Source of the DNA: a virus
Virus record (IMG/VR): IMGVR_UViG_3300027533_000005
Location: 1 to 50,279 of that record
Strand: one strand, 5' to 3'
Length of the DNA: 50,279 bases
Notes under the pieces: model-generated
Databases searched by the model: none
What the model saw: the letters and a program-made list of their open reading frames with translations, nothing else
What the model was told of the DNA's origin: nothing
Shown here: positions 1-50,279 of the stretch, piece by piece
How the letters are laid out: each line of letters opens with the position of its first letter
How positions within the stretch are numbered: the first letter of the stretch is position 1
Translations under genes and position numbers: made by a program

Positions 1-127
1 GATCTTCATGGTGGGGGTAATTCAGACTGTGCGAGAAACCTTCGACCCCTCGTGCGCGCTTCCAGAGGTTCGGAGGAAGCCAAGCAGTCTGCGCCATCTC
101 AGGAGTCGCACCAATGAGTGCGCCTGC
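1..127. repeat. Terminal direct repeat copy 1 (identical to 50153..50279); circular-assembly overlap or short terminal redundancy
   Basis: Bases 1-127 (gatcttcatggtggggg...gagtgcgcctgc) read identically at 50153-50279. Confidence 0.9.
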
Positions 128-700
128 TCCAGCCGCAAGATACTTCTCTGGAACTAGATTGGTTGGATCAGTTACTACATCAAGACCAAGACCTAGCATC
201 CCACGCTGTACAGGGTTAGCTCCACTCAGTGTCTCTTCAGGGGCGCGCTTTGTAAATTCCTGTGACGCTGAAGTAGCTCCTAAGCCTGCTTCATATCCTG
301 ACTTGACACCTTTGAGACCTTCCCAGACTACATCAGACAGAGGCTTCTTCTCACTACCTGTACTGGTAGCGTCCATCAGTGCGCCAAACGCGCGCCCTCC
401 ACTTTCCTGAGTTGCACCAAGAGCGCCAGCTATTTTACCCCCAGTAGACTTAGCCTGTGTTTTGATTGGCTCAACAGCCGATCGACCGACTTGCTCTGCA
501 ATATCTAGAGGTGCGGGAATGTGCTCATACCAAGGCTTCTCGACTGCGGGAGGCGCCACAGGAAGATTTACGTCGCCACGCGTTACCTTGCGCGGACGAT
601 TCGGATCGGTTGCCTCAGAGTACCAGTCGCGCGCACCTGATAGTGCGCGAATCGCTCTGTCGTAGAGTCCGCCGTATCCGTAGTCCTCAGAGCCAGCCAT
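1..700 (-). CDS. 5' segment (201 codons, ATG at 700) of the junction-spanning ~1397-aa virion-associated ORF; continues as 50279..46659 (1..127 duplicates 50153..50279)
   Basis: I checked every minus-strand codon from 700 down to 98: no stop, in frame (603 nt) with the Met at 97 = 50249. The ATG at 700 overlaps the TAA of the upstream ORF (TAATG). Product is Gly/Ala-rich and protein-like (MAGSEDYGYGGLYDRAIRALSG...). Confidence 0.7.
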   Translation of the reverse strand, partial: MAGSEDYGYGGLYDRAIRALSGARDWYSEATDPNRPRKVTRGDVNLPVAPPAVEKPWYEHIPAPLDIAEQVGRSAVEPIKTQAKSTGGKIAGALGATQESGGRAFGALMDATSTGSEKKPLSDVVWEGLKGVKSGYEAGLGATSASQEFTKRAPEETLSGANPVQRGMLGLGLDVVTDPTNLVPEKYLAAGAGALIGATPEMAQTAWLPPNLWKRARGVEGFSHSLNYPHHED

Positions 701-969
701 TATTGTGGTAGTTTGCCAGCCTTGCTATATTCTTCCTGGACTTTCGTCCAGTATTCCTTCTGAGCGTCGGGGAATTGAGCTTTCTCTCTGGCCTCTGCCA
801 TCCGTCTTTTCTGTCCTATGGATAAGTTCTGTCTGAGAGGTTTCATCTCGGATTCATCAGAACCTGGACCCGAACTTTGAACCTGGCTCGTCGGTAAAAC
901 CCGAGCCAAAAGGATTGCGTATCCTTCTCGCTCCGACTTTAGCAACTGTTGGAGGTCCTCGATATGCAT
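700..969 (-). CDS. Small hypothetical protein (89 aa, start taken at internal Met after TerL stop)
   Basis: ORF track 700..1137. The upstream part overlaps TerL, so I used the Met at 969 (MHIEDLQQLL...). Stop overlaps the next start. Confidence 0.4.
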   Translation of the reverse strand: MHIEDLQQLLKSEREGYAILLARVLPTSQVQSSGPGSDESEMKPLRQNLSIGQKRRMAEAREKAQFPDAQKEYWTKVQEEYSKAGKLPQ

Positions 970-1051
970 CTTGTGCGCCGCGCACGCTGCACAGACGTTC
1001 GTTTGTAGAATATATGGCCTTTTGAACCAGGACATAAAACCTATAGCCACC

Positions 1052-2728
1052 TCAGTGAGCCACATAATGAGGATATCGGCCGCGCCGTGGACGTTTGTGA
1101 TACATCTTAACAGGACGGTCGAGTTGTTTCTTCTCACGGTCCAACTTTTCCATCCTACGGTAGAATCCAGTCTGATCTCCAGAGGTTTCTAGGTATTCCA
1201 GAACTCGGTTGAGCTTCTCTCGCTGGGCTGTTACGTTAATTGACTTCTCAATCCAGCGATGTACCTCTTTGATTAGGTATCTGGCCCCATCATAAGGGTC
1301 ATCTCCATCAAATTCCATGACGTCTTCCATTTTGACGTCGTCGTAGATACAAAGTGGGATGACATCCTCGAGCGCGCCAAGATTCTTGTCGACATAGTAC
1401 CGCGAATCCTTGAGAACTTTGAGTTTCGGGAGGTTATCTTCGGGAGGTTCCGGCTCGAACATAGCCGAATACTCGTTGAAGGCGATCTCTCCGTAGATTC
1501 TGAAGATTCTGGCCGCTGTTTCGACATTGTATCCGTCTTTTGGTAGAATCCTGGGAGGCTTTGGCTTCCATCTGAGGTATTCGTGCATCAACATCTTGCC
1601 GCTGATGCGATCATTGTCCGCCAAAGTCACCGGGAATCGTAATTCCACCCCAGTTGGATTCACGACGTCCATGAATTGCTGTAAAATCGAGAGTTGGTCC
1701 CCTTCTTTTCGCTTCGCGCTGGGATCGATCACCACTGAATCGATGATTTCGTCCTGTGATAGCCTTACGAAGTCAGAAGCCCACTCCACAATCTTGCGAT
1801 TCTGCTGTCCGTACTGACGATATATGAATGCTTGTCCATTTGGCGCGACTGCAGCCCACGCAATATACGTCATTGCACTGTGACCCCAATCGATTGCTGC
1901 GATCCTCGGCCAGAAAGCTGGAATCTTGAACGGCTCAACCAGATGGAGTGCGTTCTCTGGCTCTCCAGCGAAGTGCTCGAACCGCCATTCGTCGAAGACT
2001 TGCCCGGTGAATGTCCACCAATCACCCTCTAGCTTGGCTCTTTGCTCAGCGATGGGCAGCAAGCGAAGACGATTGATGTAATTCGGGTCAGCCTGCATCA
2101 AGAACGGATTATCCGTTAGCTTGGCAGGTATGAAGATCCTATATGATTGCGCTATTCTATCGTGGATCTTGGTGTATCCTCCCCTAGCAGGTTCGACAAA
2201 GCGACGGCGCACCCAAGCATGGCCGACGTTACCAGGGTTAGTAGCACTACGCACCACTGCAGGAAGAGTAGAATCCGCAGTACGACATCTTGACGTGAGA
2301 TAGACATACTGGAATTCTTCAAATGCCGTGAGCTCATCGAAGCCTATGTAGTTGTACTCCGCCGTGTCATGGCTTCTAGCATCTTCAGCTCTAAGCATAT
2401 AGCTGAACTGAATCCAGGCTCCCGACGGAAATGTCCAGCGATGTTTTGTGTCGTTGTAGGTTGCTCCGAAAAGTGGGTAGATGTCTCTCGATCTGGGGAT
2501 AAGAGATTCTTCCAGTTCTGGGAAGGTTCTCCTGAAGACGATTCCTTTGAAGGTGCCAAAATTGTACCAGCCTTTTACAATGGGCAGCATCAGGAGGATC
2601 TCTGACTTTCCTCCACCTGCCGCGCCCCCGTACATCGCCTCGAAGATCGAATCTGGAATACGGATGAAGTCTGTTTGCCTTTTGGAAGGCTCCCAGACCT
2701 TATTTCCGTTTACTACCTGAAAGGGCAT
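1052..2728 (-). CDS. terL: Terminase large subunit
   Basis: 558 aa. Walker A-like GGAAGGGKSE near the N-terminus, size and C-terminal nuclease-type acidic motifs, position at the head of the packaging/portal genes. Confidence 0.85.
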   Translation of the reverse strand: MPFQVVNGNKVWEPSKRQTDFIRIPDSIFEAMYGGAAGGGKSEILLMLPIVKGWYNFGTFKGIVFRRTFPELEESLIPRSRDIYPLFGATYNDTKHRWTFPSGAWIQFSYMLRAEDARSHDTAEYNYIGFDELTAFEEFQYVYLTSRCRTADSTLPAVVRSATNPGNVGHAWVRRRFVEPARGGYTKIHDRIAQSYRIFIPAKLTDNPFLMQADPNYINRLRLLPIAEQRAKLEGDWWTFTGQVFDEWRFEHFAGEPENALHLVEPFKIPAFWPRIAAIDWGHSAMTYIAWAAVAPNGQAFIYRQYGQQNRKIVEWASDFVRLSQDEIIDSVVIDPSAKRKEGDQLSILQQFMDVVNPTGVELRFPVTLADNDRISGKMLMHEYLRWKPKPPRILPKDGYNVETAARIFRIYGEIAFNEYSAMFEPEPPEDNLPKLKVLKDSRYYVDKNLGALEDVIPLCIYDDVKMEDVMEFDGDDPYDGARYLIKEVHRWIEKSINVTAQREKLNRVLEYLETSGDQTGFYRRMEKLDREKKQLDRPVKMYHKRPRRGRYPHYVAH

Positions 2729-2770
2729 CCTAATCTAACCTAACCTGGACCTATGATCTTCAATCGGCGG

Positions 2771-2995
2771 TCAGCCGATCTTGGCCGAGACTACGCCGCC
2801 CGCCGTGCTTCTGACAAACGCCGCGCCAGTCATAACACCACCCGGCGTCGCTCCTGCGAGCGCGGCCCACGTAGTTCCGTCAAAGGATACCTCGACCGCG
2901 CCAGGTGCAGCGAGGAAGCACGCCCTTGCAGGTAGAGCGTATGTCTGTCCAGCGACTAGAGTCGTCGGCGCTCCAGCAGGAATACTGTATGGCAT
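2771..2995 (-). CDS. Hypothetical small protein (74 aa, Ala/Gly-rich)
   Basis: ORF track. ATG overlaps the stop of the upstream small ORF (TAATG at 2993-2997). Confidence 0.45.
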   Translation of the reverse strand: MPYSIPAGAPTTLVAGQTYALPARACFLAAPGAVEVSFDGTTWAALAGATPGGVMTGAAFVRSTAGGVVSAKIG

Positions 2996-3144
2996 TACTT
3001 TTTACTCCACAGCTTTCTGTCTTTCTTCGGCGTGGCGCGCACGAACTCCTTCGCGACCGCAGAATCAATCTTCTGTGGACCTTTGAGTCCACCGTGCGCG
3101 GCGGCTTGCATGAAACGATACTGCTTTCCAGATACGGCTGGCAT
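2995..3144 (-). CDS. Small conserved-looking phage protein (49 aa; MPAVSGKQYRFMQAAAHGGLKGP...), DUF3008-like by memory
   Basis: Translated by hand (below the ORF-track size cut-off). ATG at 3144 lies 1 nt after the upstream stop; TAA at 2995-2997 overlaps the next ATG. Confidence 0.45.
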   Translation of the reverse strand: MPAVSGKQYRFMQAAAHGGLKGPQKIDSAVAKEFVRATPKKDRKLWSKK

Positions 3145-3145
3145 A

Positions 3146-3529
3146 TCAGAACCCCATCTTGGCTCGACGCATAGCTAGATTCTGAGCGATACGAGGATCA
3201 ACTTGATCTGGAGCTGGTGGCATGGGAGACTGCATCGACGGACCTTGAGGCGGACCTTGCTGACCCATCTGTTGATTTCGCATCATCGCAGCACGCTGTG
3301 CCAAACCTGGAACTTGACCTCCAAGCGTCGGGGGCGCGCCCATCCCACCCATTGGACGTGGCATCATGGGATTGCGCCCCGGCTGAGTTTGGTTCAAGCC
3401 GCGCGCCATTCCCGGAGGACGAAATCCCCCACCTTGCATCTGATTCTGCTGTCGGGGATTCTGCTGAGTCCTTTGCTTCTGCAGCGCAACAGACGGATCT
3501 CTGCCACCACCGTCGCCTGGAGGGAACAT
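3146..3529 (-). CDS. Low-complexity Gln/Gly/Pro/Met-rich protein (127 aa), probably disordered
   Basis: ORF track. AAGGAG Shine-Dalgarno 7 nt upstream of the ATG at 3529. Confidence 0.5.
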   Translation of the reverse strand: MFPPGDGGGRDPSVALQKQRTQQNPRQQNQMQGGGFRPPGMARGLNQTQPGRNPMMPRPMGGMGAPPTLGGQVPGLAQRAAMMRNQQMGQQGPPQGPSMQSPMPPAPDQVDPRIAQNLAMRRAKMGF

Positions 3530-3538
3530 GTTGACTCC

Positions 3539-3709
3539 TTACCTAAGTGGGATATCTGCGATGCCGAACGCACGAAGGAGGTAGAGGATGAGAAGGATTA
3601 TGATCACTACGCGAAGCACGATCTTGAATGGAGGGGACATCGGAACGTAGGCCTCTACTAAGTAGAGACCTACGCCCAATATCACGATAACCAATAGTAA
3701 GGTTATCAT
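3539..3709 (-). CDS. Small membrane protein, two predicted TM helices (56 aa; MITLLLVIVILGVGLYLVEA...VVIIILLILYLLRAFG...); holin-like candidate
   Basis: Translated by hand. It fills the gap between 3719 and 3529 and has strongly hydrophobic segments. Confidence 0.45.
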   Translation of the reverse strand: MITLLLVIVILGVGLYLVEAYVPMSPPFKIVLRVVIIILLILYLLRAFGIADIPLR

Positions 3710-3718
3710 GACTTCAAC

Positions 3719-4504
3719 CTATTTCGCTGGAAGCTGAGTTGCCTTCGGAACCTTGGACGCGTACTGTCCGCCACTGCTGAGTCCTGCTGCTCCTGGGGCA
3801 GAGCCAACGAGCCAAGTCGTTCCATCCCAGTATGCCTGTGACGCATCGCCCAGAACTACGTGCTCACCTACGAGCCATGCAGTCGTCGGACTAGCGGTAC
3901 AACCGCTGAGAGCGGCGAGGTCTGCCGGAGGTGCTGCGCCGCTCGGAGTGAAAGCGCCAGGCGCGCCCGAGGTCGCTCCCGTCGCAGTCACCACCTCTGG
4001 GGGAGGGGGTTCTGTGTCAAGAACCTCGATAGGAATCTCATTGGGAATCAAGGTAGCTGTGACAGAAGGATTCGCGGTGGGAGGACCCTCATCTGAGGTT
4101 ACTGCCATCCACGCCTGTGGATTCTCTGGATCGATTGCAAAGGCATCGATCATCTTCTGCTTGCGCGCGGCTTCAGCTTCTGACGCAAGGCGGCGATCTG
4201 TGATCTCTGCCTCGACACCTTCGTTCAGCGTGGTCTCTTCCTCTGGAGCGAGGACGCTGGATCTTCCATCGTCGCGTCGTCGCGCAAGCGCGCGCTCCTT
4301 CAGAGAAGCTCGAAGGGCGTCTTCGTACTGACCAAGCGAGTTCGATTCGACGTACAGTTCCTTCGTCGCTACGCCCTTGGCAACTCCTTTGACCATAAGG
4401 AGTACGTCGCCTGGGCCTGCTGTGAGTTCACCGTGCTTCGTCTTGACTAGCAGCGGCGTCGACAGGTTCACTCTGTCCTGGGTCGATGGTGTCGGATCGG
4501 GCAT
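3719..4504 (-). CDS. Hypothetical protein (261 aa)
   Basis: ORF track; co-directional in the tightly packed operon. Confidence 0.55.
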   Translation of the reverse strand: MPDPTPSTQDRVNLSTPLLVKTKHGELTAGPGDVLLMVKGVAKGVATKELYVESNSLGQYEDALRASLKERALARRRDDGRSSVLAPEEETTLNEGVEAEITDRRLASEAEAARKQKMIDAFAIDPENPQAWMAVTSDEGPPTANPSVTATLIPNEIPIEVLDTEPPPPEVVTATGATSGAPGAFTPSGAAPPADLAALSGCTASPTTAWLVGEHVVLGDASQAYWDGTTWLVGSAPGAAGLSSGGQYASKVPKATQLPAK

Positions 4505-4718
4505 CTGGTTTCTCCCTGATAACTAGCACGTTAAAAGCTTTGGGACCATTTGTGCCCTCCTCATAATCAAAGGTTACTTTGTCGTTCTCTTTAATGTTTC
4601 TAAAGGGAACTGAGTTACGTGAAACCTTTGACCAGTGCAGGAAGTAATCGCGTTCATCTTCACCCTCTACGAACGCGAAACCTTTTTCAAGAAATATCTT
4701 GCGAACATAACCATTCAT
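4428..4718 (-). CDS. Cold-shock-domain (CspA-like OB fold) protein
   Basis: MNGYVRKIFLEKGFAFVEGEDERDYFLHWSKV...: KGFAFV resembles RNP1 (KGFGFI) and YFLHW resembles RNP2. Start taken at the Met at 4718, directly after the upstream stop. Confidence 0.6.
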   Translation of the reverse strand: MNGYVRKIFLEKGFAFVEGEDERDYFLHWSKVSRNSVPFRNIKENDKVTFDYEEGTNGPKAFNVLVIREKPDARSDTIDPGQSEPVDAAASQDEAR

Positions 4719-4719
4719 T

Positions 4720-5412
4720 TTACCCCACCTCAATAGTCTCGTAAGTAGTCTCTTCCTTTGACTCTGGAGAAAACACAATAACCTGTGCGGCGTTGGTCTG
4801 CTCAGTGACGATAGTAGGCTTCGTAGCCGCCATGATGGACGCCAGGTTGCGCGCTATCAGTGATAGGTCCTTGGCGTCCTTGTTATCCAACTTGTCTGGG
4901 GTTATACCTGCCACGGCTGTGGAGAGTACACCAAGAACCTGGTCACGCACAACCAGGATGTTGTGGTCGATAGCCGCTGCTAATCCTGGGGATTCTGTCT
5001 CTGGACCGGTGCGCCCGTGGCTGTAGTGATGGGCCATCGTCGCATTAACGCCCCAGGACTTTGCTGCGTTGGCAGCAGTACCGAGGGCCGCGGCTGTACC
5101 GATGAGCTGCCTGAAGATCGGTGGGACGTTACCTTGTTGGGGGTAGCGACCACCACGTTCGTCGCTTGTCTTAAGGTGGCGTCTACCAGCGAGAATGGCG
5201 AGGCGGACGGCGTCATCTTCACTTGCATCGGTTGGGTTTTGCTGAACTGTTTCAAGAGCGACATCAACTGGCTTGATCTCTTCGATGATGACTGGGTTCT
5301 TGGTTGGCTCTGGCTTTATCAGCTCGGGCTTGGTCAATGGAATCTTCAGGCGACGAAGCAGATTGCTGTCCGAATTTACCCTTCGGTCTGCTTCTTCCTC
5401 ACTGATAAACAT
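4720..5412 (-). CDS. Hypothetical protein (230 aa), first gene of the leftward operon
   Basis: ORF track. AGGAG SD upstream of the ATG at 5412, about 30 nt downstream of a consensus promoter. Confidence 0.6.
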   Translation of the reverse strand: MFISEEEADRRVNSDSNLLRRLKIPLTKPELIKPEPTKNPVIIEEIKPVDVALETVQQNPTDASEDDAVRLAILAGRRHLKTSDERGGRYPQQGNVPPIFRQLIGTAAALGTAANAAKSWGVNATMAHHYSHGRTGPETESPGLAAAIDHNILVVRDQVLGVLSTAVAGITPDKLDNKDAKDLSLIARNLASIMAATKPTIVTEQTNAAQVIVFSPESKEETTYETIEVG

Positions 5413-5445
5413 TTTATGTCAGGCTCCTGAAGATGGCGTGGTCAA

Positions 5446-5474
5446 ATTGTAGCACACATCGGAAAACTTGTCAA
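5446..5474 (-). promoter_or_regulatory. Consensus sigma70-type promoter for the leftward (morphogenesis) operon
   Basis: Minus strand reads TTGACA-17 nt-TACAAT with a TGc extended -10 (plus-strand tgtcaa 5469-5474, attgta 5446-5451). Confidence 0.7.
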
Positions 5475-5513
5475 GCAAATTCGTTAAGTGCTTTGTTTTC
5501 AATGAGTTACAGC

Positions 5514-5538
5514 CAGCCGTTCAGCAAGTGAACAGCTA
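5514..5538. repeat. 25-bp palindrome family member 1 (cAGCCGTTCA-gcaag-TGAACAGCTA), intergenic
   Basis: Read directly; matches consensus TAGCTGTTCA-N5-TGAACAGCTA. Confidence 0.8.
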
Positions 5539-5569
5539 AACCCTGGTTGTCATTTTATATAGTCTAATC

Positions 5570-5687
5570 TATGGGACCCGTCTTATATGGGACCCGTTAT
5601 CTAATTTCTTACTCAGGCTTGTTGTGTATAAATTCGTAGACAGGTAGTTGGTGGATAGCCTTAGCCCGTAGGGCGATATGGGACCCG
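5570..5687. repeat. Three direct copies of TATGGGACCCG (5570, 5586, 5677) in the divergent control region; iteron/operator candidates
   Basis: Exact 11-mer seen three times between the leftward and rightward promoters. Confidence 0.7.
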
Positions 5688-5775
5688 CGGAGCGGGACGG
5701 TATACCCCCGACTCGTCCGTGGGCATCGATTATCGATAATCATTGTCACGCGCAGCCCACCAAAAAATAGGGCAC

Positions 5776-5804
5776 TTGACAGAATACATATGCCATGCTA
5801 CAAT
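5776..5804 (+). promoter_or_regulatory. Consensus sigma70-type early promoter (rightward, first of tandem pair)
   Basis: TTGACA (5776-5781)-17 nt-TACAAT (5799-5804), TGc extended -10. Confidence 0.7.
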
Positions 5805-5853
5805 GTCTGTATGGTCGGTTGACGCACGGCGCGCACGGCGCAACGGTGCGCGC

Positions 5854-5882
5854 TTGACAAGCTACCGACGGTATGCTACAAT
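5854..5882 (+). promoter_or_regulatory. Consensus sigma70-type early promoter (rightward, second of tandem pair)
   Basis: TTGACA (5854-5859)-17 nt-TACAAT (5877-5882). Same gtatgcTACAAT context as the promoter at 11084. Confidence 0.7.
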
Positions 5883-5906
5883 GTATGTAGTTAAGGAGAC
5901 GCAAGC

Positions 5907-6026
5907 ATGGTGAGTGTAATTCGGATCGGGCGCACATGGCACATATTCGCGGGGGACGTGCATGTGCAAGGTGGATTTTTCTCTAAGGCCGCGGCAGTAG
6001 CGGCCAGCGTCGGACTAGTATTGTGA
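5907..6026 (+). CDS. Small early ORF (39 aa)
   Basis: AAGGAG SD 8 nt upstream of the ATG at 5907, about 20 nt after the predicted start of the 5854 promoter; translated by hand. Confidence 0.3.
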   Translation: MVSVIRIGRTWHIFAGDVHVQGGFFSKAAAVAASVGLVL

Positions 6027-6210
6027 GCATTACGCTCACCCGGAAGCAATACCGGTCGCTGCACTACAGCATATTGGACGGCATGTTACGTGCCGGGTAT
6101 AGCGTAGTGGTCAGAGGCTAGACTCACGACGAACGGTAAACACTCCGAAATGGTCCGATCCAAGTTATTGGACCATATGCGTGTCAGACACGCACTGATG
6201 AGGAGTAAAC

Positions 6211-6390
6211 ATGAAATTGCGTAACGGTCTGTATGACACGGTTTACGGTAACACCGCACTGTATAAGGGCGGTAAGACGGCGAAAGACCTAGACATGGGC
6301 GAACGCGTCCCGGTCGAGCTTCTCGAAGTGTCGACGTGGCGTCCCGAGGGTGTCAAGGTCGCACCAAACGGCGCACGGGTGATCGCGTAA
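6211..6390 (+). CDS. Small early ORF (59 aa; MKLRNGLYDTVYGNTALYKGGK...)
   Basis: GAGGAG SD upstream of the ATG at 6211; translated by hand to the TAA at 6388-6390. Confidence 0.4.
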   Translation: MKLRNGLYDTVYGNTALYKGGKTAKDLDMGERVPVELLEVSTWRPEGVKVAPNGARVIA

Positions 6391-6401
6391 TTCCTACATA
6401 C

Positions 6402-6429
6402 TTGCAATCGTTCGCCAGCGTGGTATAAT
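6402..6429 (+). promoter_or_regulatory. Sigma70-type promoter
   Basis: TTGCAA-16 nt-TATAAT with a TGg extended -10. Confidence 0.55.
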
Positions 6430-6484
6430 TACTGTGTTGGCGAACGGTGCAAGGCCAGAAACGAAAAAAAAGTTCTGGCGGGAC

Positions 6485-6513
6485 TTGCAAACGGCGGCGA
6501 ACGGTGGTATACT
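6485..6513 (+). promoter_or_regulatory. Sigma70-type promoter
   Basis: TTGCAA-17 nt-TATACT with a TGg extended -10; lies upstream of ORF 6580. Confidence 0.55.
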
Positions 6514-6579
6514 TAAAGGGTAGCAAGTTGGAACGGCGGCAACAAACGGAAAGCGCGGAAAGCGCAGTGGAGTTTCTAC

Positions 6580-7074
6580 ATGGCAAAGCGTGTTAAGGGT
6601 GAAAAGAAGGAAGTGGAACCGATTCTCATGGGCGGTTCTCTGGTTCTGGCGGACGAGATTGCGAAGCTTGAGGCTGAGCGTCCCGAGGTGTTCCGGCTGG
6701 TCGGCACCGGCCAGATCGTGGCGGACATTACCGCGGCGAAGCGCACGGTCGAAGGAAAGCCATACTCGAAGGAGTATCTGAGGCTTTGTCCCACGGACGG
6801 TCAGGGTGTTTTGGCGCTACAGCCCACTGAGACGACTTGGAAAGTCTCGGCGGACAAGGACGGTAAGGATACCTCCGACTTCGACGGCCCGTGTTGGGTG
6901 AAGGACTTTTTCTACGGGCACGACCTCGGCGTCAAGAATCGCGAGTCACAGCGTCTGGCGGTTCTGGTCGAAGGGCCGGACAAGGCGAAGCAAGCGGCGG
7001 CCAAGCAGCTCGCGAAAGCTTGGAACATCTCTGAGGACGAAGCGCTCAAGCGGATCGAGGCAATGGGCGCGTAA
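6580..7074 (+). CDS. Early hypothetical protein (164 aa)
   Basis: ORF track; GGAG SD upstream. Confidence 0.6.
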   Translation: MAKRVKGEKKEVEPILMGGSLVLADEIAKLEAERPEVFRLVGTGQIVADITAAKRTVEGKPYSKEYLRLCPTDGQGVLALQPTETTWKVSADKDGKDTSDFDGPCWVKDFFYGHDLGVKNRESQRLAVLVEGPDKAKQAAAKQLAKAWNISEDEALKRIEAMGA

Positions 7075-7089
7075 GGTTCTGGGCGGGAC

Positions 7090-7118
7090 TGCAAACCGCC
7101 CGATCCTTTCCTACACTG
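7090..7118 (+). promoter_or_regulatory. Weak sigma70-like promoter candidate (CTGCAA-17-TACACT) overlapping a GGGCGG/CCGCCC hairpin (7082-7102)
   Basis: The upstream module GTTCTGG(G)CGGGACT(T)GCAAAC is shared with the 6485 promoter. Confidence 0.3.
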
Positions 7119-7217
7119 GTCGACTATGCGACTGTAAACAGCCGAATAAGCATAGTGCGTCGGACTGCACCGTATGTGTGCAGTTCGGGACGGAAACCTT
7201 TTTTACTGGAGTTTACA

Positions 7218-7391
7218 ATGCCTGTTATTGGAGCACGCTACACGTATCTCGGACACTTCTATACGCCGATGGCGACGACCGAAGTAAACGGTCTCAAGTT
7301 CATTTCAGGGATCTGCGTGTGGGGCGGTCGACAGCGCTCTTTCACGATTGCGGCGGCTCGTTTCATGGCCGAAGCGAAGAGGGTCTCGTAA
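7218..7391 (+). CDS. Small early protein (57 aa)
   Basis: Internal Met of ORF 7155..7391 with a GGAG SD; stop overlaps the next ATG (TAATG). Confidence 0.45.
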   Translation: MPVIGARYTYLGHFYTPMATTEVNGLKFISGICVWGGRQRSFTIAAARFMAEAKRVS

Positions 7392-7570
7392 TGCCTCCGG
7401 TCTTCCTGTTGTTCGAGTTTACCCAATACGGTAAGCTACTACGTCGGGTATTCGCGACCCACGAGCTAGCGGAAGAGTATGCGAAGCTATACATGGTAGG
7501 GAACTACCAGATCCGCTCCGAGTGGGTTTACACCGAGAATCACGCGTCCAAATACGTCGAAAAGCGATAG
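7391..7570 (+). CDS. Small early protein (59 aa)
   Basis: Internal Met of ORF 7178..7570, coupled to the previous stop; followed by a terminator. Confidence 0.45.
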   Translation: MPPVFLLFEFTQYGKLLRRVFATHELAEEYAKLYMVGNYQIRSEWVYTENHASKYVEKR

Positions 7571-7573
7571 GTA

Positions 7574-7606
7574 GTTCGGGGGACAGCCAACCCCGACTAT
7601 TTTTTG
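7574..7606 (+). terminator. Rho-independent terminator
   Basis: TCGGGG-loop-CCCCGA hairpin followed by TATTTTTT. Confidence 0.65.
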
Positions 7607-7864
7607 CCTTAAAGGAAGCTATTACGTCGTAATGGTTTCCTCTAGAGCAACAAAATGAGCCGATCGTGTTTCTAGTTTGTCATTCGTTTGTTACTCGTTT
7701 GTTGCCCGTTCGGTATTAGTGCCCGGAATGGCGCTAAACCATTGCAAACAAAGGGCTTACGGGTTTCGTATGCCCCACATGTTTTCCGGGGCACTCGGTG
7801 TGTGTCAGTCTGTGTAGTTTTCTTATTTTTATTTTTTTTTTTTATACTATCCCCCATACCGATG

Positions 7865-7889
7865 GTGCTGTTCAACCGATGAACAGCTA
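7865..7889. repeat. 25-bp palindrome family member 2 (gGTGCTGTTCA-accga-TGAACAGCTA), 6 nt upstream of a -35 box
   Basis: Perfect 8-bp arms GCTGTTCA/TGAACAGC read directly. Confidence 0.85.
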
Positions 7890-7895
7890 GGGCGC

Positions 7896-7924
7896 TTGAC
7901 AAAGTGGCAGGGGTGTGGTATAAT
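7896..7924 (+). promoter_or_regulatory. Consensus sigma70-type promoter
   Basis: TTGACA-17 nt-TATAAT, TGg extended -10. Confidence 0.7.
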
Positions 7925-8085
7925 CAGGTATTCACTGGTAAGCCCTTTGTTTTCAACAGTTTACGGGCGAACAGTGTAAAACTTACACACTAGCAATGAC
8001 GGTGAAACGCACTAGTAGGAAACGAATATCGAACGGTTAATGTAGGTCGGCTCGTTTTCCGGCCATTGAGGGTGAGTTTAAGAGT

Positions 8086-8514
8086 ATGTCCAAAATTATA
8101 CCGGGTGAATACGACATTGTGAGTCGGCAGTCATTAAACCCTAAGAGGTTGCGCGCCGCGCATCAAACGTCGTGCGAACCTGCTCAAGCGTATTTCCTCG
8201 TTGCGCTGATGCACGATCACGCTTTTCCCGGTGCGGCGCACACGCCCATTGTCAGATTGCGTAAACCGAGAAATGGTAAAGGTGCGCGCGGTTGGGGCGG
8301 AATGAAAAAAGGACGTGCATACGTGAGTCTACCTGAGACACCGATGCAGGTTCATGGTTCGCCATACGGCAGACTTCGCGTCGGTTTGGTAGTCCATGAA
8401 TACGCACATGCTGTCGAAATGCTCAAGTTCGGGCATTCCGATCACGGTGCGCGCTTTACCATGATCCTTGACGAGCTACTATTTTTCACTGAACAATTTT
8501 GGGGGACGAAATGA
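8086..8514 (+). CDS. Putative zinc metallopeptidase (HExxH; SprT/WLM-like)
   Basis: VVHEYAHAVEMLKFGHSDHG contains HEXXH plus downstream His residues; GAGGGTGAG SD region. Confidence 0.5.
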   Translation: MSKIIPGEYDIVSRQSLNPKRLRAAHQTSCEPAQAYFLVALMHDHAFPGAAHTPIVRLRKPRNGKGARGWGGMKKGRAYVSLPETPMQVHGSPYGRLRVGLVVHEYAHAVEMLKFGHSDHGARFTMILDELLFFTEQFWGTK

Positions 8515-8551
8515 GAAATTGTAGAATCTGTATGATTCCAAAACGGTGTGA

Positions 8552-9082
8552 TTGTCTGTGCAGCACATGCCAAAAGGCACGAGAGGATTCCAAGTGAGCG
8601 ACGATACAAGTCAAGATCCAAGTTTAGCCGTTCACCCGGTGAACAGCGAGCCTGAGGTAGTTCCCTCAGACTCTCCAATTCAAGAGCGCTTGAAAAAAGC
8701 CTACATCGACAAATACAATACCCTGATGGTATCAGGTATGAATCGTGAGGCAGTGAACCGGCACATTGCAGACCTCGAAGATATGGTCAAGATGTTCCAG
8801 ACTCAGATTCAAGCTACGATGGACGTTAGCGATGAGTGGGCGCGCTCTGAAACGGCTGAGGAACGGGAAAGGATTCGGCAGGAAGATCGCAAGTATCGCG
8901 CAAAGGCGCGCCCCGCGATGAATGCTGACGGTAGCATCAAGACGACTCATGCGAAGACTGCGAAGCCGGTTGTCATAGGTGACGCTGGGAGCCAGGCATT
9001 CGAGAATCTGGTCAACAAACTGATGCTCAGTGGCATGAGTCGTGAGAACGCAGAGAAACTTCTAAAATCAGGAGGTAAGTGA
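8552..9082 (+). CDS. Hypothetical protein (start uncertain: TTG 8552, ATG 8567 or GTG 8594)
   Basis: ORF track; coiled-coil-like, charged. Confidence 0.5.
   Translation: MSVQHMPKGTRGFQVSDDTSQDPSLAVHPVNSEPEVVPSDSPIQERLKKAYIDKYNTLMVSGMNREAVNRHIADLEDMVKMFQTQIQATMDVSDEWARSETAEERERIRQEDRKYRAKARPAMNADGSIKTTHAKTAKPVVIGDAGSQAFENLVNKLMLSGMSRENAEKLLKSGGK
8625..8649. repeat. 25-bp palindrome family member 3 (TAGCCGTTCA-cccgg-TGAACAGCga), intragenic
   Basis: Read directly; encodes LAVHPVNS. Confidence 0.8.
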
Positions 9083-9237
9083 TGGAAGTCAAGATCGAAG
9101 CGTATGCAGGGTCGTTCACTGTGTCGGTAAATGGAAAGGATATCGGCACATGGACATATATTGACGGTGCAATCGAGGCGGCGAGGAAAGAGCTCCTCGC
9201 CCGATACCCGACGATTGAAGTTCAAAGGTCGAAGTAA
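9082..9237 (+). CDS. Small protein (51 aa)
   Basis: ATG overlaps the upstream TGA (TGATG); translated by hand. Confidence 0.4.
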   Translation: MEVKIEAYAGSFTVSVNGKDIGTWTYIDGAIEAARKELLARYPTIEVQRSK

Positions 9238-9238
9238 A

Positions 9239-9412
9239 ATGACAGAGACAACGTGTGATAAGGTTCTGCAAGAGGTATCCAAAGTCATAGCACGATACCT
9301 CGAAGGTGCGCTTCTCAGTAGCGAAGCCTGTATGCTACTGATGATCGGCATCAACGAATACAAAAACGAGATCATTCAAGAGTTCGACGTCATTGGAAAG
9401 GATACAGAGTAA
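9239..9412 (+). CDS. Small protein (57 aa)
   Basis: Internal Met of ORF 9131..9412, directly after the preceding stop. Confidence 0.4.
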   Translation: MTETTCDKVLQEVSKVIARYLEGALLSSEACMLLMIGINEYKNEIIQEFDVIGKDTE

Positions 9413-9654
9413 TGTCATTTCAAGTTCGCAAGCCTAGCAGATGGTATCGTCAAGACAGTGAGCCAGGATTCTGGATTCAGCGACTGAAGTTCGGGTCCAA
9501 GTTCATTCTACTTCAGGCAATAATCATCTCAGTGACATTCGTTTGTGGCTCGTTCCAAGAGATTCGCCGTGACGATTCTGGATGGTGCGCGCACTTCAAC
9601 GGCTGGATGGTCTGTAACGATAAAGCCATCACGGATTATACACTTGGCGAGTAA
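9412..9654 (+). CDS. Small protein with one hydrophobic segment (80 aa)
   Basis: ORF track; TAATG coupling. Confidence 0.4.
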   Translation: MSFQVRKPSRWYRQDSEPGFWIQRLKFGSKFILLQAIIISVTFVCGSFQEIRRDDSGWCAHFNGWMVCNDKAITDYTLGE

Positions 9655-9871
9655 GGGACGTCCTGCGCGCGACCCTGAAGGTCCAAGGTATGGCAACAAA
9701 ACGATCTATGTCAAAGACTGGTCCCGTTGGGACCAGTTAATGGAATTGGCTCAGAAGCGAGGACAGTCAGTAAGCGACCTAATCGGTGAAGCTATAGATC
9801 GTATGCTCTCGAAAGAGAATGCAGCGGAGTATAAAATCACACAGATTCGTCGCATTCTGGATGGTGACTAA
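9545..9871 (+). CDS. Ribbon-helix-helix (CopG/Arc-like) DNA-binding protein candidate; start uncertain
   Basis: The C-terminal KTIYVKDWSRWDQLMELAQKRGQSVSDLIGEAIDRML fits a beta-strand/helix/helix pattern. The N-terminal part overlaps ORF 9412..9654. Confidence 0.4.
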   Translation: MARSKRFAVTILDGARTSTAGWSVTIKPSRIIHLASKGRPARDPEGPRYGNKTIYVKDWSRWDQLMELAQKRGQSVSDLIGEAIDRMLSKENAAEYKITQIRRILDGD

Positions 9872-9964
9872 ATGCCAGAGTTTATGGTGGGTTATTACTG
9901 CGGTGTATTCTGTGTCGCGGCGACATGGATTGCTTATTCATATTCCAATAGGAGGACAAAGTGA
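9872..9964 (+). CDS. Tiny hydrophobic peptide ORF (30 aa)
   Basis: TAAATG coupling at 9869-9874 and a TGA overlapping the next GTG start; translated by hand. Confidence 0.25.
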   Translation: MPEFMVGYYCGVFCVAATWIAYSYSNRRTK

Positions 9965-10362
9965 GTGAGAGAACAGGAATTCGGAGCAGTCATTATCTCA
10001 TTGATGATCGTGGTCAGACCTACGCATTCAGCGTAGAGACTGTGGCACGGCTCATCGCATGGGGCAAGGCGATGGAAGTTCAGCGTCGAGTAGCGCGGGT
10101 GGTCACAGCGAATGGCTATCGCGTATCGACGGTATTCCTGGGCACTGACCACGGATACGACAATGGTGAGCCTATCCTCTTCGAGACAATGATCTTCGGA
10201 GGTAAGTTCTCTGGTATAGACGAATACCAGGAGCGCTGTTCGACGCTCGCTGAGGCAGCCGAGCAGCATCTCAGGGCAGTCAACATCGCACTGGCTGAGC
10301 CTGAGGACGGTGGCGAGCGCGACGATGCAAGTCAAGGTCCAAGTTCAAAGGTCGACGATTGA
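9961..10362 (+). CDS. Hypothetical protein (133 aa)
   Basis: ORF track; AGGAGG SD upstream of the GTG at 9961. Confidence 0.55.
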   Translation: MSERTGIRSSHYLIDDRGQTYAFSVETVARLIAWGKAMEVQRRVARVVTANGYRVSTVFLGTDHGYDNGEPILFETMIFGGKFSGIDEYQERCSTLAEAAEQHLRAVNIALAEPEDGGERDDASQGPSSKVDD

Positions 10363-10369
10363 AGTTCAA

Positions 10370-10807
10370 ATGTATATCCTGAAGTGTGAAGCGTTCGACG
10401 ACGAACGAAGCGCAAGATACAGTAACGTGTGCTGTAAGGGTGATTGCCATGAGACCAAGACATTCATTAATGTTACACCCTATACTGCCGATTCGACTCT
10501 CGAAAATCGGAAAGTCGATTGGAGTCTTGGAATTCAGGGCTACGTTTGCTGTGGCAGATATGAATTCGTTCGGTCGTTATCTAGAGAGTGGTGGGTCCGA
10601 CGACTTGCAGTTATCGATAATTGGTCGGAAGAGAAGGTCAGAACCTATCTCACCCAGGGATCTTGGCACAGAGTCTATGACAGAGGAACTACAACGGGCG
10701 GTCGACCTGCTCAATCTAAAGCTAGACAAACTAAAGTTCAACATTGTCCACAGTGTGGATCGAACTGGAATGAGGTAGCGTGTGATGACTGCGGTTATTC
10801 AGGATAG
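10370..10807 (+). CDS. Cys-rich hypothetical protein with C-terminal zinc ribbon (CPQCG...CDDCG)
   Basis: Internal Met (MYILKCEAF...) of ORF 10310..10807. Confidence 0.45.
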   Translation: MYILKCEAFDDERSARYSNVCCKGDCHETKTFINVTPYTADSTLENRKVDWSLGIQGYVCCGRYEFVRSLSREWWVRRLAVIDNWSEEKVRTYLTQGSWHRVYDRGTTTGGRPAQSKARQTKVQHCPQCGSNWNEVACDDCGYSG

Positions 10808-11027
10808 GCATACTCGTCGAATGTTAGAATTACAGGCTGCACTTCCTGTATGGCATGAGATGAACACGGAGCGACAGTGGGCGCGGCTGGAGTGCACTGA
10901 GCATATAACGGTCATCGAGTACGGTGTAATACACGATAACGGCTTTATAGAGTGCGCGGTCGGGTCGAAGCTGTTCGTCGCTAAAGAGGGATGGATTGTG
11001 GTCGTGGACTCCAAACGGTGTGGATAG
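10782..11027 (+). CDS. Hypothetical protein (81 aa or shorter)
   Basis: ORF track. Confidence 0.4.
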   Translation: MMTAVIQDRHTRRMLELQAALPVWHEMNTERQWARLECTEHITVIEYGVIHDNGFIECAVGSKLFVAKEGWIVVVDSKRCG

Positions 11028-11049
11028 CTGTTCATCAAATGAACAGTGA
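11025..11049. repeat. 25-bp palindrome family member 4 (TAGCTGTTCA-tcaaa-TGAACAGtga), intergenic
   Basis: Perfect 7-bp arms CTGTTCA/TGAACAG; the left arm overlaps the stop codon of ORF 10782..11027. Confidence 0.85.
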
Positions 11050-11052
11050 AGG

Positions 11053-11069
11053 AGTGTAAATTTTACACT
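11053..11069. promoter_or_regulatory. 17-bp perfect palindrome AGTGTAAA-t-TTTACACT, 15 bp upstream of a -35 box; operator candidate
   Basis: Read directly; related half-sites GTGTAA/TTACAC at 7974-7988. Confidence 0.6.
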
Positions 11070-11083
11070 GTAACTTTTACATA

Positions 11084-11112
11084 TTGACAAAGGGCGGAAA
11101 GTATGCTACAAT
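11084..11112 (+). promoter_or_regulatory. Consensus sigma70-type promoter (middle/replication genes)
   Basis: TTGACA-17 nt-TACAAT, TGc extended -10. Confidence 0.7.
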
Positions 11113-11140
11113 TTACCGTTAATCGAGGAAGGTGCTTCTA

Positions 11141-11329
11141 ATGACGCAGAAACAATACGATCTAATCAAAGAGCAAGGTTATAGGATCGACACACGCGGT
11201 GTGCGATTCACGTTGATCAAGGGCATTCGCGCTGAGTCGTTCGAGACGGAACAGGCCGCATACGACGCTGCAATGCGCGAGATTGCAGACCGAAACCCAG
11301 AAGTGCTACGATACAGAAACGGAGTGTGA
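11141..11329 (+). CDS. Small protein (62 aa)
   Basis: ATG at 11141 with a GAGGAAGG SD; ORF track 11132..11329. Confidence 0.5.
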   Translation: MTQKQYDLIKEQGYRIDTRGVRFTLIKGIRAESFETEQAAYDAAMREIADRNPEVLRYRNGV

Positions 11330-11589
11330 GTGTGAAGACGATTCAAGTTCCTTTTACAGTTAACACAATCTATACGCCCAACGCACCGAAGCAAGGTGAG
11401 GCGGACGTGACGGTGTATGAGCACATCATGGATGCTGTTGAGCAGCTAGGCGAAGACAAGGTGCTCGACATGGTCAACTACGCACAGCGACTCGCTGACA
11501 TGCGCGCCGCACGTAGCAGGTTCATCTGTCTGCACGAGGGACCTGAGAAGCGCAAGGTCGATAGGATGCTGAAGCGTAAGAAAGCCTAG
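11326..11589 (+). CDS. Hypothetical protein (87 aa)
   Basis: ORF track; GTGA start/stop overlap. Confidence 0.45.
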   Translation: MSVKTIQVPFTVNTIYTPNAPKQGEADVTVYEHIMDAVEQLGEDKVLDMVNYAQRLADMRAARSRFICLHEGPEKRKVDRMLKRKKA

Positions 11590-11592
11590 ACT

Positions 11593-13335
11593 GTGCGGCC
11601 TTGGTTCTCGCCCGACGGAGAACCAAGTCCAGACAGCCTAATGCTGTTGGTGCGCGCGTCGCACGTTAAAGATGGCGCGAGAAAGAGAATTGAGTTTATG
11701 AGTACGGGTATTGCGACCCACAAGGGTCAATCGCAGCTACGTTATAAGTGCATACACTGCGGTAAGCAGGTCTCAGAGAAAAAGCGTTCGCGGTTCGGCA
11801 AGTATTGGTCGCTGCTCTTGGAGTGCGGTCATTCACAGCTGGTCGAGGCGCTCTCTGAAGTCAAGGTCGAAGCCGAAGCTGTCGATTGGGACGATTTCCA
11901 GAGCATCGACGGGCGCAAGCTTTACAAGTTCCAGAAGATCGGATCGTCATTCGCGATTGAAGCGAACGGACGATGCTTGATTGCAGATGAGATGGGCCTC
12001 GGCAAGACGGTGCAAGCTATCGCGTTTCTCTGGTATATGAAGCGCAAGGCGATGCCGTGTCTGGTCGCTACTAAGTCTACGCTCAAGTATCAGTGGTCGC
12101 ATGAGCTATACAGATTCCTTCCCGCGGGGCATGTGAATCAGGTCATCGAGAACAAGAATCAGAAGCCTCTGACTGAGCACGGATTCGACGTTGTGATTAT
12201 CTCGTTCGATATGCTGAGGCGTTGCGCCTGGGTCGAGGACGAGGAATTCATGCGGGATCGTTTCAAGACGATCATCATCGATGAAACTCAGAACATTAAG
12301 AATCCTTCCGCGGCGCGGACGGCTTGCGTCAGGAAGCTGGCGAAGTATTCGCCTTACGTGTTGGGTTTGTCGGGGACGCCGATTAAGAATAACGCGCTTG
12401 AGTATTTTACGATTCTCAATATTCTCAAGCCAGAGCGCTTTCCGAGTTACAGGGGTTTCGAGGCGAACTACGTAAACACCTACTCGAACGGTGGATTTAC
12501 GAAGGCGGGTGGTCTGCAAGACCCTGAATACTTCGCTGAGAAGACAAAGGACTTCATCATTCGCCGCACACAGGACGAGGTTATGCCTGACTTGCCGAAG
12601 TTGAATCGGACGTATCGATACGCGGAGCTTGGTCCTGAAGTTGAGAAGCTCTACGCCAAGCTGATGCAGAAGTTCGAGGACGCCATGAACGCGGAAGGCG
12701 GTCCTAAGATGTTCGGGTCGGGCGGCATTCTCGAATACATGACCCACATGAAGCACCTGACGGGGACGGCCAAGGTCGAACCTGTTGTAGACTTCGTGAC
12801 GGACTTCCTTCAAGACACAGATCGGAAGATGACCATCTTTGTGCATCACAAGGACGTTCATGGCAAGATCGAGGCGCTGCTTTCTACTGTGTGTCAGGCA
12901 CTCGAACTCGACATGCCAATCAGCTTGTCTTCGGACCTGAGTCCTGAGCAGCGTCACGAGGTTGTGATGCAGTTCAAGAACAGCCCGAAAGCACGAGTCA
13001 TGATTGCATCGACACTGGCAAGCGGCGAAGGGCTGAACTTGCAGTTCTGTTCAGACTGTATCATGGCAGAGCAACAGTGGAATCCTGCTAACGAGGAACA
13101 AGCGGAAGCGAGATTCAAGCGCATCGGGTCGGAGGCAGCGATTATCAATGCTACCTACCAGATTGCACTCGGAACGATCGACGAGTTCCTTGCAGACCTC
13201 AAGGCTGGCAAGCGACACATCATCGAAGAGGCTATGACGGGCGTCAAGAACGAGCAGCCCTATAGCGAGCAAGACATGATGAAGGAACTTGCAGACATCA
13301 TCATGACGAAGGGGCTGAAGCGTTGGAAGCTCTAA
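11593..13335 (+). CDS. SNF2/Rad54-family helicase-like ATPase with N-terminal zinc ribbon
   Basis: Motif I ADEMGLGKT, motif II IIDETQNIKN, C-terminal helicase domain motifs (QAEARFKRIG), CIHCG...ECGH. Confidence 0.85.
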   Translation: MRPWFSPDGEPSPDSLMLLVRASHVKDGARKRIEFMSTGIATHKGQSQLRYKCIHCGKQVSEKKRSRFGKYWSLLLECGHSQLVEALSEVKVEAEAVDWDDFQSIDGRKLYKFQKIGSSFAIEANGRCLIADEMGLGKTVQAIAFLWYMKRKAMPCLVATKSTLKYQWSHELYRFLPAGHVNQVIENKNQKPLTEHGFDVVIISFDMLRRCAWVEDEEFMRDRFKTIIIDETQNIKNPSAARTACVRKLAKYSPYVLGLSGTPIKNNALEYFTILNILKPERFPSYRGFEANYVNTYSNGGFTKAGGLQDPEYFAEKTKDFIIRRTQDEVMPDLPKLNRTYRYAELGPEVEKLYAKLMQKFEDAMNAEGGPKMFGSGGILEYMTHMKHLTGTAKVEPVVDFVTDFLQDTDRKMTIFVHHKDVHGKIEALLSTVCQALELDMPISLSSDLSPEQRHEVVMQFKNSPKARVMIASTLASGEGLNLQFCSDCIMAEQQWNPANEEQAEARFKRIGSEAAIINATYQIALGTIDEFLADLKAGKRHIIEEAMTGVKNEQPYSEQDMMKELADIIMTKGLKRWKL

Positions 13336-13448
13336 AGTGTCCACACTGCGGAAACGAGGATACCGACCTGTTAGATCAGGTCGGTCCTTCTCGTTTTCTG
13401 TGTAACGTGTGCTCCAAGATATTCATATCGAATAGGATAAAGAAATGA
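13323..13448 (+). CDS. Possible small zinc-ribbon protein (41 aa, TTG start; KCPHCG...CNVCS)
   Basis: Translated by hand. CxxC-N17-CxxC; stop overlaps the next ATG; the start codon is weak. Confidence 0.3.
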   Translation: MEALKCPHCGNEDTDLLDQVGPSRFLCNVCSKIFISNRIKK

Positions 13449-13672
13449 AAGAACCAAGACTCTGGACAGAAGAGGAGGCTCTTGTCCATTGTGAGGAGCG
13501 CCTTAAGCTGTTCGAGGCAGAGCGCGCGATACTCGTTAACGGGTCAAAGGGCGACAATCTCTGGGCGAATAACCGTGGGTCTGAGGCAGCGATCGCAAGG
13601 TTGGGCGAACTGATTAACTGCTACCAGAGGATCGTTAAACTGGTCAGCACTGACATAAGGAGCAAGGCATGA
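13445..13672 (+). CDS. Hypothetical protein (75 aa)
   Basis: ORF track. Confidence 0.45.
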   Translation: MKEPRLWTEEEALVHCEERLKLFEAERAILVNGSKGDNLWANNRGSEAAIARLGELINCYQRIVKLVSTDIRSKA

Positions 13673-13959
13673 GACCACTTGGATTGCTCGTGGTATGGAA
13701 AGTAAGTGAGGCAGATCCGAAGTGGCAGATCATGAAGAATGGTCTGTTCGGATACTACCAGAACGGCGTCGACTATCTGACTGAGTTTGCTCGTGTGCAT
13801 GGTTGGAAGCAAATTGAGTCTGTCACGGCAGACAGAATCACCTTCAAAAAGGGTGAGTATCTGATTGAACTGTCGCTGGTTCAAGCTACAGGTGTGGATC
13901 TTTCTAAAGAGACTTATCTTTTTCAGGAGTTGACAGATGGCGAAGAAGTTAAAGCCTAG
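13669..13959 (+). CDS. Hypothetical protein (96 aa)
   Basis: ORF track; ATGA overlap. Confidence 0.45.
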   Translation: MRPLGLLVVWKVSEADPKWQIMKNGLFGYYQNGVDYLTEFARVHGWKQIESVTADRITFKKGEYLIELSLVQATGVDLSKETYLFQELTDGEEVKA

Positions 13960-14419
13960 GAGCATCATGCTCCCACGATCGGTGCGCCGGTTGTTCCCTA
14001 ACGTCAAGTTCGCGGTCGACGCGGACTCGGCAATCGACGTTTCAGTCAATGCGAAGGACTGCAAGGACGCCGAGAAGTTGAATCCCTCAGAGTGCGCGCT
14101 GGCGAGAGCAGCTAAGAGGGAGCTGAAAGCAGACGGGGTTATCATTGGTCTGGGCGCATCGTATGTGATCAAGGGCGACAAGGCAGTCCGCTATCACACA
14201 CCGGAGTCAGTGCAGCGAGAGATCGTGAGCTTCGACAGGCATCACGACTTCGCTCCGGGAGATTATCATCTTCCACCCAAGTCTCCGGCAGTTCGATTCG
14301 GTATGCCGACTTACAGGGGTAAGAGGTCAAAGAGCAAGCCGGGCGATCCTAAGACAGCGAAGCACAAGGTCCACACGAGCGCGCGTGTCAGAAAACTTCC
14401 GAAAGGCTCAGGCGAATGA
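13937..14419 (+). CDS. Hypothetical basic protein (160 aa)
   Basis: ORF track. Confidence 0.5.
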   Translation: MAKKLKPRSIMLPRSVRRLFPNVKFAVDADSAIDVSVNAKDCKDAEKLNPSECALARAAKRELKADGVIIGLGASYVIKGDKAVRYHTPESVQREIVSFDRHHDFAPGDYHLPPKSPAVRFGMPTYRGKRSKSKPGDPKTAKHKVHTSARVRKLPKGSGE

Positions 14420-14655
14420 AAGTCAGTCGAGTCCCCTTGCAGCAATGTCCGTGGTGCGCGGCGCGACTCGATGCGGTTAGCGGACCAGATGGCAATTTGC
14501 CAAGGCCAGGTGACCTCACCATATGTCTATACTGTGGTGGGGTCAGCGAATTCACTGACACTTTAGAACTACAGTTTCCTATGGGTCATACCATAGAGGA
14601 AATTGCAAACATCATGAGACTCTTTTCTGAGGAAGGAGATGGAAAGGTCCATTAA
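14416..14655 (+). CDS. Small zinc-ribbon protein (CPWC...CLYCGG)
   Basis: ORF track; ATGA overlap. Confidence 0.45.
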   Translation: MKVSRVPLQQCPWCAARLDAVSGPDGNLPRPGDLTICLYCGGVSEFTDTLELQFPMGHTIEEIANIMRLFSEEGDGKVH

Positions 14656-14660
14656 ACTAT

Positions 14661-15581
14661 ATGAGCAAGCCAGTTATCGTTTCGGATTCGCAGATATTGA
14701 ATACGGTTATGTCGTGTGGTAGAAAGACTCATCTTGAGTTCAAGTTGAATCTTCGACCCATGCAGAAAGCAGAGGCTCTAGAGCGCGGCGACCTGATGCA
14801 CCGTATGCTACATCCTTATTACTACGGTCGTATCATGCAGCCTCAAGAGCATCACTTCGAGGTGAAGCTGGAGGACGGAACGACGCAGCCTCATCCCTAC
14901 GCAAAGTTCATCGGGATGGCGCACAACGAACTAGTCGATACGTGCGTCGAGATCGGGCGCACTGCATCCTTTGACATGGACCTTGAGCCTGAGTATCGGA
15001 ACGAGTGTTTGAAGCAGTTCAGAGAGTATGCGTTCCACTTTGCAGGTGATGGCTGGATGGCTATTGAGGTTGAGCAGTCATTCACGCGCACACTGTATGA
15101 GGACGATAAGCTTCGCATTGACTACGAAGGGATCGTTGATCTGGTAGCTGACGGTCCAATGGGTCGGATCGCAGTGGACCACAAGACAGCGAAGTCACGC
15201 TCCACACCTTCTGACCTGTCGAATCAGTTCATGGGTTATTGTTGGGCACTGGACATCCCGAGGCTCATTGTCAACAGGATCGGATTTCAGAAAACGCTGA
15301 GTCCTGCTGAGAGATTCCAGCGTGTTGTCTTGAGCTACCCACAAGGGCGTATCGACGAGTGGCAGTACTGGGCGACATACTGGTTGAAAGTGTACGCTTT
15401 CTACCTGGAGAATGACGTATGGCCGCCAAACTACACATCGTGCGACAAGTATTCAGGCTGTATTTTTATGCCGGTCTGCACTAGGATTCCAGAGGCGCGC
15501 GAGTTCACCATGCAGACGAAGTACAAGGTCGCTGAGCCGTGGTCGCCGCACACTAGGGACACGTCGAAACTATTGGGATAA
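14661..15581 (+). CDS. PD-(D/E)XK (RecB/Cas4-like) exonuclease with Cys cluster
   Basis: IVDLVAD...IAVDHKTAK (D...DxK), QFMGY (QxxxY), an N-terminal Cys plus C-terminal CDKYSGCIFMPVC. Confidence 0.7.
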   Translation: MSKPVIVSDSQILNTVMSCGRKTHLEFKLNLRPMQKAEALERGDLMHRMLHPYYYGRIMQPQEHHFEVKLEDGTTQPHPYAKFIGMAHNELVDTCVEIGRTASFDMDLEPEYRNECLKQFREYAFHFAGDGWMAIEVEQSFTRTLYEDDKLRIDYEGIVDLVADGPMGRIAVDHKTAKSRSTPSDLSNQFMGYCWALDIPRLIVNRIGFQKTLSPAERFQRVVLSYPQGRIDEWQYWATYWLKVYAFYLENDVWPPNYTSCDKYSGCIFMPVCTRIPEAREFTMQTKYKVAEPWSPHTRDTSKLLG

Positions 15582-15585
15582 GACA

Positions 15586-15864
15586 ATGCCGAGCCTAAAG
15601 CACATTCACAAATACTACAGAAAGAAGATGGGTAAGAACTACAAGGTCTACGCCTGTGCGCTGCCTGACTGCACGCACTACATCCGTGCGGATATGATCG
15701 TCGGAAAGCGCACGGTGTGTTGGGTCTGTGGTAAAGTCACGCTCGTCTATCAGGATAGCAATGGCGTGTTGGCAAGACCACATTGCAAGTCCTGCACGAA
15801 GCGTAAGACAGAGGACGAGCCAATCGATCTTCCACCTCTTATGATTCCGGAGATCATAGCATGA
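15586..15864 (+). CDS. Zinc-finger protein (92 aa)
   Basis: Internal Met (MPSLKHIHKYY...) of ORF 15412..15864; multiple CxxC pairs. Confidence 0.45.
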   Translation: MPSLKHIHKYYRKKMGKNYKVYACALPDCTHYIRADMIVGKRTVCWVCGKVTLVYQDSNGVLARPHCKSCTKRKTEDEPIDLPPLMIPEIIA

Positions 15865-16007
15865 CTGTCAAGGAGTTGAAAGAAGCTATCGATCATCTTC
15901 CTGATGACATGGAAGTTGTGGTAGCTGACTCCCAATGGGGAGATGACAGTTTGGTTACAATAGAGGTTGTAACGGTGAAGGAACGAATCTATCTGAGGTT
16001 ATTCTAA
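15861..16007 (+). CDS. Small protein (48 aa)
   Basis: ATGA and TAATG coupling at both ends; translated by hand. Confidence 0.35.
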   Translation: MTVKELKEAIDHLPDDMEVVVADSQWGDDSLVTIEVVTVKERIYLRLF

Positions 16008-16852
16008 TGCCAGTTACACTTGACGCTATGACAATGGGCGACAAATTAACTTGCCTGTTCAAAGGAGATCCAGGGACAGGCAAGACTATTGCAGCAGCCA
16101 GTTTCTCGAATGGTGCAGACGATATCTACTTTTTCGATCTCGACCAGAGGATGCGCCCGTTGTTGCTGCACTTTGGACATCCAGACTTGAAGAGCTACAA
16201 GGATCACATCAAGTTTGATACCTATGCAGGAGCTACGGCGTGGGCGGACCTCTGCACGAAGCTGGACGGACTCATCTCCTACAATCCATACGCTGCTATC
16301 TGTATGGACTCATTAACTGCGTTGTCGCGTATGCTCATTTCCTTCATGCTCGCTTCGAGAGGAGAGCAAGGGAAGCAAAAGCTAAAGAGAGGCGGCGTCG
16401 CGCTTACGCAGATCGAAGACTACTCAGGCGAAGCAAACGGTATCAATCAAGTCATCGACGCACTGAGGGTCATCAGCGACAACGGTAAGAAGTGCCACTA
16501 CATTATGACGGCACACGTGATCCAAACTTCTGAGAAGTCTAGAGAAGGTAAGATCAGCCTCTCCAGATTCCTGGTGAACAGTGGCGCAAAGAAGACGGTC
16601 GCTGAGCTACCTGCCTACTTCGATGAGGCGTGGCACTTCGACGTCGGACTGGGCCAAACAGGGCGCGCCCAATACCGAGTACTGACGCACAACATCGGAA
16701 CGGACTGGGCTAAGACTGCATTGCCTCTACCGGATGAGATTGACTTCACTGCTTATCCGAAAGAGGAAGACTTCAACAAGAAACACGGGCTGCTGTATCC
16801 TATGATTCAACAGCACGTCAAGACACATAGCGAGAGTGATACATGGGCGTAA
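16007..16852 (+). CDS. RecA-fold ATPase, Sak4-like recombination protein candidate
   Basis: Walker A GDPGTGKT, Walker B-like AICMDSLT, size and position next to the nuclease and an SSB-like gene. Confidence 0.6.
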   Translation: MPVTLDAMTMGDKLTCLFKGDPGTGKTIAAASFSNGADDIYFFDLDQRMRPLLLHFGHPDLKSYKDHIKFDTYAGATAWADLCTKLDGLISYNPYAAICMDSLTALSRMLISFMLASRGEQGKQKLKRGGVALTQIEDYSGEANGINQVIDALRVISDNGKKCHYIMTAHVIQTSEKSREGKISLSRFLVNSGAKKTVAELPAYFDEAWHFDVGLGQTGRAQYRVLTHNIGTDWAKTALPLPDEIDFTAYPKEEDFNKKHGLLYPMIQQHVKTHSESDTWA

Positions 16853-17100
16853 AGATTCTATACGACGGCGACAACGAGCACGCTGCACTGTATTGCAGCA
16901 CTTCAGAGGTAGCGTTCGGCCCGATCTTCCACGACGATCACGGTCATGACGCTCGTGATAGGGCTGAGCTTTTCCTCAAGTGGCTCGGTGCGCGCGACGC
17001 TCGTCAGTTCACCGATAAGGCGCTGCTTGATCTCTACGGCCAGTGGGCGGCGCAAGAGATCGATCAGTGGAGAAAGGAGGATGGTGAAGATGTAGAATAA
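16843..17100 (+). CDS. Hypothetical protein (85 aa)
   Basis: ORF track. Confidence 0.45.
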   Translation: MGVKILYDGDNEHAALYCSTSEVAFGPIFHDDHGHDARDRAELFLKWLGARDARQFTDKALLDLYGQWAAQEIDQWRKEDGEDVE

Positions 17101-17159
17101 CCTTCGACCCGACTGACCTGTAACCTGAATTAACCTGACCTGAAAGTGAGACAAGTTTT

Positions 17160-17540
17160 ATGAAGATGAAGTTTACGGCTGACACTCTCCGCGGTAGCAT
17201 GGTTCTCGATCCCAACTGGTACGCTGCAATCGTGCGTGCGGTGGAGATCAAGGCAGCCAAGACGGACGCCTCGACGAACTGGAACTATCGGTTCGAGATT
17301 CTCTCCGGCAAGTCCCGCGACGGCAAGGACTACACCGGAACGATGGTGTATCGCCTGTTCAACGAGAAGGCGCTGGGTTTCGCGCGCCCCTTCGTCGAGG
17401 CTCTCGGCATCACCATCAAGGAAGATGACGAGTTCGATCCCAACACCGCGGTGGGCAAGAAGCTCATGATCTACGTGAAGAACCGCGAGTACGAGGGCAA
17501 GCTCCAGAACGAGGTCGCGGACTTCCGTCCGATCGGCTGA
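17160..17540 (+). CDS. Putative ssDNA-binding protein (DUF669-like by memory)
   Basis: 126 aa, placed next to the Sak4-like ATPase as in known phage recombination modules; followed by a strong terminator. Confidence 0.45.
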   Translation: MKMKFTADTLRGSMVLDPNWYAAIVRAVEIKAAKTDASTNWNYRFEILSGKSRDGKDYTGTMVYRLFNEKALGFARPFVEALGITIKEDDEFDPNTAVGKKLMIYVKNREYEGKLQNEVADFRPIG

Positions 17541-17548
17541 GTGTGGTT

Positions 17549-17589
17549 ATCGGGTCGGGACATAAAACATCCCGGCCCGATTCTTTTTT
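17549..17589 (+). terminator. Rho-independent terminator
   Basis: ATCGGGTCGGGA-loop-TCCCGGCCCGAT hairpin followed by TCTTTTTT. Confidence 0.75.
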
Positions 17590-17603
17590 CGCAGGGAGAT
17601 AGC

Positions 17604-17771
17604 ATGACAGACGAACAGAAGAAGTCGATCGAGGAACTGGAAGAACTCGAGAAAGCTCAGCAGGCCGAAGAGGAAGCTGAGGAGAACGACGAACAGGATG
17701 AGGACGACGACGAGGATTTCGACGACGATGACGACGAGGAAGAGGACGAAGAGTCCGACGTCGTAGAGTAA
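17604..17771 (+). CDS. Hyper-acidic small protein (55 aa, 34 Asp/Glu)
   Basis: GGGAG SD; MTDEQKKSIEELEELEKAQQAEEEAEENDEQDEDDDEDFDDDDDEEEDEESDVVE. Confidence 0.5.
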   Translation: MTDEQKKSIEELEELEKAQQAEEEAEENDEQDEDDDEDFDDDDDEEEDEESDVVE

Positions 17772-17974
17772 TAAGGTCTCCGGGCTGACTATTAGAGCGT
17801 GTTCACCCACGCAAGCGTCGATCTAGTACAAAGCCTTTCAGCCGTGTGGTCCCGAGCGGTTGGAGATTCGGGACAACTTTTGAGCCGGGGGCCAAGTGGA
17901 TGGTATGTGGGCAGTGGCACAGCAGTAACCATCTCGTAACGAGGAAGCCATACCCCGGTATTTTTGGAGGCCTC

Positions 17975-19243
17975 ATGAAGCTAGCGATTGAGACAATACA
18001 AGTCAAGGAAGAACCTATTGACGAGGCCGAGGTTCAGAACCTAGCTGAGTCTTTCAAGGAACGCGGTCAGATACACCCCATAGCTGTTCACCAAATGAAC
18101 AGCAGCGTAGTCCTTATTACAGGACGCAAGCGTCTTGCAGCAGCCAAACTACTGGCATGGCAAGAGGTTGACTGTGCAATCTACGAGAACCTCACAGAAA
18201 ATCAGATAGAAGAGATTGCGCTGCACGAGAACCTGAAGAGGTACAACCTGCCTTGGACTGAGGAAGTCCTAATGGTCGAGAGGTTGCATCTGCTCAAGCA
18301 GCTCATCTATGGCAAGCCACCTGAACAGGGTGGCGGACATCAAAAGACAGGCTGGAGTGTCAGAGACACCGCAGCCGCGCTCCAGCAGGCACTCGGTAAA
18401 ACCTCCCAAGACCTACAACTAGCTAGGCATGTTAGGCTCGACCCTTCGCTGTCTAAGGTGAAGGACAAGCGCACTGCAATGCGTCTGGTCAAGATCGCAG
18501 TGAAGCGATTCGACGACGAAGAGCAGGCAGGTGCGGCCGATTTCGGGATGAAGATGAACCAACTGTTCTGTGGTGATTCGGCAGTCGCCATGAAACACTT
18601 CCCAGACAATACCTTCCATGCCTGTATCACTGATCCGCCTTGGCTCAGATTCTTTGATTCAACTTTGCGACTCGATGAACGAACAGTGCCCGTATTTCGG
18701 GAGCTGTATAGGGTCATGCGTTATGATAGTTTCGTCTACATCTTCTGTGGATTTGACGATTATCACTACTACGCTGGGCGCACAGAGCCAGACCCTATAC
18801 TACCGAGCGAGACCAGAAGAATACCTGGAGTCCTTGAAGACATCGGGTTCCGTGTGGCAAAAACTCCTCTCTTCTGGAGAAAGCTCAAGAGCTTGTCCCG
18901 TAGAGGCGTTACTCCATGGGAGCACGGACGGGATTTCGAACTCATTACGGTTGCTGTCAAAGGGAATCCAGTCCTGAAAGGCGGGACGCAGGATACCTCA
19001 TTCTTTGACGTGGACGCCGTCCCACCTGTGAAGCTCATTCATCCCAACGAGAAGCCTGTTGACTTGATGAAGAAGCTCCTCGATGAATGCACTCATGAGG
19101 GTAATGCAGTCATCGACCCCTTTGCAGGTTCCTTCTGCGTGCCAGACGCTTGCAAACAAATGAAGCGTTACTGGATCGGAATAGATAGGGATCAAGAATC
19201 GTATTCGAGAGGTTGCAAGCGTCTAGGAATTGAGGAGCAGTGA
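17975..19243 (+). CDS. ParB-N (ParB/Srx) domain fused to a beta-class N6A/N4C DNA methyltransferase
   Basis: GRKRLAAAKLL (ParB box II-like). Motif IV ITDPPW precedes motif I VIDPFAGSF (beta-class order). Start taken at the ATG at 17975 with a GGAGG SD. Confidence 0.8.
   Translation: MKLAIETIQVKEEPIDEAEVQNLAESFKERGQIHPIAVHQMNSSVVLITGRKRLAAAKLLAWQEVDCAIYENLTENQIEEIALHENLKRYNLPWTEEVLMVERLHLLKQLIYGKPPEQGGGHQKTGWSVRDTAAALQQALGKTSQDLQLARHVRLDPSLSKVKDKRTAMRLVKIAVKRFDDEEQAGAADFGMKMNQLFCGDSAVAMKHFPDNTFHACITDPPWLRFFDSTLRLDERTVPVFRELYRVMRYDSFVYIFCGFDDYHYYAGRTEPDPILPSETRRIPGVLEDIGFRVAKTPLFWRKLKSLSRRGVTPWEHGRDFELITVAVKGNPVLKGGTQDTSFFDVDAVPPVKLIHPNEKPVDLMKKLLDECTHEGNAVIDPFAGSFCVPDACKQMKRYWIGIDRDQESYSRGCKRLGIEEQ
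18081..18105. repeat. 25-bp palindrome family member 5 (TAGCTGTTCA-ccaaa-TGAACAGCag), inside the ParB-N coding region
   Basis: Perfect 8-bp arms; encodes IAVHQMNS. Confidence 0.85.
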
Positions 19244-19704
19244 TGATTAAGATTAAGAAGAGCTCAACAGCTGATACTCGTACTTGTGATTTCAAGAATG
19301 TCAGCATAAAGACTTTACTTGAAAGCTCATGCCAGCACATCGATGACGTGCGCGCCGCACTCAACTTTTTTGTACAGAAAGTTGAGGAAGCTGCACGAGT
19401 TCATGATAGTGACAAAATCTCAAACATCAAGGGCTTTCATGCTGATTTCCTGACAGGATTCAAGGAGACAACATGGTGGGATGAGCATCGCAAGATTAAT
19501 CGTCATCACCTCAACATGGAAGACGGCATACCTGCTGATGTTAATCTTATCGACGTACTAGATTACATTGCAGACTGCGTCATGGCAGGTATGGGGCGCA
19601 CCGGAACTGTCACGCCATTAGATGTCAATCCTGTCATGTTAATGCGTGCGTTTAGCAATACCATTGAGCTTCTCAAAGAACAAGTTGTGGTTGAGGAACA
19701 GTAA
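19240..19704 (+). CDS. Hypothetical protein with His/Asp motifs (HDSDK...HRKINRHH); possible HD-like hydrolase
   Basis: ORF track; motif reading only. Confidence 0.4.
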   Translation: MMIKIKKSSTADTRTCDFKNVSIKTLLESSCQHIDDVRAALNFFVQKVEEAARVHDSDKISNIKGFHADFLTGFKETTWWDEHRKINRHHLNMEDGIPADVNLIDVLDYIADCVMAGMGRTGTVTPLDVNPVMLMRAFSNTIELLKEQVVVEEQ

Positions 19705-19973
19705 TGTTCTGGGAGATCCTTCCATGGTGTATCTCGGCTATCACTGCGACGTCGATGTGGCTAGCAGGAAGCAAGTCGCGGCACGCATGGACAGTGAGCC
19801 TGTGCAATCAGGTGCTGTGGGCGACGCTGATGATTCACGCAAAGCTCTGGGGTCTGTTGCCTCTGAGCATCCTACTAACGATCATATACACAAGAAACTG
19901 GATTAGGTGGCACAATGAGGCGAAGTCAATTCAACAGCAAAACCTTTTACGATCTACTGAAGGACGCGGGTGA
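19704..19973 (+). CDS. Small membrane protein (about 3 TM segments)
   Basis: ORF track; hydrophobic, Trp-rich. Confidence 0.4.
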   Translation: MFWEILPWCISAITATSMWLAGSKSRHAWTVSLCNQVLWATLMIHAKLWGLLPLSILLTIIYTRNWIRWHNEAKSIQQQNLLRSTEGRG

Positions 19974-20274
19974 GCTTCATGCTCTGAAGGCTCACGACTA
20001 CACCAACGACGCAGATCCTTATGGGAATTACAAGTTCGCAGGGATGATGTCGAAGATGTTCGATGACCCAGACGATGCTGGGTTCATTGGTCGTATCGGT
20101 GAGAAGCTCTACAGGCTAGCAAACCTACAGAACAATCGCAAAGAACCAAAGAACGAAGCCATCGAGGATACTGAGCGCGACCTCTGTGTGCTCATGGTTC
20201 TCTGGATGTCAATGCGTAAAGACCGACGCAAGACAGAAGTAATCGAGGCTACCGTTGGAAGTCAACAAACCTAA
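19915..20274 (+). CDS. Hypothetical all-alpha protein (DUF1599/MazG-like by memory)
   Basis: HDYTNDADPYGNYKF...GFIGRIGEKLYRLANL pattern. Confidence 0.35.
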   Translation: MRRSQFNSKTFYDLLKDAGELHALKAHDYTNDADPYGNYKFAGMMSKMFDDPDDAGFIGRIGEKLYRLANLQNNRKEPKNEAIEDTERDLCVLMVLWMSMRKDRRKTEVIEATVGSQQT

Positions 20275-20458
20275 CGATTATGAATGGGCTTTGGAACGTG
20301 TGACGAAAATGTGCGCTTCCGCGCTCGTCGATGCTCAAATCTATCGTCAGAAACTCCTAAAAGGTTTTGGGTATCCTGACGAGACATTCCGTTCAGCGCA
20401 GGATTACCGAGCCTTAAGTATCATCCTCCAACGGCTAGCTGATTTGGAGGAGAAATGA
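20255..20458 (+). CDS. Hypothetical small protein (TTG start)
   Basis: ORF track. Confidence 0.35.
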   Translation: MEVNKPNDYEWALERVTKMCASALVDAQIYRQKLLKGFGYPDETFRSAQDYRALSIILQRLADLEEK

Positions 20459-22917
20459 TTAAGCCACGTTACGTACCAGGCATTGGACCAATAGGTGCGC
20501 GGCTTGCCATCGTCGGTGAGGCGCCGGGCGCGCAAGAGGACCAAGAGGGTAAGCCCTTTGTTGGTGCGGCTGGAGAATTGCTCAACGGATTTCTACGTGA
20601 AGCAGGTATCAACAGGAACGATTGTTACGTCACCAACGTGGTGAAGTTTCGTCCACCTGAGAACGACCTGAAGCGGTTGAATGAGATAGGCGTGTCGCTG
20701 GCAGACTCCACGGTAGAGCTGTTCGACGAGCTACATGCACTCAAGCCCAACTGCGTCCTTGCCCTGGGGAATACAGCACTTCATGCACTGACGAACAAGA
20801 CAGGTATCAAGGTATATCGTGGCTCAGTTCTGAGGAGTTCGGACTTCAAACTGAAGGTTGTCGCGACCTACCATCCCGCGCACCTGCTTCGTCAAGCTGG
20901 CTCTGAGGTCATGGACTACGCGGCGCGGGCTTACGTGAGTCTAGACTACGCGAAGGCCGCACGGGAGAGCTTGACTCCCGAGTACCACGTCCCAGATCGC
21001 CTGTTGAATGTGTGTCGTAACAGCCTGGAACTGTATAGGTTCAAGCGACAATACGCAGACAAGACCAAGGTAGCGGTCGACATCGAGACATACAAGACGA
21101 TCCCTACCTGCATTTCGTTTGCCTTTACTCGCTACCATGCTATGTCAGTTCCGCTCATTAACATGGTGAGCGAGAACAAACCAGAGTGGGTGCCTCGACA
21201 TGAACTGGAACAGATGTGGGAATTCGTGGCGAGTATCCTTAATGACCCTAAATACGAACTCATCGGCCAGAACTTTAAGTTCGATGACGCCAAACTACGA
21301 TCGCCTTGCTGTTTCAGACCAGCGAATATATACGCTGATACGATGCTCATGGCGCACACGCTCTACCCGGAGTTTCCTCTTGGTCTTGCTTTTCTCGCGA
21401 GCATTCATACGGATGAACCGTATTACAAAACAGAGGGTAAGGAGTTCGATCCTCGAAAGGACACATACGACAGGCTCTACCTCTACAACGCTAAGGACGC
21501 GGCGATTACTTTTGAAGTATTCGAGGAGCAAGATAAAGAACTCGACGAAGTTGGACTCAGATCTTTTTACTACGACTTCGTAAACAAGTTTCATTGTGCC
21601 TATCGAGACATGGAACAGGTGGGCCTGTTGCTGGATGTCGATAGGAATAAAGAGCTAAAGAAAAAGTATAGAGCTGAATTGAAGGAAGCTCAATCACGGC
21701 TGGATACAGCCGTGGGAAGGCATATCAATGTCGCTTCTCCGAAACAAATCAACGACTTACTATATCGTGATATGGGTCTCCCCCTCCGCAAGGATACGAG
21801 CGAAGATACAATCGTTGCTCTCCAGAACAATGTTTGTAAGGTCGAATCTGACAAGCAAACGCTCGGAGACATTCTCCTCGTACGTCGCATTCGAAAAACC
21901 TTGGGAACTTATCTCGAAGCAAGACCTGACGTTGATGGACGATTTAGAACTAGCTATCGAATCGTTGGTGCGGAAACTGGACGAACTTCAACAACAATCC
22001 TCAGAGCGCCCGTAAGGTTCTTCAAGAGTGGCCTTGCTTTCCAAACGATGACGAAGCACGGCGATACAGGTTCCGATCTACGTAGCCAGTTCGTCGCTGA
22101 CCCTGGCTACGTGTTCGTTGAGATTGACAGTAGCCAAGCAGAAGCGCGCGTCGTTGCTCTGCTCGCCAACGATTTAGAATTGCTCAACCTGTTTGATACT
22201 ACTGATGTGCATCGGATGACAGCAGGTTGGATCTTTAATTGCAGACCTGAGAAGGTAACGTATGAGCTTCGGTTCGTTGGAAAGACAACAAGACACGCAG
22301 GGAACTACGGCATGCGTAAGGGACGACTCATGCAAATCATCAACACGGATGCTAAGAAGTTCCACATCGATATACAAGTTAGCGAATGGAAAGCAGGACA
22401 GATACTCGACGCTTTCCATAACTTTTCACCGAAGATCCGTGACGTTTTCCATGCTGAGGTTATACAAGCCCTGCACAACAGTGACAGGATTCTCATTAAC
22501 CCTTTTGGCAGACGACGTCAGTTCTTCGGTCGCTTCGATCACGAGTTGGAGAGAGAGTCGTTTGCTCAGATTCCTCAGTCGACGATTACTGATAACACGA
22601 AGCGCGCGCTCCTCGCCATTAGGGACAGAACTGCTGGTGATGTTCGAATTTGGGGAGAGTTCGCTAGCACTACAGGAATATGTGTTGAGGCACACGATGC
22701 CCTTGTCGGACTCGTTAAAGAAACAGAGATCGATCTCTATTTGAGCTACGCAGTACCGGCTTTCGAGATGCCGATTGATTTCTCACAGTGTACTCTGCCA
22801 CGGGGAACTATAAGTATCCCATGTGAGGTGAAGGTTGGACGGAACTATAAGGACTTGAAAGACTATGTCGTGGCTCGACGAAGTGATGCAGTCGTCAGCG
22901 GAAGTCGAGAGCCCTAA
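20455..22917 (+). CDS. Family A DNA polymerase with 3'-5' exonuclease domain and an N-terminal family-4 uracil-DNA-glycosylase-like domain
   Basis: UDG4 motifs GEAPGAQEDQEGKPFVGAAGELL and YHPAHLL. Exo motifs VDIET, NFKFD, YNAKD. Pol motifs A (EIDSSQAEARV), B (RFVGKTTRHAGNYG) and C (EAHDA). Confidence 0.9.
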   Translation: MIKPRYVPGIGPIGARLAIVGEAPGAQEDQEGKPFVGAAGELLNGFLREAGINRNDCYVTNVVKFRPPENDLKRLNEIGVSLADSTVELFDELHALKPNCVLALGNTALHALTNKTGIKVYRGSVLRSSDFKLKVVATYHPAHLLRQAGSEVMDYAARAYVSLDYAKAARESLTPEYHVPDRLLNVCRNSLELYRFKRQYADKTKVAVDIETYKTIPTCISFAFTRYHAMSVPLINMVSENKPEWVPRHELEQMWEFVASILNDPKYELIGQNFKFDDAKLRSPCCFRPANIYADTMLMAHTLYPEFPLGLAFLASIHTDEPYYKTEGKEFDPRKDTYDRLYLYNAKDAAITFEVFEEQDKELDEVGLRSFYYDFVNKFHCAYRDMEQVGLLLDVDRNKELKKKYRAELKEAQSRLDTAVGRHINVASPKQINDLLYRDMGLPLRKDTSEDTIVALQNNVCKVESDKQTLGDILLVRRIRKTLGTYLEARPDVDGRFRTSYRIVGAETGRTSTTILRAPVRFFKSGLAFQTMTKHGDTGSDLRSQFVADPGYVFVEIDSSQAEARVVALLANDLELLNLFDTTDVHRMTAGWIFNCRPEKVTYELRFVGKTTRHAGNYGMRKGRLMQIINTDAKKFHIDIQVSEWKAGQILDAFHNFSPKIRDVFHAEVIQALHNSDRILINPFGRRRQFFGRFDHELERESFAQIPQSTITDNTKRALLAIRDRTAGDVRIWGEFASTTGICVEAHDALVGLVKETEIDLYLSYAVPAFEMPIDFSQCTLPRGTISIPCEVKVGRNYKDLKDYVVARRSDAVVSGSREP

Positions 22918-24052
22918 GCAATGGATTTGGTGGTCAGCTATCAGTGCAATCGCAGCAGTGAGTGGTAGCAATGTCTTTCTGGACAAACACTACTACAAGC
23001 TGTCACCTAATCTGTTCGTCATGCTCCTTGGTAAGAGTGGTCTAGGTAAAGGGTGGCCCATATGGTTAGCTAAAGAGCTAGTCACTGTAGTAGATACTAC
23101 CAGGGTTATCTCTGGTCGTAACTCCATACAGGCAGTAGTGAAAGAGCTAGGGACAATTACAACGCGCAACGGCAAGCCAGCAATACCGGACTCAAGAGGG
23201 TTCTTAGTATCTGGCGAGTTCGTAAACTTTGTGATTCAAGACCCACATTCACTGTCAATCCTTACTGAATTGTATGACACCCACTATAACAAAGAGTGGA
23301 AGAATACACTAAAAGGCTCAGGGATTGACACGCTCAAGAATGTATGTCTGACCATGTTGGGCGCGTCCTCTCCGCCCCACTTCCGGGAGGTTGTACATGC
23401 CAAGGACATCGAAGGTGGTTTCCTTGGTAGAACGCTGATGGTATACGAAGAGACCAGAGGATTCATCAATCCGTTGCTGGAGAAGCCGGACAAACTATTT
23501 GACCCACTACATGCAGCGGAGTATCTGGTCGAAGTTTCCAAGCTGAGAGGAGAGTTTAGTTACTCCGATGGTGCTAAGAGGATATACAGTTCTTGGTACT
23601 ACGATTTGCGCGCCCGAGATACGGCAGACAAAACAGGCACGGTCCAACGTGTGCATAACCACGTTGAAAAAACGGCGATGTGCCTCGCGATGGCGCGCGA
23701 CCTGACGCTGGAGATCCAGCCTCAGGATATAGATAAAGCTATCGAGGTCTGTACAACGCTACTTACACATGTAGACAAGGTCATGCAAGGGTCGGGAGGG
23801 AAGTCGGAGATCTCGCAAGAGCAAGTAATGGTCTTGCAACTTCTCCTGAAGTCCCCAGACTATGAGCTGACTAGAACAAAGGTTTTACAGAAGCTATTTG
23901 GAGATGTAGATAGCTTCGTGTTGAACAGAGTCATCGAGACTCTGAGTGAGGCCAAGGCGGTAGTTGCTACGACACGCGGGGGTCATACGTATTACAAGCT
24001 GACACCAGGGTATCTGAAGCAGCTTGAAGAGTGGAAGAGGATTAAGAAATGA
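22865..24052 (+). CDS. P-loop-like protein (possible DUF3987/helicase-like replication protein)
   Basis: LLGKSGLGKGW is a deviant Walker A; follows the polymerase; the function call is weak. Confidence 0.4.
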   Translation: MSWLDEVMQSSAEVESPKQWIWWSAISAIAAVSGSNVFLDKHYYKLSPNLFVMLLGKSGLGKGWPIWLAKELVTVVDTTRVISGRNSIQAVVKELGTITTRNGKPAIPDSRGFLVSGEFVNFVIQDPHSLSILTELYDTHYNKEWKNTLKGSGIDTLKNVCLTMLGASSPPHFREVVHAKDIEGGFLGRTLMVYEETRGFINPLLEKPDKLFDPLHAAEYLVEVSKLRGEFSYSDGAKRIYSSWYYDLRARDTADKTGTVQRVHNHVEKTAMCLAMARDLTLEIQPQDIDKAIEVCTTLLTHVDKVMQGSGGKSEISQEQVMVLQLLLKSPDYELTRTKVLQKLFGDVDSFVLNRVIETLSEAKAVVATTRGGHTYYKLTPGYLKQLEEWKRIKK

Positions 24053-24246
24053 GGTTATTCTTGGCAGACGAAAAGATTGAATTGCCGGAAGTTGCAGTGC
24101 TTGAGAAGCTCGAAGTTTGTGTTGCGCTTCTCAACCATATGCGACAGAACAAGAGCAATGTGGATGGTAGAGGTCTTTCGATCGCTATCACCCACATCGA
24201 AACTGCTGCGCTCTGGGTCAAGGACGCGGTACGCGAGGAAGGCTAG
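24049..24246 (+). CDS. Small helical protein (65 aa), last rightward gene
   Basis: ORF track; ATGA overlap. Its 3' end overlaps the convergent 994-aa gene by 29 bp. Confidence 0.4.
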   Translation: MRLFLADEKIELPEVAVLEKLEVCVALLNHMRQNKSNVDGRGLSIAITHIETAALWVKDAVREEG

Positions 24247-27202
24247 ACGATGCACGCGGAGGTCGGGGGAGGCCAGATTTACTTGAGCCTCCTCCGATCT
24301 GCGCTGCTATACCAGAGCCTACAAATGGTATGGCCTGTGCTCCTTGCTTCAGTAGAGGATCGAACCTACCTGTACCACCAGGTTTATCTGTTGCAGCTTT
24401 GTAAGCTCCGTATCCTGCCTTGCCAACGTCAGAGATGACAGGCCCACCTATGAACTCTGCTAGACCTGAAGCCTTGCTACCAGAGCCTATAAGGTCGGCC
24501 ATAATACCAAGTGCCCACGCTTGACCTAGGTTAGCAAACACCCGCTCCAGTCCTTCCCCTCTATCTGAGATAGCCTGACCTGGACCTACTCCAGAAACAG
24601 TTCCCTTGATGCCAGCCTTGACATCTCCAATCCCCTCACCCATTGCAGTATATAGGGCAAGAGCTAGAGGGATGTTCCTTCCAGGATTCTCCATCACCGC
24701 ATCCCGTATGATACGTGTCTGAGTGAAGGCGTACTTCTTAAAGATGAGAGGTATCTCTGCAATAGGGTGGTGAGACCACATCTTCGGGAGGTCGATGCTC
24801 TGTGCGCGGCCTTGAGTTATCTCGGCCATACGACCGCCCGCGATACCCTGTTGTTCAGGTGTCAGAGATCCTTGCTTCAGAACCTTATCGATAGGTTCGA
24901 GCACGAGGTTCTCCAGTCTCGCGCGCGCTCGCTTGTTTGTTGGGTCTTTCTTTAGCTGAGTAAACAGGTCATTGGCTGTGGCCTTACCTGTTATAGACGC
25001 GACAGTTCGATTCAAGGTCTCTGACTTCTTCATCAGAAACAGCTTCGAGAGCGCACCTTCCCCACCCACCTCACGAAGTAGGTCTTGATTGATAGTCTGG
25101 AGCGCGCCTGTAGCTTCAGCCTCACCAACAGTTTTCTTGTAGTCTGTGATGACCTTCTTCAGCGCACCACCGTATGCCTTGAGATTACCACGTAGAGGTA
25201 CAGTCGCAAGCTGTGAGAAGTTGGAGATGGCGAAGTGGGATAGGTGCGCGGCGCTGACCACTTTCCTCGTTGCCTGATTGACAGCAGACCAGGATGGATT
25301 ACCTGTAGTTGCTACGTCCCTACCCAGATGCTTGCTGACGATCTCATTGATTCTTTTTGGGTCAGCAGTCTGGTTGATTAGTTTGCTGATTGGGCTTTGA
25401 TTATCTGCTATGTCGAGCGCCCCGAATTCGCGCGCCTCTGCGATCCTCTTACCCATGTCATTAAGGTGCATGTAGTCAACATCCAAGTCCAGACGATAAC
25501 CTGGAGCATTGCCTTGACGCTCATGAGTAGCAGAGATAAGGCGCTCACCAAACTGTGCTGAGTTTTCGACAGCCTGCCGTGCATCCTCAACAGTCCAACC
25601 TTCCTTTTCGAGCTGTGCTATAAAAGCATCCTTGTTCTTGACAAGGTTCTTCCTATCGTAGATGTGAGGCCAGTGATTCGTCCGCTCCCTAAAGGGAATG
25701 ATCTTGCCTTCGGCAGTTCTTAGACCTGCTCCAGAATCTTTCGCTGCTTGGACTACTTCCTTATCTATCACTGCTCTTGCATCCAGAGCTTTCTGGACGG
25801 CAGGGTCATTAGGAACTATTCCTTTGTCCCTGCTCTCGACATAGATCTTTACCTGCTCAGGTGTCAGTCCTGCGGTAGCTTCCTTAGCTCGCTTACCCCA
25901 TTCGCCACCCAGATAATCGCCAGCCAATCTGGTCTTTCTTATGAGCTGGGCGAGTACTGGTCCTGACTTACCAGAGTCTTCAATGACTGAGATATCACCC
26001 TTACCGACCTCAGCCGCAGCTTGCGCGCCTTTCACTCCTTGAACCTTTGCCTTGGCTCGCTGAAAGAGGGTAGTTTTCTGTGCAGCATCCTGTAGTTCCG
26101 GTATACCTGACGCTGCAGCTTTACCCACTGGCCCTGTATCTGCTGCGCCAGCAGCAACCTTGTTCTTATTGAAGGTTCCGACAGGAGGTCCCATCTTTGG
26201 TCTAGGGTCTGATACGAACTCACTTCCAGGAATGACCTCTCCCTCTGGACCGATAGTACCAGATACCTTAGGCTTACCTTCTGGGAATAGTCCAGCCTCA
26301 GGTCCAATGTCCCAGGGCATTGTGGGTTGAGCGTCAAATCCTAGTTTCTGCCTACCAATGACAGGCTGTAATATAGGTTGGGTAGTAGGGTCATGTACTC
26401 CGTAAGGACCAATCTCAGGACCGTATAGTTCCGTAGGTGGCTTAGGTGCCTCACGGAATGGTAGACCTGGCTGGTCAAATCCATAATCCATAGGCATCTG
26501 TGTAGGCTCAGGTCTTATACCGGGTCTTGCAGGTGGAGGTACATCTGGTAGTGCTGCCTCTCCCGCCTGAGCAGCGAGAGTTTTCTTTCCACCTCTAGCT
26601 CCAGCGAGGGCGAGCGCGCCAGCGAATAGACCTGAGCCAGCGGCATGACCGTAACGACCTTCACCAACGTCACGAGCCATCTGTGTAGCAGGAATACCTA
26701 GTCCAGCCTCAGGCAGAGTGGCTAGTGCTCTCCCAATAGACTTGAAGTTCTCACCACGCTGCTCATATCCATAGGCCTCTCTGCCACCCTGCATGAAAGG
26801 CTCAGTGACTCCTCCTACAAGTTCCTTTAATGCTCGCGCGCGATCCTGTATACCTGCCTCTGAGAAATCTAGGTTGGTTGGAGTTAGCTTACCGACATTA
26901 CTAGCGAAGTGTCCTATCCCTTTGAGACCCTCACCTATAGCCCCCAGGAATCCTGTATCTGGAGGCTTCTGTGGCTGAGCTGTCGGTAGCTGCATAGACT
27001 TGTATTCGTCTGGCAGCTCAGGAAGATCCGTACTAGGATAGTTCGGGCCTTGACTAGGACCTGCGGGCGGCGCACTTGGCGTGATACTCCTACGTCGTTG
27101 CATCCAATCCATGACATCTTTCTGGGTTGGAGCTTCAGGCTTATCCCAGTCCATGTCCAGGATTTCGCCATCGTAGTCTATCTGTATTCTTCTACCTGGC
27201 AT
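24218..27202 (-). CDS. Large virion/internal (ejection-type) protein candidate (994 aa), last leftward gene
   Basis: Size, Gly/Pro-rich N-terminal third, Gly-rich hydrophobic C-terminus, position after the other internal-protein-like genes. Confidence 0.5.
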   Translation of the reverse strand: MPGRRIQIDYDGEILDMDWDKPEAPTQKDVMDWMQRRRSITPSAPPAGPSQGPNYPSTDLPELPDEYKSMQLPTAQPQKPPDTGFLGAIGEGLKGIGHFASNVGKLTPTNLDFSEAGIQDRARALKELVGGVTEPFMQGGREAYGYEQRGENFKSIGRALATLPEAGLGIPATQMARDVGEGRYGHAAGSGLFAGALALAGARGGKKTLAAQAGEAALPDVPPPARPGIRPEPTQMPMDYGFDQPGLPFREAPKPPTELYGPEIGPYGVHDPTTQPILQPVIGRQKLGFDAQPTMPWDIGPEAGLFPEGKPKVSGTIGPEGEVIPGSEFVSDPRPKMGPPVGTFNKNKVAAGAADTGPVGKAAASGIPELQDAAQKTTLFQRAKAKVQGVKGAQAAAEVGKGDISVIEDSGKSGPVLAQLIRKTRLAGDYLGGEWGKRAKEATAGLTPEQVKIYVESRDKGIVPNDPAVQKALDARAVIDKEVVQAAKDSGAGLRTAEGKIIPFRERTNHWPHIYDRKNLVKNKDAFIAQLEKEGWTVEDARQAVENSAQFGERLISATHERQGNAPGYRLDLDVDYMHLNDMGKRIAEAREFGALDIADNQSPISKLINQTADPKRINEIVSKHLGRDVATTGNPSWSAVNQATRKVVSAAHLSHFAISNFSQLATVPLRGNLKAYGGALKKVITDYKKTVGEAEATGALQTINQDLLREVGGEGALSKLFLMKKSETLNRTVASITGKATANDLFTQLKKDPTNKRARARLENLVLEPIDKVLKQGSLTPEQQGIAGGRMAEITQGRAQSIDLPKMWSHHPIAEIPLIFKKYAFTQTRIIRDAVMENPGRNIPLALALYTAMGEGIGDVKAGIKGTVSGVGPGQAISDRGEGLERVFANLGQAWALGIMADLIGSGSKASGLAEFIGGPVISDVGKAGYGAYKAATDKPGGTGRFDPLLKQGAQAIPFVGSGIAAQIGGGSSKSGLPRPPRASSSLPRVPRP

Positions 27203-27210
27203 GACTCACC

Positions 27211-28515
27211 TCAGAACTTCAGTCCACCACCGCCCGGAGGAAGGTCGCTGAACTTGATTGGTCCTTGACCCATACCACCCATGTTAGGAGGCTGAACTCT
27301 TCTACCAGGAACTTGACCAACTCCGGGTCGTCGAGTTGTAATGACAGCTTGCTTAGCTCTTTCAACTTCAGCCAAGTAGTCTTTAGCATCCTGGCTGTTA
27401 ATGTCTACAGAGTTAGTTCCAAACCAGTTCCCAGGTTTTACAGGCATACCTTGTTCATTCAATGACCAGCCCTCGAACCTTGGATTTGTTCTTGCGACTT
27501 GCTGAGCAGCCATCGCATTGGCAGTAAAGTTTTCTCCGGCATTGACGAAGCCGGCAGCACCAGCATTCTGTGCAGCGATATCAGCTCGATACTCCCCAGT
27601 TGCAGCACCACGCTCTCCGGTCGCAACACGTCTTTCATTCAACGCATTGTTTATTGCATCCTGAGCTTGAGTTTGACCGAACTCTACCTGACGCTGATTC
27701 AGATTACCAATGCCAGTGTTGGCTGAAATTCGTCCAGTTTCTGCACCATATGCCTGGATGTTCGTGCCGCGCTCTCTATCAGCCTGCTGACGACCAGCCA
27801 TTGAGGGTCCGAAGTTTCTTCGCTCGCCAGAGGGATGAACCATTATAGTATTACCCTGTTCATCCGTGGTCTCCGACCAGTTCTTATTCTTCATATCATC
27901 GATTTGAGCTTGCCGATACAGCCTGTCAGTTTCGGCTTTCTGCTCATCGAGTTCTAGCCGACGTATATCTCTTGTTTCGAGTCTACCCTCTTTCGCTTGT
28001 TCTTGCAGTCTTCTGATGTATTCGATCTGGCCCTTGACATCCTGACTCTCGATGTCGGCCTGCTCCTTCAGCCCTGCGCCTTTCATCTGCCAGCTTTCGA
28101 GGGCGTTTCGATACGGCGCGTTGATTATCTGATCCCCGATGGCCGCGCCCATCTTTGGATCGTTGAATCCTCCAGCCGCGGCAGCGAGCGCGCCACCTAT
28201 ACGACGTGTCTGAGAAGGAGCATATTGCTCTCGCGACGGCATCTTGCCGATGTGTTCTCTGTATGCGGTAGAAGCCTGACCACCCTGCATCCTTTTGAGG
28301 GCCTGGGATAGTGGGTCAGCATCAGCCTCGGCAGACGTAGGTGCAGGAGCAGAGCTGTTCATCGGCTGATTGGCTGGGAGTTGAAAGACCCCCTTCGTCC
28401 TTTTGATGGCATCCAGCAATGGATCTACCTGTTGCTGACTATTGCCACCACCATCAAGGATGAATGCCATCCGACGCTTGTTGAAGGCGTTATCGCCAAA
28501 TAGATCTCTAGCCAT
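27211..28515 (-). CDS. Internal-virion-like protein (434 aa)
   Basis: ORF track; coiled-coil and Gly/Gln-rich. Confidence 0.5.
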   Translation of the reverse strand: MARDLFGDNAFNKRRMAFILDGGGNSQQQVDPLLDAIKRTKGVFQLPANQPMNSSAPAPTSAEADADPLSQALKRMQGGQASTAYREHIGKMPSREQYAPSQTRRIGGALAAAAGGFNDPKMGAAIGDQIINAPYRNALESWQMKGAGLKEQADIESQDVKGQIEYIRRLQEQAKEGRLETRDIRRLELDEQKAETDRLYRQAQIDDMKNKNWSETTDEQGNTIMVHPSGERRNFGPSMAGRQQADRERGTNIQAYGAETGRISANTGIGNLNQRQVEFGQTQAQDAINNALNERRVATGERGAATGEYRADIAAQNAGAAGFVNAGENFTANAMAAQQVARTNPRFEGWSLNEQGMPVKPGNWFGTNSVDINSQDAKDYLAEVERAKQAVITTRRPGVGQVPGRRVQPPNMGGMGQGPIKFSDLPPGGGGLKF

Positions 28516-29864
28516 TACAAATACCTCGGGTCTGTTTCATTAGCAGGTATCCTATAGCCAGATACACCAGAATTCTGATTACCACCACCGCCCATACCAC
28601 CGCTGAAGTAAGCTCCAGCACCAGTCGCAGCGGCATTGAGGAGGTCACGACCCCAACCCTGATCACGAGGCATAGCGCTCATACCTTGATTCCAGACGCC
28701 ACGAGATTCAAGACGATTACGGTCGTAGAGCGCAACCTCACCCGGTACGTCTGTTCTCAGATTGGCAAGGCCGCCTGCTCCAGCTAGCATATTGTCTGCA
28801 AGAAAGCTAGCTCTCCAACGTGCATCAGCAGACGATTGGGCTGAGGCAGCCAGACCACGACTAGCGGCAGCTTCAGCCATGCCTTCGAGACCTCTAGTTC
28901 CAGCCAACTGGTTGCCAGTCCGAAGTCCTTCCCAGTTAGCCTCATTTCCTGCCGCCGTACCTGCTGCACCAGCCCTGTTCCTCGCGATAGAATCTGCCAT
29001 GCCTGTTGTAGCAGACGTCACACCAGCCATACCTGCCAGCTTGTTTCTGCTCAGCAGATCCTGAAGGCCGGTCTCTGAGGTAGTCATTCCCTCAGTTCCC
29101 CACTGCCTACCTTTGTTGACAGCGTCCTTGATACCTAGTTCTGTGTCTCGTGCTGCGTCCGTAACACCTCGCGATTCATCTCTCGCAAGGCGTGACATGA
29201 GAGCGGCTTGACCCGGACCACCACCGCCTTGAACCCTACCGAGACGGTTGCCTTCCTCTCGGACTCGATTATAGAAAGCGGGTATTCCCGACGTGCCGCG
29301 CGCCCTAGCGTTAGCAATGTCCTGATCGTTGTACCCACCAGTGCGCTGAAACTCATCATAAACCCCCATCCCTCGGATGCGGTTTATTCCCTCGTCACTG
29401 ACGCCACCACCTGTAGCAAAGTTCTTATACTGACCAATGGCCTCGTTGACATTGCCAACTTGCTCAGGTGTCCAACCACCCGTGTTAGCTATGTCACCGA
29501 GTATGCCTTGATACTTCTTGAACTCTGTTGGATCTAGACCGCCAGACTCTCCCATGAACTTTCTATAGGAAGCCTCGGAGTCTCCCATTGCGTCACCAGA
29601 GGGGCCACCACCCGCACCACCACCTCCACCACCGCCGCCACCAAAACCCCCAGTCGCAGGATTAAAAGCGTAGGCTTGGTCTAGTAGGTTCTGACCACCG
29701 CCCTTGGCGAAATCCTGGTAGAGTTGGTTTGCTCCACCGTAGGCTTCGTTGGCTCTGCCATAAGCCTCAGCAGACCGCTGCTTTTGCTCACCTTCAAATT
29801 GCGTTTGATACGCAGTGTTTTGAGTGAGCTGTTTGTTGACTTCCTTTTTATTTCCGCCCATCAC
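28515..29864 (-). CDS. Gly-rich internal-virion-like protein (449 aa)
   Basis: ORF track; contains GGFGGGGGGGGGAGGG; start/stop overlaps on both sides. Confidence 0.5.
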   Translation of the reverse strand: MMGGNKKEVNKQLTQNTAYQTQFEGEQKQRSAEAYGRANEAYGGANQLYQDFAKGGGQNLLDQAYAFNPATGGFGGGGGGGGGAGGGPSGDAMGDSEASYRKFMGESGGLDPTEFKKYQGILGDIANTGGWTPEQVGNVNEAIGQYKNFATGGGVSDEGINRIRGMGVYDEFQRTGGYNDQDIANARARGTSGIPAFYNRVREEGNRLGRVQGGGGPGQAALMSRLARDESRGVTDAARDTELGIKDAVNKGRQWGTEGMTTSETGLQDLLSRNKLAGMAGVTSATTGMADSIARNRAGAAGTAAGNEANWEGLRTGNQLAGTRGLEGMAEAAASRGLAASAQSSADARWRASFLADNMLAGAGGLANLRTDVPGEVALYDRNRLESRGVWNQGMSAMPRDQGWGRDLLNAAATGAGAYFSGGMGGGGNQNSGVSGYRIPANETDPRYL

Positions 29865-30247
29865 AACTCCTTTACCAAAAGCTCACCCGGCTTATATGCC
29901 TGAAAGAAATGATAATGCTTCTGCATTAGAAGTGCGAAGTTTGGATCAGTAATAAAGACATACATCTCTTGCAAACCTGCCTGCTCCGTCCCACGAAAGG
30001 CCTCACGCATCAAGAGCTTGAGCGCGCCGATCCTGGTACGAAGCGAGGCAGATTTGTCGAGAAACATCATGCCTTCCGCAAAGAGCTTGACTTGTCCGTA
30101 GCCTACGATCTTGCTGTTGTGTTCCACAACAGCGTCAACTATCGACGTTCTTCTGTTCGGAAGGCCGTACAAGTCTGCATGGTAATCATCCCAGATTTTA
30201 CTGATTTCTGGAACGTCCTCCCAGCGGAAAGACCGAAGCTCCATCAC
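29861..30247 (-). CDS. GNAT-like acetyltransferase candidate (128 aa)
   Basis: Size and pattern (IVGYGQV...LRTRIGALKLLMREAF...); motif A is imperfect. Confidence 0.4.
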   Translation of the reverse strand: MMELRSFRWEDVPEISKIWDDYHADLYGLPNRRTSIVDAVVEHNSKIVGYGQVKLFAEGMMFLDKSASLRTRIGALKLLMREAFRGTEQAGLQEMYVFITDPNFALLMQKHYHFFQAYKPGELLVKEL

Positions 30248-30900
30248 TCACCTTTTTCGATGGTCAAGGATTCCCAGGCATGAGGATCGCCTGTCTTACC
30301 AATCCAGTTGATTGGTGCATCTGGCGACGTTGGTCCTCCACCCTTGATACCTGCGAGCAAACCTGAATTGGTCCGGAGCGCGATCTTGTCGCCCAGCTTG
30401 ACACCAGTGAACTGCGCAAGCGAAGCGTCAATCATGGCCTGAACCTGAGCCTCTGTCAGTCCACCAGTTGCTGGAGGTTGAGTTCCTCCTTGAGCACCCT
30501 GTACAGGAGCATACTCATTGCCAGCAACCCAATAGAAAGCCCACACCAAACCACCGCTTTTCGCATTGAAGTTCTCTTTCGCGTTCCTTGTCTTGCTGTA
30601 GGTCTGAGCTGCGTCGTCGAGGTACTGCATACAACGAGTGTAGTAACCCAGCTCGTCGGGGATGGCGGTCGGGAGGAACATACGACCCTTCGGCCCACCC
30701 GAGTACTGCTGAGTGAAAGCGAAGTAGGGCATCGAGGCGTCAGGCCTGACGTTGGGACCATAGCCGGGAGGAAGTCCGCAGCTATTCATGACAGTTTCCC
30801 AATCATTGGCAGGCTGACCAATGACCTTACCAATACCCTGAAAGAACCACTGCTTGGCTTCTTCCTCTGTCTGAGGACAACGACTCATGTCAAATGGCAT
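30244..30900 (-). CDS. Hypothetical protein (218 aa) in the rSAM cassette
   Basis: ORF track; ATGA overlaps. Confidence 0.5.
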   Translation of the reverse strand: MPFDMSRCPQTEEEAKQWFFQGIGKVIGQPANDWETVMNSCGLPPGYGPNVRPDASMPYFAFTQQYSGGPKGRMFLPTAIPDELGYYTRCMQYLDDAAQTYSKTRNAKENFNAKSGGLVWAFYWVAGNEYAPVQGAQGGTQPPATGGLTEAQVQAMIDASLAQFTGVKLGDKIALRTNSGLLAGIKGGGPTSPDAPINWIGKTGDPHAWESLTIEKGE

Positions 30901-32227
30901 GTTTGCTCTCCAATAGTAACGCTCTGTAATTGTCGTTCTTGACTGCTGTCACTACAGTGAAATATGGATCTGTGTAGTACTCTAGACCCTCACGCCATTC
31001 ACCATAGTTGTAGAGAAGTAGTCGTTTTGAGTACTGTGAAATCACCTCCATAAGGGCTGTACCCTTGTAAGGATCAACCTCGAATAGGCGTTGGGACGAG
31101 AGCAGAACTAGATCTACTTTCTCCCACTCGCGGAAGCTAAAGATGTCAGAACAGTAGGGAATGACACCCGGAACTATGTCCTCGATGACTGCCGTATTTG
31201 AATCGACACCAAGCAATTTCGTATTTGGATGCGCGGCCTGAATCCTCTTGAGGAGTATGCCATTACCACAACCTAGGTCTAGAACCTTGCCATGAACCTT
31301 AGCATCTGATAGGACCGAGACGATGAACGAGTGCGCCGCGCTCATATCCGATTTGGATTTGAAGCCGTTGAAAAACAATCGAGATGTCACGACGTTCTGG
31401 AATGGAAACTTATTCCCGCTCGCACCATGTGCAGGGTATAGCTCACTGTCCAGTCGTAACGTAGCCTTGGTAGGCAAGGGATCAGATGCGTAGATGGTCT
31501 TGAGGATAGGAGTAGTTACCATCGCTACACCATGGAGAGAAGTCCACTCCATAGGCATAACGAGTAGCTGCTGCAACCAATCCGCAGGCATCATCAGACC
31601 CTCTGTATGCATCATGACGCCAATGATCTTCGCACCTATCTTCACGCTCTCCTGACAGTTTACACTACAAGGAAGATGAAAGACTCCACGTATACCAATG
31701 TGCCGTAGTAGAACATTGTTATACATCAAGTTTCTCTGAAGAGGCTGACCATACGAATGGATCGTTAGGTCTCGCCATCCTTCTTTCTTCCAATGCGTAA
31801 CAAAGGATGCAGTACAACAATCTGGAAAACCAAGCATATGACCAATAGCAAGGTCAGCCTGAGCTTTCCAAGCATCTATAAACTTCTCAGGTTCTAGACC
31901 AAAATACACTCTGTAGGTAAATCTCTCTCCTGCTACGTAGGGTATCGACGCATTACCGTAGCTTTCTGTCGCGCCGTCCAACCCAACGATCGCCATCGGA
32001 ATGTTTTTGGCGAGCGCCCAGTTCTGTACATCTGGTAGCTCTTCAGGTGTGACGCTCTGCAACACACCGGGACGCATACCCTGCAATAGCGTGAGGCGCT
32101 CGATAGCATGCCAACTTGCAGAGATACTTCTAATCTTAGGCTCCCAGTATTCCCTTGCATGCTCCGACACCCACACAGTCCGAAGGAAATCTGGAATTGT
32201 AAAGTCTAATCTTTCTAGTTTGCCCAC
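30890..32227 (-). CDS. Cys-rich N-terminal domain fused to a class I SAM-dependent methyltransferase
   Basis: GFPDCCTASF...HLPCSVNC in the N-terminal ~290 aa; motif I KVLDLGCGNGILL in the C-terminal domain. Confidence 0.7.
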   Translation of the reverse strand: MGKLERLDFTIPDFLRTVWVSEHAREYWEPKIRSISASWHAIERLTLLQGMRPGVLQSVTPEELPDVQNWALAKNIPMAIVGLDGATESYGNASIPYVAGERFTYRVYFGLEPEKFIDAWKAQADLAIGHMLGFPDCCTASFVTHWKKEGWRDLTIHSYGQPLQRNLMYNNVLLRHIGIRGVFHLPCSVNCQESVKIGAKIIGVMMHTEGLMMPADWLQQLLVMPMEWTSLHGVAMVTTPILKTIYASDPLPTKATLRLDSELYPAHGASGNKFPFQNVVTSRLFFNGFKSKSDMSAAHSFIVSVLSDAKVHGKVLDLGCGNGILLKRIQAAHPNTKLLGVDSNTAVIEDIVPGVIPYCSDIFSFREWEKVDLVLLSSQRLFEVDPYKGTALMEVISQYSKRLLLYNYGEWREGLEYYTDPYFTVVTAVKNDNYRALLLESKHAI

Positions 32228-33390
32228 TCTGGTTTCTCCGTTAGAATTGTAGCTCTAATACCATCTGTATGATCCCCATGAGAATCCCCGTGAGGAGTAT
32301 CACCGTGGCTGTTCACCGGATGAACACCTGCTAGTATCCTATCGACAATCTTCTGCTTCTTATCACAACAGAGGATTCTTACACTTTTATCACTACGTAG
32401 ATCTAATTCAATCTTCTCAAAGAGAGAGTACCAGAGTCTGCAATTAACTGTGCGGTTTCTCCAGTCGCCGTCAATTGATGTGCCTGGACAGTGACCCTTG
32501 CAGAAAGCGAAGTATTTACAATCTCTACAACCACCATGCTCTTGAGGCGTGTAATAAAGTCCAATATATCTCTCATTTCCTGGTCGGTCGGCTTTGACCC
32601 AGTTGACTCCGTCCTTGTTAGTTCTACCACAATTTGACATAACACCATTTGGAGAAACTCCTTGAACCGCAGCGGTTGTAATTGGGTCGCAACTATTCCA
32701 CACGCACGATACCTGAGGCTGTTCTTCAGTTAGAAGTCTCTTGATGTCAATGAAGGGCGCAACTTGTATCTTTGCTGTCTTCGACCACTCATAGAGTTCT
32801 AGGAAGGTTTCGATTTGTCTTTCTTCGGAGAGGGCGAGATCACGTCTTCCACAATCGATTTCCATCTCGTGTAGATTAAGATACCTGATACCACCCCTAC
32901 TAAGATGATCGAACCAGTTACACAAAGCAGGAATATCATTGTTCCCCCTATGTATGGTGCAAATGATAGAGGTATTGATACCTTGCTTGAATAGCTTGTA
33001 AATGGCCTCTTCAGTTTTCTCTGTCAGTTCATCAGTGCAGCGAACTCGATTCATCTTGCCAGGACCATCGATCGAGATACCTACTTGCACTGCGTATCGA
33101 GAGAATAGTTCTATGTGCTTATCGGTAATCAACGACCCGTTTGTTTGAATCCCATTACGACCAAACTTCTCAAATCCATAAGCCCAGACCTCTTCGAGGT
33201 GTTCGACGGGCGCGAGCAAAGGCTCACCGCCGAAGACCGAGAAGTCAGAACCTAGTCTTTCAAGTTGTGCCTTGACCTTAGACCAGTCCCTTGGAACATT
33301 GATGTTCCCTGCCTCACGCATAGGGTCTTGATAGCAATAGCCACAGGAGATATTGCAGGCAATCCCGACAGGTAGATACTCTATACTCAT
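32215..33390 (-). CDS. Radical SAM enzyme with C-terminal SPASM domain (peptide/protein-modifying maturase type)
   Basis: CX3CX2C (ACNISCGYCY, nt 33334-33357), FGGEPLL, IQTNGS, ISIDG. SPASM CX2CX5CX3C (CRDCKYFAFCKGHC) plus upstream Cys residues. Confidence 0.85.
   Translation of the reverse strand: MSIEYLPVGIACNISCGYCYQDPMREAGNINVPRDWSKVKAQLERLGSDFSVFGGEPLLAPVEHLEEVWAYGFEKFGRNGIQTNGSLITDKHIELFSRYAVQVGISIDGPGKMNRVRCTDELTEKTEEAIYKLFKQGINTSIICTIHRGNNDIPALCNWFDHLSRGGIRYLNLHEMEIDCGRRDLALSEERQIETFLELYEWSKTAKIQVAPFIDIKRLLTEEQPQVSCVWNSCDPITTAAVQGVSPNGVMSNCGRTNKDGVNWVKADRPGNERYIGLYYTPQEHGGCRDCKYFAFCKGHCPGTSIDGDWRNRTVNCRLWYSLFEKIELDLRSDKSVRILCCDKKQKIVDRILAGVHPVNSHGDTPHGDSHGDHTDGIRATILTEKPEWAN
32306..32330. 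repeat. 25-bp palindrome family member 6 (tGGCTGTTCA-ccgga-TGAACAcctg), inside the rSAM gene tail
   Basis: 6-bp perfect arms TGTTCA/TGAACA; encodes GVHPVNS on the minus strand. Confidence 0.75.
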
Positions 33391-34220
33391 GGACCTAGAT
33401 TGATTGGGTTATCGACATGTGGTGCATCGTTATGAACTGCGTCTGAATGATCTCCATGTGGAGTATCAGAGTGCGGCACATCGCTATGAGTACCAGATGG
33501 AACATCCGAATGTGGAACATCCTGATGATCGTTAGCTCCTGGGTCGTCATGATGTGGCACGTCTGCATGTGAATCGTTATGAGCTACATCTTGATGTGGT
33601 GAATCGTCGTGCCATATACAGTTATAAGGACCAACGCTGACGTTGTCGTAGAAGTCGCCATGTGCGTAGAACTCACCGTTTTGGTAAATGGTGCAGTCAC
33701 TATGGTTCAGAGTACCAGGGTTATCCCCGTGCATATCGTTATGTGCATCGGTATGAGGAGTATCACTATGTTGATCTGTATGAGAGTCACCATGACCCCA
33801 GTCCTGATGCCAATCGTTATGTGGCACATCTGAGTGTCCTCCAGGAGGGACATCTGTATGAGCCACTTGATCCGTATGATCTACATGCGCGGCTGCACCA
33901 CCACCGTCAATGTGTGCTACATCTTGATGCGCGTGCATTTCCGCAGCTTCAGCACCACCTATCCACCGAAGGAAAGAACCCTCTACCCAGATAGACCCCG
34001 GCACACCATGATACTCACCATTCCAAACTGCTTCAGTCCTGTAAATTTGATTTCCAGCTTGATTGACATAGTAAACGTAGTAACTCTCTATCCACAGAGA
34101 TCCAGGATAGGCTGTTTGATTCTTGACAAAGATTCCCTGCCAAGCCCACTCTACACCAGCCTCATCAACCCAATGTAGATTGTTCCCTTCTATCCACAAG
34201 GAACCTTGATACTTAGCCAT
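33387..34220 (-). CDS. His-Xaa-Asp repeat protein (277 aa): N-terminal triple beta-rich repeat plus ~183-aa H-x-D-rich region; candidate substrate of the adjacent rSAM enzyme
   Basis: About 30 H-x-D tripeptides counted by hand (HQD, HID, HVD, HTD, HSD, HND, HGD...). The stop overlaps the rSAM start (ATGA at 33387-33390). Confidence 0.7.
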   Translation of the reverse strand: MAKYQGSLWIEGNNLHWVDEAGVEWAWQGIFVKNQTAYPGSLWIESYYVYYVNQAGNQIYRTEAVWNGEYHGVPGSIWVEGSFLRWIGGAEAAEMHAHQDVAHIDGGGAAAHVDHTDQVAHTDVPPGGHSDVPHNDWHQDWGHGDSHTDQHSDTPHTDAHNDMHGDNPGTLNHSDCTIYQNGEFYAHGDFYDNVSVGPYNCIWHDDSPHQDVAHNDSHADVPHHDDPGANDHQDVPHSDVPSGTHSDVPHSDTPHGDHSDAVHNDAPHVDNPINLGP

Positions 34221-34853
34221 TTACGTGGCTGCCCACTTATCCGCGCCAAACGGAATGACTAGCCGACTAGGGGCATTGCACACCATAGGACCATTGTTTG
34301 GTGGAACAGAAACTACAAGACCAAGATCAGCGAAGTCTGCTCTGTGAACTGTAAGAGCATACCCTCCTGCCCAACCAGCTGTAATGAGTAGGCCAGACGA
34401 TCCATTTGTTGCACCCTCACCAGCCACATGCTCTGCATATTGACCTGGGCGACCGTGGACTATAAGAGTAGTCCCACTCGTCCCATACATATGGAAGTCA
34501 TTACCATTATAAGAGCAATTTCCAGACAGTCCTATATTCGCAGCAGTTCCACCTGTGATAGCAACCGCATTTGAATTCTGGAGTGCCATCGAACCTAGAC
34601 CAAGATTGGAACGTGCTGTACCTGCTGAAGCTGCACCAGTTCCTCCACCCTCGACAGAAAGTGTAAGATCACTAAATCTGTCACCAACCCACTCTTGAAA
34701 CTTAACAGGGGCGCGAATAAGTTTAACAGCTTGATAAGGAAGTCCCAGGGTGGCAGTTGTATTCAGAGCTATAGCATCAGCGTCACGAGATTTTAGCTCA
34801 TCGACGAAAGCAACGTAATTACTCGTTATTGTCGGCTTGTTCCAGTCGGCCAT
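34221..34853 (-). CDS. Tail fibre protein
   Basis: LSVEGGGTGAASAGTARSNLGLGSMALQNSNAVAITGG is the common phage tail-fibre N-terminal motif. Confidence 0.6.
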   Translation of the reverse strand: MADWNKPTITSNYVAFVDELKSRDADAIALNTTATLGLPYQAVKLIRAPVKFQEWVGDRFSDLTLSVEGGGTGAASAGTARSNLGLGSMALQNSNAVAITGGTAANIGLSGNCSYNGNDFHMYGTSGTTLIVHGRPGQYAEHVAGEGATNGSSGLLITAGWAGGYALTVHRADFADLGLVVSVPPNNGPMVCNAPSRLVIPFGADKWAAT

Positions 34854-34966
34854 TTTCTTCTCTCAGTCGAGTTATCTCAGCAGCCATCTCACTGATTTGA
34901 AGCAGTTGTTTTCTCCTAACGACTTCTAGCTCACCCACGATCTGGTAAAGTTCTTCAAGCGTAATC

Positions 34967-35284
34967 TCAAATTGTCCCATCTGGCTCCCCTACCACCGTT
35001 CCAGGCAATATGCCATCGGTTGAGAGTTTGTTAAGAACTCTCTTAGTTAGACTATGAGTTGAAAAGTCCGCTGTGTTAATGAATTGAATAAACTCTTTAG
35101 CCTCTGCCCCAACATACGTGTGGTTGAATAGACCCCCGTGTTCATCTTCTAACTGAATCATGACAGCTCCCTGCTTCCCAGGAACTAGCTCTATCTTTGT
35201 ATTCATGGTAAGCGCAAGCATCTTGTATTTCGCCGTAACCTTTTCAGGTACGACAACCGGGTCTGTAAGAACTAATTCTTCCAT
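34967..35284 (-). CDS. Hypothetical structural protein (105 aa)
   Basis: ORF track; TAATG coupling. Confidence 0.5.
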   Translation of the reverse strand: MEELVLTDPVVVPEKVTAKYKMLALTMNTKIELVPGKQGAVMIQLEDEHGGLFNHTYVGAEAKEFIQFINTADFSTHSLTKRVLNKLSTDGILPGTVVGEPDGTI

Positions 35285-36075
35285 TAGATTGTCTCGTAAA
35301 AACCACTGATTGAAATAGAGACTCCAGAGCCCATAGTAAAAGGACTCGTACCAGTCAATAAAAATCCAGTGTTTGCCTCATACATACCTAAGACTATGTC
35401 TGATGATATCGTGCAAAAAATGGACAAACTCTGTCCAGTTCCAGGATTATAAACACGTCCGTGCCAAGCCTCAACCCCAGTGCCAATGTAAGCTGCCATG
35501 ACACCCTTCGGCAAACTAAAATGTAAAGTTCCAGTTCCAAAATTGGTCGTTGATCCAGCATTGAAATTGATCGTAAAAAATATCGTTTTGTCGATCTGAG
35601 TATACTTTCCATTTATAGTACCATTTCCAAGGGACGAAGCAACGCCATCCGCTGTAAACGTCGGAGTATATGTAGTAGTCCTTCCAATAGGAGTAGCGGA
35701 GTTAGGTAGAGTTAATCCACCACTAAGCTGTACATTGCCAGAGCGATCTATTCGAACAGATCCAGTCGCGGTATTCTCTGCATCATTTATAGCTTGTAAG
35801 TATAAAAACTGGGTCGCTTGGATAATCTCAAATTTCTTTTGGTTCGCGGGTTGACTAGTGTCATTCCAGACGAGAGATGGCACACCAAATGAAAGTTCTT
35901 GTCTCTGAGTAAAAGCATTTCGGACATCTGTATAAGCGGTAGTAATCCAATCCCGATCGGCGCTTAGATTCCCATGAGTAATAATAGATGCATTCAACTC
36001 AAGCTGAGTCCAGGTCGCTCCATTATCAACCGACTTCTCAAAGATCCTACCTGCTACGTTGTATCTTTGCCACAT
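35284..36075 (-). CDS. Tail fibre/receptor-binding-like protein (263 aa)
   Basis: Ser/Thr/Gly/Asn-rich beta-type composition; position. Confidence 0.5.
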   Translation of the reverse strand: MWQRYNVAGRIFEKSVDNGATWTQLELNASIITHGNLSADRDWITTAYTDVRNAFTQRQELSFGVPSLVWNDTSQPANQKKFEIIQATQFLYLQAINDAENTATGSVRIDRSGNVQLSGGLTLPNSATPIGRTTTYTPTFTADGVASSLGNGTINGKYTQIDKTIFFTINFNAGSTTNFGTGTLHFSLPKGVMAAYIGTGVEAWHGRVYNPGTGQSLSIFCTISSDIVLGMYEANTGFLLTGTSPFTMGSGVSISISGFYETI

Positions 36076-37505
36076 TATACAATACCCCGTGCTTTCCAGG
36101 ACACAAGGTATGTCACTCGATTGCCAGTAGAATCTAGTGCGAAAACCTTAAAGAACTCTGGATTTGGAATATCCACAAAGTCGTAAATGATAATGATTGG
36201 TTCGACTGAGTCTGCTGTACAAGTAATCGAGTTGACGTCCTTGAATACCTTATTGAATAGCACCTGAGTGCCAAGAGTATCACCGGCGAGTGCTACGATC
36301 TCACCACCATCTACCTCTCGCTTGACGTCGATGGTAGTTTCCATCAGCGTCAGCTCGGCTAACGCCTTATCACTTGAGCCTGTAAACTCTAGCCTTATCT
36401 TGAGGTATCGGAATAATGGAACGAACTGAGAGTATCCTGCCACGAGTGGCGTATAGACAATACCATCAGTTGAGCTGGCTAGGTAAACTACTACCGTAAC
36501 CTCAGGCACTATCTGTGCCATCTGAAAGACAACTGTTACAATAACATTCTGAATCTCAAGCTCGTAATCGATAATTTCCTCATACCACCCAGTTGTTACT
36601 GTAGGCTGTATGTAGATTGGATAACCAGCATCTATCTGGTCCTGTGGTTGATCCCAGGACTTTGTTGTATAATGCAATTCCCACGTGGGCGCAGTATCTA
36701 CGCAAGCTATCAAGGTCGGCACGCTAGTTCGCACAACATTGTGCATCGTGCCATCTAGATCGCTAACAGCACGATCTAACAACTGGTAGTCTGGAGGTGT
36801 ATTGACTACTGCTGTAACGTAGCCTCTAGGACCAGTATTGCCTGCGATATCTACTGCTTCAATACTGTATGTGTAGGTTCCTGCCACGGTCTCGAATGTC
36901 GAGACAAACGTAGCACGAAGCACCCCATACAGGTTGTTATCCCGATATATACGAAATCGTTCAATCGAGAAGCTCGTTGTAGGGGTAGTCCAATTCAGTA
37001 GGACATTGTTGTCGACTACCGCTGCTGTAATGAATGGAGCATAGGGTGAAAGAATCGTAATGACTGTACTTGCAAAGTTTGGTGAGTAGTTACCAAGAAA
37101 ATCAATAGTCTTAATCAAAAAGTAATATGCTCCCGAAGGGAGCGGGTCGAGAAGGATATTCAGAGAGGGGGTGCGCGTTACAAAGAACGCAGTATCCCAG
37201 TTCAATTCATCCGAACGACGAATTTCGTAGGTGCGCGCCGCAGTGCTAGGTGACGCATCCCACGAAAGGAAGATACCATTCAGACGAACCACACCCGTGA
37301 AGTTGGGAGGCTCTGGAGATGTTCCTGTCCCGCCACCCGTAACAGGCTTCAGTGCCTCTGTGATTGGTGAGATCGTTTCATAGACGACCTGCATGTCCCT
37401 GTTGAAGTCCCTGAGAATATCCTTCAGGATCAGGACAGACCTGTCGTCATTTCCCAGAGCATCAATCCGGGCGTCGCGCTGCGGCTTTACGGGATGGCTA
37501 GGCAT
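36075..37505 (-). CDS. Tail protein with two FN3-like repeats
   Basis: Repeated pattern (LSWDASP...YEIRR... and LNWTTP...FRIYRD...YTYSIEAVDIAGN). Start set to the ATG at 37505 (TAATG coupling). Confidence 0.55.
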   Translation of the reverse strand: MPSHPVKPQRDARIDALGNDDRSVLILKDILRDFNRDMQVVYETISPITEALKPVTGGGTGTSPEPPNFTGVVRLNGIFLSWDASPSTAARTYEIRRSDELNWDTAFFVTRTPSLNILLDPLPSGAYYFLIKTIDFLGNYSPNFASTVITILSPYAPFITAAVVDNNVLLNWTTPTTSFSIERFRIYRDNNLYGVLRATFVSTFETVAGTYTYSIEAVDIAGNTGPRGYVTAVVNTPPDYQLLDRAVSDLDGTMHNVVRTSVPTLIACVDTAPTWELHYTTKSWDQPQDQIDAGYPIYIQPTVTTGWYEEIIDYELEIQNVIVTVVFQMAQIVPEVTVVVYLASSTDGIVYTPLVAGYSQFVPLFRYLKIRLEFTGSSDKALAELTLMETTIDVKREVDGGEIVALAGDTLGTQVLFNKVFKDVNSITCTADSVEPIIIIYDFVDIPNPEFFKVFALDSTGNRVTYLVSWKARGIV

Positions 37506-39364
37506 TACTCCGACGGCCTCGTGAGCCAGAGCTGACGAACGAAAGCCCACATCTTTGTAACAACTATGTATTCACCAAACAGAGCTAATGAACCTTTGAT
37601 AGTTATCTTCTCACTTTGTGCGTTGAACGTCCTCATCGGATAGCTGCCGGGCGCGCTCCGTAGTAGAATGGATGGTAGGTTGTAGACCTGAGCGCCATCC
37701 AGTGTAGTCACCGTGAGGTTCAGCCTTCCGATACCCACCGCCCGAAAGCGCACTCCACCATGATGAAATACCTCACCCTTGGAATCTACCGGAAGCTCTG
37801 CAGTCTCGAAGATCGTAGGTATCGCTTGACCAGTATCATCGTGCGCAGTTGGGAGTTGTTTCTTGATATCACCACCAAGAAACGCAACCCTGAATATGTT
37901 TTCCTTTGTTACGTTGTTGACCTCAAGCTCCATTGATAATGGAGGTGTTACAAATGTCCAGGTAGACCACTTGATGTTCTTGGCATTTAGCCCGTTACTG
38001 TAGTCACCAAACAGAAGTGTATTGGTATATATAGAGCCATCTAGTGGTAGTGAAACGTAGAGGTATTGATTGTCTGGATCAATCACAACTTGGATCTTCT
38101 GGAAATGAATCTTTGTAATGCGCTCCCAGATGTCCTTTACCTTCCAGCTAATCTCTTCCTCGAAGTTGCCAGTAAACATCAGTAGACCACGCCTGGATGC
38201 AACCAGATATTTGTCCACTGTGTTGGAATTGCGCTCGAATATCTTTGCCACGCCGTGACACTCAGTGCCTACTGAGCCGTCGAGGAGAGGAACCTGCCAG
38301 AACAGAGCTTCTTTATCGTTGGCTTGAGTTACGTAGCATCGGTGCGCTTTGAGGATATAGAGACTACTTCTGAACTCAACGCAGTTTCTGACGCCGCCCC
38401 CGACCGCTGGCTCAACCTGCAAGAAGCCTTCAACAGAGTTAAAAGACTCTGGCTCTCCGGCTTTGGAAACTCTAACAGTCGATTGGTTAGCGTCCTCTCC
38501 CCAGACAACCATGCTTCCTTGATACGCGGTAATCCCAACCCCGGCAGGGATTTGGGATAATTGCTCAAGGATATAGTCGGCCTGATCGACGAGATCAGCG
38601 TCAAAATAAGAGAGCGATTTAGTTGTAGTGGTGTTGTCTGGTATTCTACCGTCGACCGCGAAGAACCACTCAGCATTTGCATAGTCCCAATTATAAAGCC
38701 CGGTTGCAGGGTCTGCGACATTCTTTGTGCTGAAGATGATTCTCGCCACAGTCCCAGCAGGACCTACAGGAATAGAAGATAATTCTACTGTTTTATCACC
38801 GTCCGTGACGATGCCAGTGAATCCTCCCATCTGGGTAATGAATCCTGTTGCAGTCTCGAACGCTACAGCAAACGCATGTATACCCTTATCGATACGTCCT
38901 GCACCACCCTGAGCAATCCCCATAGGGATGGCGGCAACAGGTCCAGTCCCACCCGCAGGGCGCGCGACACCTGTTCCTGTGTAGTAATGAACGAATTGAC
39001 CGGGCAATCCAGTAGTCCCGTTATGGGGAGTAATGTATGCCCGGTCAAAGAAAGTTTCCATTGAGAAGTCTGTCATCCCAGGAATAGTAAGGATCGGCAC
39101 ATTAAGTGTCAGATCGTAAAGCGTGTTATCCCCACCCAAGGAGATGAGTCGTGACGCTTGACCTGTAATCTTGTAGACGTGAAACCTGACGATCGGACCA
39201 ACAGTGATATCGGTTACGAACCCCTCCCGTGTGTAGAAGCTCGCAGGCTTATACTTCAGGTTCTGAGCAACCTTAAAGTGGTCTATCGGAATGGCTTCAT
39301 TGGGACCTCTGTCGAAGAGGCCATTGAAATCCGATAGCGGGACGGGAACGTGGTTCTCGATCAT
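37505..39364 (-). CDS. Large tail (nozzle/tubular-type) protein (619 aa)
   Basis: Size and position downstream of the head genes. Confidence 0.5.
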   Translation of the reverse strand: MIENHVPVPLSDFNGLFDRGPNEAIPIDHFKVAQNLKYKPASFYTREGFVTDITVGPIVRFHVYKITGQASRLISLGGDNTLYDLTLNVPILTIPGMTDFSMETFFDRAYITPHNGTTGLPGQFVHYYTGTGVARPAGGTGPVAAIPMGIAQGGAGRIDKGIHAFAVAFETATGFITQMGGFTGIVTDGDKTVELSSIPVGPAGTVARIIFSTKNVADPATGLYNWDYANAEWFFAVDGRIPDNTTTTKSLSYFDADLVDQADYILEQLSQIPAGVGITAYQGSMVVWGEDANQSTVRVSKAGEPESFNSVEGFLQVEPAVGGGVRNCVEFRSSLYILKAHRCYVTQANDKEALFWQVPLLDGSVGTECHGVAKIFERNSNTVDKYLVASRRGLLMFTGNFEEEISWKVKDIWERITKIHFQKIQVVIDPDNQYLYVSLPLDGSIYTNTLLFGDYSNGLNAKNIKWSTWTFVTPPLSMELEVNNVTKENIFRVAFLGGDIKKQLPTAHDDTGQAIPTIFETAELPVDSKGEVFHHGGVRFRAVGIGRLNLTVTTLDGAQVYNLPSILLRSAPGSYPMRTFNAQSEKITIKGSLALFGEYIVVTKMWAFVRQLWLTRPSE

Positions 39365-39367
39365 GGC

Positions 39368-39679
39368 TCAGCCAAACTTGGGATACTCGATATTCGCTAC
39401 AACAACATCGTTCGTCACTGAGGCAGGATATGCACCGGCTGTGACTTCAACACCAGCCGCATATGCCAGGACTTTTCCTGTTGCTGAGTCAAATCTGTAG
39501 TCGACAGGTCCCTTGTTATGGAAGCTAACAAGGATCGGATTCTTCGTCGTACCAGGCTTCGCGATACCAGTTGGCACCTCGCCACCTGTCGCATAACTGC
39601 CTGAGAATGTCAACGTGCCAACCAGCCTCTGCGACCGAAGACCGTGGAGCTTGTTTGTTAGCGTAAATGCGATAGGCAT
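39368..39679 (-). CDS. Small structural protein (103 aa)
   Basis: ORF track; AGGAGG SD. Confidence 0.5.
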   Translation of the reverse strand: MPIAFTLTNKLHGLRSQRLVGTLTFSGSYATGGEVPTGIAKPGTTKNPILVSFHNKGPVDYRFDSATGKVLAYAAGVEVTAGAYPASVTNDVVVANIEYPKFG

Positions 39680-39717
39680 CTGTCCTCCTGTTAGGCGGGA
39701 CTTTTCGTGGGGCTGGA

Positions 39718-40368
39718 CTAGCCTCCACGACGCGCGCGCCTTGCTGCACCATAACCACGACGACGAAAGCTCACACCTTGTTGGTTGCGAATCTCTGAAT
39801 TGATAAGCATCGACAGTTCGCTGTTTGCTTCGCTGTTCAAGATGGCCGCCCTCTCAGCGTTGGCCGCACCAAATGCAGACGCATTGGCTGCTGTCTTTGC
39901 AGAAAGGTATGGCTTGGAAAGAAGAATCGTAATGTTAGTATTCTCACCCAATATGGGTGTCAGACCCTTGCGATACTTGAGCCTGATTTCTCTGTTGACA
40001 TTGGGAGGGTTGATCTTCAGACCACTCTCCCTCCAGTTCCAGTATAGGATAGAATCAGATTTGAGGTCCTGCTCCCAGTCTGATTCTACCACTGGAAAGA
40101 ACACGTCTGTAGATCCTGAAGCGCGCTCCTCCATCGAGATAGCCTGCACGAAATCTGTAGGCAGTAGTGTAACAGTAGGGGACAAAGCTGTTACCTGTAG
40201 GACGGCAGACACCTCCTTCAAATCGCGCACACCATTAAGAAAGAGGTGTAGCTCCATCGTTCCATATGCTCGACGCAGATAGGGTAGGAGCTGAGTGTAT
40301 CCCCAGGTAAACTTCTGGGCGTCGTTCATCAACGCCGCAGCTTCATCCATCACTTCACTTGCTAACAT
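39718..40368 (-). CDS. Structural protein (head-tail adaptor/tail tubular A-type position)
   Basis: Start taken at the Met at 40368 (GGAGA SD) of ORF 39718..40446. Confidence 0.45.
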   Translation of the reverse strand: MLASEVMDEAAALMNDAQKFTWGYTQLLPYLRRAYGTMELHLFLNGVRDLKEVSAVLQVTALSPTVTLLPTDFVQAISMEERASGSTDVFFPVVESDWEQDLKSDSILYWNWRESGLKINPPNVNREIRLKYRKGLTPILGENTNITILLSKPYLSAKTAANASAFGAANAERAAILNSEANSELSMLINSEIRNQQGVSFRRRGYGAARRARRGG

Positions 40369-41005
40369 GGCGAACTTCTCCAGTGAACTGAAGAGTCTCG
40401 TAGATGTCCTTATTGATAATACAACCGCACTCACGACAGACAGCAACCTTCTTATTGATTGCTACGCCGCAGCCAGGACAATCCGTGATGTTCTCTGGCT
40501 TGAAATCGAGCGCCCACTCACGAACCATCTTGAGTCGTGCAGCTGCAATTCTTTGCGTTTCGGTGATCATCCGATGCTGATGGAACTTGGACCATTCGTC
40601 ATCAGCAACAAAGATCAAGCGTCGAAACCACTCTAGTTGGATGTTATGTTCTGTGTGGATTCTACCTGCCTGCTCAGGATCATCCACAAGTTCTTCGACC
40701 GTCCATTCCCCTGGGAGAGTCCACAGTGCGGGGCGCGCCGAGTCGCTGAGCATGTATTGCCCATCGAGGAAATCGCGCACCACAGATTCAGCTATCGTAA
40801 TAGCAGGAGTTCTGATGGTCATCATCCCACGGTATTCATCCAGATATACGTGGAAGAATCCTTCACGCACGACAAGAATCTTAGGGTCTAGTTCATTCTT
40901 TGCAGCTTCTATTTGGTAGAGCGATGGAATGAGAGGCTTTCGCTCAAACACTGGAAGTGGAAAGAGACTTACAATAGTCGCTGACGTCCCGTAATCTTTA
41001 GGCAT
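40355..41005 (-). CDS. Hypothetical protein with C-terminal zinc ribbon (CPGCG...CRECGC)
   Basis: ORF track. Confidence 0.5.
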   Translation of the reverse strand: MPKDYGTSATIVSLFPLPVFERKPLIPSLYQIEAAKNELDPKILVVREGFFHVYLDEYRGMMTIRTPAITIAESVVRDFLDGQYMLSDSARPALWTLPGEWTVEELVDDPEQAGRIHTEHNIQLEWFRRLIFVADDEWSKFHQHRMITETQRIAAARLKMVREWALDFKPENITDCPGCGVAINKKVAVCRECGCIINKDIYETLQFTGEVRHVSK

Positions 41006-41471
41006 CTTTCTTAATCTCCGGCACTACGATAGCTTCCTTATTCTGAAGCATCGTTGCAATGTAAGGTGACTCGTTCTCTAGAATGTCGTAGGCCTCTTCG
41101 ACCTCTTTATCGAACTGCTTCTTGTCAGCGTCGTAATGGTCCGTCAGACTTTGCTTAACCCCGTTCTCTAGCGCATCTGCGATGAACATGCAAACTGCGA
41201 GGTTGGGGTTCTCAAGTGGTCTGAAAGCCCAAATGATCTCCCACCCGTTCCAGTTTCTTATTTCATCTGGAACCTTGAAGAGTCCCTCGCCAAAGTATTT
41301 CTCAAGGACGAATCGCTCTTTGAGATACGAATACTTAGGCCACTCGTCCCAGATTCCATTTGCGTTAACTCGAATCTCTCGCTCGTCATCCGCCCATACG
41401 AGGCGATAGCGCGCGCCCCACTTCAGTATCAGGTCGTGGTTTATAAGTAGTACTGCTTGTTTGTCAATCAT
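40998..41471 (-). CDS. Hypothetical protein (157 aa)
   Basis: ORF track; no obvious SD; starts right after the capsid terminator. Confidence 0.45.
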   Translation of the reverse strand: MIDKQAVLLINHDLILKWGARYRLVWADDEREIRVNANGIWDEWPKYSYLKERFVLEKYFGEGLFKVPDEIRNWNGWEIIWAFRPLENPNLAVCMFIADALENGVKQSLTDHYDADKKQFDKEVEEAYDILENESPYIATMLQNKEAIVVPEIKKDA

Positions 41472-41509
41472 ATAAAATACCCGGGGGAGGCTCGCCCATC
41501 CTCCCCCGG
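41472..41509 (-). terminator. Rho-independent terminator/attenuator after the major capsid gene
   Basis: 10-bp GC stem CCGGGGGAGG/CCTCCCCCGG with a 9-nt loop, followed on the minus strand by GTATTTTAT. Confidence 0.65.
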
Positions 41510-41519
41510 AATACCCCCT

Positions 41520-42824
41520 CTAGTAGCCCGCCGGAACAGCGAGGTTGTCGATGTAGGAACACACCGCGGGATTCGTCACGTAGAGGTTGAAGGAACCTAC
41601 CACGTAGAAAATCTGCGATGTCGCAACGCCACCCGAAGTTCCACGAATCTCGAAGATCTTCCGACCATCGACCTCGTAGAAACCTGCGGGATGCATTTCG
41701 GCTCTGCCCCACACCGAGGTGACAATGAAGTCGATTCTCTTCTTGTCCCACGAGTAGTGCTTGCGGATGGGAACTCCAGCGATCTGGAAGTTGTCACCCT
41801 CACCGAAGTACAAGTCGACACCCTGCTTGCCAGGATTCTTGTTGATGAGCATGACCGACTGGGCCATCTCTTCATAAGCCTGGACCTGACAGGGATGCAT
41901 CCACGCCGTCGACTTCGTGCCATGATCCTGACCGAGCCTGTCTCCGATCTTATTCATGGCGAGTCTTGCATACGGAAGGGCCAAGGAAGTCCCGTTCGCA
42001 TTCACTCGATTCGCACGAATCTCAGGAAACAAAGCTCGGTCAAGTCCGAGCCACGAGCCGGTTGACGCATTCGAGATATGGTAAGGAACACCATACATCG
42101 AAACGGGAGGCGTGGTGGACAGACCCGACACGACCAACTTGTCACCCGCAACTGGCGTGGTGGCCGCGCCATTGACCCGGATGGTCTTCGTTGGAATGTC
42201 GTACAGGTCAATAGGCGCCTCGCCGTTGACCGTTGCGCCGCCCGCGAACGCACGACGCGTGGTAAGCGTGGCGTTGTAGAGTGACAGCATCTGGCCGAAG
42301 CGCATCAAACGGACGCCGTAGCCATCTGTATCACAGACGAAAGTGTCCTTGCCACCAGCAGTGGTGTAGCCACCCGCTGGAGGTGTCCCGACGCCCACAG
42401 TGCCCAACACGCCTGTACCGTCTGAGGATACGGCCAGAGCGTCAACTGCACGTCGGAACTCCACCATGCCAGAGGCAAGGAGCTTCTTGACCGACTGGAC
42501 AACTGCCTTACGTGCGTTGTCTGTCGCCCACTCGGTCTTTTTGTGCCACTCAATCGCGTGGCGCATGTGAACCGTGTTGATGACCGCCTTCTCGTAGGTC
42601 GGTCCTTCACCGCGTCCGAGGTCGCCGCCTGCCGGATCGAAATGTCCGAACCTTCCACCGGGCCGAATCTCCAGCGGGATTCTCATGTCTCGCGCTGAGA
42701 TCGACTCGACTTCGCCCTTCTCGATCGTGGAATAGAAAGTGTCTTCCTTGTCGAAAAGAACAGGGATCTTGGTCCGAACCTTCTCAAGTTCCGTGGCAGC
42801 TACCTGTGTTTCGTCCATTGCCAT
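41520..42824 (-). CDS. Major capsid protein
   Basis: 434 aa; follows the scaffold gene and is followed by a strong hairpin; the call is positional. Confidence 0.65.
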   Translation of the reverse strand: MAMDETQVAATELEKVRTKIPVLFDKEDTFYSTIEKGEVESISARDMRIPLEIRPGGRFGHFDPAGGDLGRGEGPTYEKAVINTVHMRHAIEWHKKTEWATDNARKAVVQSVKKLLASGMVEFRRAVDALAVSSDGTGVLGTVGVGTPPAGGYTTAGGKDTFVCDTDGYGVRLMRFGQMLSLYNATLTTRRAFAGGATVNGEAPIDLYDIPTKTIRVNGAATTPVAGDKLVVSGLSTTPPVSMYGVPYHISNASTGSWLGLDRALFPEIRANRVNANGTSLALPYARLAMNKIGDRLGQDHGTKSTAWMHPCQVQAYEEMAQSVMLINKNPGKQGVDLYFGEGDNFQIAGVPIRKHYSWDKKRIDFIVTSVWGRAEMHPAGFYEVDGRKIFEIRGTSGGVATSQIFYVVGSFNLYVTNPAVCSYIDNLAVPAGY

Positions 42825-42836
42825 GACAGGTAACTC

Positions 42837-44108
42837 CTATCGGGCGCTCCGCTTCGGTGTGTACTTCCCATTCAGAAAATCCATGTCGCTCGTCTTGTTC
42901 CAGTTAACATCTCTTGCCGAAGGAGTTTTGGCGGCGGAACTAGACGCGCTTCGTCCGGATGCCGGAATGTTTGTACGTTTGACCTGCGGCGCACCAGTGA
43001 TTGCTTTTGTTGGATGACTAACTTGTAGACCTGCCTCGGCACGTAGCTTCTGTCTGACTGAAGGAATCAGAGTTTTCGCCCCTCGCAAGTAGGCGTTTAT
43101 GATTTCTTTGCGAGTCTCTTTTGGAAACCCAGTCGATTCTGCTTTGCGCCACAGTGCGTTCATCTGACGAAGATGACGTGTATCTTTAGCTAGAAGTTGA
43201 TCGACCTCTTGAAAAATAGAATCCTTCAACGTCTTCTTGAGGAAGGGGCTTAAACTCTTGTCATTGTCTATCCCCTTCGCGATTTCTTTGATCGTTTCTT
43301 CACGACCTTCGCCGTAGCACTCGTTTGTGAAGTCTGCGGCTTTCTCTTGCCAGAAGGCTTGACGCTCGGATTTGACCCTTTCTTCGGCCTCATTAGGCAC
43401 CTCCGGCTTTCGCTCAAGGTCGGGAATCTCGGGCTTACCGTAAAGATACTTTGCAATATGTAGGGCGGCGTTTCGGAGATTAGTATTCTCAGTTCCTGCT
43501 GCATCTCGGATGGCGCTCCGTAGCACATCATTGACAGCTGGCAGCGTAAGTTCCGCGTAAAGCTCCATCGACTTCTCTTTGATGGTGGGAAGGAAGTCGC
43601 GCGCGACCGCTTTGAAGGACTCCTTATTGCTCTGCTCGACGTCATTTAGAAGCTCTTTGATAGAACCACCAATGATGGTGTTCTCCAGACGATTGAAATA
43701 GGTTGCGCGCTGCGCGGCATCTCGGGCATCTTCCGGTGTCGCAAATATCTCACTATACGCACGGTCATTGCGTATCGACTCAGCAAGCTTCGGAAATTCC
43801 TTGAAGATAGCCGGATACTTGGTCTTAATATCCTTAAATCTAAGTTGACCCTCTGGAACTTCAGCATCATCTGGTTCTGGCTCGACCTTAGGTTTTTCTT
43901 CTTCCTCGGCCTTGACCTCTTCCTCAGTTTCAAAGGTGACCTCTCCAGGTTCCTCAGCGACAGCCTCTTCCTCTTCGGCTTCTGCTGCCTCAGGCTCTTC
44001 GTTAAGGATCTCTAGATCACTCTTTCCTTCAGAAGATTCAGAAGATCCAGTAGGACCACCTAGTGCGTCTGCGTCGTCGTACAACAACTGAAAATCTTTA
44101 AGGAACAT
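42837..44108 (-). CDS. Scaffolding protein
   Basis: Highly acidic N-terminal (EEPEAAEAEEEEAVAEEPGE...), helical, lies between portal and capsid. Confidence 0.6.
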   Translation of the reverse strand: MFLKDFQLLYDDADALGGPTGSSESSEGKSDLEILNEEPEAAEAEEEEAVAEEPGEVTFETEEEVKAEEEEKPKVEPEPDDAEVPEGQLRFKDIKTKYPAIFKEFPKLAESIRNDRAYSEIFATPEDARDAAQRATYFNRLENTIIGGSIKELLNDVEQSNKESFKAVARDFLPTIKEKSMELYAELTLPAVNDVLRSAIRDAAGTENTNLRNAALHIAKYLYGKPEIPDLERKPEVPNEAEERVKSERQAFWQEKAADFTNECYGEGREETIKEIAKGIDNDKSLSPFLKKTLKDSIFQEVDQLLAKDTRHLRQMNALWRKAESTGFPKETRKEIINAYLRGAKTLIPSVRQKLRAEAGLQVSHPTKAITGAPQVKRTNIPASGRSASSSAAKTPSARDVNWNKTSDMDFLNGKYTPKRSAR

Positions 44109-46662
44109 TTGCTATGCCTCTCGGTGCTGGAATGTTTTCAGTATCCTTAGCTTTGGGTGGCGAGCCTGACTGGGGCGGCTGACCACCTTCAGGCGGCGGC
44201 GCGCCCCCTTGCATCATCATTTGCTTCATCATCTCCATCTGCTCCATCTCTACATGATTCTGCAAATGGGCGACAACATTCATATAGCCACCAGGATTGG
44301 TCATCTTCTGATCCATCCCGATCTCTGATACACACCATTCCTTGAGTACCGCGATGTGAACTTGGTGCTGGTCGATGTCCTGTTCCACCGGAACAGTCGC
44401 CTGTAGGATTGGCGTACCGTCCATGGGATTCATCCCAACCTGCTGTGGCTGACCAGTGATCAACTCGTAAATCTCATATAGCTGTTTGCTTCTATCCGAA
44501 TCACCTGGGACAGTCAGCTCCGTAATACCTATCAACTCCGCGACCGTGTGTCGATTCTCAGGGTGGAACAGAGCCTCATTAAGAGCCTCGTTATTCAGTT
44601 CAACAAGGCGCATAATGATGTCGCGCTTCTGAGACCAGGCTAGAGGAAACTGCTCTGAAAGTTCAGGCTCGACCTGACCAACCTGACCAGACATCTCCGC
44701 CTTACGAATCCATACATTCACGAAGGAGTTCTTGCCCTGTGACTTTACAATCTTCTCGTCCGTCTTCATGTTCTTAGCATAGCACTTGACTGCTTTGCTC
44801 TCAAGATCGGACCAGAAGAATGAAATCATCTTGTAGATGATCTGCAATCTCTGAAGGGCTTGCGCCCGACTCATGGAGTATTCGGAGGCGGTGTCGCTGC
44901 CTCCTTGCATTGATCCTCCGTAGACGGACGGTACAGTTCCAAGTACAAACTGACCAGCGGTCTGTAGATCATCATGGAATTCTTTGTGCTCTCTGGAAAG
45001 AAGAGCCGCACGATTCGTATAGAAAGCCGCCGAGATATTTCCTCCGACCGGTGCTTTGACAGGATATAGACTCCCAGGAGAAACCTCCATCGATCTATAT
45101 TTTTGTAGGTCGATGACACTAGAATCAACGAACGTCTCAGGGATTCCGTGTCGTATGGTCTCGACAGTAAGCTGGAATACTTCATTAGTCATCTCTTGAA
45201 TAGGTACGAGAGGATTAGCATAAGGCTGACCGTGGACACGATCCAGGATAGGATCAACAGACACAGTCCAATACTCGTCCATATCCTCGTCGTTAACTTC
45301 GGCCAGGACATCATTTATGTAGATAGCTCTCAAACCTGAGGGGAACTGGGACTTGAGCGCAAGCACACGCTCATCATCCGACTTCCCAATCTTGTTAAAC
45401 ATCCACGGCCTGAGCCAGATTTGTCGACAGGTGCAAACATCTGCATCATCATCCGTCTGAACAATAGAGGGGGCGCGCGCCCATCTGTCGTATCTTTCCG
45501 AATCCGCCGTTGGCACGATTTTGTCAGCGATATGAGGGAACTTCTCCTGCATCTCAGCGACGTCGTGCTCATCGTTCAGGATCAGATATCCCGACTGTTG
45601 CAGAGTGCGCGCCCGTGGGAAAATCTGGACATTGGTTGCTCCGTATAGTTCAATGATCTGCCGTGACTTCGCGACAGTCTCTTCCCAATCTAGTTCTTGA
45701 GTAGGCTCTTCTTCTGTCTCAATCATAGGAGCTACGTTCGCCCCACAGTTCGGACAAATCTCCGCGTTCGGTGGAGGAGGCTCCATCATTCCTGGCTGCG
45801 CCAGGACATCTTCCTCAGGAGGAGGAATCATCGCCTCATCAGGTAAGCCTTCCAGACCCATCGCTTCAGGAACAGGAGGCTCAATCGGCATTCCCATCTC
45901 CGCAGGCATATCTTGCTCCATCACAGTCTCTACTGGAGGGGGTTCTACTGGAGCCTCTGCCTGCGGATAGGCGCTGTTCTCGATCGTCGTTGCTGCACCT
46001 TCAGGGACGGGCATTTCTTCGACGGGCGCTCCACCGAGTTGGTCCGCAAGCTCCCCGGTGTTCATCGGCTGAACAGCTAGGTTCTCACCACATTCGGGGC
46101 AATATCCCACCTTGTTCTTGATCATTCCCTGACGGAAATGTTGAACAGTTTCTGTACCATACTTGCTGTTCTGGTCGTTGAACGTATATGCAGCTATGAC
46201 GCCCTGATTGTATAGAAGGCCAATAGCCTTCATAAAGAGGAACGGAGCTTTATTGTGTTTGCGTATTAATTCAGCGAGGCGTGTGTAAGCCTGAGCGGTA
46301 TAAATGTCTTCAGCCTGGTCTGCATCATTTGGATAAAAGCGAGTTGCTGGCAGAGACTGTGAGATTGCAGAGATAATGACTTCTCCGTGGGCTTTGTAGA
46401 CGTTGACGATTTTGTTCTCGATGTCCGCCTCTTCTGCGTAATCATAATCATCCCCTTCGGTGCTGCTGATAAATCTCCAGTCGTGCGCAACCTCAGAGAA
46501 GTAGATGTTTTGCAGACCTTCCCAGAAGTACTCGTTACGCTTGAGAACTTTCATCATCCGGTCGCGAGCGAACTGGTCCCTTGAATCTATCTGCAATACC
46601 AAGGAGTCAAGAGCTTGCTTCAGCTCAGGCGCGAGGATTTCGTCTTCAGCGTTATTCGTCAT
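44098..46662 (-). CDS. Portal protein (854 aa) with a Cys4/Pro-Glu-rich insertion
   Basis: Position (after TerL and the large ORF, before the scaffold) and size. Its ATG overlaps the stop of the upstream ORF (ATGA). Confidence 0.6.
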   Translation of the reverse strand: MTNNAEDEILAPELKQALDSLVLQIDSRDQFARDRMMKVLKRNEYFWEGLQNIYFSEVAHDWRFISSTEGDDYDYAEEADIENKIVNVYKAHGEVIISAISQSLPATRFYPNDADQAEDIYTAQAYTRLAELIRKHNKAPFLFMKAIGLLYNQGVIAAYTFNDQNSKYGTETVQHFRQGMIKNKVGYCPECGENLAVQPMNTGELADQLGGAPVEEMPVPEGAATTIENSAYPQAEAPVEPPPVETVMEQDMPAEMGMPIEPPVPEAMGLEGLPDEAMIPPPEEDVLAQPGMMEPPPPNAEICPNCGANVAPMIETEEEPTQELDWEETVAKSRQIIELYGATNVQIFPRARTLQQSGYLILNDEHDVAEMQEKFPHIADKIVPTADSERYDRWARAPSIVQTDDDADVCTCRQIWLRPWMFNKIGKSDDERVLALKSQFPSGLRAIYINDVLAEVNDEDMDEYWTVSVDPILDRVHGQPYANPLVPIQEMTNEVFQLTVETIRHGIPETFVDSSVIDLQKYRSMEVSPGSLYPVKAPVGGNISAAFYTNRAALLSREHKEFHDDLQTAGQFVLGTVPSVYGGSMQGGSDTASEYSMSRAQALQRLQIIYKMISFFWSDLESKAVKCYAKNMKTDEKIVKSQGKNSFVNVWIRKAEMSGQVGQVEPELSEQFPLAWSQKRDIIMRLVELNNEALNEALFHPENRHTVAELIGITELTVPGDSDRSKQLYEIYELITGQPQQVGMNPMDGTPILQATVPVEQDIDQHQVHIAVLKEWCVSEIGMDQKMTNPGGYMNVVAHLQNHVEMEQMEMMKQMMMQGGAPPPEGGQPPQSGSPPKAKDTENIPAPRGIANVP
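46055..46079. repeat. 25-bp palindrome family member 7 (ccggTGTTCA-tcggc-TGAACAGCTA), inside the portal gene
   Basis: 6-bp perfect arms; encodes LAVQPMNT on the minus strand. Confidence 0.75.
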
Positions 46663-49600
46663 TTACCTGTCCAGAACTTCAACAGATCTTTTTCTAGATC
46701 CAGGAAGCGTTGCTTGGCAAGACCCTTGAGATGGCCCTGACCGGAACGCTCCAATCCGTCTGCTATCTCAGCACTGATTGCGTTAGTGTTCTGATACATC
46801 TTAAAAGTCGTTTGCTTAATAGCAGCATTGATGTCGGCCTCACTTAGCTGAGGCAACTCACCCTTCTTATAGAGCTTTACGATATCGTTGTAAATCTGGT
46901 CGTAGTATCCCACCCCGCCAGTAGGGTTGTAATCTGGATGCAGCTTATTGCTGGCGTAATTCTTGAACGCGCGCCCTCGATCAATCCCGACAATTCCGTT
47001 GGGAGTTCGTAGGAACTGCGCACCGTGAGCATCCATATTTCCCGTGAGCCAGTCTACAGGATGATTTCTGATTACGTCTCTAAGCTCTTCAGCAGTAAGC
47101 GTCTTAGGGTCAACTTCCTTCAGGGTCGGCCAATTCATGTTGTTTCCGACCGCAGCCTGCATCGTGCCTGTCTTACCACCCATCTGTGTTACTTCTATCT
47201 TGATGGGATGCAAGCCTGCCAGATTAGCAACCTTGTTTGCAGCAACTTCCTGGTCTGCGAAGTAAGCTGGATTGGCTTCCTTGAACAGATAGTCCTGACC
47301 GTTCTTCGTATAAATGTCCTTGTTCTTCGTACCACCAAGTATATCCTCGGCGTCTTTTACCTTGATCTGGTATCCTGTGTCAGCACCAGTGGGCGCCGCA
47401 CTCTTAATACCAGTAGGACCTTGAATCAAATCCTCAATAGGTTTAACTTTAGGACTACCTGATATCCAGCCACCATTCGGCTGTTGCTTCATGTATTGCG
47501 TGACGAACGGGTATGACGAAGCGTCTGCCTGGAAGAACGCGAGCTGTAACTTAGCAAAGTCGGAAGGGTCCATGCCGACCTTGTCGGCCTTTTTCACAAG
47601 TTCATCAGCTACTTGTTGCGGCGTAAGTTTGCTCGATCCTTGGAGAAGCGAGCCAATCATGTCATGATTGAAAAGCTCTGTAGCAAGATCGATGTCTCTC
47701 TGATCAAAACCTTCCTTCTGTAGAATGTCCTCTATAATAGGAGTAGTGAATGAGTGCTGCAGAGTCTTGTCACCGCTAGCTATAGCTTGCGGCTTCCCGA
47801 TGTCATGTAGAGGGAGCGCAAGATTCATTATAGCTTCTACATCCATCCCTGAGCGATTAGAGATGTCTGCAAATTCCTCCGAAGTTAGCTGGGTCTTCCA
47901 TTGCTTGAGCACATCCTTTGTGTGGGACTCGATGCTACCCATCTCCGTCCCACTGTGCTTGGCAAAGTTCTCTGCAATCTCTGGATAGGTATTCTTCAGA
48001 TAATCTAAACTGCCGTGAGTATCTAATGACTTGATCGATTCCTTGCCAAGAGGATCAAGAGCCTTAGGTAGAGGGACATTTTCAAATCCCTCAAAACCTT
48101 TGGGAAGAGCTGATGGAAGTTCTGCTGGAGCTGCGACAGGTCCTGGAGCCTTGACGAGCTTTGGCTTCGCGACAGGTGCCTGTCTTGTAGCACCACCCAC
48201 GAACGTATCGAAATCTATCGTGCCAAGATCTATATCTTCAGGTGTTCCTGCTTCCTCCATCTTACTGATGGTCTGGAACAAATCAGCATCTTCATACGCG
48301 AGTTTAGACTTCAATGCAGGATGCAGATCCTTCCATGCCATCATGACATCTTCAGGATCAGCGTTAGTATCGTGGAATAGATCTACGAATCCTTTATACT
48401 GTGCGTCATAATCGACAGGAGCTTCGACCGTTGGTTCTGCTATCGCCGCATGAGCCTCAAACGATGGATCGTGGGGCGCCCAATCTAATTCACTGGCCCT
48501 GGGATGGACGGAAAGAAATTCATCCACCTCAGCCTGGGAATTAAATGTTCCAACAGTCTTACCAGTTGTTGCATTGAATACGTCGATCTTACCAATATCC
48601 GGTGCTTCAACGTCACCGAAAGCTGCACCAGTAGGAGTCGGTGGAGAATCAACTGTATCTCCCTTGAGCTTCATGTCCCAGAGCTTTTGGACTTCCTCGG
48701 CTGCTTCGTAATGACTTGCTGACCCAAGGTATTCTATTGCAGCGAGGTGCAGTTCCTCTGGAGTTGTGCCAGGCGTGACCTCTTTCAATTCGTATGGAAG
48801 CTTGACTCCAGCCTCCTCAAAGATGTTATCCAAGTCCGCTATATGCTGTTGCATCGTAGCTGGACGATTTACATCCGTCGCGGAAGTTGTCACTCCCTGA
48901 TAGACATGAGGCTGCTCTGCTATAGCAGCTTCCGACATTTGAAGATATTTCTGTGGGTCTGTCTGCGAGAGTTGTAACTTCTCAGCATCAGACATATCCG
49001 CCCAGGTCTGTGATGCCGGACCTGCTGGAGCTTGGCTCGTAGGAACTGGAACATCGGCAGGACGACCAGACTCCCACTGCTTGACTGCAGCAAGCTTAGC
49101 CTGCTCGGTTTTGGTGAGGTCACGTCCCGCAGCCGCAAGCTCCTTGAGAGTTCCTTGCTCGGTTATCGAGATAACCTTACCCTTGTATGTGGGCGCGCCC
49201 TCCCAGGACTTTGGAGGTTTCTTCGCAGTAGGAACCTCATTCATATTTGCAGCCGCCCACGACTCAGCTGCAGATACTTGAGAGGGTGGAGGAACTGGAG
49301 GAGGTTGAACTACAGCAGGACCAGCAACATTACCAGGAGTTGGAGCTGACACTCCACCGGGAGCATCCGATGGAAATACTCCCTTAAAAGTCCCACCACC
49401 TTCCTTTGGCATCCCGGCTGGAGCAATCTTACCTTGCTTCCAAGGAGTCGTCAGTCGATTCTTCTGTGATCCTACAGGTGCGAATAAAGTCTGTCTTGGG
49501 TCGAAGGCCATCGACCCTGACTTAGTATCTTGGGGAGTACCAACTACATAATCTGTATAGTGTATTCCACCGAACTCGCCTGTCACGCTGGGTTGATTGA

Positions 49601-50279
49601 GCGCGGCTGAGCCATATCGCTTCTCGCCTGTACTACTCAGTGCTTGACCACGAGAACCCTTGACCTTGACATGAGGACCGAAGTCCTGAGGATAACTCAG
49701 TAGTCCATTCAAGCGATCGATGGCGTCTGTTGCTACAGGGTCCATCTTGAGCTTTTGGTAGTATGCCCCAAGTTGTTCCGGTGTAGCCTGACCAGACCTG
49801 ACGGCCGCATGTGTTACCGCACTAGGACCCTCGGCGTAGTGTCGTTGGTCGTTGAATGCTTTCGTAAGAGTCTTGATGTAATCCTTATCCTCAACAGGAT
49901 CTAGCGATTTGATAATTACATCGAAATCTTCCTTCGGAACGGGCGCGCCTCGAACATCCAGAATCTTTGTAGTTTCTGGGAAATCAACTGGTATATGAGT
50001 ACCACCAAGATAACTCTTATTCGATTGTCCTGTTGGTGGCTTACCTGCCTGACGAGCCTGTTTGGCTTCCTTTGGAGTGTAGTATCCTGCATGACCAAAT
50101 CGGCCTAGCACATCTCCAGAGGACGTAGTACCAAATCCTTTATTGAGGACTAGATCTTCATGGTGGGGGTAATTCAGACTGTGCGAGAAACCTTCGACCC
50201 CTCGTGCGCGCTTCCAGAGGTTCGGAGGAAGCCAAGCAGTCTGCGCCATCTCAGGAGTCGCACCAATGAGTGCGCCTGC
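46659..50279 (-). CDS. 3' 1206 codons of the junction-spanning ~1397-aa ORF: HD-type phosphohydrolase motif plus C-terminal PI3/4-kinase-like/atypical kinase-like motifs
   Basis: The ORF is open to the window end. HD motif ...SHTKDV...LALPLHDIGKP...NHD (His codon at 47805-47807). Kinase-like YLFKE, HPVDWLTGNMDAHGAQFL and GIVGIDRGRAF. Confidence 0.7.
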   Translation of the reverse strand, partial: AGALIGATPEMAQTAWLPPNLWKRARGVEGFSHSLNYPHHEDLVLNKGFGTTSSGDVLGRFGHAGYYTPKEAKQARQAGKPPTGQSNKSYLGGTHIPVDFPETTKILDVRGAPVPKEDFDVIIKSLDPVEDKDYIKTLTKAFNDQRHYAEGPSAVTHAAVRSGQATPEQLGAYYQKLKMDPVATDAIDRLNGLLSYPQDFGPHVKVKGSRGQALSSTGEKRYGSAALNQPSVTGEFGGIHYTDYVVGTPQDTKSGSMAFDPRQTLFAPVGSQKNRLTTPWKQGKIAPAGMPKEGGGTFKGVFPSDAPGGVSAPTPGNVAGPAVVQPPPVPPPSQVSAAESWAAANMNEVPTAKKPPKSWEGAPTYKGKVISITEQGTLKELAAAGRDLTKTEQAKLAAVKQWESGRPADVPVPTSQAPAGPASQTWADMSDAEKLQLSQTDPQKYLQMSEAAIAEQPHVYQGVTTSATDVNRPATMQQHIADLDNIFEEAGVKLPYELKEVTPGTTPEELHLAAIEYLGSASHYEAAEEVQKLWDMKLKGDTVDSPPTPTGAAFGDVEAPDIGKIDVFNATTGKTVGTFNSQAEVDEFLSVHPRASELDWAPHDPSFEAHAAIAEPTVEAPVDYDAQYKGFVDLFHDTNADPEDVMMAWKDLHPALKSKLAYEDADLFQTISKMEEAGTPEDIDLGTIDFDTFVGGATRQAPVAKPKLVKAPGPVAAPAELPSALPKGFEGFENVPLPKALDPLGKESIKSLDTHGSLDYLKNTYPEIAENFAKHSGTEMGSIESHTKDVLKQWKTQLTSEEFADISNRSGMDVEAIMNLALPLHDIGKPQAIASGDKTLQHSFTTPIIEDILQKEGFDQRDIDLATELFNHDMIGSLLQGSSKLTPQQVADELVKKADKVGMDPSDFAKLQLAFFQADASSYPFVTQYMKQQPNGGWISGSPKVKPIEDLIQGPTGIKSAAPTGADTGYQIKVKDAEDILGGTKNKDIYTKNGQDYLFKEANPAYFADQEVAANKVANLAGLHPIKIEVTQMGGKTGTMQAAVGNNMNWPTLKEVDPKTLTAEELRDVIRNHPVDWLTGNMDAHGAQFLRTPNGIVGIDRGRAFKNYASNKLHPDYNPTGGVGYYDQIYNDIVKLYKKGELPQLSEADINAAIKQTTFKMYQNTNAISAEIADGLERSGQGHLKGLAKQRFLDLEKDLLKFWTGK
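50153..50279. repeat. Terminal direct repeat copy 2 (identical to 1..127)
   Basis: Exact match read by eye. Confidence 0.9.

Follow-up and report, generated by a model that had tools for sequence, protein, structure and literature searches.

The question raised by this locus is what reads a family of seven 25-bp palindromes dispersed over a phage genome. The stretch analysed here (the window, 50,279 nucleotides) is a complete circular genome of 50,152 bp, as bases 1-127 recur at 50153-50279. The seven sites, every coordinate of which was given correctly in the initial annotation, lie 0.8-14 kb apart around the circle. They are listed below with a decayed eighth position, the neighbouring promoters and the gene of the protein proposed to read them.

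5446..5474, minus strand: leftward sigma70-type promoter with an extended -10 (TTGACA-17-TGcTACAAT)
5514..5538: copy 1, CAGCCGTTCA-GCAAG-TGAACAGCTA; intergenic, within the divergent control region and 39 nt away from the leftward -35
7865..7889: copy 2; intergenic, ending 6 nt 5' of the -35 of a perfect TTGACA-17-TATAAT promoter
7896..7924, plus strand: this consensus sigma70-type promoter, directly 3' of copy 2
8625..8649: copy 3; within the early ORF 8552-9082, peptide LAVHPVNS
11025..11049: copy 4; overlapping the ORF 10782-11027 stop codon and ending 34 nt 5' of the -35 at 11084
11084..11112, plus strand: sigma70-type promoter, -10 extended, 3' of copy 4
17975..19243, plus strand: ParB-MTase, proposed reader of the sites (Pfam ParB_N + N6_N4_Mtase)
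18081..18105: copy 5; within the ParB-MTase gene, PIAVHQMNS codons of the ParB N-terminal domain
24116..24140: decayed eighth site, TTTGTGTTGCGCTTCTCAACCATAT; within the small ORF 24049-24246
32306..32330: copy 6; near the 3' end of a radical SAM/SPASM gene (32215-33390, minus strand), peptide GVHPVNS
46055..46079: copy 7; within an 854-aa late ORF (44098-46662, minus strand), peptide LAVQPMNT

The leftward promoter heads a minus-strand late operon of about 31 kb that wraps round the circle, and the promoter at 11084-11112 precedes the SNF2 helicase/replication module. A second palindrome, GTGTAAATTTTACAC, comes after copy 4. The gaps originally reported between sites and promoters agree with those measured here (6 nt to the -35 at 7896, 34 nt to that at 11084 and 39 nt to the leftward -35 at 5474), and the phase of the ORFs confirms both the common reading frame and the peptides described for the four in-gene copies. 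The common frame stands as an observation but is weak as an argument for selection: one frame is barred by TAG/TGA, so that four of four copies fall in one of the two remaining frames with p about 1/8. The identification of the 854-aa ORF as a portal is unconfirmed, as no match was found in Pfam, PHROG, NCBIfam or the PDB.

The dispersed palindromes of this genome are real and conserved. Five exact matches to the 12-nt core TGTTCA-N5-TGAACA were found against none in 100 dinucleotide shuffles, and a consensus scan (20 nt, at most three mismatches) returned seven matches against none in the shuffles. The pattern GTTCA-Nx-TGAAC occurs seven times at x = 5, compared with 0 in shuffles, and at no other spacer tried (x = 0-14). 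When 44 sites are symmetrised, the consensus is TAGCYGTTCA-YCNGR-TGAACRGCTA, a 12-N1-12 palindrome; of the earlier description of conserved arms and a free spacer, only the part concerning the arms can be kept, given the YCNGR consensus. Membership of the family is not supported for the "degenerate copy" at 28352: its arms agree at only 15 of 20 positions, the shuffles lead one to expect about 0.2 matches of this quality per genome, and the alignments with relatives end before it.

Uncultured relatives carry sites at the same positions, and a comparison of sites with flanks in these phages, as initially proposed, gave 85.5% identity for the arms against 71% for the flanks. Orthologous sites occur for copy 1 (C43499, C27886, C18067 and other relatives), copy 3 (C43499, C27886), copy 4 (C43499, C27743, C27886), copy 6 (C43499, C27886, C20016, C09168_137) and copy 7 (at least nine related contigs). 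Copy 2 is kept in C27886 and deleted in C43499, where the promoter is retained, and the position at 24116-24140, decayed in the window, holds a good site (TAGCTGTTCATCAAGTGAACAGCAT) in four relatives. Copy 5 alone is retained at its position throughout the wider phage family. At the corresponding codons (V-[H/R/Q]-x-x-N) of ParB-MTase proteins that are 35-85% identical, GTTC-N7-GAAC occurs in 22 of 34 distinct sequences, where 1.0 would be expected from synonymous codon choice; the motif is present in every peptide that permits it, and the spacer drifts. No compensatory changes between the arms were detected among 47 sites compared, complementary pairs being observed 28 times at positions 5/21 (27.3 expected) and 36 times at positions 4/22 (36.4 expected). 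The two arms thus vary independently, which indicates a symmetric protein dimer and not a hairpin. Positional conservation, synonymous codon choice in the ParB-MTase gene and the independence of the arms together bear out the initial proposal of a dimeric DNA-binding protein site, and demonstrate that the sites are selected at the DNA level and read as two independent half-sites.

On the basis of sequence and of an AF2 model (pLDDT 89.7), the ParB-MTase is predicted to be a fusion of a ParB/Noc N-terminal domain, a helix-turn-helix (HTH) and a beta-class DNA methyltransferase. Counting from the ATG at 17975, residues 1 to ~185 comprise the ParB/Noc-type N-terminal domain (GRKRLAA and HENLKR boxes) and the HTH (helices 129-136 and 140-155, GKTSQDLQLARHV), and residues ~195-422 correspond to a beta-class N6A/N4C methyltransferase (DPPW, DPFAGS). 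Residues 15-174 align to Noc (7ng0/7nfu) through the HTH with E = 1e-8 (phmmer, PDB). In Foldseek searches the model matches the Noc/ParB NTD+DBD over ~190 columns, including the DNA-bound Noc 7ol9, and its C-terminal half matches beta-class methyltransferases (M1.HpyAVI/CcrM). Matches to the NCBIfam models noc and parB_part remain under the curated cut-offs, and no canonical ParB Box I (NPxQPR) can be made out. Among the motif-bearing relatives, this protein contributes the only recognisable sequence-specific dsDNA-binding domain conserved in all of them. To our knowledge, such fusions are common phage proteins to which neither function nor target has been assigned.

The distribution of the sites follows that of this gene. 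Phage loci were fetched via the DUF3987 helicase and all share the PolA/DUF3987 module. In 28 de-replicated clusters encoding ParB-MTase (510 kb), 27 GTTCR-N5-YGAAC sites lie outside the ParB-MTase gene against 1.9 expected, whereas 18 clusters with the same PolA and helicase but without ParB-MTase (330 kb) contain 2 against 1.3 expected (Fisher p = 6e-4). Locus L294, nested in the clade that encodes the protein, retains only a 102-aa HTH remnant and has 0 sites in 20.5 kb. The sites are genetically linked to the ParB-MTase gene and confined to phages that encode it. Since the PolA tree groups these phages essentially as one clade, with one loss in L294, this presence/absence correlation rests on few independent events. 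Several loci encoding ParB-MTase have no detectable site outside its gene, and no clear palindrome family was found in Microcystis phage Mel-JY34. Among distant homologues, locus L275 (ParB-MTase 29% identical) carries GGATTTCA-W5-TGAAATCC three times against 0.003 expected, and the Desulfofustis phage LS06-2018-MD01 (27% identical, same gene order) carries eight dispersed copies of GCTATGTCCCAA-N-TTGGGACATAGC; these palindromes and those of the window are all 12-N1-12, with TGTYC/TTCA in the same register. Residue 145 of the recognition helix is Q with a TTCA core (five clades), mostly E with TTCG and R with TCCC, yet identical recognition helices occur in some clades with mixed A/G cores. 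The association of residue columns with the A/G choice does not discriminate, since PolA and a nuclease score as high as the HTH.

The explanation considered somewhat more probable than its negation is that the 25-bp palindromes are cognate parS-like recognition sites of the phage's own ParB-MTase; binding is inferred, and there are no binding data. Of the readers initially put forward, the ParB-MTase is the leading candidate in view of its HTH module, the site within its gene and the presence/absence pattern of the sites. The RHH protein (9545-9871), also named as a possible reader, is rejected, since every relative that retains the motif lacks a homologue of it. The suggestion of partition/condensation-type sites, one of several roles initially listed without a choice between them, comes closest to the reading favoured here, with the reservation that neither a ParA nor any sign of a plasmid lifestyle is present.

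Several other readings have to be weighed against recognition by the ParB-MTase. The sites could be operators of another dimeric phage regulator exerting global control over strong sigma70-type promoters, with the in-gene copies as roadblocks or looping partners; the candidates are a Cys-rich zinc-ribbon protein (10310-10807) and unannotated conserved early proteins (6580-7074, 8086-8514 and 8552-9082). For four of the seven sites, a promoter-like -35 element follows at a distance of 6-46 nt, every close motif-bearing relative keeps the early proteins, and the zinc-ribbon protein, like the sites, is limited to the clade with ParB-MTase and motif (17/29 vs 0/17). However, apart from a generic L32-like zinc ribbon, no DNA-binding fold can be recognised in the candidates, a clear motif occurs in the L255-257 clade without a detectable zinc-ribbon homologue, and the early proteins have no detectable homologues in distant motif-bearing loci. 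The distance from site to promoter also varies (40, 47 and 54 nt at an orthologous promoter), and the sole family-wide site lies inside the ParB-MTase gene, far from promoters; this reading is regarded as rather unlikely. An improbable reading is that the phage exploits a host protein (a global regulator, a nucleoid-associated or chromosome-organising factor, or a LexA-type repressor), clade-specific variants of the motif reflecting different hosts. The motif does vary by phage clade, and some LexA boxes contain GTTC/GAAC, which the core GTTC-N7-GAAC superficially resembles, but its spacing and orientation are not known from any LexA motif. A scan of one genome per species (185,579 species) for GCTGTTCA-N5-TGAACAGC gave at least 120 matches; among the matches listed there are only scattered single ones in unrelated taxa, with generic hairpin-type flanks and A/T-rich loops, without the TA...TA flanks or the YCNGR spacer, and with neither a regulon-like set nor a prophage, which lends no support to the host factor initially entertained, although the phage's own host is unidentified. 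Moreover, the motif is lost exactly where ParB-MTase is lost, including L294 inside the motif-bearing clade, and a copy is maintained within the ParB-MTase gene across the family.

Little credence is given to the sites as iteron-like loading sites for the DUF3987 replicative primase/helicase (22865-24052), on the model of phage P4 alpha, despite a half-site whose consensus, CYGTTCAYC, is the same as the type I repeat annotated for P4 (CTGTTCACC / GGTGAACAG). A site just 3' of the DUF3987 gene is seen in relatives, matching the placement of crr after P4 alpha, and the top associated column of the DUF3987 alignment is in its C-terminal region; in this genome, however, that site is decayed. Phages with DUF3987 and PolA but no ParB-MTase are not enriched, as counted above, nothing like the P4 alpha origin-binding domain occurs among the window proteins, and a PDB sequence match is lacking for the DUF3987 protein. 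The P4 arrays are clustered and of mixed orientation, whereas the pairs of the window are isolated, strictly inverted, of fixed spacing and genome-wide. It is scarcely credible that the palindromes act as nucleic-acid structures (RNA hairpins for processing, stability or termination, or DNA cruciforms) or are remnants of small mobile elements. All copies can fold into a stem of 8-10 bp and a loop of 3-5 nt (about -11 kcal/mol), with a z-score down to -4.1 for the 18081 copy, but the hairpin is absent from the minimum-energy fold in two of the seven, z-scores are only -0.8 to -2.0 in five, and no T-run or terminator call was found at any copy. Copy 5514, placed 5' of each of the two divergent promoters, should be transcribed from neither, the arms lack covariation, and it is arm sequence, not mere pairing, that is conserved among ~70%-identical genomes. 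The flanks of the copies share no similarity, so the copies do not derive from a mobile element.

If the palindromes are indeed sites of the ParB-MTase, a dimer would read the two half-sites (AGCYGTTCAYC) with its ParB/Noc-type HTH, the methyltransferase half replacing the usual ParB C-terminal dimerisation domain, and the seven sites would concentrate the protein on phage DNA and not on host DNA. With nucleotide-binding boxes II and III preserved, the protein may close and slide off the sites as an NTP-gated clamp, methylating a short target en route, and the promoter-proximal copies (5514, 7865 and 11025) could also modulate transcription in a KorB/RK2-like manner. What is said here of sliding, the nucleotide, the target of methylation and effects on transcription is speculative. 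A candidate cognate site family is now identified for a phage ParB-N6_N4 methyltransferase fusion, and the fusion is found to keep its HTH domain.

A single protein-binding site that recurs many times over a phage genome, in or between genes, is also known from the P1 C1 operators, the mycobacteriophage L5 stoperators and the conserved inverted repeats of phiC31, all of which serve the immunity repressor of a temperate phage. The P1 and L5 sites are asymmetric; those of the window are strict palindromes, and no repressor, integrase or ParA was found in it. The type I iterons of P4 (ori/crr), identical in sequence to the half-site, lie clustered in both orientations and are read by an unrelated winged-helix domain of a primase-helicase; the window proteins include no homologue of this domain, and the motif does not track the helicase gene.

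A closer parallel is offered by ParB-parS and Noc-NBS, CTPase clamps of bacterial chromosomes and plasmids with 16-bp palindromic loading sites. The ParB-MTase shares the ParB N-terminal fold, Box II (GxxRxxA), Box III (ENLxR) and a ParB/Noc-type HTH, and the palindromes are likewise read as two half-sites and dispersed in several copies over the replicon. One copy lies inside the gene of the reader, as a B. subtilis parS lies within spo0J, and the half-site TGTTCAC resembles the parS half-site TGTTTCAC, although canonical parS is absent from the window. The differences are the beta-class methyltransferase in place of the C-terminal dimerisation domain, the length of the site (25 bp, 12-N1-12), the lack of an evident Box I with nucleotide binding untested, the absence from the window of ParA and of a ParA-binding motif, and a replicon that appears to be a lytic phage genome. 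KorB of the IncP plasmid RK2, a ParB-family repressor with a C-terminal dimerisation domain and the partners KorA and IncC (ParA), has about a dozen identical palindromic OB operators over its replicon in promoter-proximal, promoter-distal and intragenic positions. The sites of the window show the same mix of positions, whereas the ParB-MTase has no known partner, carries an enzyme as fusion partner and is untested for a transcriptional effect. KorB has been cited as a CTP-using ParB homologue (PMC12704722). The same survey lists PF02195 + PF01555, the Pfam architecture of the ParB-MTase, among the ParB-CTPase-fold fusions commoner in phages and prophages, and reports for it neither a DNA site nor a positive NTP-binding result, with no function beyond the suggestion "perhaps in anti-defense" (PMC12704722). 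In the 5mYOX system (phage thymine dioxygenases), too, double-stranded DNA is acted on jointly by a phage ParB homologue and a DNA-modifying enzyme; there the ParB-like activator is a protein of its own, retains the C-terminal dimerisation domain and has neither an obvious DNA-binding domain nor a described loading site (PMC13229309), whereas in the window the ParB moiety is fused to the enzyme, the HTH is kept and candidate sites are present.

The seven 25-bp palindromes described in the initial annotation (starting at 5514, 7865, 8625, 11025, 18081, 32306, and 46055) were recovered at those positions when the window was rescanned: the 20-nt arm consensus, with up to three mismatches, gives seven matches and the 12-nt core TGTTCA-N5-TGAACA five exact matches, against none for either in 100 dinucleotide-preserving shuffles. 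The pair GTTCA/TGAAC within the family 25-mer (TAGCTGTTCACCAAATGAACAGCTA) occurs seven times at a spacing of 5 and at none of the other spacings between 0 and 14 in the window, nor does it occur there in the everted orientation at spacing 5. Centre to centre, the sites are separated by 2.4, 0.8, 2.4, 7.1, 14.2, 13.7, and 9.6 kb. A degenerate copy previously listed at 28352 was not retained as a member, as it scores 15/20, a level that a shuffled genome would reach about 0.2 times; it also falls outside the alignments with relatives and was left out of the site count. Four copies (8625, 18081, 32306, and 46055) lie within genes and are, as had been proposed, all read in one frame, which is also used in the relatives' equivalent of position 24145. 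The resulting peptide is A-V-(H/Q)-x-(M/V/L)-N-(S/G/T); one alternative frame is closed by TAG/TGA and the other, open one would read S-C-S-x-x-E-Q-L. This preference for one frame is slight, the chance that all six of six in-gene copies share it being about 1/32.

Related IMG/VR genomes, with proteins 70-89% identical and including two complete sequences of 50.5 and 50.6 kb, bear out the expectation that the sites would be conserved beyond their surroundings. Each carries 5-7 palindrome copies orthologous to window positions 5520, 7877, 8630, 11037, 18093, 32320, and 46065, and in orthologous alignments the arms are 85.5% identical, compared with 69.5% for the spacer and 71% for the 120-nt flanks. 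An eighth position (window 24116-24140, in ORF 24049-24246) is intact in four relatives, where it encodes VAVHxxNS, and has decayed in the window. Sites are also lost elsewhere: copy 7865 is deleted in one relative that keeps the promoter, and copy 18081 is recoded in another lineage. The symmetrised consensus of 44 distinct sites, TAGCYGTTCA-YCNGR-TGAACRGCTA, is a 12-N1-12 palindrome whose arms do not covary, complementary pairs being found at positions 5/21 in 28 of 47 cases (27.3 expected) and at positions 4/22 in 36 (36.4 expected). A hairpin or intrinsic terminator role was rejected on this ground and because no copy has a terminator call or T-run and folding energies are modest; independent variation of the arms, together with unremarkable folding, points to a symmetric protein dimer that reads two half-sites. 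It appears highly probable that the sites are under selection at the DNA level and serve a dimeric reader linked to the phage.

The genome that carries them is complete. An exact terminal duplication of 127 bp (window 1-127 = 50153-50279) indicates a circular assembly of 50,152 bp, whose junction lies inside the minus-strand late operon. No near relative was found among GenBank phages by megablast, and the highest PolA identity to known phages is 27-29%. ORF scans of the window detected no integrase, repressor or ParA, and no tRNAs were found. Six strong sigma70-type promoters with extended -10 elements are clustered within 5.4-11.1 kb; the near-identical ones are listed below with the two transcriptional arms.

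Main features of the window
~5.5 to 24.2 kb, plus strand: early/replication arm (SNF2 helicase, PD-(D/E)XK nuclease, AAA_24 protein, DUF669, ParB-MTase, UDG-PolA, DUF3987 primase/helicase)
~31 kb from 5412, wrapping around the circle, minus strand: late arm (TerL, head-like protein, SU10-type adaptor, tail proteins, radical SAM/SPASM enzyme and methyltransferase)
5446-5474, minus strand: strong sigma70-type promoter, TTGACA-17-(TG)nTAyAAT
5776-5804: promoter of the same type
5854-5882: promoter of the same type
7896-7924: promoter of the same type
11084-11112: promoter of the same type

The late operon of about 31 kb seems to rely on a single promoter of this kind (5474). Several other elements of this layout deserve mention in their own right. 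A second palindrome, GTGTAA-N3-TTACAC, occurs at 7974-7988, within the leader of the transcript from promoter 7896, and at 11054-11068, 4 nt past the fourth 25-bp palindrome and just 5' of promoter 11084; several relatives have GTGTAA at the same offset after the 25-bp palindrome, and a second regulator may use this element as its operator. The part of the divergent control region that separates the leftward promoter from the tandem promoters facing right holds three direct repeats ATATGGGACCCG (window ~5569-5692); one of them has a conserved counterpart in a relative, and the repeats could be origin iterons or a packaging/terminase site. Among the genes, a 142-aa early protein (8086-8514) encoded directly 3' of the promoter beside the second palindrome copy has a HEYAH (SprT-like) metalloprotease motif, and a phage-encoded cold-shock-domain protein (4428-4778, minus strand) belongs to the leftward operon. 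A radical SAM/SPASM peptide-maturase-like gene and an adjoining gene with a SAM-methyltransferase domain (30890-33390, minus strand) occupy an unusual place inside the structural (late) module. The small ORF 24049-24246 has a weak match to the Acb2/Tad1 hairpin domain (E = 1.2e-4, under the Pfam cut-off), so that an anti-CBASS/Thoeris sponge is a possible, merely predicted, function.

Of the proteins conserved together with the motif, only ParB-MTase, the fusion of a ParB-like protein with a DNA methyltransferase (17975-19243, plus strand; true start at the ATG at 17975), has a recognisable sequence-specific dsDNA-binding module. Pfam ParB_N matches it with 33.9 bits (cut-off 26.3) and phmmer aligns residues 15-174, counted from that ATG, to Noc, through the HTH. 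Boxes II (GxxRxxA) and III (ENLxR) are present, ITGRKRLAAA and HENLKRYNL aligning to GERRWRA and ENLQRE of Noc/Spo0J, and R53, E85, and R89 do not vary across 44 ParB-MTase homologues, with N86 almost as constant; the alignment shows no NPxQPR-like Box I (cytosine-recognising C-motif). The AF2 model derived from the 44 homologues (pLDDT 89.7) has helices at 129-136 and 140-155. Foldseek relates its N-terminal half to Noc/ParB NTD+DBD structures over ~190 columns (E ~1e-8) and its C-terminal half to the beta-class methyltransferases M1.HpyAVI, CcrM, and M.PvuII. The C-terminal 230 residues are thus a beta-class N6A/N4C methyltransferase, which stands in place of the ParB C-terminal dimerisation domain, absent here. 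No ParA-like protein occurs among the window ORFs scanned, and the ParA-binding motif LG(R/K)GL is absent from the ParB-MTase sequence.

The link between this protein and the palindromes is comparative. A ParB-MTase profile search retrieved 78 loci from a broad family of 45-50-kb phages, 28-85% identical, in which the relaxed core GTTC-N7-GAAC is about 7-fold over chance. Of 34 distinct sequences of the ParB-MTase gene itself, 22 carry the site at the same codons, where synonymous codon usage predicts 1.0; all peptides able to encode the motif do so, and the spacer drifts. The residue at the in-gene codon (H/Q versus R) tracks whether the remaining sites of that genome have A or G, which makes the in-gene copy part of the same site family. 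Loci fetched through the DUF3987 helicase (8-sequence alignment) allowed phages with and without ParB-MTase to be compared, both groups having the same PolA and helicase: 28 clusters with the gene (510 kb) contain 27 sites outside it, where 1.9 are expected, whereas 18 clusters without it (330 kb) contain two, where 1.3 are expected (Fisher p = 6e-4). The phages that carry the gene are essentially one clade on the PolA tree, so few independent events underlie this contrast. In one locus inside that clade (L294) the gene is reduced to a 102-aa remnant related to the HTH region (7273-7581, just 5' of PolA), and the 20.5 kb of this locus contain no palindrome copy.

More distant relatives carry variants of the site. 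The phage locus L275, whose ParB-MTase is 29% identical, has three copies of GGATTTCA-W5-TGAAATCC (694, 9154, and 15657; 0.003 expected). Desulfofustis phage LS06-2018-MD01 (OP947158.1), with a ParB-MTase (10342-11634) 27% identical and the same ParB-MTase/PolA/primase order, carries a different 25-bp palindrome, GCTATGTCCCAA-N-TTGGGACATAGC (in full GCTATGTCCCAANTTGGGACATAGC), at eight scattered positions: 249, 2251, 7685, 15474, 23059, 29970, 37110, and 41281. Aligned on their dyads, the palindromes of the window, L275 and the Desulfofustis phage share the 12-N1-12 geometry with a TGTYC/TTCA core in the same register. When palindromes were sought de novo with exact 6-mers in L006, L064, and L075, the distant relatives examined first, none emerged; the relaxed core later revealed sites in L006/L249. 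Microcystis phage Mel-JY34, the sole cultured relative found, has no clear palindrome family. In the predicted recognition helix, position 145 holds Q where the core is TTCA, usually E where it is TTCG and R where it is TCCC, a pairing that is chemically sensible but confined to few clades. In a test of column association with the A/G choice of the core, only one of the 454 ParB-MTase columns outranked HTH position 142; the control proteins (PolA, the AAA_24 protein, and the nuclease) scored as high as the HTH, and the test does not discriminate because phylogenetic structure dominates. On balance, and by a modest preference only, ParB-MTase is put forward as the reader of the palindromes, its binding being inferred from comparative linkage alone.

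Other readers have to be weighed against it. The RHH protein (9545-9871), a candidate named in the initial annotation, has only weak Arc/MatP-like matches and no homologue in any close relative that bears the motif, which excludes it. The Cys-rich zinc-ribbon protein (10310-10807) is, like ParB-MTase, confined to the motif-bearing clade and might for that reason be the reader; however, it is missing from one clade whose motif is clear, and its only PDB matches in a profile search were L32-like zinc ribbons, without informative homology. If the sites belonged to a host factor, genomes with multiple copies might be expected; the 16-base core, searched against one genome per species, gave at least 120 scattered, generic hairpin-like single matches, and among the matches listed there was no multi-site genome, no prophage and no relative of the phage, a result that is negative for a regulon and uninformative as to host identity. 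LexA/SOS boxes were likewise rejected, as the inverted CTGT-N11-ACAG / GTTC-N7-GAAC geometry is not known to fit any LexA motif and no multi-site genome appeared among the listed matches. As a separate observation, two Streptomyces loci (L133, 3263-3325, and L101, 2210-2370) have three tandem GTTCA-N5-TGAAC palindromes, spaced 23-24 bp in L133, adjacent to a MobA/VirD2 relaxase gene; these palindromes have no relation to the phage, and those of L133 look like an oriT or accessory-protein site.

The sites might instead be replication iterons or repressor operators. The type I ori/crr iteron of P4 (NC_001609; CTGTTCACC, at 4314-4405 and 9310-9413) is identical to the window half-site consensus; P4 iterons, however, form clustered ori/crr arrays beside the initiator gene, whereas each window site is one inverted pair, set 0.8-14 kb from the next, throughout the genome. 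Neither P4 alpha nor its C-terminal domain had a significant BLAST match in the window, the DUF3987 protein sequence had no match in the PDB, and the motif does not accompany the DUF3987 helicase where ParB-MTase is missing. Dispersed immunity-repressor operators (P1 C1, L5 stoperators, phiC31 CIR) were rejected, as no repressor, integrase or ParA was found and the sole RHH protein is not conserved.

If ParB-MTase is the reader, a dimer would dock on the palindromes through its HTH, and the methyltransferase would be concentrated on phage DNA as a result. As its Boxes II and III are intact, the dimer may then close and slide like other ParB proteins, methylating in cis. The site spacing of 0.8-14 kb fits the range of ParB spreading. 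Promoter-proximal copies might tune transcription in a KorB-like manner, a role treated as secondary since the site-promoter distance is not conserved (40, 47, and 54 nt). That ParB-MTase is a nucleotide-gated sliding clamp which loads only at the palindromes and methylates in cis, the phage marking its own DNA rather than the host chromosome by "addressed" methylation, remains a speculative proposal with the odds against it. On that reading, and with equally little assurance, the lineage-specific palindromes would be address labels that co-evolve with the ParB recognition helix across the 44-50-kb phages, the Desulfofustis variant included. Were it correct, it would give widespread phage ParB-methyltransferase fusions their first function and first cognate site, and would constitute a new viral means of distinguishing self from non-self DNA. 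The finding provides a testable target: a 25-bp palindrome, a defined protein, a predicted recognition helix and natural specificity variants in related phages. Even if another protein is the reader, the dispersed palindromes, family-wide and specific to each lineage, give this phage group a new genomic signature.

Fusions of a ParB fold with an N6_N4-MTase rank with the most frequent ParB architectures of phages and prophages, but a 2025 survey could give them no function, ligand or DNA target (PMC12704722). The literature search found no described cognate site for such fusions, and with the bare 8-mer it returned primer sequences only. ParB-like activators of phage thymine dioxygenases were described in 2026, with neither a DNA-binding domain nor sites reported for them (PMC13229309). 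Confirmation of the link between palindromes and ParB-MTase would connect it with those activators, would suggest a route by which a phage limits protective methylation to its own genome, and would extend the ParB-parS principle beyond segregation to the site-directed recruitment of a DNA-modifying enzyme. Two defining features of ParABS, the C-terminal dimerisation domain and ParA, are missing, and the canonical parS sequence is absent from the window. As in ParB/parS, however, a ParB N-terminal fold, a ParB/Noc-type HTH and palindromic sites read by their half-sites occur on the same replicon, and the system is inferred, without binding data, to work like ParB-parS or KorB-OB.

Follow-up and report, generated by a model that had tools for sequence, protein, structure and literature searches.

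A conserved radical-SAM/SPASM and DUF483 gene pair beside a candidate His-x-Asp/Asn repeat substrate in a phage tail-fibre module

In a soil phage we find a conserved three-gene core made up of an H-x-D/N repeat protein, a radical-SAM (rSAM)/SPASM enzyme and a DUF483 protein, with relatives in hundreds of phages and some bacteria. The reading we favour, at a probability of about 60%, is that the enzyme and its obligate DUF483 partner modify the H-x-[D/N] array of a 277-aa tail-fibre or tail-tip protein. Such an architecture suggests that a part of the virus used for host attachment undergoes chemistry of the peptide-antibiotic type. Gene neighbourhood is what points to the repeat protein as the enzyme's substrate, and gene position is what points to its presence in the virion. 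The window, that is, the whole stretch of DNA analysed, comprises 50,279 nucleotides (IMG/VR record IMGVR_UViG_3300027533_000005), and its relevant features are collected in Table 1.

Table 1. Genes and features of the cassette and its immediate context
Feature	Position in window	Strand	Basis
210-aa tail-fibre-like protein (context, not core)	34221..34853	-	weak PHROG tail-fibre matches
277-aa His-x-Asp repeat protein (putative substrate/tail-fibre tip)	33387..34220	-	repeat count and neighbourhood
N-terminal all-beta domain, residues 1-97, three 'GSxWxEGxxLxYxD'-type repeats	33930..34220	-	AF2 and alignment
H-x-D repeat region, residues 98-270, spacing mostly 4-5 residues	33411..33929	-	motif count, alignment, AF2
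Non-repeat insert splitting the repeats, residues 167-203, two Cys, predicted beta-hairpin	33612-33722	-	
391-aa radical-SAM/SPASM enzyme	32215..33390	-	PF04055 and invariant Cys
CX3CX2C motif, residues 12-19	33334-33357	-	
SPASM Cys set, residues 229-317	32440-32706	-	
Enzyme's own C-terminal H-x-D tail HGDTPHGDSHGDHTD, residues 362-376	32263..32307	-	homologue counts
445-aa DUF483-methyltransferase protein	30890..32227	-	PF04467, PF05175
DUF483 domain, residues 1-278	31394..32227	-	PF04467
Class I SAM methyltransferase domain, residues 290-445	30890..31360	-	MTS, Methyltransf_25, Foldseek
218-aa protein, function unknown, translationally coupled	30244..30900	-	no family matches
128-aa protein, function unknown	29861..30247	-	clade-specific

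The original prediction described five translationally coupled minus-strand ORFs, and all five were found where it had placed them, with start/stop overlaps of 4, 13, 11, 4 and 4 nt; each motif it had read (ACNISCGYCY, FGGEPLL, CRDCKYFAFCKGHC, GFPDCC, HLPCSVNC and VLDLGCGNG) was located in the translations. The 277-aa gene is preceded by a J-like host-specificity gene and a tail-fibre-like gene, and its ORF directly abuts the latter, 210-aa, gene (gap 0), whose homologues precede the H-x-D gene in 27 related loci. The 210-aa protein had been called a canonical tail fibre, a label whose support consists of weak PHROG matches (E about 1e-4 at best): eight tail-fibre families matched across residues 60-120, with E from 1e-4 to 8e-3. 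The five-gene cassette itself contracts to the three core genes. The 218-aa gene has homologues in just 8 related loci and its product matched no family in Pfam, NCBIfam or PHROG searches; on this distribution it is non-conserved and falls outside the core. The 128-aa gene, with homologues in 25 loci of a single phage clade and always beside a Gly-rich 449-aa gene, probably lies outside the cassette too, and the proposed GNAT-like character of its product found no support in Pfam, NCBIfam, PHROG or PDB profiles.

The candidate substrate contains exactly 30 H-x-D tripeptides, where about 30 had been reported, all of them confined to its repeat region. By composition-preserving shuffles, chance alone would give 4.0 such tripeptides in the full protein and 5.6 in its C-terminal part, and none of 20,000 shuffles reached 30. 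A DNA-level tandem repeat was looked for in this gene and none was found, so the periodicity is maintained at the protein level. The repeat region, which has low AF2 confidence (pLDDT about 61-67 in the hairpin at residues 174-190), is followed by a conserved C-terminal 'HxDxPxxxGP', and residues 271-277 have a mean pLDDT of 91, with a predicted strand at 273-276. The N-terminal domain is predicted with high confidence (pLDDT 89-98) as 11 short strands, with G6, W9, G40, W43 and W78 invariant among 31 homologues; it is found in 56 related loci, other N-terminal regions substituting elsewhere. A PDB fold search with this domain gave no match, and the full protein has no relative in Pfam, NCBIfam or the PDB.

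The repeat regions of 101 distinct candidate substrates contain 3373 His; 80% of these have Asp at +2 and 15% have Asn, and the middle position varies among small residues. One phage carries almost exclusively H-x-N, and a Fulvivirga locus ends in repeats of the form H-x-K. The phage repeats invariably occupy the C-terminal part of their proteins, which are 195 to 1471 aa long, bear 12-93 motifs, lie within tail modules and have no signal peptide. Some of these proteins contain Laminin_G_3 lectin domains; the long N-terminal extensions of others may be fibre-like in our reading, and a PHROG search with these returned no match.

The enzyme matches the Radical_SAM family PF04055 well above threshold (57.7 bits against a cut-off of 29.5, E 2.1e-15). 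No match to the SPASM Pfam model was reported for the 391-aa protein; the canonical seven-Cys SPASM pattern (C234-x14-G249-x4-C254, C288x2C291x5C297x3C301 and C317, plus C229) is invariant in an alignment of 15 homologues. The N-terminal RRE domain is absent, the protein beginning directly with the radical-SAM core. Its best NCBIfam scores, AmcB (83 bits against a cut-off of 425), DynA (76) and anSME (70 against 349), are all far under the cut-offs, and only these models, AmcB and DynA being cyclophane-type maturases, cover both the core and the SPASM domain. PDB sequence matches were anSME (4k36, 5e-13), ChlB (9gm3, 3e-5) and the SkfB maturase. The enzyme thus stands outside every characterised family, so a reaction type cannot be transferred to it. 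The HGD repeats at the C-terminus of the phage enzymes themselves are a newly noted feature: at least two H-x-D occur in the final 60 residues of 115 of the 120 closest rSAM homologues, and at least two H-x-[DN] follow the SPASM motif in 70 of 80 complete viral enzymes. This tail is also present in the Thermus phages Cumys and phiLo and is mostly missing from bacterial members.

The three core genes travel together. Of 72 viral loci with enough flanking sequence, 67 have an H-x-D/N-rich ORF (at least 8 H-x-D, same strand, within 3 kb upstream) ahead of the rSAM gene, and 39 of these 67 ORFs share 1 or 4 nt with the start codon of that gene; 3 of the 72 lack any repeat ORF. The possibility that homologous cassettes do without an H-x-D protein is thereby clearly answered in the negative. 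DUF483 is encoded in 75 of 81 loci, usually directly downstream of the rSAM gene, and in 9 of 10 bacterial family members. Around unrelated SPASM enzymes (70 control loci, 825 kb), H-x-D-rich ORFs and DUF483 were each found in 0 of 70. Comparative genomics therefore strongly supports the original prediction of a repeat substrate beside an rSAM/SPASM maturase that modifies a virion component, a support that does not extend to the chemistry itself.

The third gene had been read as a Cys-rich domain joined to a class I methyltransferase; both parts were confirmed, and the Cys-rich part is identified here as DUF483 (PF04467, 26.2 bits against a cut-off of 25, E 8.8e-6). This domain is modelled by AF2 at pLDDT mostly above 90, its C137 and D153 are invariant in a wide alignment, and most members have a conserved Cys/His cluster. 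Fusions of rSAM and DUF483 were also found. The methyltransferase domain matches MTS PF05175 (26.6 bits against 23) and Methyltransf_25, with NodS and the plantazolicin N-methyltransferase BpumL among its Foldseek matches (E about 3e-8); 68 related loci encode it, and it is missing from the versions in Thermus phages and from several of those in bacteria.

For the reaction itself (where it takes place and what it makes) and for the parts played in it by DUF483, the methyltransferase and the enzyme's tail, we infer the following scheme. The long His-x-Asp/Asn array forming the C-terminal two thirds of the 277-aa tail-fibre or tip component would be acted on in the host cytoplasm, prior to fibre assembly, by the rSAM enzyme together with DUF483; in most phages the fused N-methyltransferase-like domain would perform a second step. 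By analogy with anSME, QhpD and the triceptide synthases, the 5'-deoxyadenosyl radical may take a hydrogen from the third residue (Asp, Asn, rarely Lys) at its C-beta. The likeliest product is one cross-link per motif from the His imidazole to that C-beta, at -2 Da each. The constant aromatic His of the motifs and the freedom at their third position agree with the triceptide Omega1-X2-X3 rule. The motifs possibly carry a cross-link of triceptide type. Thioether formation is unlikely, since the repeat protein has only two Cys and no C/S-x-P/A-x-R sulfatase motif was seen in its translation. Since the enzyme lacks an RRE, recognition is probably of the motif itself, and the enzyme's own HGD repeats may dock it on, or mimic, the substrate. 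Cross-linked in this way, an otherwise flexible His/Asp-rich strand would become a stiff rod that withstands proteases and heat and may chelate metal too.

Relatives of the module in Thermus phages and bacteria place it in a wider setting. In Cumys and phiMa (rSAM 45% identical) the H-x-D protein again comes first, then rSAM and then DUF483, the set following directly on baseplate and tail-collar-fibre genes, and the repeat protein shares the N-terminal domain of the 277-aa protein; in phiLo the repeat genes lie several kb off on the opposite strand. A 2024 Thermus-phage paper describes an 'rSAM module' of Cumys and phiMa, with its third gene given as 'unknown' and DNA modification proposed (bioRxiv 10.1101/2024.08.14.607894). 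The module had thus been seen before, contrary to the original prediction, which knew of no H-x-D version and no case in a virion operon; the repeats and the tail-fibre link go unmentioned in that paper's passage on the module. In bacteria the enzyme pair adjoins Tat-signal proteins whose C-termini carry H-x-D repeats, and also short peptides made up of a leader and "HxDFHxDF"; such short ORFs end in ...SDHVDFHVDFNRPG or ...HPFIDHFDFGDHHPGP and are found beside PqqD and NTP_transf_5 genes. These loci look like RiPP/peptide and protein maturation clusters.

Several other readings have to be weighed against enzymatic modification of a fibre. H-x-D is a classical metal-binding pair. At the T4 gp37 tip, H-x-H motifs bind seven iron ions with no enzyme involved (PMC11705849), and taken together these precedents mean that the repeats could be purely structural. 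The array would then be a metal needle, in which His and Asp/Asn on the axis of a trimer bind Fe, Zn, Mn or Ni, and the rSAM/DUF483 pair would act as an assembly or metallation factor or catalyse epimerisation, hydroxylation or desaturation. We hold this to be rather unlikely as the full account, although it can coexist with enzymatic modification. As in gp37 (PMC11705849), the repeats are C-terminal and their gene belongs to a tail-fibre module; His and Asp serve well as ligands, the rSAM/DUF483 genes are located where fibre assembly chaperones usually are, and the DUF483 Cys/His cluster of most members could bind metal. Moreover, the array is split by a hairpin insert, and its confident end lies beside the confident N-terminal domain, which we read as compatible with an out-and-back, gp37-like needle. 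Yet gp37-type fibres require no radical enzyme, the 277-aa protein has a single H-x-H, and the short bacterial peptides, with a leader and two motifs, are not fibres; a pure ligand role is further weakened by the replacement of Asp, for which Asn stands in 15% of motifs overall and in nearly every motif of one phage, and Lys in a single bacterium.

Distinctly improbable, in our estimate, is that the repeat protein is a non-virion phage effector, for example a counterpart of HxsA or a decoy for it, which would be released or exported in the course of infection once the rSAM enzyme had matured it. HxsA is indeed a His-x-Ser repeat protein that undergoes rSAM maturation and acts against phages (PMC13128918), and the bacterial counterparts of this cassette use Tat export, but the phage proteins lack a signal peptide, bear no sequence relation to Hxs proteins, and have their repeats fused to large fibre-like proteins with lectin domains, always in tail modules. 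That the rSAM-DUF483(-methyltransferase) proteins modify phage DNA, the H-x-D protein being an unrelated neighbour, is scarcely credible: rSAM enzymes of phages are known in DNA hypermodification, and the Thermus-phage paper's passage places homologues near deazapurine DNA-modification genes in some cyanobacteria (bioRxiv 10.1101/2024.08.14.607894), but the module sits in the tail rather than the replication module, its enzyme is of the SPASM peptide/protein-maturase type and itself bears the repeat, the coupling to a repeat ORF is almost invariant, and the bacterial contexts hold PqqD-type peptide chaperones and Tat-signal substrates.

Enzymatic modification of a fibre component invites comparison with several characterised systems. 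Known triceptide substrates are short leader-bearing peptides. Triceptide enzymes (XyeB, GrrM/OscB, FxsB, YhhB, HaaB, HtkB, ChlB) resemble the cassette in placing a SPASM rSAM enzyme beside a substrate with repeated aromatic-first tripeptides, including His-first motifs with a variable middle residue, and in their His motifs HAA, HNR and HTK the His-C2 is joined to X3-C-beta (PMC11499958). Sequence similarity to the phage enzyme is detectable for several triceptide family models and for the ChlB structure, with scores far under each cut-off. The phage cassette differs in the length and the motif number (12-93) of its putative structural-protein substrate, in Asp/Asn as third residue, in its obligate DUF483, in the absence of an RRE, in the enzyme's repeat tail and in its tail-module location.

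The HXS system likewise combines a His-x-small-polar repeat protein with rSAM maturation in a setting of phage-host conflict, its HxsA being a periplasmic bacterial effector that blocks DNA entry (PMC13128918). HXS is a host system with five repeats, two rSAM enzymes (HxsB, HxsC) and HxsD, whereas the cassette is a phage system with one rSAM enzyme and DUF483. No NCBIfam model matched the repeat protein, and the Hxs enzyme models were outside the best 25 families for the rSAM enzyme; membership in Hxs or a named triceptide family was rejected, all scores being far below curated cut-offs.

Like T4 gp37, a fibre tip with histidine dyads along the fibre axis (PMC11705849), the repeat protein, whose fibre role is read from the position of its gene, carries repeated dyads, here H-x-D/N instead of H-x-H, four to thirteen times as many, and accompanied by a radical enzyme; the insert is a possible central tip domain by comparison with gp37, and no sequence or fold match was found. 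The Thermus 'rSAM module' has the same three genes and the same repeat protein, and differs in lacking the methyltransferase domain present here. Closest to the phage enzyme among solved structures, by sequence, is anSME (4k36), which also starts with the radical-SAM core, has no RRE and carries the full eight-Cys auxiliary-cluster set, although the phage enzyme's 70 bits fall well short of that family's 349. What anSME and QhpD both attack in their protein substrates is the C-beta of a side chain, which for QhpD is that of Asp.

Five minus-strand open reading frames occupy exactly the coordinates of the original prediction, are translationally coupled through start/stop overlaps of 4, 13, 11, 4 and 4 nt, and encode every sequence motif that the prediction had quoted. 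The first of them abuts, in the window, an upstream gene on the same strand whose 210-aa product has weak tail-fibre PHROG matches. Together with the J-like host-specificity gene further upstream, this tail-fibre-like gene places the cassette at the distal end of a tail-fibre module, the usual place of fibre-tip and assembly-factor genes. In extent the window is essentially an entire metagenomic phage contig, and it matches a JGI contig of 50,275 bp (3300009610 Ga0105340_1000051). Searches against deposited phages revealed no DNA similarity to the window, and most large proteins of its structural module (1196, 854, 994 and 619 aa) had no PHROG match, indicating that the phage lineage is poorly known. 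We detected no tRNA genes in the window (1-50279), and the PADLOC defence-system models found nothing in the cassette beyond generic viperin-core similarity.

Features of the cassette, its surroundings and selected related loci
Feature	Sequence	Coordinates	Strand	Remark
J-like host-specificity protein	window	36075..37550	minus	upstream of cassette; PHROG 1727, E 2e-15
H-x-D repeat protein, 277 aa	window	33387..34220	minus	gene 1, putative substrate
Radical-SAM/SPASM (rSAM) enzyme, 391 aa	window	32215..33390	minus	gene 2
C-terminal H-x-D tail of the enzyme	window	32263-32307	minus	residues 362-376
DUF483-methyltransferase protein, 445 aa	window	30890..32227	minus	gene 3
218-aa protein	window	30244..30900	minus	gene 4
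128-aa protein	window	29861..30247	minus	gene 5
Gly-rich protein, 449 aa	window	28515-29864	minus	directly downstream of cassette; no family match
Gly-rich protein, 434 aa	window	27211-28515	minus	directly downstream of cassette; no family match
rSAM-DUF483 pair and H-x-D proteins, phage phiLo	L003	5815-6944, 12807-15107		
990-aa repeat protein, Paenibacillus aurantiacus	L085	3549-6521		
1,044-aa repeat protein, Fulvivirga marina	L088	3841-6975		
Short bacterial ORF, HxDFHxDF core	L082	6254-6835		
Short bacterial ORF, HxDFHxDF core	L090	9178-9480		

The product of gene 1 carries 30 H-x-D tripeptides, the number originally estimated, all of them within residues 98-270 and mostly spaced 4-5 residues apart. 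Composition-preserving shuffles yield 4.0 such tripeptides for the whole protein and 5.6 for its C-terminal part, and none of 20,000 shuffles reached 30. Tandem Repeats Finder detected no DNA-level repeat in this gene, and the pattern is therefore maintained by selection at the protein level. Across homologues we found a recurrent architecture, in which a small all-beta N-terminal domain, confidently predicted (pLDDT about 90-98), is followed by an H-x-D run, an insert that varies and often has Cys and a predicted hairpin in it, and a second H-x-D run that ends in a conserved HxDxPxxIGP, with the last residues again modelled at high confidence. In a check for the balanced runs of an out-and-back needle, those before and after the central insert correlated negatively, under a split heuristic that is itself unreliable.

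In other phages the repeat array forms the C-terminal 200-450 residues of large proteins of 700-1471 aa, two of which bear Laminin_G_3 lectin domains; PHROG and Pfam scans of these large proteins returned only Laminin_G_3 and one 'virion structural protein' match. Some short repeat proteins possess an N-terminal extension starting 'TxPRTWxxGEVPTAxxFN...', which we take to be a common fibre N-terminus; PHROG gave no match for these extended homologues, leaving that assignment unconfirmed there. The repeat protein matched no curated NCBIfam model and no fold in the PDB, and its sole fold match among viral predicted structures was one 342-aa protein, of the same length as the homologue in the Thermus phage phiMa. 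Collectively, these architectures point to a fibre or receptor-binding component, which would accordingly be present in the virion. In some loci three to five repeat-protein genes stand in a row before a single rSAM gene. Viral loci L055-L059, L052 and L053 are of this kind, with 3-5 consecutive H-x-D/N-rich ORFs of 220-550 aa upstream of position 7001, Asp and Asn about equally used in the motifs, and a DUF483 gene that does not overlap the single rSAM gene and lies ~400 nt downstream.

A metagenome protein collection contains 1,684 relatives of the rSAM protein at E ≤ 1e-20, many on 45-50-kb contigs, and in the phage database the only close relatives of this protein, at 45% identity, are those of the Thermus phages Cumys, phiMa and phiLo. 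Cumys and phiMa share a gene order of baseplate genes, tail collar fibre, a 343-aa protein, rSAM and DUF483 protein. With the gene 1 product of the window the 343-aa protein shares the N-terminal triple repeat 'GSxWIEGxxLxYLD', and it contains 54 H-x-D motifs. We retrieved 78 viral loci with the rSAM alignment, scanned them with our own ORF caller and phmmer, and, for loci whose upstream flank spans at least 1.5 kb, required an ORF with at least 8 H-x-D on the same strand that ends no more than 3 kb upstream of the rSAM gene. Such an ORF was present in 67 of 72 viral loci, in 39 of which it overlaps the rSAM start codon by 1 or 4 nt; two more loci have a repeat ORF outside this rule, one owing to a miscalled start and the other, phiLo, on the opposite strand. 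A DUF483 gene, which as a rule overlaps the rSAM stop, was found in 75 of 81 loci, with a methyltransferase domain attached in 68. As a control we used 70 loci (825 kb) from a genome scan around SPASM enzymes whose identity, over short segments, is at most about 37%, and found no H-x-D-rich ORF (0/70) and no DUF483. The original prediction would have failed had homologous cassettes lacked an H-x-D protein, and these counts show the reverse. The three genes for the H-x-D protein, tightly linked in the tail module, the rSAM enzyme and the DUF483 protein are thus the core of a real and widespread unit.

The proposed five-gene extent of the cassette did not hold up, with the 218-aa and 128-aa genes recurring in only 8 and 25 loci and neither belonging to the core. 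The 128-aa gene is confined to one clade, where it always adjoins the Gly-rich gene. Homologues of the 449-aa Gly-rich protein come after the 128-aa gene in 26 related loci, so that the two stay linked to each other independently of the rSAM core. Neither gene 4 nor gene 5 has a family match, and the reading of the 128-aa protein as GNAT-like was not borne out: it matched nothing in Pfam or NCBIfam, and a profile of 11 homologues found no GNAT in the PDB, the sole match being LPG_synthase_C, at E 0.21 in one member. The rSAM-DUF483 pair of phiLo lies between IS605 OrfB transposase fragments, and ~4 kb from it the opposite strand encodes two neighbouring H-x-D proteins (72 and at least 44 motifs), which suggests that the pair has moved.

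The enzyme itself is a radical-SAM protein by PF04055 (57.7 bits; cut-off 29.5). Among 15 aligned homologues, the most distant at 46% identity, the CX3CX2C cysteines (C12, C16, C19) are invariant, as is a seven-Cys SPASM set of the canonical CX9-15GX4C, CX2CX5CX3C and C form (C234-x14-G249-x4-C254, C288x2C291x5C297x3C301, C317), beside which an eighth Cys is kept; the SPASM Pfam HMM reported no match. The chain begins directly at the radical-SAM core and so is without an N-terminal RRE domain. Fifty-six NCBIfam rSAM families matched it, none close to its own cut-off, and the best three, which are those aligning across the SPASM region, were the cyclophane-forming AmcB (83 bits), the dynobactin maturase DynA (76) and the anaerobic sulfatase maturase. 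The last identity was rejected, as TIGR03942 gave 70.5 bits against 349.45 and no C/S-x-P/A-x-R was seen in the translation of the neighbouring protein. Models for triceptide synthases also remained below cut-off (YhhB 51.8 against 445, GrrM/OscB 46.8 against 310, XyeB 36.5 against 450, FxsB 32 against 370), and the closest solved structures by sequence are anSME, the triceptide synthase ChlB and SkfB. The repeated aromatic-X-X motifs by which an adjacent triceptide substrate is recognised are present next to the enzyme as the 30 H-x-D of gene 1.

The enzyme also bears an H-x-D tail of its own, HGDTPHGDSHGDHTD. Among its 120 closest homologues, 115 have at least 2 H-x-D in the last 60 residues, and at least 2 H-x-D/N follow the SPASM domain in 70 of 80 complete viral enzymes, regardless of the N-terminus of the substrate. 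The tail is also found in the Thermus phage enzymes and is mostly missing from bacterial members. It could serve for self-modification, as a pseudo-substrate, or as a docking or co-assembly element for the fibre.

The enzyme's obligate partner is the DUF483 protein. In gene 3, DUF483 (PF04467) scores just above threshold (26.2 bits against 25, residues 124-199), and the same model matched 8 of 16 diverse partners with a best E of 3.2e-8. Its optional second domain is N-methyltransferase-like, with the motif I (GxGxG) sequence VLDLGCGNG and an MTS match of 26.6 against a cut-off of 23. AlphaFold2, run with 54 homologues, returned a very confident two-domain model (pLDDT 92.7), for which Foldseek found NodS, the plantazolicin N-methyltransferase BpumL and TehB (E about 1e-8 to 1e-7), all matches falling in the methyltransferase half; a DUF483-only profile found no relative among solved structures. 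On the identical sequence, public annotation begins this gene at an internal ATG, for a product of 395 aa. Homologues conserve the first 50 residues of the 445-aa version, which starts at GTG, with P12, W19, W28 and W39 nearly invariant, and the longer ORF, which overlaps the rSAM stop, is therefore correct. Occasionally the partner is fused to the enzyme, as in the relatives P0190 (727 aa) and P0295 (714 aa), apparent single-chain rSAM-DUF483 fusions with Radical_SAM N-terminal in P0190 and DUF483 at residues 403-690 in P0295. At 50% identity, the DUF483 partners on their own fall into about 1,300 clusters.

Beyond phages, true family members at 37-49% identity occur in ten genomes of eight phyla or classes, with DUF483 in 9 of the 10. 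At two loci (L083, L086), Tat-signal or membrane-anchored proteins with C-terminal H-x-D repeats are encoded beside them. Immediately upstream of the family rSAM gene, Paenibacillus aurantiacus encodes a 990-aa protein with period-8 'PLTPHxD' repeats and Fulvivirga marina a 1,044-aa protein that ends PHLKHIKAPHIKHIKAPHIKHVKLPHVKVF, in H-x-K repeats (PHIKHIKAPHIKHVK...). The Fulvivirga DUF483 partner is without the CC/HLPC/C cysteines that others keep. In a Microcystaceae MAG and an Isosphaeraceae MAG, short ORFs (at L082 and L090) combine a leader-like 'RRALIxAGW' segment with a C-terminal HxDFHxDF core, ending SDHVDFHVDFNRPG or HPFIDHFDFGDHHPGP, and adjoin the rSAM-DUF483 pair together with PqqD-family, HprK-like and NTP_transf_5 genes, neighbourhoods that look like a classical RiPP cluster.

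Examining 3,373 repeat-region His residues in 101 distinct candidate substrates, we found position +2 occupied by Asp in 80.2% and by Asn in 15.2% of cases, and the middle position mostly by Thr, Ser, Gly or Ala; H-x-N is nearly exclusive in a jumbo-phage locus (L060). An invariant His with an exchangeable D, N or K as third residue matches, by analogy, the Omega1-X2-X3 logic of triceptides, whose characterised His motifs HAA, HNR and HTK have His-C2 linked to the third-residue C-beta (PMC11499958). The main alternative is that the array is a metal needle like that of T4 gp37, in which seven iron ions are bound via H-x-H dyads (PMC11705849). The repeat protein has one H-x-H against 30 H-x-D dyads and no sequence or fold match to gp37, and a pure metal-ligand rationale predicts a carboxylate more conserved than is seen. 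A needle also leaves the radical enzyme, the D-to-N-to-K variation and the short bacterial peptides unexplained, though metal binding may be partly true beside modification.

It is possible that the repeat protein is instead a secreted effector with a role like that of HxsA, the His-x-Ser repeat protein that HxsB and HxsC mature in the bacterial HXS defence system (PMC13128918), although this poorly fits the fibre-fusion architectures. The DNA-modifying role proposed for the Cumys/phiMa 'rSAM module' in a preprint (bioRxiv 10.1101/2024.08.14.607894) is unlikely given the genomic context, and the bacterial neighbourhoods, which resemble peptide/protein maturation clusters, argue against it.

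A protein-maturation system aimed at the repeat protein is, with good confidence, what the cassette encodes. As our main reading (probability roughly 0.6), we propose that the rSAM enzyme and its DUF483 partner modify the H-x-[D/N] motifs of the tail-fibre repeat protein before fibre assembly, the methyltransferase domain adding a second modification in most phages. Known enzymes of this group, namely anSME, QhpD and the triceptide synthases, all act at a side-chain C-beta, and hydrogen would here be abstracted from the C-beta of the motif's third residue. The product we prefer would be a His-to-C-beta cross-link, at -2 Da per motif, turning the array into a stable, rigid rod that might also chelate metal; the assignment to this His cyclophane type of chemistry in particular is tentative. 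More speculative still is the full picture, in which fibre tips would consist of dozens of rSAM-made His-to-Asp/Asn cross-links, bringing RiPP-type cyclophane chemistry to polymer scale in a virion structural protein, the enzyme would use its own H-x-D tail to bind the nascent fibre or to assemble along with it, DUF483 would represent a novel kind of maturase partner, and bacteria would have reused the pair for Tat-exported H-x-D proteins and short H-x-D-F peptides.

The known substrates of radical-SAM/SPASM maturases are small peptide natural products and a handful of enzymes (sulfatases, quinohemoprotein amine dehydrogenase); we know of none in virus particles, and our literature searches produced no counter-example. 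Should the fibre tip prove to be cross-linked or otherwise modified by an enzyme, at as many as about 90 sites in each chain, virions would be built and stabilised on a new principle, for which heat stability is an obvious candidate benefit since the module occurs in Thermus phages. The large DUF483 family would gain a function, the H-x-D/N class would join cyclophane-type chemistry, and a genetically encoded route would open to rigid, His-rich, possibly metal-binding protein rods. Cultures of Cumys and phiMa exist, so that the system can be tested directly.

The one earlier mention of the module dates from 2024 and names an rSAM gene, a DUF483 gene and a third that is called unknown (bioRxiv 10.1101/2024.08.14.607894). 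In the searchable literature we found no description of the H-x-D/N repeats or their location in tail-fibre proteins, nor of the enzyme-borne repeat tail or the bacterial Tat and leader-peptide versions, and searches on H-x-D repeats, on phage rSAM with fibre and on AmcB found nothing relevant. The Hxs system (HxsA-D) comprises a His-x-Ser protein, paired HxsB/HxsC and HxsD, whereas here there is one rSAM gene and no HxsD-like gene, and Hxs models were absent among the best 25 NCBIfam families for the enzyme. With curated scores far below threshold, an unmatched repeat protein and one rSAM enzyme in place of the Hxs pair, the cassette is therefore a member of neither the triceptide nor the Hxs-type maturation systems, while appearing to work like them.

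Follow-up and report, generated by a model that had tools for sequence, protein, structure and literature searches.

The 50,279-nucleotide stretch of DNA analysed here (the window; IMG/VR virus record IMGVR_UViG_3300027533_000005) is a complete phage genome of ~50 kb, and its tail module contains a gene for a protein packed with His-Xaa-Asp (H-x-D) triplets. It is fairly probable, judging by characterised cyclophane-forming systems, that the radical-SAM/SPASM enzyme (rSAM) encoded next to this gene installs three-residue aromatic-to-Cβ cross-links along the H-x-D arrays of the fibre protein. The bond type in the arrays is assigned purely by analogy. The features of the gene cluster are collected in Table 1.

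Table 1. Features of the fibre, H-x-D, rSAM and DUF483 genes, in window coordinates
Feature	Coordinates	Strand	Basis
Tail-fibre protein, 210 aa, ends ...LVIPFGADKWAAT	34221..34853	-	PHROG tail-fibre matches
H-x-D-repeat protein, 277 aa	33387..34220	-	ORF translation; family of 859 clusters at 50% identity
N-terminal domain, residues 1-95, three ~35-aa beta repeats	33936..34220	-	AF2 and alignment
H-x-D array I, residues 98-166, 14 H-x-D	33723..33929	-	Regex
Central aromatic/Cys-containing beta-hairpin, residues 173-204 (HSDC...YNCIWH), with the only two Cys here	33609..33704	-	AF2
H-x-D array II, residues 204-270, 14 H-x-D	33411..33611	-	Regex
Conserved C-terminal tail 'NPINLGP', beta strand predicted	33390..33410	-	Alignments A1/A2, AF2
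Radical-SAM/SPASM enzyme, 391 aa	32215..33390	-	Pfam Radical_SAM 2e-15
CxxxCxxC motif, C12, C16, C19	33334..33357	-	Sequence and family alignment
SPASM region, eight invariant Cys (229, 234, 254, 288, 291, 297, 301, 317) including Cx2Cx5Cx3C	32440..32706	-	Alignment
C-terminal tail of the rSAM, HGDTPHGDSHGDHTD, residues 362-376	32263..32307	-	Sequence
DUF483 domain, residues 1-275 of 445-aa fusion	31403..32227	-	Pfam DUF483 8.8e-6
Class I SAM-dependent methyltransferase domain, residues ~290-445	30893..31360	-	Pfam MTS / Methyltransf_25

Statistics of the H-x-D motif

A regular-expression search returned 30 overlapping H-x-D triplets between residues 98 and 270, or 29 if the overlapping HHD/HDD pair is scored once. 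The list is identical to the hand list behind the original prediction, which had placed about 30 of them in the last 183 residues (positions 33390-33938, residues 95-277). In this region, 33 Asp and 31 His make up 35% of the composition. Over 100,000 composition-preserving shuffles of the region the mean count was 5.57 (sd 1.96, maximum 16), which places the observed 30 at z = 12.5. The reverse triplet D-x-H is at expectation (6 vs 5.6), the HD, H-xx-D and H-xxx-D spacings are depleted relative to the shuffles, and a single HxH (residues 96-98) stands against the 30 HxD. Elsewhere in the window, ORF-like segments have four H-x-D at most, the one with four being the adjacent rSAM gene. The spacing is irregular, as had been noted, while the gaps, mostly of 4-5 residues, run from 1 to 17, a slightly wider range than the 4-8 first given. 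Both 'PH' and H-x-D-(V/T)-P occur eight times in the region, and array II holds at most 15 non-overlapping units because HHD and HDD overlap.

The remark that the DNA is no simple tandem repeat was borne out, as Tandem Repeats Finder returned nothing for 33300-34300 even at score 30. At the motifs, His is encoded by CAT (25) and CAC (5), and Asp by GAT (21) and GAC (9). A recent slippage repeat was dropped as an explanation on account of the missing tandem repeat and the abundant silent changes. Plus-strand ORFs overlapping the region (33662-33994 and 33834-34178) were also dropped, as the conserved minus-strand ORF accounts for it.

Selection on the peptide motif, proposed earlier from codon variation, was fully supported by comparison with a 77%-identical relative (L010): the 60 H/D codons show 19 synonymous and no non-synonymous changes, and the middle residue is altered in 11 of 28 codons. 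Across three relatives, conservation is 97% for H, 86% for D and 48% for x, and 10 of the 13 changes of D are to N. Family-wide, 1215 HxD were observed against 228 expected, and almost every His lies in an HxD in the members checked (53/53 in phiMa, 36/36 in P0003). FxD and FxN are enriched 2.3-2.5-fold, YxD is not enriched (65 vs 61 expected) and HxS is strongly depleted (8 observed vs 119 expected). Relatives have H, F, Y or W at position 1 and D or N at position 3. One distant member (L017) has 22 HxN and 12 HxD and another (L042) has 13 FxN, 19 HxN and 12 HxD, both with the enzyme pair retained, while YxD and FxD abound in P0035, P0036 and the L009 protein. Given such distant members with H-x-N, F-x-N and Y-x-D, the motif is therefore aromatic-x-(Asp/Asn), the aromatic substitution at position 1 being clear in a subset of members only. 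The largest array found has 87 H-x-D in a 1188-aa siphovirus tail protein. Comparison of 30000-37000 with 50,697 phage records at the DNA level gave no match, and a genome scan with the narrower alignment A2 led to one GTDB genome locus only, so that the host range is thinly sampled.

The 183-residue region has two Cys, C176 and C201 (positions by eye from the translation), and many family members have 0-2. The earlier judgement that thioether chemistry is unlikely is reasonable in this light, and thioether/sactipeptide chemistry was dropped with only two Cys present.

Domain architecture and tail-fibre context

The N-terminal third of the H-x-D protein is a confidently predicted beta domain, which the original prediction had missed. 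Residues 1-100 are modelled by AF2 with pLDDT >90 as all beta, 3 x 4 strands, with the repeat signature 'PGS(L/I)W(I/V)EG..LH(Y/W)(V/I)D..G.E' and with W9, G40, W43 and W78 invariant in the alignment. The domain is also found without HxD arrays (P0040, P0044, L054 and L058), and is probably the module that docks the protein onto the fibre. The arrays have pLDDT <50 in the AF2 monomer and no confident structure. The strands of the hairpin (173-180 and 183-191) reach pLDDT ~72-80, and this segment is alignable across the three closest relatives. The C-terminal tail has the family consensus P-x-x-(I/V/L)-G-P (P272 conserved to at least 90% in A1, G276 and P277 invariant in A2), with an AF2 strand at 273-276 of pLDDT 91.

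Sequence searches of the H-x-D protein against NCBIfam, PHROGs, PADLOC and the PDB gave no match, and Pfam gave one sub-threshold match only (Atu4866, E = 0.012). Foldseek of the model against the PDB returned none with E <0.2, merely propeller-blade-like noise; against BFVD one match was significant, a viral entry of 342 aa, probably the homologue from phiMa.

Upstream of the H-x-D gene lie PHROG tail-fibre and host-specificity matches, and in the Cumys record the genes upstream of the homologue are annotated as baseplate and tail-collar-fibre proteins. The four genes for fibre, H-x-D protein, rSAM and DUF483 abut or overlap (0, -4 and -13 nt): the TAA stop of the 210-aa fibre gene abuts the in-frame ATG of the H-x-D gene, the rSAM ATG overlaps the TGA of the latter (ATGA, 4 nt), and the DUF483-fusion gene overlaps the rSAM gene by 13 nt. 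In P0027, P0029, P0030, P0032, P0045 and P0155, the same 'LV.PVG.DKW' motif as in this fibre continues without a stop into GS.W.EG repeats, and the separate upstream fibres in L007, L008 and L009 share the ending of the 210-aa fibre. Stop-codon read-through joining the fibre and the H-x-D protein was considered and dropped, since the TAA-ATG junction is not conserved and relatives overlap by 1 nt in another frame. Judged from the genes, the 277-aa protein appears to be the distal module of a phage tail fibre and would be present in the virion. The tail-fibre module had escaped the original prediction, and the H-x-D protein is not a RiPP-type precursor.

Linkage of the arrays to the enzyme pair

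The rSAM and the DUF483 protein are encoded downstream of the H-x-D gene in the window, phiMa and Cumys, and the same order is found in five metagenomic phages, a Limnochordales prophage and two close relatives. Among IMG/VR loci, the pair lies near 33 of 34 array-bearing genes and near none of the four loci with the N-terminal domain only (Fisher p = 7e-5). The 1188-aa siphovirus protein is likewise trailed by the pair, and it lacks the GS.W.EG domain; the enzymes therefore track the arrays, not the N-terminal domain. The cassette occurs in myo-, sipho- and podo-like contexts and is carried by three cultured Thermus thermophilus phages, phiMa, Cumys and phiLo. The window proteins share 35-37% (H-x-D protein) and 45% (rSAM) identity with those of phiMa/Cumys.

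The same kind of three-gene cassette, of unknown protein, rSAM and DUF483, has been described as the 'rSAM module' of Cumys and phiMa (bioRxiv 10.1101/2024.08.14.607894), where DUF483 is without the methyltransferase that is fused to it in the window. Its authors propose an unknown DNA modification, and the word 'histidine' is absent from the paper by term search (bioRxiv 10.1101/2024.08.14.607894). Beyond this paper, no other literature on the cassette was found. If the rSAM and DUF483 formed a DNA-modification module, the H-x-D protein would be an unrelated neighbour, and homologues of the pair do adjoin deazapurine DNA-modification genes in cyanobacterial genomes (bioRxiv 10.1101/2024.08.14.607894). 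We regard this as very improbable, as the pair lies inside the tail module in all three kinds of phage context, overlaps fibre genes, and is found together with HxD arrays but not beside relatives that lack them. Moreover, SPASM domains are typical of peptide/protein maturases, the rSAM itself terminates in HxD units, and no nucleic-acid-binding or nucleotide-metabolism domain was found by NCBIfam and Pfam.

The radical-SAM/SPASM enzyme and its partner

The CxxxCxxC motif starts at residue 12 and so leaves no room for an N-terminal RRE or leader-binding domain. The eight SPASM cysteines are 100% conserved in 38 family members (11 invariant Cys overall) and would be sufficient for two auxiliary [4Fe-4S] clusters. 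The HGD tail of the enzyme itself was not noticed in the original prediction. A tail of 2-14 HxD units, mostly HGD, ends 35 of the 38 family rSAMs, which suggests that enzyme and motif co-evolve. Two paralogous rSAMs are present in L008. The rSAM search gave 1684 sequences at E <= 1e-20, a number that may include more distant rSAMs.

The best NCBIfam match of the rSAM is the cyclophane-forming AmcB, at 83 bits against a cut-off of 425. Other matches are anSME (70.5 bits, cut-off 349), YhhB (52, 445), GrrM/OscB (47, 310), XyeB (36.5, 450) and FxsB (32, 370); DynA is also among the best matches, far below cut-off, and PapB and QhpD-type enzymes are matched as well. The rSAM is of a family related to, and separate from, the curated cyclophane synthases. 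Among PDB sequences it matches anSME 4k36 (E = 5e-13, the closest solved structure), over the rSAM core only (residues 5-148), and the triceptide synthase ChlB. It counts against cross-linking that the enzyme falls far below every curated cyclophane-synthase cut-off and is about as similar to anSME, which has a different chemistry. The likeness to anSME extends to the rSAM motif at the N-terminus of a SPASM enzyme and to the putative action on a full-length protein without a leader peptide; the H-x-D protein differs from anSME substrates in having no C/S-x-P-x-R sulfatase motif (by eye).

The arrays might instead undergo radical chemistry of another kind: residues could be epimerised, Asp could be oxidised or hydroxylated at Cβ, His and Asp could be joined through C-N or C-O, or one carbon could be inserted, similar to the +8 Da change of HxsA. 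The methyltransferase may contribute to such a modification. SPASM enzymes catalyse many reactions, and the rSAM is nearly as close to the anSME oxidase (70 bits) as to the cyclophane synthases (83); the PapB/QhpD-type enzymes that it matches make thioethers by attacking Asp Cβ, an unexplained gain of 8 Da has been reported for HxsA, the effector with His-x-Ser repeats (PMC13128918), and in most lineages the partner protein carries a fused SAM methyltransferase. Nevertheless, we consider this unlikely, because an aromatic residue at i with D/N at i+2 and a free middle residue is the signature of an i-to-i+2 ring, not of a single-residue modification. In addition, no Cys is available for thioethers, the rSAM has no B12 domain (Pfam) for radical methylation, and the methyltransferase is dispensable, since phiMa and Cumys lack it and have DUF483 alone; in L009 it is a separate ORF.

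In the DUF483 domain (AF2 pLDDT 91), C137, C138, H184 and C191 are invariant, and C187 and H232 near-invariant (alignments A3 and A4). A DUF483-only profile found no relative among PDB sequences. The Foldseek matches of the DUF483-methyltransferase model were all dominated by the methyltransferase half, with NodS, TehB and the plantazolicin methyltransferase BpumL at E ~1e-8 to 1e-9.

Comparison with known systems

Triceptides are defined by an Ω1-X2-X3 motif, and HtkB tolerates His-to-Phe and His-to-Trp at position 1 (PMC11499958). The known cross-links are His C2-Cβ(Ala/Arg/Lys), Tyr C3-Cβ(Asp), Trp C7-Cβ(Asn/Asp) and Phe C4-Cβ(Asn) (PMC11002830), and by analogy they would jointly cover both halves of the proposed His-Asp bond. 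The triceptide 3-CyFEs (XncB/XyeB, OscB/GrrM, MscB, YxdB, HaaB, YhhB, HtkB and ChlB) share the aromatic-X-X3 motif, in which the middle residue is free; HaaB, YhhB and HtkB use His as the aromatic partner, and YxdB and OscB use Asp/Asn as the Cβ partner. Several motifs per substrate and an adjacent rSAM with the full SPASM cysteine set are likewise common to both, and the best curated-family matches of the window rSAM are cyclophane formers, yet below every family cut-off. In contrast to the short leader-core peptides of triceptides, the putative substrate here is a phage structural protein of 277 aa (up to 1188 aa) with a folded domain. The window system is virus-encoded inside a tail module, its rSAM has an HGD tail and no N-terminal RRE, and the DUF483 partner is obligatory.

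A substrate of 277-1188 aa with 30-90 motifs also counts against cross-linking, as the triceptide substrates known to date are short peptides that have a leader and 1-3 or a few motifs. So do the absence of YxD enrichment across the family and the low AF2 confidence for the arrays. To our knowledge, the three-residue ring-forming chemistry is so far confined to small bacterial peptides. In the literature searched, we found neither a described H-x-D cyclophane nor a paper tying radical SAM enzymes to tail-fibre cross-links.

The HXS antiphage system also has a protein with His-x-(small polar) repeats matured by rSAMs and a small or accessory partner: HxsA is matured by HxsB/HxsC with HxsD and acts at the cell envelope, the interface of phage entry (PMC13128918). 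It differs in being a host-encoded defence, whereas the system here is phage-encoded, with one rSAM and no HxsD in place of two rSAMs and HxsD. HxsA has five HxS repeats against ~30 HxD here, in a family depleted of HxS, and neither a signal peptide nor a peptidoglycan-binding domain was noticed on reading the H-x-D protein. HxsB/C are absent among the top 25 NCBIfam matches listed for the window rSAM. A known defence system was dropped as a candidate, PADLOC giving no match beyond the generic viperin-core.

Phage fibres bind iron via HxH motifs, as in T4 gp37, and such His i/i+2 motifs are found along receptor-binding fibres and spikes (the T4 gp37 needle domain, R-pyocin fibres, P2-type spike tips; PMC11705849). 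These fibres have 6-7 HxH motifs, whereas here at least 30 HxD come with a dedicated rSAM, and relatives of the H-x-D protein can have Phe/Tyr in place of His and Asn in place of Asp. One may nonetheless picture a metal-binding fibre without covalent modification, in which i/i+2 His and Asp face the trimer axis and coordinate a metal column as in gp37, the rSAM being unrelated or a chaperone or metal donor. That His and Asp are classic metal ligands speaks against cross-linking. By established coordination chemistry, octahedral sites of 3His+3Asp would arise from three chains; T4 gp37 has documented HxH-iron sites, and further phage fibres are predicted to have them (PMC11705849), the H-x-D protein is located in a tail-fibre module, and the low AF2 monomer confidence of the arrays fits a structure formed only as an oligomer with metal. 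All the same, such a fibre strikes us as decidedly unlikely. Phe is no metal ligand and Asn a poor one, yet the cassette is kept in L017 and L042 (mostly H-x-N and F-x-N) and in P0035 and P0036 (Y/F-x-D); there is one HxH only, and the H-x-D spacing is irregular, at 3-17 residues. Neither the near-obligate linkage to the rSAM and DUF483 nor the absence of the pair beside array-less relatives would be explained. The original prediction had offered cross-links and chelation as equal alternatives. Cross-linking is now favoured by the near-obligate rSAM/SPASM linkage and by the replacement of His by Phe/Tyr/Trp and Asp by Asn, and metal binding may add to it.

Proposed mechanism of cross-linking

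In the cross-linking mechanism that we propose, the two H-x-D arrays would be the substrate of the co-translated radical-SAM/SPASM enzyme, and the three-repeat N-terminal beta domain probably joins the H-x-D protein to the upstream-encoded fibre, the two being one polypeptide in other phages. The enzyme would take a hydrogen atom from Cβ of the third motif residue, Asp or Asn, and the resulting carbon radical would attack the aromatic ring at position 1 (C2 of His in characterised His cyclophanes). Re-oxidation of the adduct by an auxiliary cluster would give a three-residue cyclophane, with a change of -2 Da per motif, and the cycle may be repeated up to ~30 times per chain, or ~90 in the largest relatives. 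More speculatively, the Cys/His-rich DUF483 partner probably aids substrate handling, the optional methyltransferase may add further decoration, and the HGD tail of the rSAM may be a docking element or pseudo-substrate. The outcome would be a stiff, very polar fibre segment that withstands heat and proteases and faces the host surface, and its imidazole nitrogens and carboxylates might still bind metal ions.

The wider proposal, which we put forward tentatively and with somewhat less than even confidence, is that many phages, environmental as well as thermophilic, use their own rSAM to stitch dozens of three-residue cyclophanes between His(Phe/Tyr) and Asp(Asn) into a protein of the tail fibre, that the pre-organised imidazole/carboxylate pairs of these rings might also bind metal ions or host-surface cations on adsorption, and that the HGD tail and DUF483 constitute a new, leader-independent recognition of a repetitive substrate.

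Biological significance

If true, rSAM cyclophane formation would no longer be a matter of small secreted peptides but would take in large structural proteins of viruses, and the H-x-D protein would be the first viral structural protein modified by an rSAM and the first 'triceptide' on the scale of a protein. The cross-linking reading provides an alternative to the published DNA-modification guess for the 'rSAM module'. Protein engineering would then gain a highly processive rSAM that needs no leader and has a new partner domain, DUF483. The system would be a phage-side counterpart of the host HXS defence, itself built on His-x-Ser repeats, and covalent side-chain cross-linking would be a new route by which phages build or harden their host-recognition apparatus.

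H-x-D Arrays and Their Conservation

The dense H-x-D array of the window protein was confirmed, spacing being the sole correction. A regular-expression count gave 30 overlapping triplets between residues 98 and 270 of the HxD protein, the same list as had been drawn up by hand, against 5.57 ± 1.96 in 100,000 composition-preserving shuffles (maximum 16, z = 12.5). The dense packing of triplets noted in the original prediction was thus borne out as an enrichment over composition. Within the last 183 residues there are 33 Asp, 31 His and, as reported earlier, two Cys; in the shuffle comparison of this region D-x-H was at expectation, while HD, H-xx-D and H-xxx-D were depleted. The spacing is indeed irregular, with gaps spanning 1–17 residues (mode 4–5) instead of the range of 4–8 given before. 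Tandem Repeats Finder returned no repeat at the DNA level, in agreement with the view that the DNA is not a simple tandem repeat. None of the other ORF-like segments of the window exceeds four H-x-D, a number reached by the neighbouring radical-SAM (rSAM) gene.

A word-indexed search provided 48 relatives of the protein, none with a name, and a profile search of 1.84 billion representatives provided 859 clusters at E ≤ 1e-3, of which 434 pass the stricter E ≤ 1e-10. Among the relatives are some very large tail proteins with HxD arrays making up the C-terminal half, such as P0133 (1188 aa, 87 HxD), P0245 (85 HxD) and P0135 (71 HxD and 17 FxN). Across 51 family proteins, 1215 H-x-D were observed vs 228 expected and H-x-S was almost missing (8 vs 119); nearly all His fall inside the motif in the members checked (53/53 in Thermus phage phiMa, 36/36 in relative P0003). 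In 1575 motifs, spacings of 4 or 5 residues predominate, and S, T, G or A is the usual middle residue. In another relative, P0047 (331 aa), a short array is followed by a segment, CVRIGTLVAV..., resembling by eye a Hint/intein-type domain.

Two loci located via neighbouring genes, L010 and L011, encode HxD proteins 77% and 63% identical to that of the window, and rSAM enzymes 93% and 88% identical. Comparison of the window with L010 revealed 41 identical, 19 synonymous and no non-synonymous changes among the 60 motif H/D codons, while 11/28 middle-residue codons and 27/91 codons for other residues beyond position 95 were non-synonymous. This supports the earlier proposal that selection acts on the peptide motif. 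Conservation across three relatives was 97% for H, 86% for D, 48% for x, 57% for linkers and 52% for the N-domain, and 10/13 Asp changes were to Asn. In each triplet, purifying selection is thus strong at just two positions, H and D.

The motif shifts in distant members that retain the full cassette of HxD, rSAM/SPASM and DUF483 genes: locus L017 has 22 HxN and 12 HxD, L042 has 19 HxN, 13 FxN and 12 HxD, P0135 mixes HSD with FSN, and P0035, P0036 and the L009 protein carry mostly Y-x-D, F-x-D and Y-x-N. Family-wide, FxD and FxN are enriched 2.3–2.5-fold and YxN 2-fold. The conserved unit is therefore aromatic-x-(Asp/Asn). These variants bear on pure metal chelation of the kind known for the HxH motifs of T4 gp37. 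His/Asp-rich arrays invite such a reading, and metal binding is compatible with cross-linking. Nevertheless, the window protein has just one HxH, and since Phe cannot and Asn can only poorly ligate metal, the retention of H-x-N, F-x-N and Y/F-x-D with the cassette speaks against the idea that the core function under conservation is chelation; we regard chelation alone as improbable.

Genome and Gene Neighbourhood

The first 127 bases of the window recur exactly as its last 127, as is usual for an assembly closed into a circle, so that the window represents a whole phage genome of about 50,152 bp. It also encodes a large terminase, an SNF2 helicase, a major head protein and a host-specificity (J-like) tail protein, along with the two multidomain ORFs listed first among the genes in the table. 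The HxD gene stands second in a group of four closely packed minus-strand genes. Promoter-like and terminator-like sites across this stretch were not above chance; therefore, the four genes appear to be co-transcribed with the tail module.

Coordinates of features in the window and, where a locus is named, in related loci
Feature	Coordinates	Strand	Remark
Identical ends	1-127; 50153-50279		exact overlap
ParB N-terminal domain joined to N6/N4 DNA methylase	17846-19243	+	
Family-A DNA polymerase + 3'-5' exonuclease	20455-22917	+	one 820-aa ORF, N-terminal uracil-DNA-glycosylase-superfamily domain
Gene 1, tail-fibre protein, 210 aa	34221-34853	-	TAA then ATG, 0 nt gap, in frame, to gene 2
Fibre TAA and HxD ATG	34218-34223	-	adjacent, same frame
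Gene 2, HxD protein, 277 aa	33387-34220	-	ATGA overlap with gene 3
Gene 3, radical-SAM enzyme	32215-33390	-	13-nt overlap with gene 4
HxD tail of gene 3 product, residues 362-376	32263-32307	-	mini-array HGDTPHGDSHGDHTD
Gene 4, DUF483 + class I methyltransferase	30890-32227	-	last of four
L008, two tandem paralogous rSAM genes, then DUF483-MTase	1081-4248		562 and 490 aa
L009, second DUF483-like ORF	9147-9830		GYPRCC motif; downstream of cassette
L013 (phiLo), two IS605 OrfB transposase fragments	3815-4944		directly upstream of rSAM
L036, array-bearing ORF, 436 aa	4001-5308		near-perfect tandem AHTD(A/T)HTD repeats, Cys-rich middle domain, SFVNSH(N/S)D repeats

The order HxD protein, rSAM, DUF483 protein recurs across many phage settings. 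It was found in metagenomic phages of varied tail types (L003, L005, L006, L007 and L008), among them a siphovirus whose upstream genes include tape-measure and assembly-chaperone genes, in a Limnochordales prophage (L009), where a 550-aa fibre gene flanks it on one side and lysis genes on the other, and in siphovirus L012, which encodes the 1188-aa P0133, a protein without the N-terminal GS.W.EG repeat domain. In phiMa and Cumys, the cassette lies just after genes annotated as baseplate and tail-collar-fibre in the Cumys record. The cassette of these two Thermus phages was already noticed and ascribed to DNA modification (bioRxiv 10.1101/2024.08.14.607894), a paper in which a term search did not find the word 'histidine'. 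This published reading we consider very improbable. A third Thermus phage, phiLo, has the rSAM and DUF483 pair, and its cassette has been rearranged, because the HxD array forms the C-terminal end of an opposite-strand gene, phiLo_137, about 4 kb away at the right end of L013.

Local HMMs were used to score 46 IMG/VR loci, 38 of which have at least 1.5 kb downstream. Both enzymes are present in 33 of these 38, namely in 33/34 array-bearing loci vs 0/4 N-domain-only loci with 0 HxD (Fisher p = 6.8e-5). The enzyme pair tracks the arrays, not the N-domain, and its linkage to them is near-obligate. The single exception among the 34 is L036, which showed no rSAM within 3.3 kb downstream.

The HxD Protein as Part of a Tail Fibre

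An AlphaFold2 model of the HxD protein was obtained from a 36-sequence family alignment. Residues 1–100 form an all-beta domain of three repeats of four strands (pLDDT above 90) with the signature PGS(L/I)W(I/V)EG..LH(Y/W)(V/I)D..G.E. The arrays, 98–166 and 204–270, have pLDDT below 50; between them lies a hairpin (173–191, pLDDT about 75) in a segment carrying both Cys. The conserved C-terminal tail, P-x-x-(I/L/V)-G-P, is a predicted strand (pLDDT 91). The model has no structural neighbours in the PDB, and in BFVD a single match was significant, a viral entry of 342 aa that is probably the homologue from phiMa. The GS.W.EG domain is an independent phage module: it was also observed alone or on other modules, without HxD array or rSAM pair (L054, L056–L058, P0040 and P0044, the last being a 419-aa protein with the domain at its C-terminus).

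The upstream fibre protein of the window ends in LVIPFGADKWAAT; in L007, L008 and L009, where a separate fibre protein is likewise encoded ahead of the HxD gene, that protein has the same ending. In P0027, P0029, P0030, P0032, P0045 and P0155, 'LV.PVG.DKW' runs without a stop into GS.W.EG repeats and an HxD array. As the fibre-end motif continues into HxD arrays in other phages, the HxD protein is best read as a distal tail-fibre part that became a separate polypeptide in the lineage of the window. Stop read-through joining the two window proteins is probably not the rule, because in close relatives the two genes share 1 nt and lie in different frames.

The Enzymes

The rSAM has CxxxCxxC at residues 12–19 and eight more invariant Cys, including Cx2Cx5Cx3C, which corresponds by sequence to a full SPASM complement with two auxiliary clusters. 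Its N-terminus is too short for an RRE. The best curated-family matches are the cyclophane-forming AmcB (83 bits), DynA (76) and anSME (70), with YhhB, GrrM/OscB, XyeB, FxsB and PapB lower, all of them far below cut-off; PDB sequence matches are anSME (5e-13), the triceptide synthase ChlB (3e-5) and SkfB. Among the SPASM enzymes that modify peptides or proteins, the enzyme belongs to a family of its own. In 35/38 family members it ends in an HxD tail of its own with 2–14 units, typically HGDxPHGDSHGDHTD and almost always HGD; this tail may act as pseudo-substrate, as docking element or as metal site. The two rSAMs of L008 have 14 and 10 HxD units in their last 110 residues, and the tandem pair recalls the HxsB/HxsC arrangement of HXS, the host antiphage system with the His-Xaa-Ser effector HxsA. 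The window locus is not HXS, since it has no HxS repeats, a single rSAM, no Hxs model among its 25 best NCBIfam matches and no PADLOC match, and is phage-encoded.

The AlphaFold2 model of the DUF483-methyltransferase protein is confident (pLDDT 91). Its C-terminal half, a class I methyltransferase, resembles NodS, TehB and the plantazolicin methyltransferase BpumL, and is accessory, since phiMa and Cumys lack it and in L009 it forms an ORF of its own. In the DUF483 half, C137, C138, H184 and C191 are invariant and C187 and H232 near-invariant; no solved relatives were found by sequence profile.

Proposed Mechanism

Aromatic-x-(Asp/Asn) is the Ω1-X2-X3 motif that defines triceptides, three-residue cyclophane peptides in which an rSAM/SPASM enzyme bonds a carbon of the aromatic ring to the Cβ two residues further on (i+2; PMC11499958). 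HaaB, YhhB and HtkB join His C2 to Cβ of Ala, Arg or Lys, YxdB joins Tyr C3 to Cβ of Asp, OscB joins Trp C7 to Cβ of Asn or Asp, and XncB and OscB join Phe C4 to Cβ of Asn (PMC11002830 and PMC11499958); HtkB tolerates Phe or Trp replacing His (PMC11499958). By analogy, a His-to-Asp ring would be the union of two precedented halves.

The HxD arrays are very probably a substrate of the rSAM, and the formation of three-residue cyclophanes on them is, on this analogy, a reasonably probable outcome. The 5'-deoxyadenosyl radical made by the rSAM would take the Cβ hydrogen from Asp/Asn, the Cβ radical would attack the aromatic ring of residue i, and re-oxidation of the adduct by an auxiliary cluster would give the cyclophane (−2 Da), the process repeating along both arrays. 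DUF483 may help in substrate handling, the methyltransferase may contribute optional decoration, and the HGD tail of the rSAM may serve as docking element or pseudo-substrate. The product would be a rigid, chemically robust and very polar distal fibre segment. That the rSAM modifies the arrays by a different radical modification is rather unlikely. The proposed cyclophane pathway is alike in working to that of triceptides and differs in its enzyme, which falls outside all curated families, in its substrate, a large structural protein without leader logic, in its partner, DUF483, and in that the genes are viral.

Literature searches covering 8 million papers, on the combination of HxD and radical SAM, on phage triceptides and on rSAM together with tail fibres, brought up nothing about this system. 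The HxD family is large, and the idea would be unexpected for RiPP chemists and phage structural biologists alike. With three cultured Thermus phages, phiMa, Cumys and phiLo, it is directly testable.

Follow-up and report, generated by a model that had tools for sequence, protein, structure and literature searches.

Very few phage protein kinases have known roles, T7 gp0.7 and 933W Stk being the ones usually cited (PMC8008677). Among the closest described systems are the polyvalent-protein kinases (Iyer, Burroughs, Anand, de Souza and Aravind 2017, PMC5512222), which lie within giant multi-domain phage proteins together with MuF, ADP-ribosyltransferase and peptidoglycan hydrolase domains. This clade is described as nearer to the Ser/Thr/Tyr kinases, and host proteins are its predicted targets once injection has taken place. 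Fusions with MuF, portal and protease domains are taken as signs of head packaging and injection (PMC5512222, PMC9503650). A HipA-family kinase has also been described in the ‘Gratiaviridae’, uncultured gut phages assigned to Bacteroidetes hosts. Its gene belongs to the head-gene module, where it is flanked by those of the portal and the major capsid protein and lies beside an AAA ATPase and a glycosyltransferase (PMC8008677). HipA, HipT and CtkA (PF07804), the PI3/PI4 kinases (PF00454) and the Fam20 kinases (PF06702) belong to the same superfamily.

The DNA analysed here, referred to as the window, is a stretch of 50,279 nucleotides comprising the IMG/VR virus record IMGVR_UViG_3300027533_000005. 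Positions 1-127 are the same as positions 50153-50279, which shows that the genome is circular. In the linear window a giant gene on the minus strand is listed as an ORF of 1196 aa (46659..50249). This ORF is incomplete because the circular genome was linearised within the gene; the full protein, of 1397 aa, begins at an ATG at position 700 (minus strand) and runs across the junction. Homologues match from their own residue 2-4 onwards only if this 1397-aa form is used, and P0003, P0006 and P0007 match from its residue 1-4. The first-pass annotation of this DNA had placed its motifs correctly and had taken too short an ORF, which in fact wraps around the circular ends. Residue numbers such as Lys990 and Asp1073 follow the window ORF; in the true protein the kinase domain comprises residues 1152-1397. 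The locus contains the following features:

46659..50279, minus strand: main body of the giant gene, stop codon 46659-46661 included, running on through the circular junction
98..700, minus strand: N-terminal 201 codons of the giant gene, with the ATG at 700, joined to the main body via the 127-nt terminal duplication
46662..47399, minus strand: kinase domain, window-ORF residues 951-1196, supported by the AlphaFold2 model, Foldseek and the family profile
47445..48062, minus strand: putative HD-superfamily phosphohydrolase domain, window-ORF residues 730-935, directly upstream of the kinase
1052..2728, minus strand: large terminase subunit gene terL (phrog_979, E=6.4e-45), the upstream neighbour in the same operon direction
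44098..46662, minus strand: gene of a presumed portal protein of 854 aa, so named from its size and its position before the scaffold and major capsid protein genes

We propose that the C-terminal ~245 residues of the giant protein are probably a catalytically competent HipA-like kinase of the Ser/Thr type, which forms the last module of a protein made with the head and would be injected to phosphorylate a host target. The kinase reading of these residues is in itself supported by both the sequence and the structural model. Four motifs can be assigned in the domain:

47319..47339, minus strand: Gly-rich loop L-G-G-T-K-N-K, with Gly973 in 141/146 and Lys977 in 113/147 sequences
47268..47291, minus strand: YLFKEANP with the predicted ATP-binding Lys990 (47280-47282), Lys in 149/149
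47010..47063, minus strand: catalytic loop HPVDWLTGNMDAHGAQFL, with Asp1073 as predicted base, His1075 at D+2 and Gln1078 at D+5
46965..46997, minus strand: DFG-like loop GIVGIDRGRAF with the predicted metal-binding Asp1090, Asp in 148/149

Three of these elements had been noted in the first-pass annotation. Their positions on the minus strand were confirmed by translation of each, and so was the spacing, the segment flanking the D-A-H-G-A-Q core starting 15 residues before the first residue of GIVGIDRGRAF. The fourth element, the Gly-rich loop, had been missed.

The conservation of the motifs was assessed across 149 aligned representative homologues. The Lys at position 990, which corresponds to the invariant ATP-anchoring Lys in strand beta-3 of the PKL superfamily, and Asp1073 are present in all sequences, and Asp1090, the DFG-equivalent residue, is present in all except one. 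Asp1066 and Trp1067 are found in 145 and 146 sequences, respectively. The three motifs noted before fall on those columns in which this large family is most conserved, and their occurrence is therefore beyond chance. Position 1075 is occupied by His (129 sequences) or Lys (20), and position 1078 by Gln (79) or Asn (69). The loop therefore conforms to the pattern D-x-(H/K)-x-x-N, and the Gln of the window domain is a conservative variant at D+5 and not a loss. Most kinases carry Asn at this position, and the Gln had previously been regarded as a possible sign of a pseudokinase; this suspicion is unsupported, since Gln and Asn alternate within the family and the dN/dS is ~0.1 (0.08-0.16 across the kinase domain in the window's clade). 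The Lys, both Asp residues and the His or Lys at D+2 are kept in the window domain and in its 16 nearest relatives from viral contigs. Five well-conserved positions differ in the subclade of the window domain (His1072 to Met, Lys1091 to Arg, Gln1093 to Arg, Asp1101 to Asn and Asn1110 to Thr), and its activity or specificity may therefore differ from that of the other members. In the close relative P0001 the metal-binding Asp is replaced by Asn. Some relatives have tandem copies of the domain; no second, degenerate copy was found in the window protein.

The AlphaFold2 model of the kinase domain (pLDDT 88.9, pTM 0.86) shows an N-lobe of five strands with an alpha-C-like helix, followed by the catalytic loop, the DFG-like loop, which comes after the strands E149-152 and E155-158, and a C-terminal helical bundle of ~75 residues, which is shortened though not absent. 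An unrelated fold would have spoken against the kinase reading; the best 50 PDB matches obtained with Foldseek are all protein-kinase-like enzymes with the two-lobed fold of the PKL superfamily. The top match is HipA (E=2.7e-5), followed by CtkA, RIO1, actin-fragmin kinase, HipT, PI3K-gamma, mTOR and MavQ; E-values of PI3K-gamma and mTOR are ~2e-3, and an aminoglycoside phosphotransferase is also among the matches. The TM-scores to solved kinases are low, about 0.45-0.52; normalised to the query, they span 0.3-0.52 among these best 50 matches. In a search of predicted viral structures, the 1340-aa ‘ADP-ribosyltransferase’ of Mycobacterium phage Onyinye (gp16) ranks first (1.6e-10), ahead of a portal fusion protein and of phage proteins that carry a PI3/4-kinase annotation.

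At the sequence level, an hhalign alignment to E. coli HipA pairs Asp1073, His1075 and Gln1078 with D309, H311 and N314. The kinase fold and the sequence matches, including those in Pfam, agree, and the earlier assignment of the ATP-binding Lys, the catalytic loop and the metal-binding Asp is therefore right. The match of the window domain to Pfam HipA_C is marginal (12.8 bits, E=0.094, profile positions 3-62; cut-off 30.5 bits). It covers domain residues 41-95, an N-lobe segment that includes the Gly-rich loop. From the E. coli HipA sequence, read without significant alignment, we propose L-G-G-T-K-N-K as the counterpart of the HipA P-loop VAGAQEK. Among 25 family members, Pfam matches were obtained to HipA_C in 15, to Fam20C in six (the window domain, E=0.1, and five others), to PI3_PI4_kinase in four and to LepB_N in two. 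The best HipA_C E-value among the relatives is 1.6e-7, and only P0014 (32.6 bits) exceeds the cut-off. No match of the window domain to PI3_PI4_kinase was seen at E<=1, and those of the relatives (17-20 bits, E 0.0019-0.006) are below the gathering cut-off of 27.1 bits. The window motifs N-M-D-A-H-G-A-Q and I-D-R-G also depart from the G-D-R-H-x-x-N and D-F-G of the PI3/PI4 kinases. Against PDB sequences, the family profile gave only non-significant loop matches to Fam20B and Fam20C, in which GNMDAH and IDRGRAF of the window resemble GNMDRHHYE and LDNGRGF of Fam20C. The window domain alone gave no match in PHROGs or NCBIfam and only noise among PDB sequences. Assignments as a PI3/PI4 kinase proper or a HipA proper were rejected, since both Pfam cut-offs are missed. 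The first-pass annotation had described the motifs as PI3/PI4-kinase-like; its kinase reading is supported, with the domain nearer to the HipA-type Ser/Thr kinases than to the PI3/PI4 lipid kinases.

Similar to HipA, HipT and CtkA, its best fold matches, the window domain has a Gly-rich loop and Lys segment, a catalytic loop of the form D-x-H-x-x-N/Q and a metal-binding Asp after two short strands. It differs from HipA in having Gln for Asn, and it is without the HipA N-terminal domain and a HipB or HipS partner: no match to HipA_N or Couple_hipA was found in the window, and the next gene is the portal-like one. Furthermore, HipA is encoded by a toxin-antitoxin gene, whereas the window domain is a fused module in a protein of a phage structural operon. 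With the PI3/PI4 and Fam20 kinases it shares a catalytic loop of the form G-N/D-x-D-R/A-H and the D-x-G loop; unlike these, it is without helical or C2 accessory domains.

The family was uncovered by an exhaustive HMMER search; the word-indexed protein search had returned two relatives with a single sequence and six with a profile. The family profile detects 1020 representative clusters, mostly within phage or prophage proteins of 1000-6000 aa, and one motif pattern alone occurs in 297 viral contigs and 142 species genomes. In 44 homologous proteins scanned, the partner domains are Phage_Mu_F (15), ADP-ribosyltransferase (ADPrib_exo_Tox; 13) and SLT (2), and an XkdF protease is present in one relative. 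The domain thus occurs in multi-domain phage and prophage proteins of the polyvalent type. Its members derive from Verrucomicrobiota prophages, Desulfobacterota, Acidobacteriota, Armatimonadota, Gammaproteobacteria and mycobacteriophages; in addition, one fragmentary relative of the window gene adjoins Bacteroidota-type genes. Collectively, the members form a widespread family of kinase modules carried by large head proteins of phages, which are probably injected into the host. Literature searches found no experimental study of any member.

The domain fits both the polyvalent-protein kinases (Iyer et al. 2017, PMC5512222) and the HipA-family kinase of structural modules (Benler et al. 2021, PMC8008677). 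The Gln conserved in the last N-lobe strand of the former clade has its counterpart in Gln1031, which is present in 141/149 homologues and is situated in strand E96-102 of the model. That clade has lost the canonical C-terminal subdomain, and the C-lobe is reduced here, with the helical bundle remaining. Verrucomicrobiota prophages and a Bacteroidota-type context are common to both, as compared by description, and the predicted action on host proteins after injection is like that proposed here. In contrast to the clade, the family described here has its best matches among the HipA-type kinases, is far wider in taxonomy and includes proteins with an HD or NUDIX neighbour, which is not mentioned in PMC5512222. 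The Gratiaviridae kinase, likened by description, is also encoded in a head-gene module of uncultured phages; the window kinase differs in forming the C-terminus of a giant protein beside an HD domain, with its gene between terL and the portal-like gene.

The same kinase domain is present, unannotated, in two cultured mycobacteriophages, McProf (gp54) and Onyinye (gp16), where it lies inside the protein, flanked by MuF and a C-terminal ADP-ribosyltransferase. Residues 473-733 of McProf gp54 are a full copy of the domain (family profile E=1.3e-86); this protein is annotated as ‘minor capsid and ADP-ribosyltransferase fusion’, and its gene directly follows the portal gene. In tblastn searches, the mycobacteriophage MuF-ADP-ribosyltransferase proteins give 30-33% identity (E down to 1e-16). 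In contrast, the window kinase is C-terminal and preceded by the HD domain, and no ADP-ribosyltransferase or MuF was detected in the window protein. MuF (PF04233) gave no match anywhere in it, no MuF or other known domain was found in the N-terminal 500 residues, the recovered N-terminus included, and the McProf gp54 N-terminus, used as a jackhmmer query on 150 homologues, gave no match. Since MuF is not detectable, packaging of the window protein rests on gene position and on its homologues. The order terL, small ORF, giant protein, portal-like gene, scaffold and major capsid protein is kept in the relatives. The ATG of the portal-like gene and the TGA of the kinase gene overlap as ATGA, which suggests that the two are co-translated. 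The 854-aa neighbour, as a portal, has no homologue in Pfam, PHROGs, PDB or cultured-phage searches. In classical MuF toxins an immunity gene follows; none is found after the kinase domain.

The HD domain is predicted from a model that is all-helical (pLDDT 90.0) and carries the H...HD...D motif. Among 20 homologues, no substitution occurs at His47, His86-Asp87 or Asp134, and hardly any at His103 and Asp180. The fold matches are weak (best E 6.9e-3) and comprise HD hydrolases, phosphodiesterases and SAMHD1; the Pfam HD match (E=0.047) is below the cut-off, and the PADLOC Cas3b HD profile gives E=4.2e-6. In related proteins of sister lineages, NUDIX occupies the place of the HD domain. The first-pass annotation was aware of no kinase-HD fusion encoded between terL and portal. 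No description of the HD-kinase pairing was found in the literature; kinases in giant proteins of the head module, however, have precedents (PMC5512222, PMC8008677). We consider it distinctly doubtful, though worth stating, that the kinase and the upstream HD or NUDIX enzyme form a coupled two-enzyme injected effector acting on one nucleotide-linked host pathway. If so, the exchange of two unrelated hydrolase folds beside the same kinase would reflect selection for a shared function. As an example of such coupling, the kinase would disable an aminoacyl-tRNA synthetase or a defence component, and the HD or NUDIX enzyme would destroy the resulting (p)ppGpp or immune second messenger.

The following route is proposed for the window protein. 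The giant protein would be built into the procapsid with the portal and would exit the capsid with the DNA at infection. In the new host, the kinase would hold ATP via the Gly-rich loop and Lys990 and Mg2+ via Gln1078 and Asp1090. Asp1073 may act as the base for phosphorylation of a host target, by analogy most likely a protein Ser/Thr, and the adjacent HD phosphohydrolase may act as a second effector beside the kinase. Analogous targets are GltX for HipA and TrpS for HipT, and the T7 kinase is also cited as an analogy. The analysis itself shows the fold, the conservation of the catalytic residues, purifying selection, the kept gene order and the membership in a family usually found in MuF-type head proteins; packaging, ejection and the kind of substrate are inferred.

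Since the same fold houses lipid, sugar and small-molecule kinases as well as AMPylases, a protein substrate is not established. An active kinase of this fold could instead modify a lipid, a cell-envelope sugar or precursor, or a nucleotide or nucleic-acid group, as PI3/PI4 kinases, MavQ, LepB, the Fam20B xylosylkinase and the aminoglycoside kinases act on substrates other than proteins. The weak Pfam matches to PI3_PI4_kinase, LepB_N and Fam20C, the resemblance of the window motifs to those of Fam20C in the non-significant alignment, and the presence of PI3K-gamma, mTOR, MavQ and an aminoglycoside phosphotransferase among the fold matches are in line with such a substrate. The neighbouring module is, moreover, always a nucleotide-type phosphohydrolase, HD or NUDIX, and a few relatives have lytic transglycosylases. 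However, every match to a lipid or sugar kinase is under the curated cut-off, the best fold and profile matches are the Ser/Thr protein kinases HipA, CtkA, HipT, RIO and AFK, and no membrane- or sugar-binding element was found. A non-protein substrate is thus regarded as somewhat unlikely.

It is also rather unlikely that the kinase acts late, in the producing cell, either by modifying proteins of the phage or the host during assembly or by blocking superinfection. For the HipA-family kinase of the Gratiaviridae, encoded between portal and capsid genes, a late, immunity-type role has been argued for and a block of superinfection has been proposed (Benler et al., PMC8008677); the window gene is within a late structural operon, and its product is without detectable MuF. 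The co-occurrence of the family mainly with MuF, and singly with a portal and a prohead-type protease, argues against such a role, as does the translational coupling of the 1397-aa protein to the portal-like gene, which is typical of packaged proteins. The remaining alternative, that the fold is kept for assembly, ATP sensing or protein binding and phosphate transfer has been lost, appears improbable. The Gln at D+5, the five consensus departures of the window subclade near the active site and the Asn of P0001 could be read in its favour. Yet the Gln, shared by more than half of the members, is no lesion, the subclade substitutions are themselves fixed and conserved, and the low dN/dS indicates that the protein is under constraint, without showing the same for catalysis itself. 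A pseudokinase was rejected as the lead explanation on account of the Gln/Asn alternation and the retained catalytic residues. An injected, active protein kinase therefore remains the preferred reading.

On the basis of its sequence and model, the window domain is a further member of a known, uncharacterised kind of phage head-protein kinase, in a pairing with HD that was not found described. The domain is a compact example for cloning, being C-terminal with clear boundaries and named catalytic residues, and its HD or NUDIX neighbour gives a concrete lead to the pathway of the kinase. For annotation, the finding names a domain so far unnamed in the ‘minor capsid/ADP-ribosyltransferase’ proteins of cultured mycobacteriophages. 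If active and injected, kinases of this family would give phages a widespread route by which host proteins are rewired within the first seconds after infection, ahead of any phage gene expression.

The window carries an exact terminal duplication of 127 nt (1-127 = 50153-50279), showing that it represents a complete genome of 50,152 bp, circular or circularly permuted. Linearisation of such a genome cuts the genes near either end, the giant kinase gene among them. Read through the junction, the frame of this gene is free of stop codons up to position 724, and its first ATG at 700 gives a protein of 1397 aa. Only with this form can the full-length homologues P0003, P0006 and P0007 be aligned from their first residues. 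The true protein is thus 1397 aa long, and the 1196-aa ORF of the first-pass annotation lacks the first 201 codons. Residue numbers refer here to the 1196-residue ORF; the numbering of the true protein is obtained by adding 201. The relevant features, with the motifs as translated, are:

46659..50249, minus strand: ORF carrying the kinase motifs, as listed, 1196 aa
47445-48062, minus strand: HD domain, residues 730-935, next to the kinase
47268-47291, minus strand: YLFKEANP
47010-47063, minus strand: catalytic-loop motif HPVDWLTGNMDAHGAQFL
46965-46997, minus strand: GIVGIDRGRAF

All three motifs claimed in the first pass were recovered by translation of the minus-strand ORF, and their residues coincide with invariant or near-invariant columns in an alignment of 149 kinase domains. 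Lys990 and Asp1073 are conserved in 149 of the 149 domains, Asp1090 in 148, Trp1067 in 146, Asp1066 in 145 and Asn1071 in 122. Position 1075, a His in the window, is H in 129 domains and K in 20. The family alignment also shows conservation of the Gly-rich loop (Gly973 in 141/146) and of Gln1031 (141/149). The replacement of Asn by Gln in the catalytic loop had raised the suspicion of a pseudokinase; position 1078 is Q in 79 and N in 69 of the 149 domains; both residues are normal at D+5 in this family, and Gln there is not damage. The window subclade departs from the family consensus by His1072Met, Lys1091Arg, Gln1093Arg, Asp1101Asn and Asn1110Thr, and these substitutions recur in the eight closest viral relatives of the window, position 1110 being slightly variable. 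Each of the 16 clade members retains the catalytic Lys, Asp, His, Gln and Asp. The kinase domain is under constraint, with dN/dS of 0.08-0.16 by the Nei-Gojobori method and 0.085 in the least saturated pair (dS 0.36). In P0001, a close relative (contig L001, 9272-9901), Asn replaces the metal-binding Asp (VNRGRAF), the catalytic loop has Asn instead of Gln (DAHGAN), and the gene is separated from its upstream part; either a genuine variant or an assembly error could account for this.

The AlphaFold2 model of the kinase domain, built on a 25-sequence alignment, has a pLDDT of 88.9 and a pTM of 0.86, with disorder confined to the first 20 linker residues. The choice between a kinase and an unrelated fold was examined with Foldseek, and the best 50 PDB matches are all kinases, so that the kinase reading of the first pass held. 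HipA of Shewanella and E. coli leads (best E=2.7e-5), accompanied by H. pylori CtkA, RIO1, actin-fragmin kinase, HipT, PI3K-gamma, mTOR and MavQ; query-normalised TM-scores are ~0.45-0.52. Among predicted viral structures, the best match is a 1340-aa 'ADP-ribosyltransferase' of Mycobacterium phage Onyinye (E=1.6e-10); others are a 1201-aa 'portal protein' and phage proteins named PI3/4-kinase catalytic domain in UniProt.

Searched alone, the C-terminal 266 aa gave only marginal matches to HipA_C (E=0.094) and Fam20C (E=0.1). In a Pfam scan of 25 family members, HipA_C was matched by 15 (best E=1.6e-7), Fam20C by 6, PI3_PI4_kinase by 4, LepB_N by 2, and HipA_2 and ABC1 by one each, all of them kinase-type enzyme families; the relative P0014 lies above the HipA_C cut-off. 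The Fam20C structure paper reportedly lists HipA among the nearest structural relatives of that kinase, and this kinship would account for the mixed weak matches. With hhalign and hmmsearch, QWLIGATDGHAKNF is aligned on DWLTGNMDAHGAQF of E. coli HipA, so that Asp1073 corresponds to D309, His1075 to H311 and Gln1078 to N314. The marginal HipA_C match of the window spans the Gly-rich loop together with the strand that holds the Lys, and the resemblance to HipA is thus seen in two distinct regions of the domain. The window lies under the curated cut-offs of both HipA_C and PI3_PI4_kinase, and its domain is accompanied neither by the HipA N-domain nor by an antitoxin. It is therefore filed in neither family and represents a separate family of the kinase superfamily, nearest to HipA. 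Of the PI3/4-kinase-like assignment, the kinase fold and the catalytic motifs stand; the domain lies closer to HipA-type Ser/Thr kinases than to the PI3/PI4 lipid kinases.

A word-indexed protein search yielded two relatives. An exhaustive profile search covering 1.84 billion representatives yielded 1020 proteins at E<=1e-3 and 529 at E<=1e-10, mostly as internal segments of 1000-6000-aa proteins. A single motif pattern occurs in public collections at 297 places in viral contigs and 142 in species genomes, among them those of Desulfobacterota, Acidobacteriota, Verrucomicrobiota, Armatimonadota and Gammaproteobacteria. Among cultured phages, the domain is found in mycobacteriophages only; their fusion proteins (McProf, Onyinye and relatives) contain a full-length, unannotated kinase copy. 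In McProf gp54 (BK061309.1; L003 4633-8190), annotated as 'minor capsid and ADP-ribosyltransferase fusion' and encoded directly after the portal gene, it is complete and occupies residues 473-733 (E=1.3e-86). On contig L002, a few kb separate a fragment of the HD-kinase gene (10001-10588) from chromosomal genes of Bacteroidota type (12242-20588), including GldB lipoprotein, HupE/UreJ and TIM; a Bacteroidota host could be behind this arrangement, as could a prophage remnant or a chimeric assembly.

The HD domain is confined to the nearer relatives of the window. In its family, His47, His86-Asp87 and Asp134 are invariant, and His103 and Asp180 near-invariant. Its model is all-helical (pLDDT 90.0) and weakly matches the HD part of a tRNA-processing enzyme, HD hydrolases, phosphodiesterases, dGTPase and SAMHD1 in the PDB (best E=6.9e-3). 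The PADLOC Cas3b HD model matches residues 762-821, the N-terminal motif region of the domain, with E=4.2e-6; no Pfam model scored above cut-off for this family. Stand-alone homologues of ~250 aa (P0156-P0168) occur in Bdellovibrionales and other bacteria, many with hydrophobic, signal-peptide-like N-termini. In the homologues P0009 (NUDIX 224-326, kinase 354-621) and P0012 (NUDIX 1128-1231, kinase 1304-1562), a NUDIX domain immediately precedes the kinase, at the place taken by HD in the window; P0012 also shares the N-terminal region of the window protein. Two unrelated phosphohydrolase folds are thus swapped beside the same kinase, HD in the window and NUDIX in sister lineages. The kinase family is associated with MuF: among 44 full-length homologues, Phage_Mu_F is present in 15, an ADP-ribosyltransferase exoenzyme domain in 13 and SLT in 2. 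An XkdF-type protease is found in one homologue. P0014, P0016, P0021 and P0034 carry two tandem kinase copies ~250-300 residues apart, both significant, and P0014 and P0021 also a C-terminal lytic transglycosylase.

The giant gene lies in a minus-strand order of large terminase, small ORF, giant gene and 854-aa, 423-aa and 434-aa genes:

1052..2728, minus strand: large terminase (phrog_979, E=6.4e-45)
700-1137, minus strand: small ORF between terL and the giant gene, weak tail-assembly-chaperone PHROG match (E=0.012)
44098-46662, minus strand: 854-aa gene, presumed portal, its start and the stop codon of the giant gene overlapping in ATGA
after the 854-aa gene, minus strand: 423-aa gene, acidic N-terminus
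after the 423-aa gene, minus strand: 434-aa gene, weak major-head-protein match (phrog_14242, E=8.6e-5)

This order is conserved in the related viral contigs L085, L091, L096 and L099, with giant genes of 1223-1579 aa. The 854-aa product is presumed to be the portal from size and position only; no homologue was detected in Pfam, PHROGs, NCBIfam, PDB sequences or cultured phages. It has CxxC motifs resembling zinc ribbons, near residues 186-198 and 297-310, and a low-complexity Pro/Glu/Met-rich insert at ~residues 205-300. The stop of the small ORF shares one base with the giant gene's ATG, and the small ORF itself probably begins only beyond the terL stop. Elsewhere, 17846-19243 (plus strand) encodes a 465-aa protein with a ParB-like nuclease N-terminal domain and a DNA methyltransferase (phrog_3264, phrog_67).

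The analysis establishes the kinase fold, the catalytic residues, the constraint on the domain, the conserved gene order and the link of the family with MuF. We propose that the kinase domain is active and part of a giant protein produced with the head genes. Since no MuF was detected in the giant protein of the window, we only infer that it would be packaged in the head. It may then be ejected into the host, where the kinase would phosphorylate a substrate, putatively a host protein. MuF/portal fusions of NUDIX and ART domains have been read as head-packaged, injected effectors (PMC9503650). A kinase acting on a non-protein substrate, or late in the producing cell, would be an alternative to this injected protein kinase, as would a pseudokinase, against which the normal family state of Gln at D+5 argues.

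Among the polyvalent proteins of phages and prophages, Iyer et al. 2017 (PMC5512222) recognised a distinct kinase clade, chiefly from prophages of Verrucomicrobia-Chlamydia and Bacteroidetes. Its last N-lobe strand has a conserved Gln, and its C-lobe is reduced; these features fit the window family, which may belong to that clade. In phages of Bacteroidetes, Benler et al. 2021 (PMC8008677) found a kinase of the HipA family encoded between portal and capsid genes. The first pass was not aware of a kinase-like domain fused to HD in a protein encoded between terL and portal; the kind, a predicted kinase in a giant protein of the phage head module, is already known from computation. The window adds a clear new member of the family, a corrected gene model and the HD/NUDIX alternation beside the kinase.
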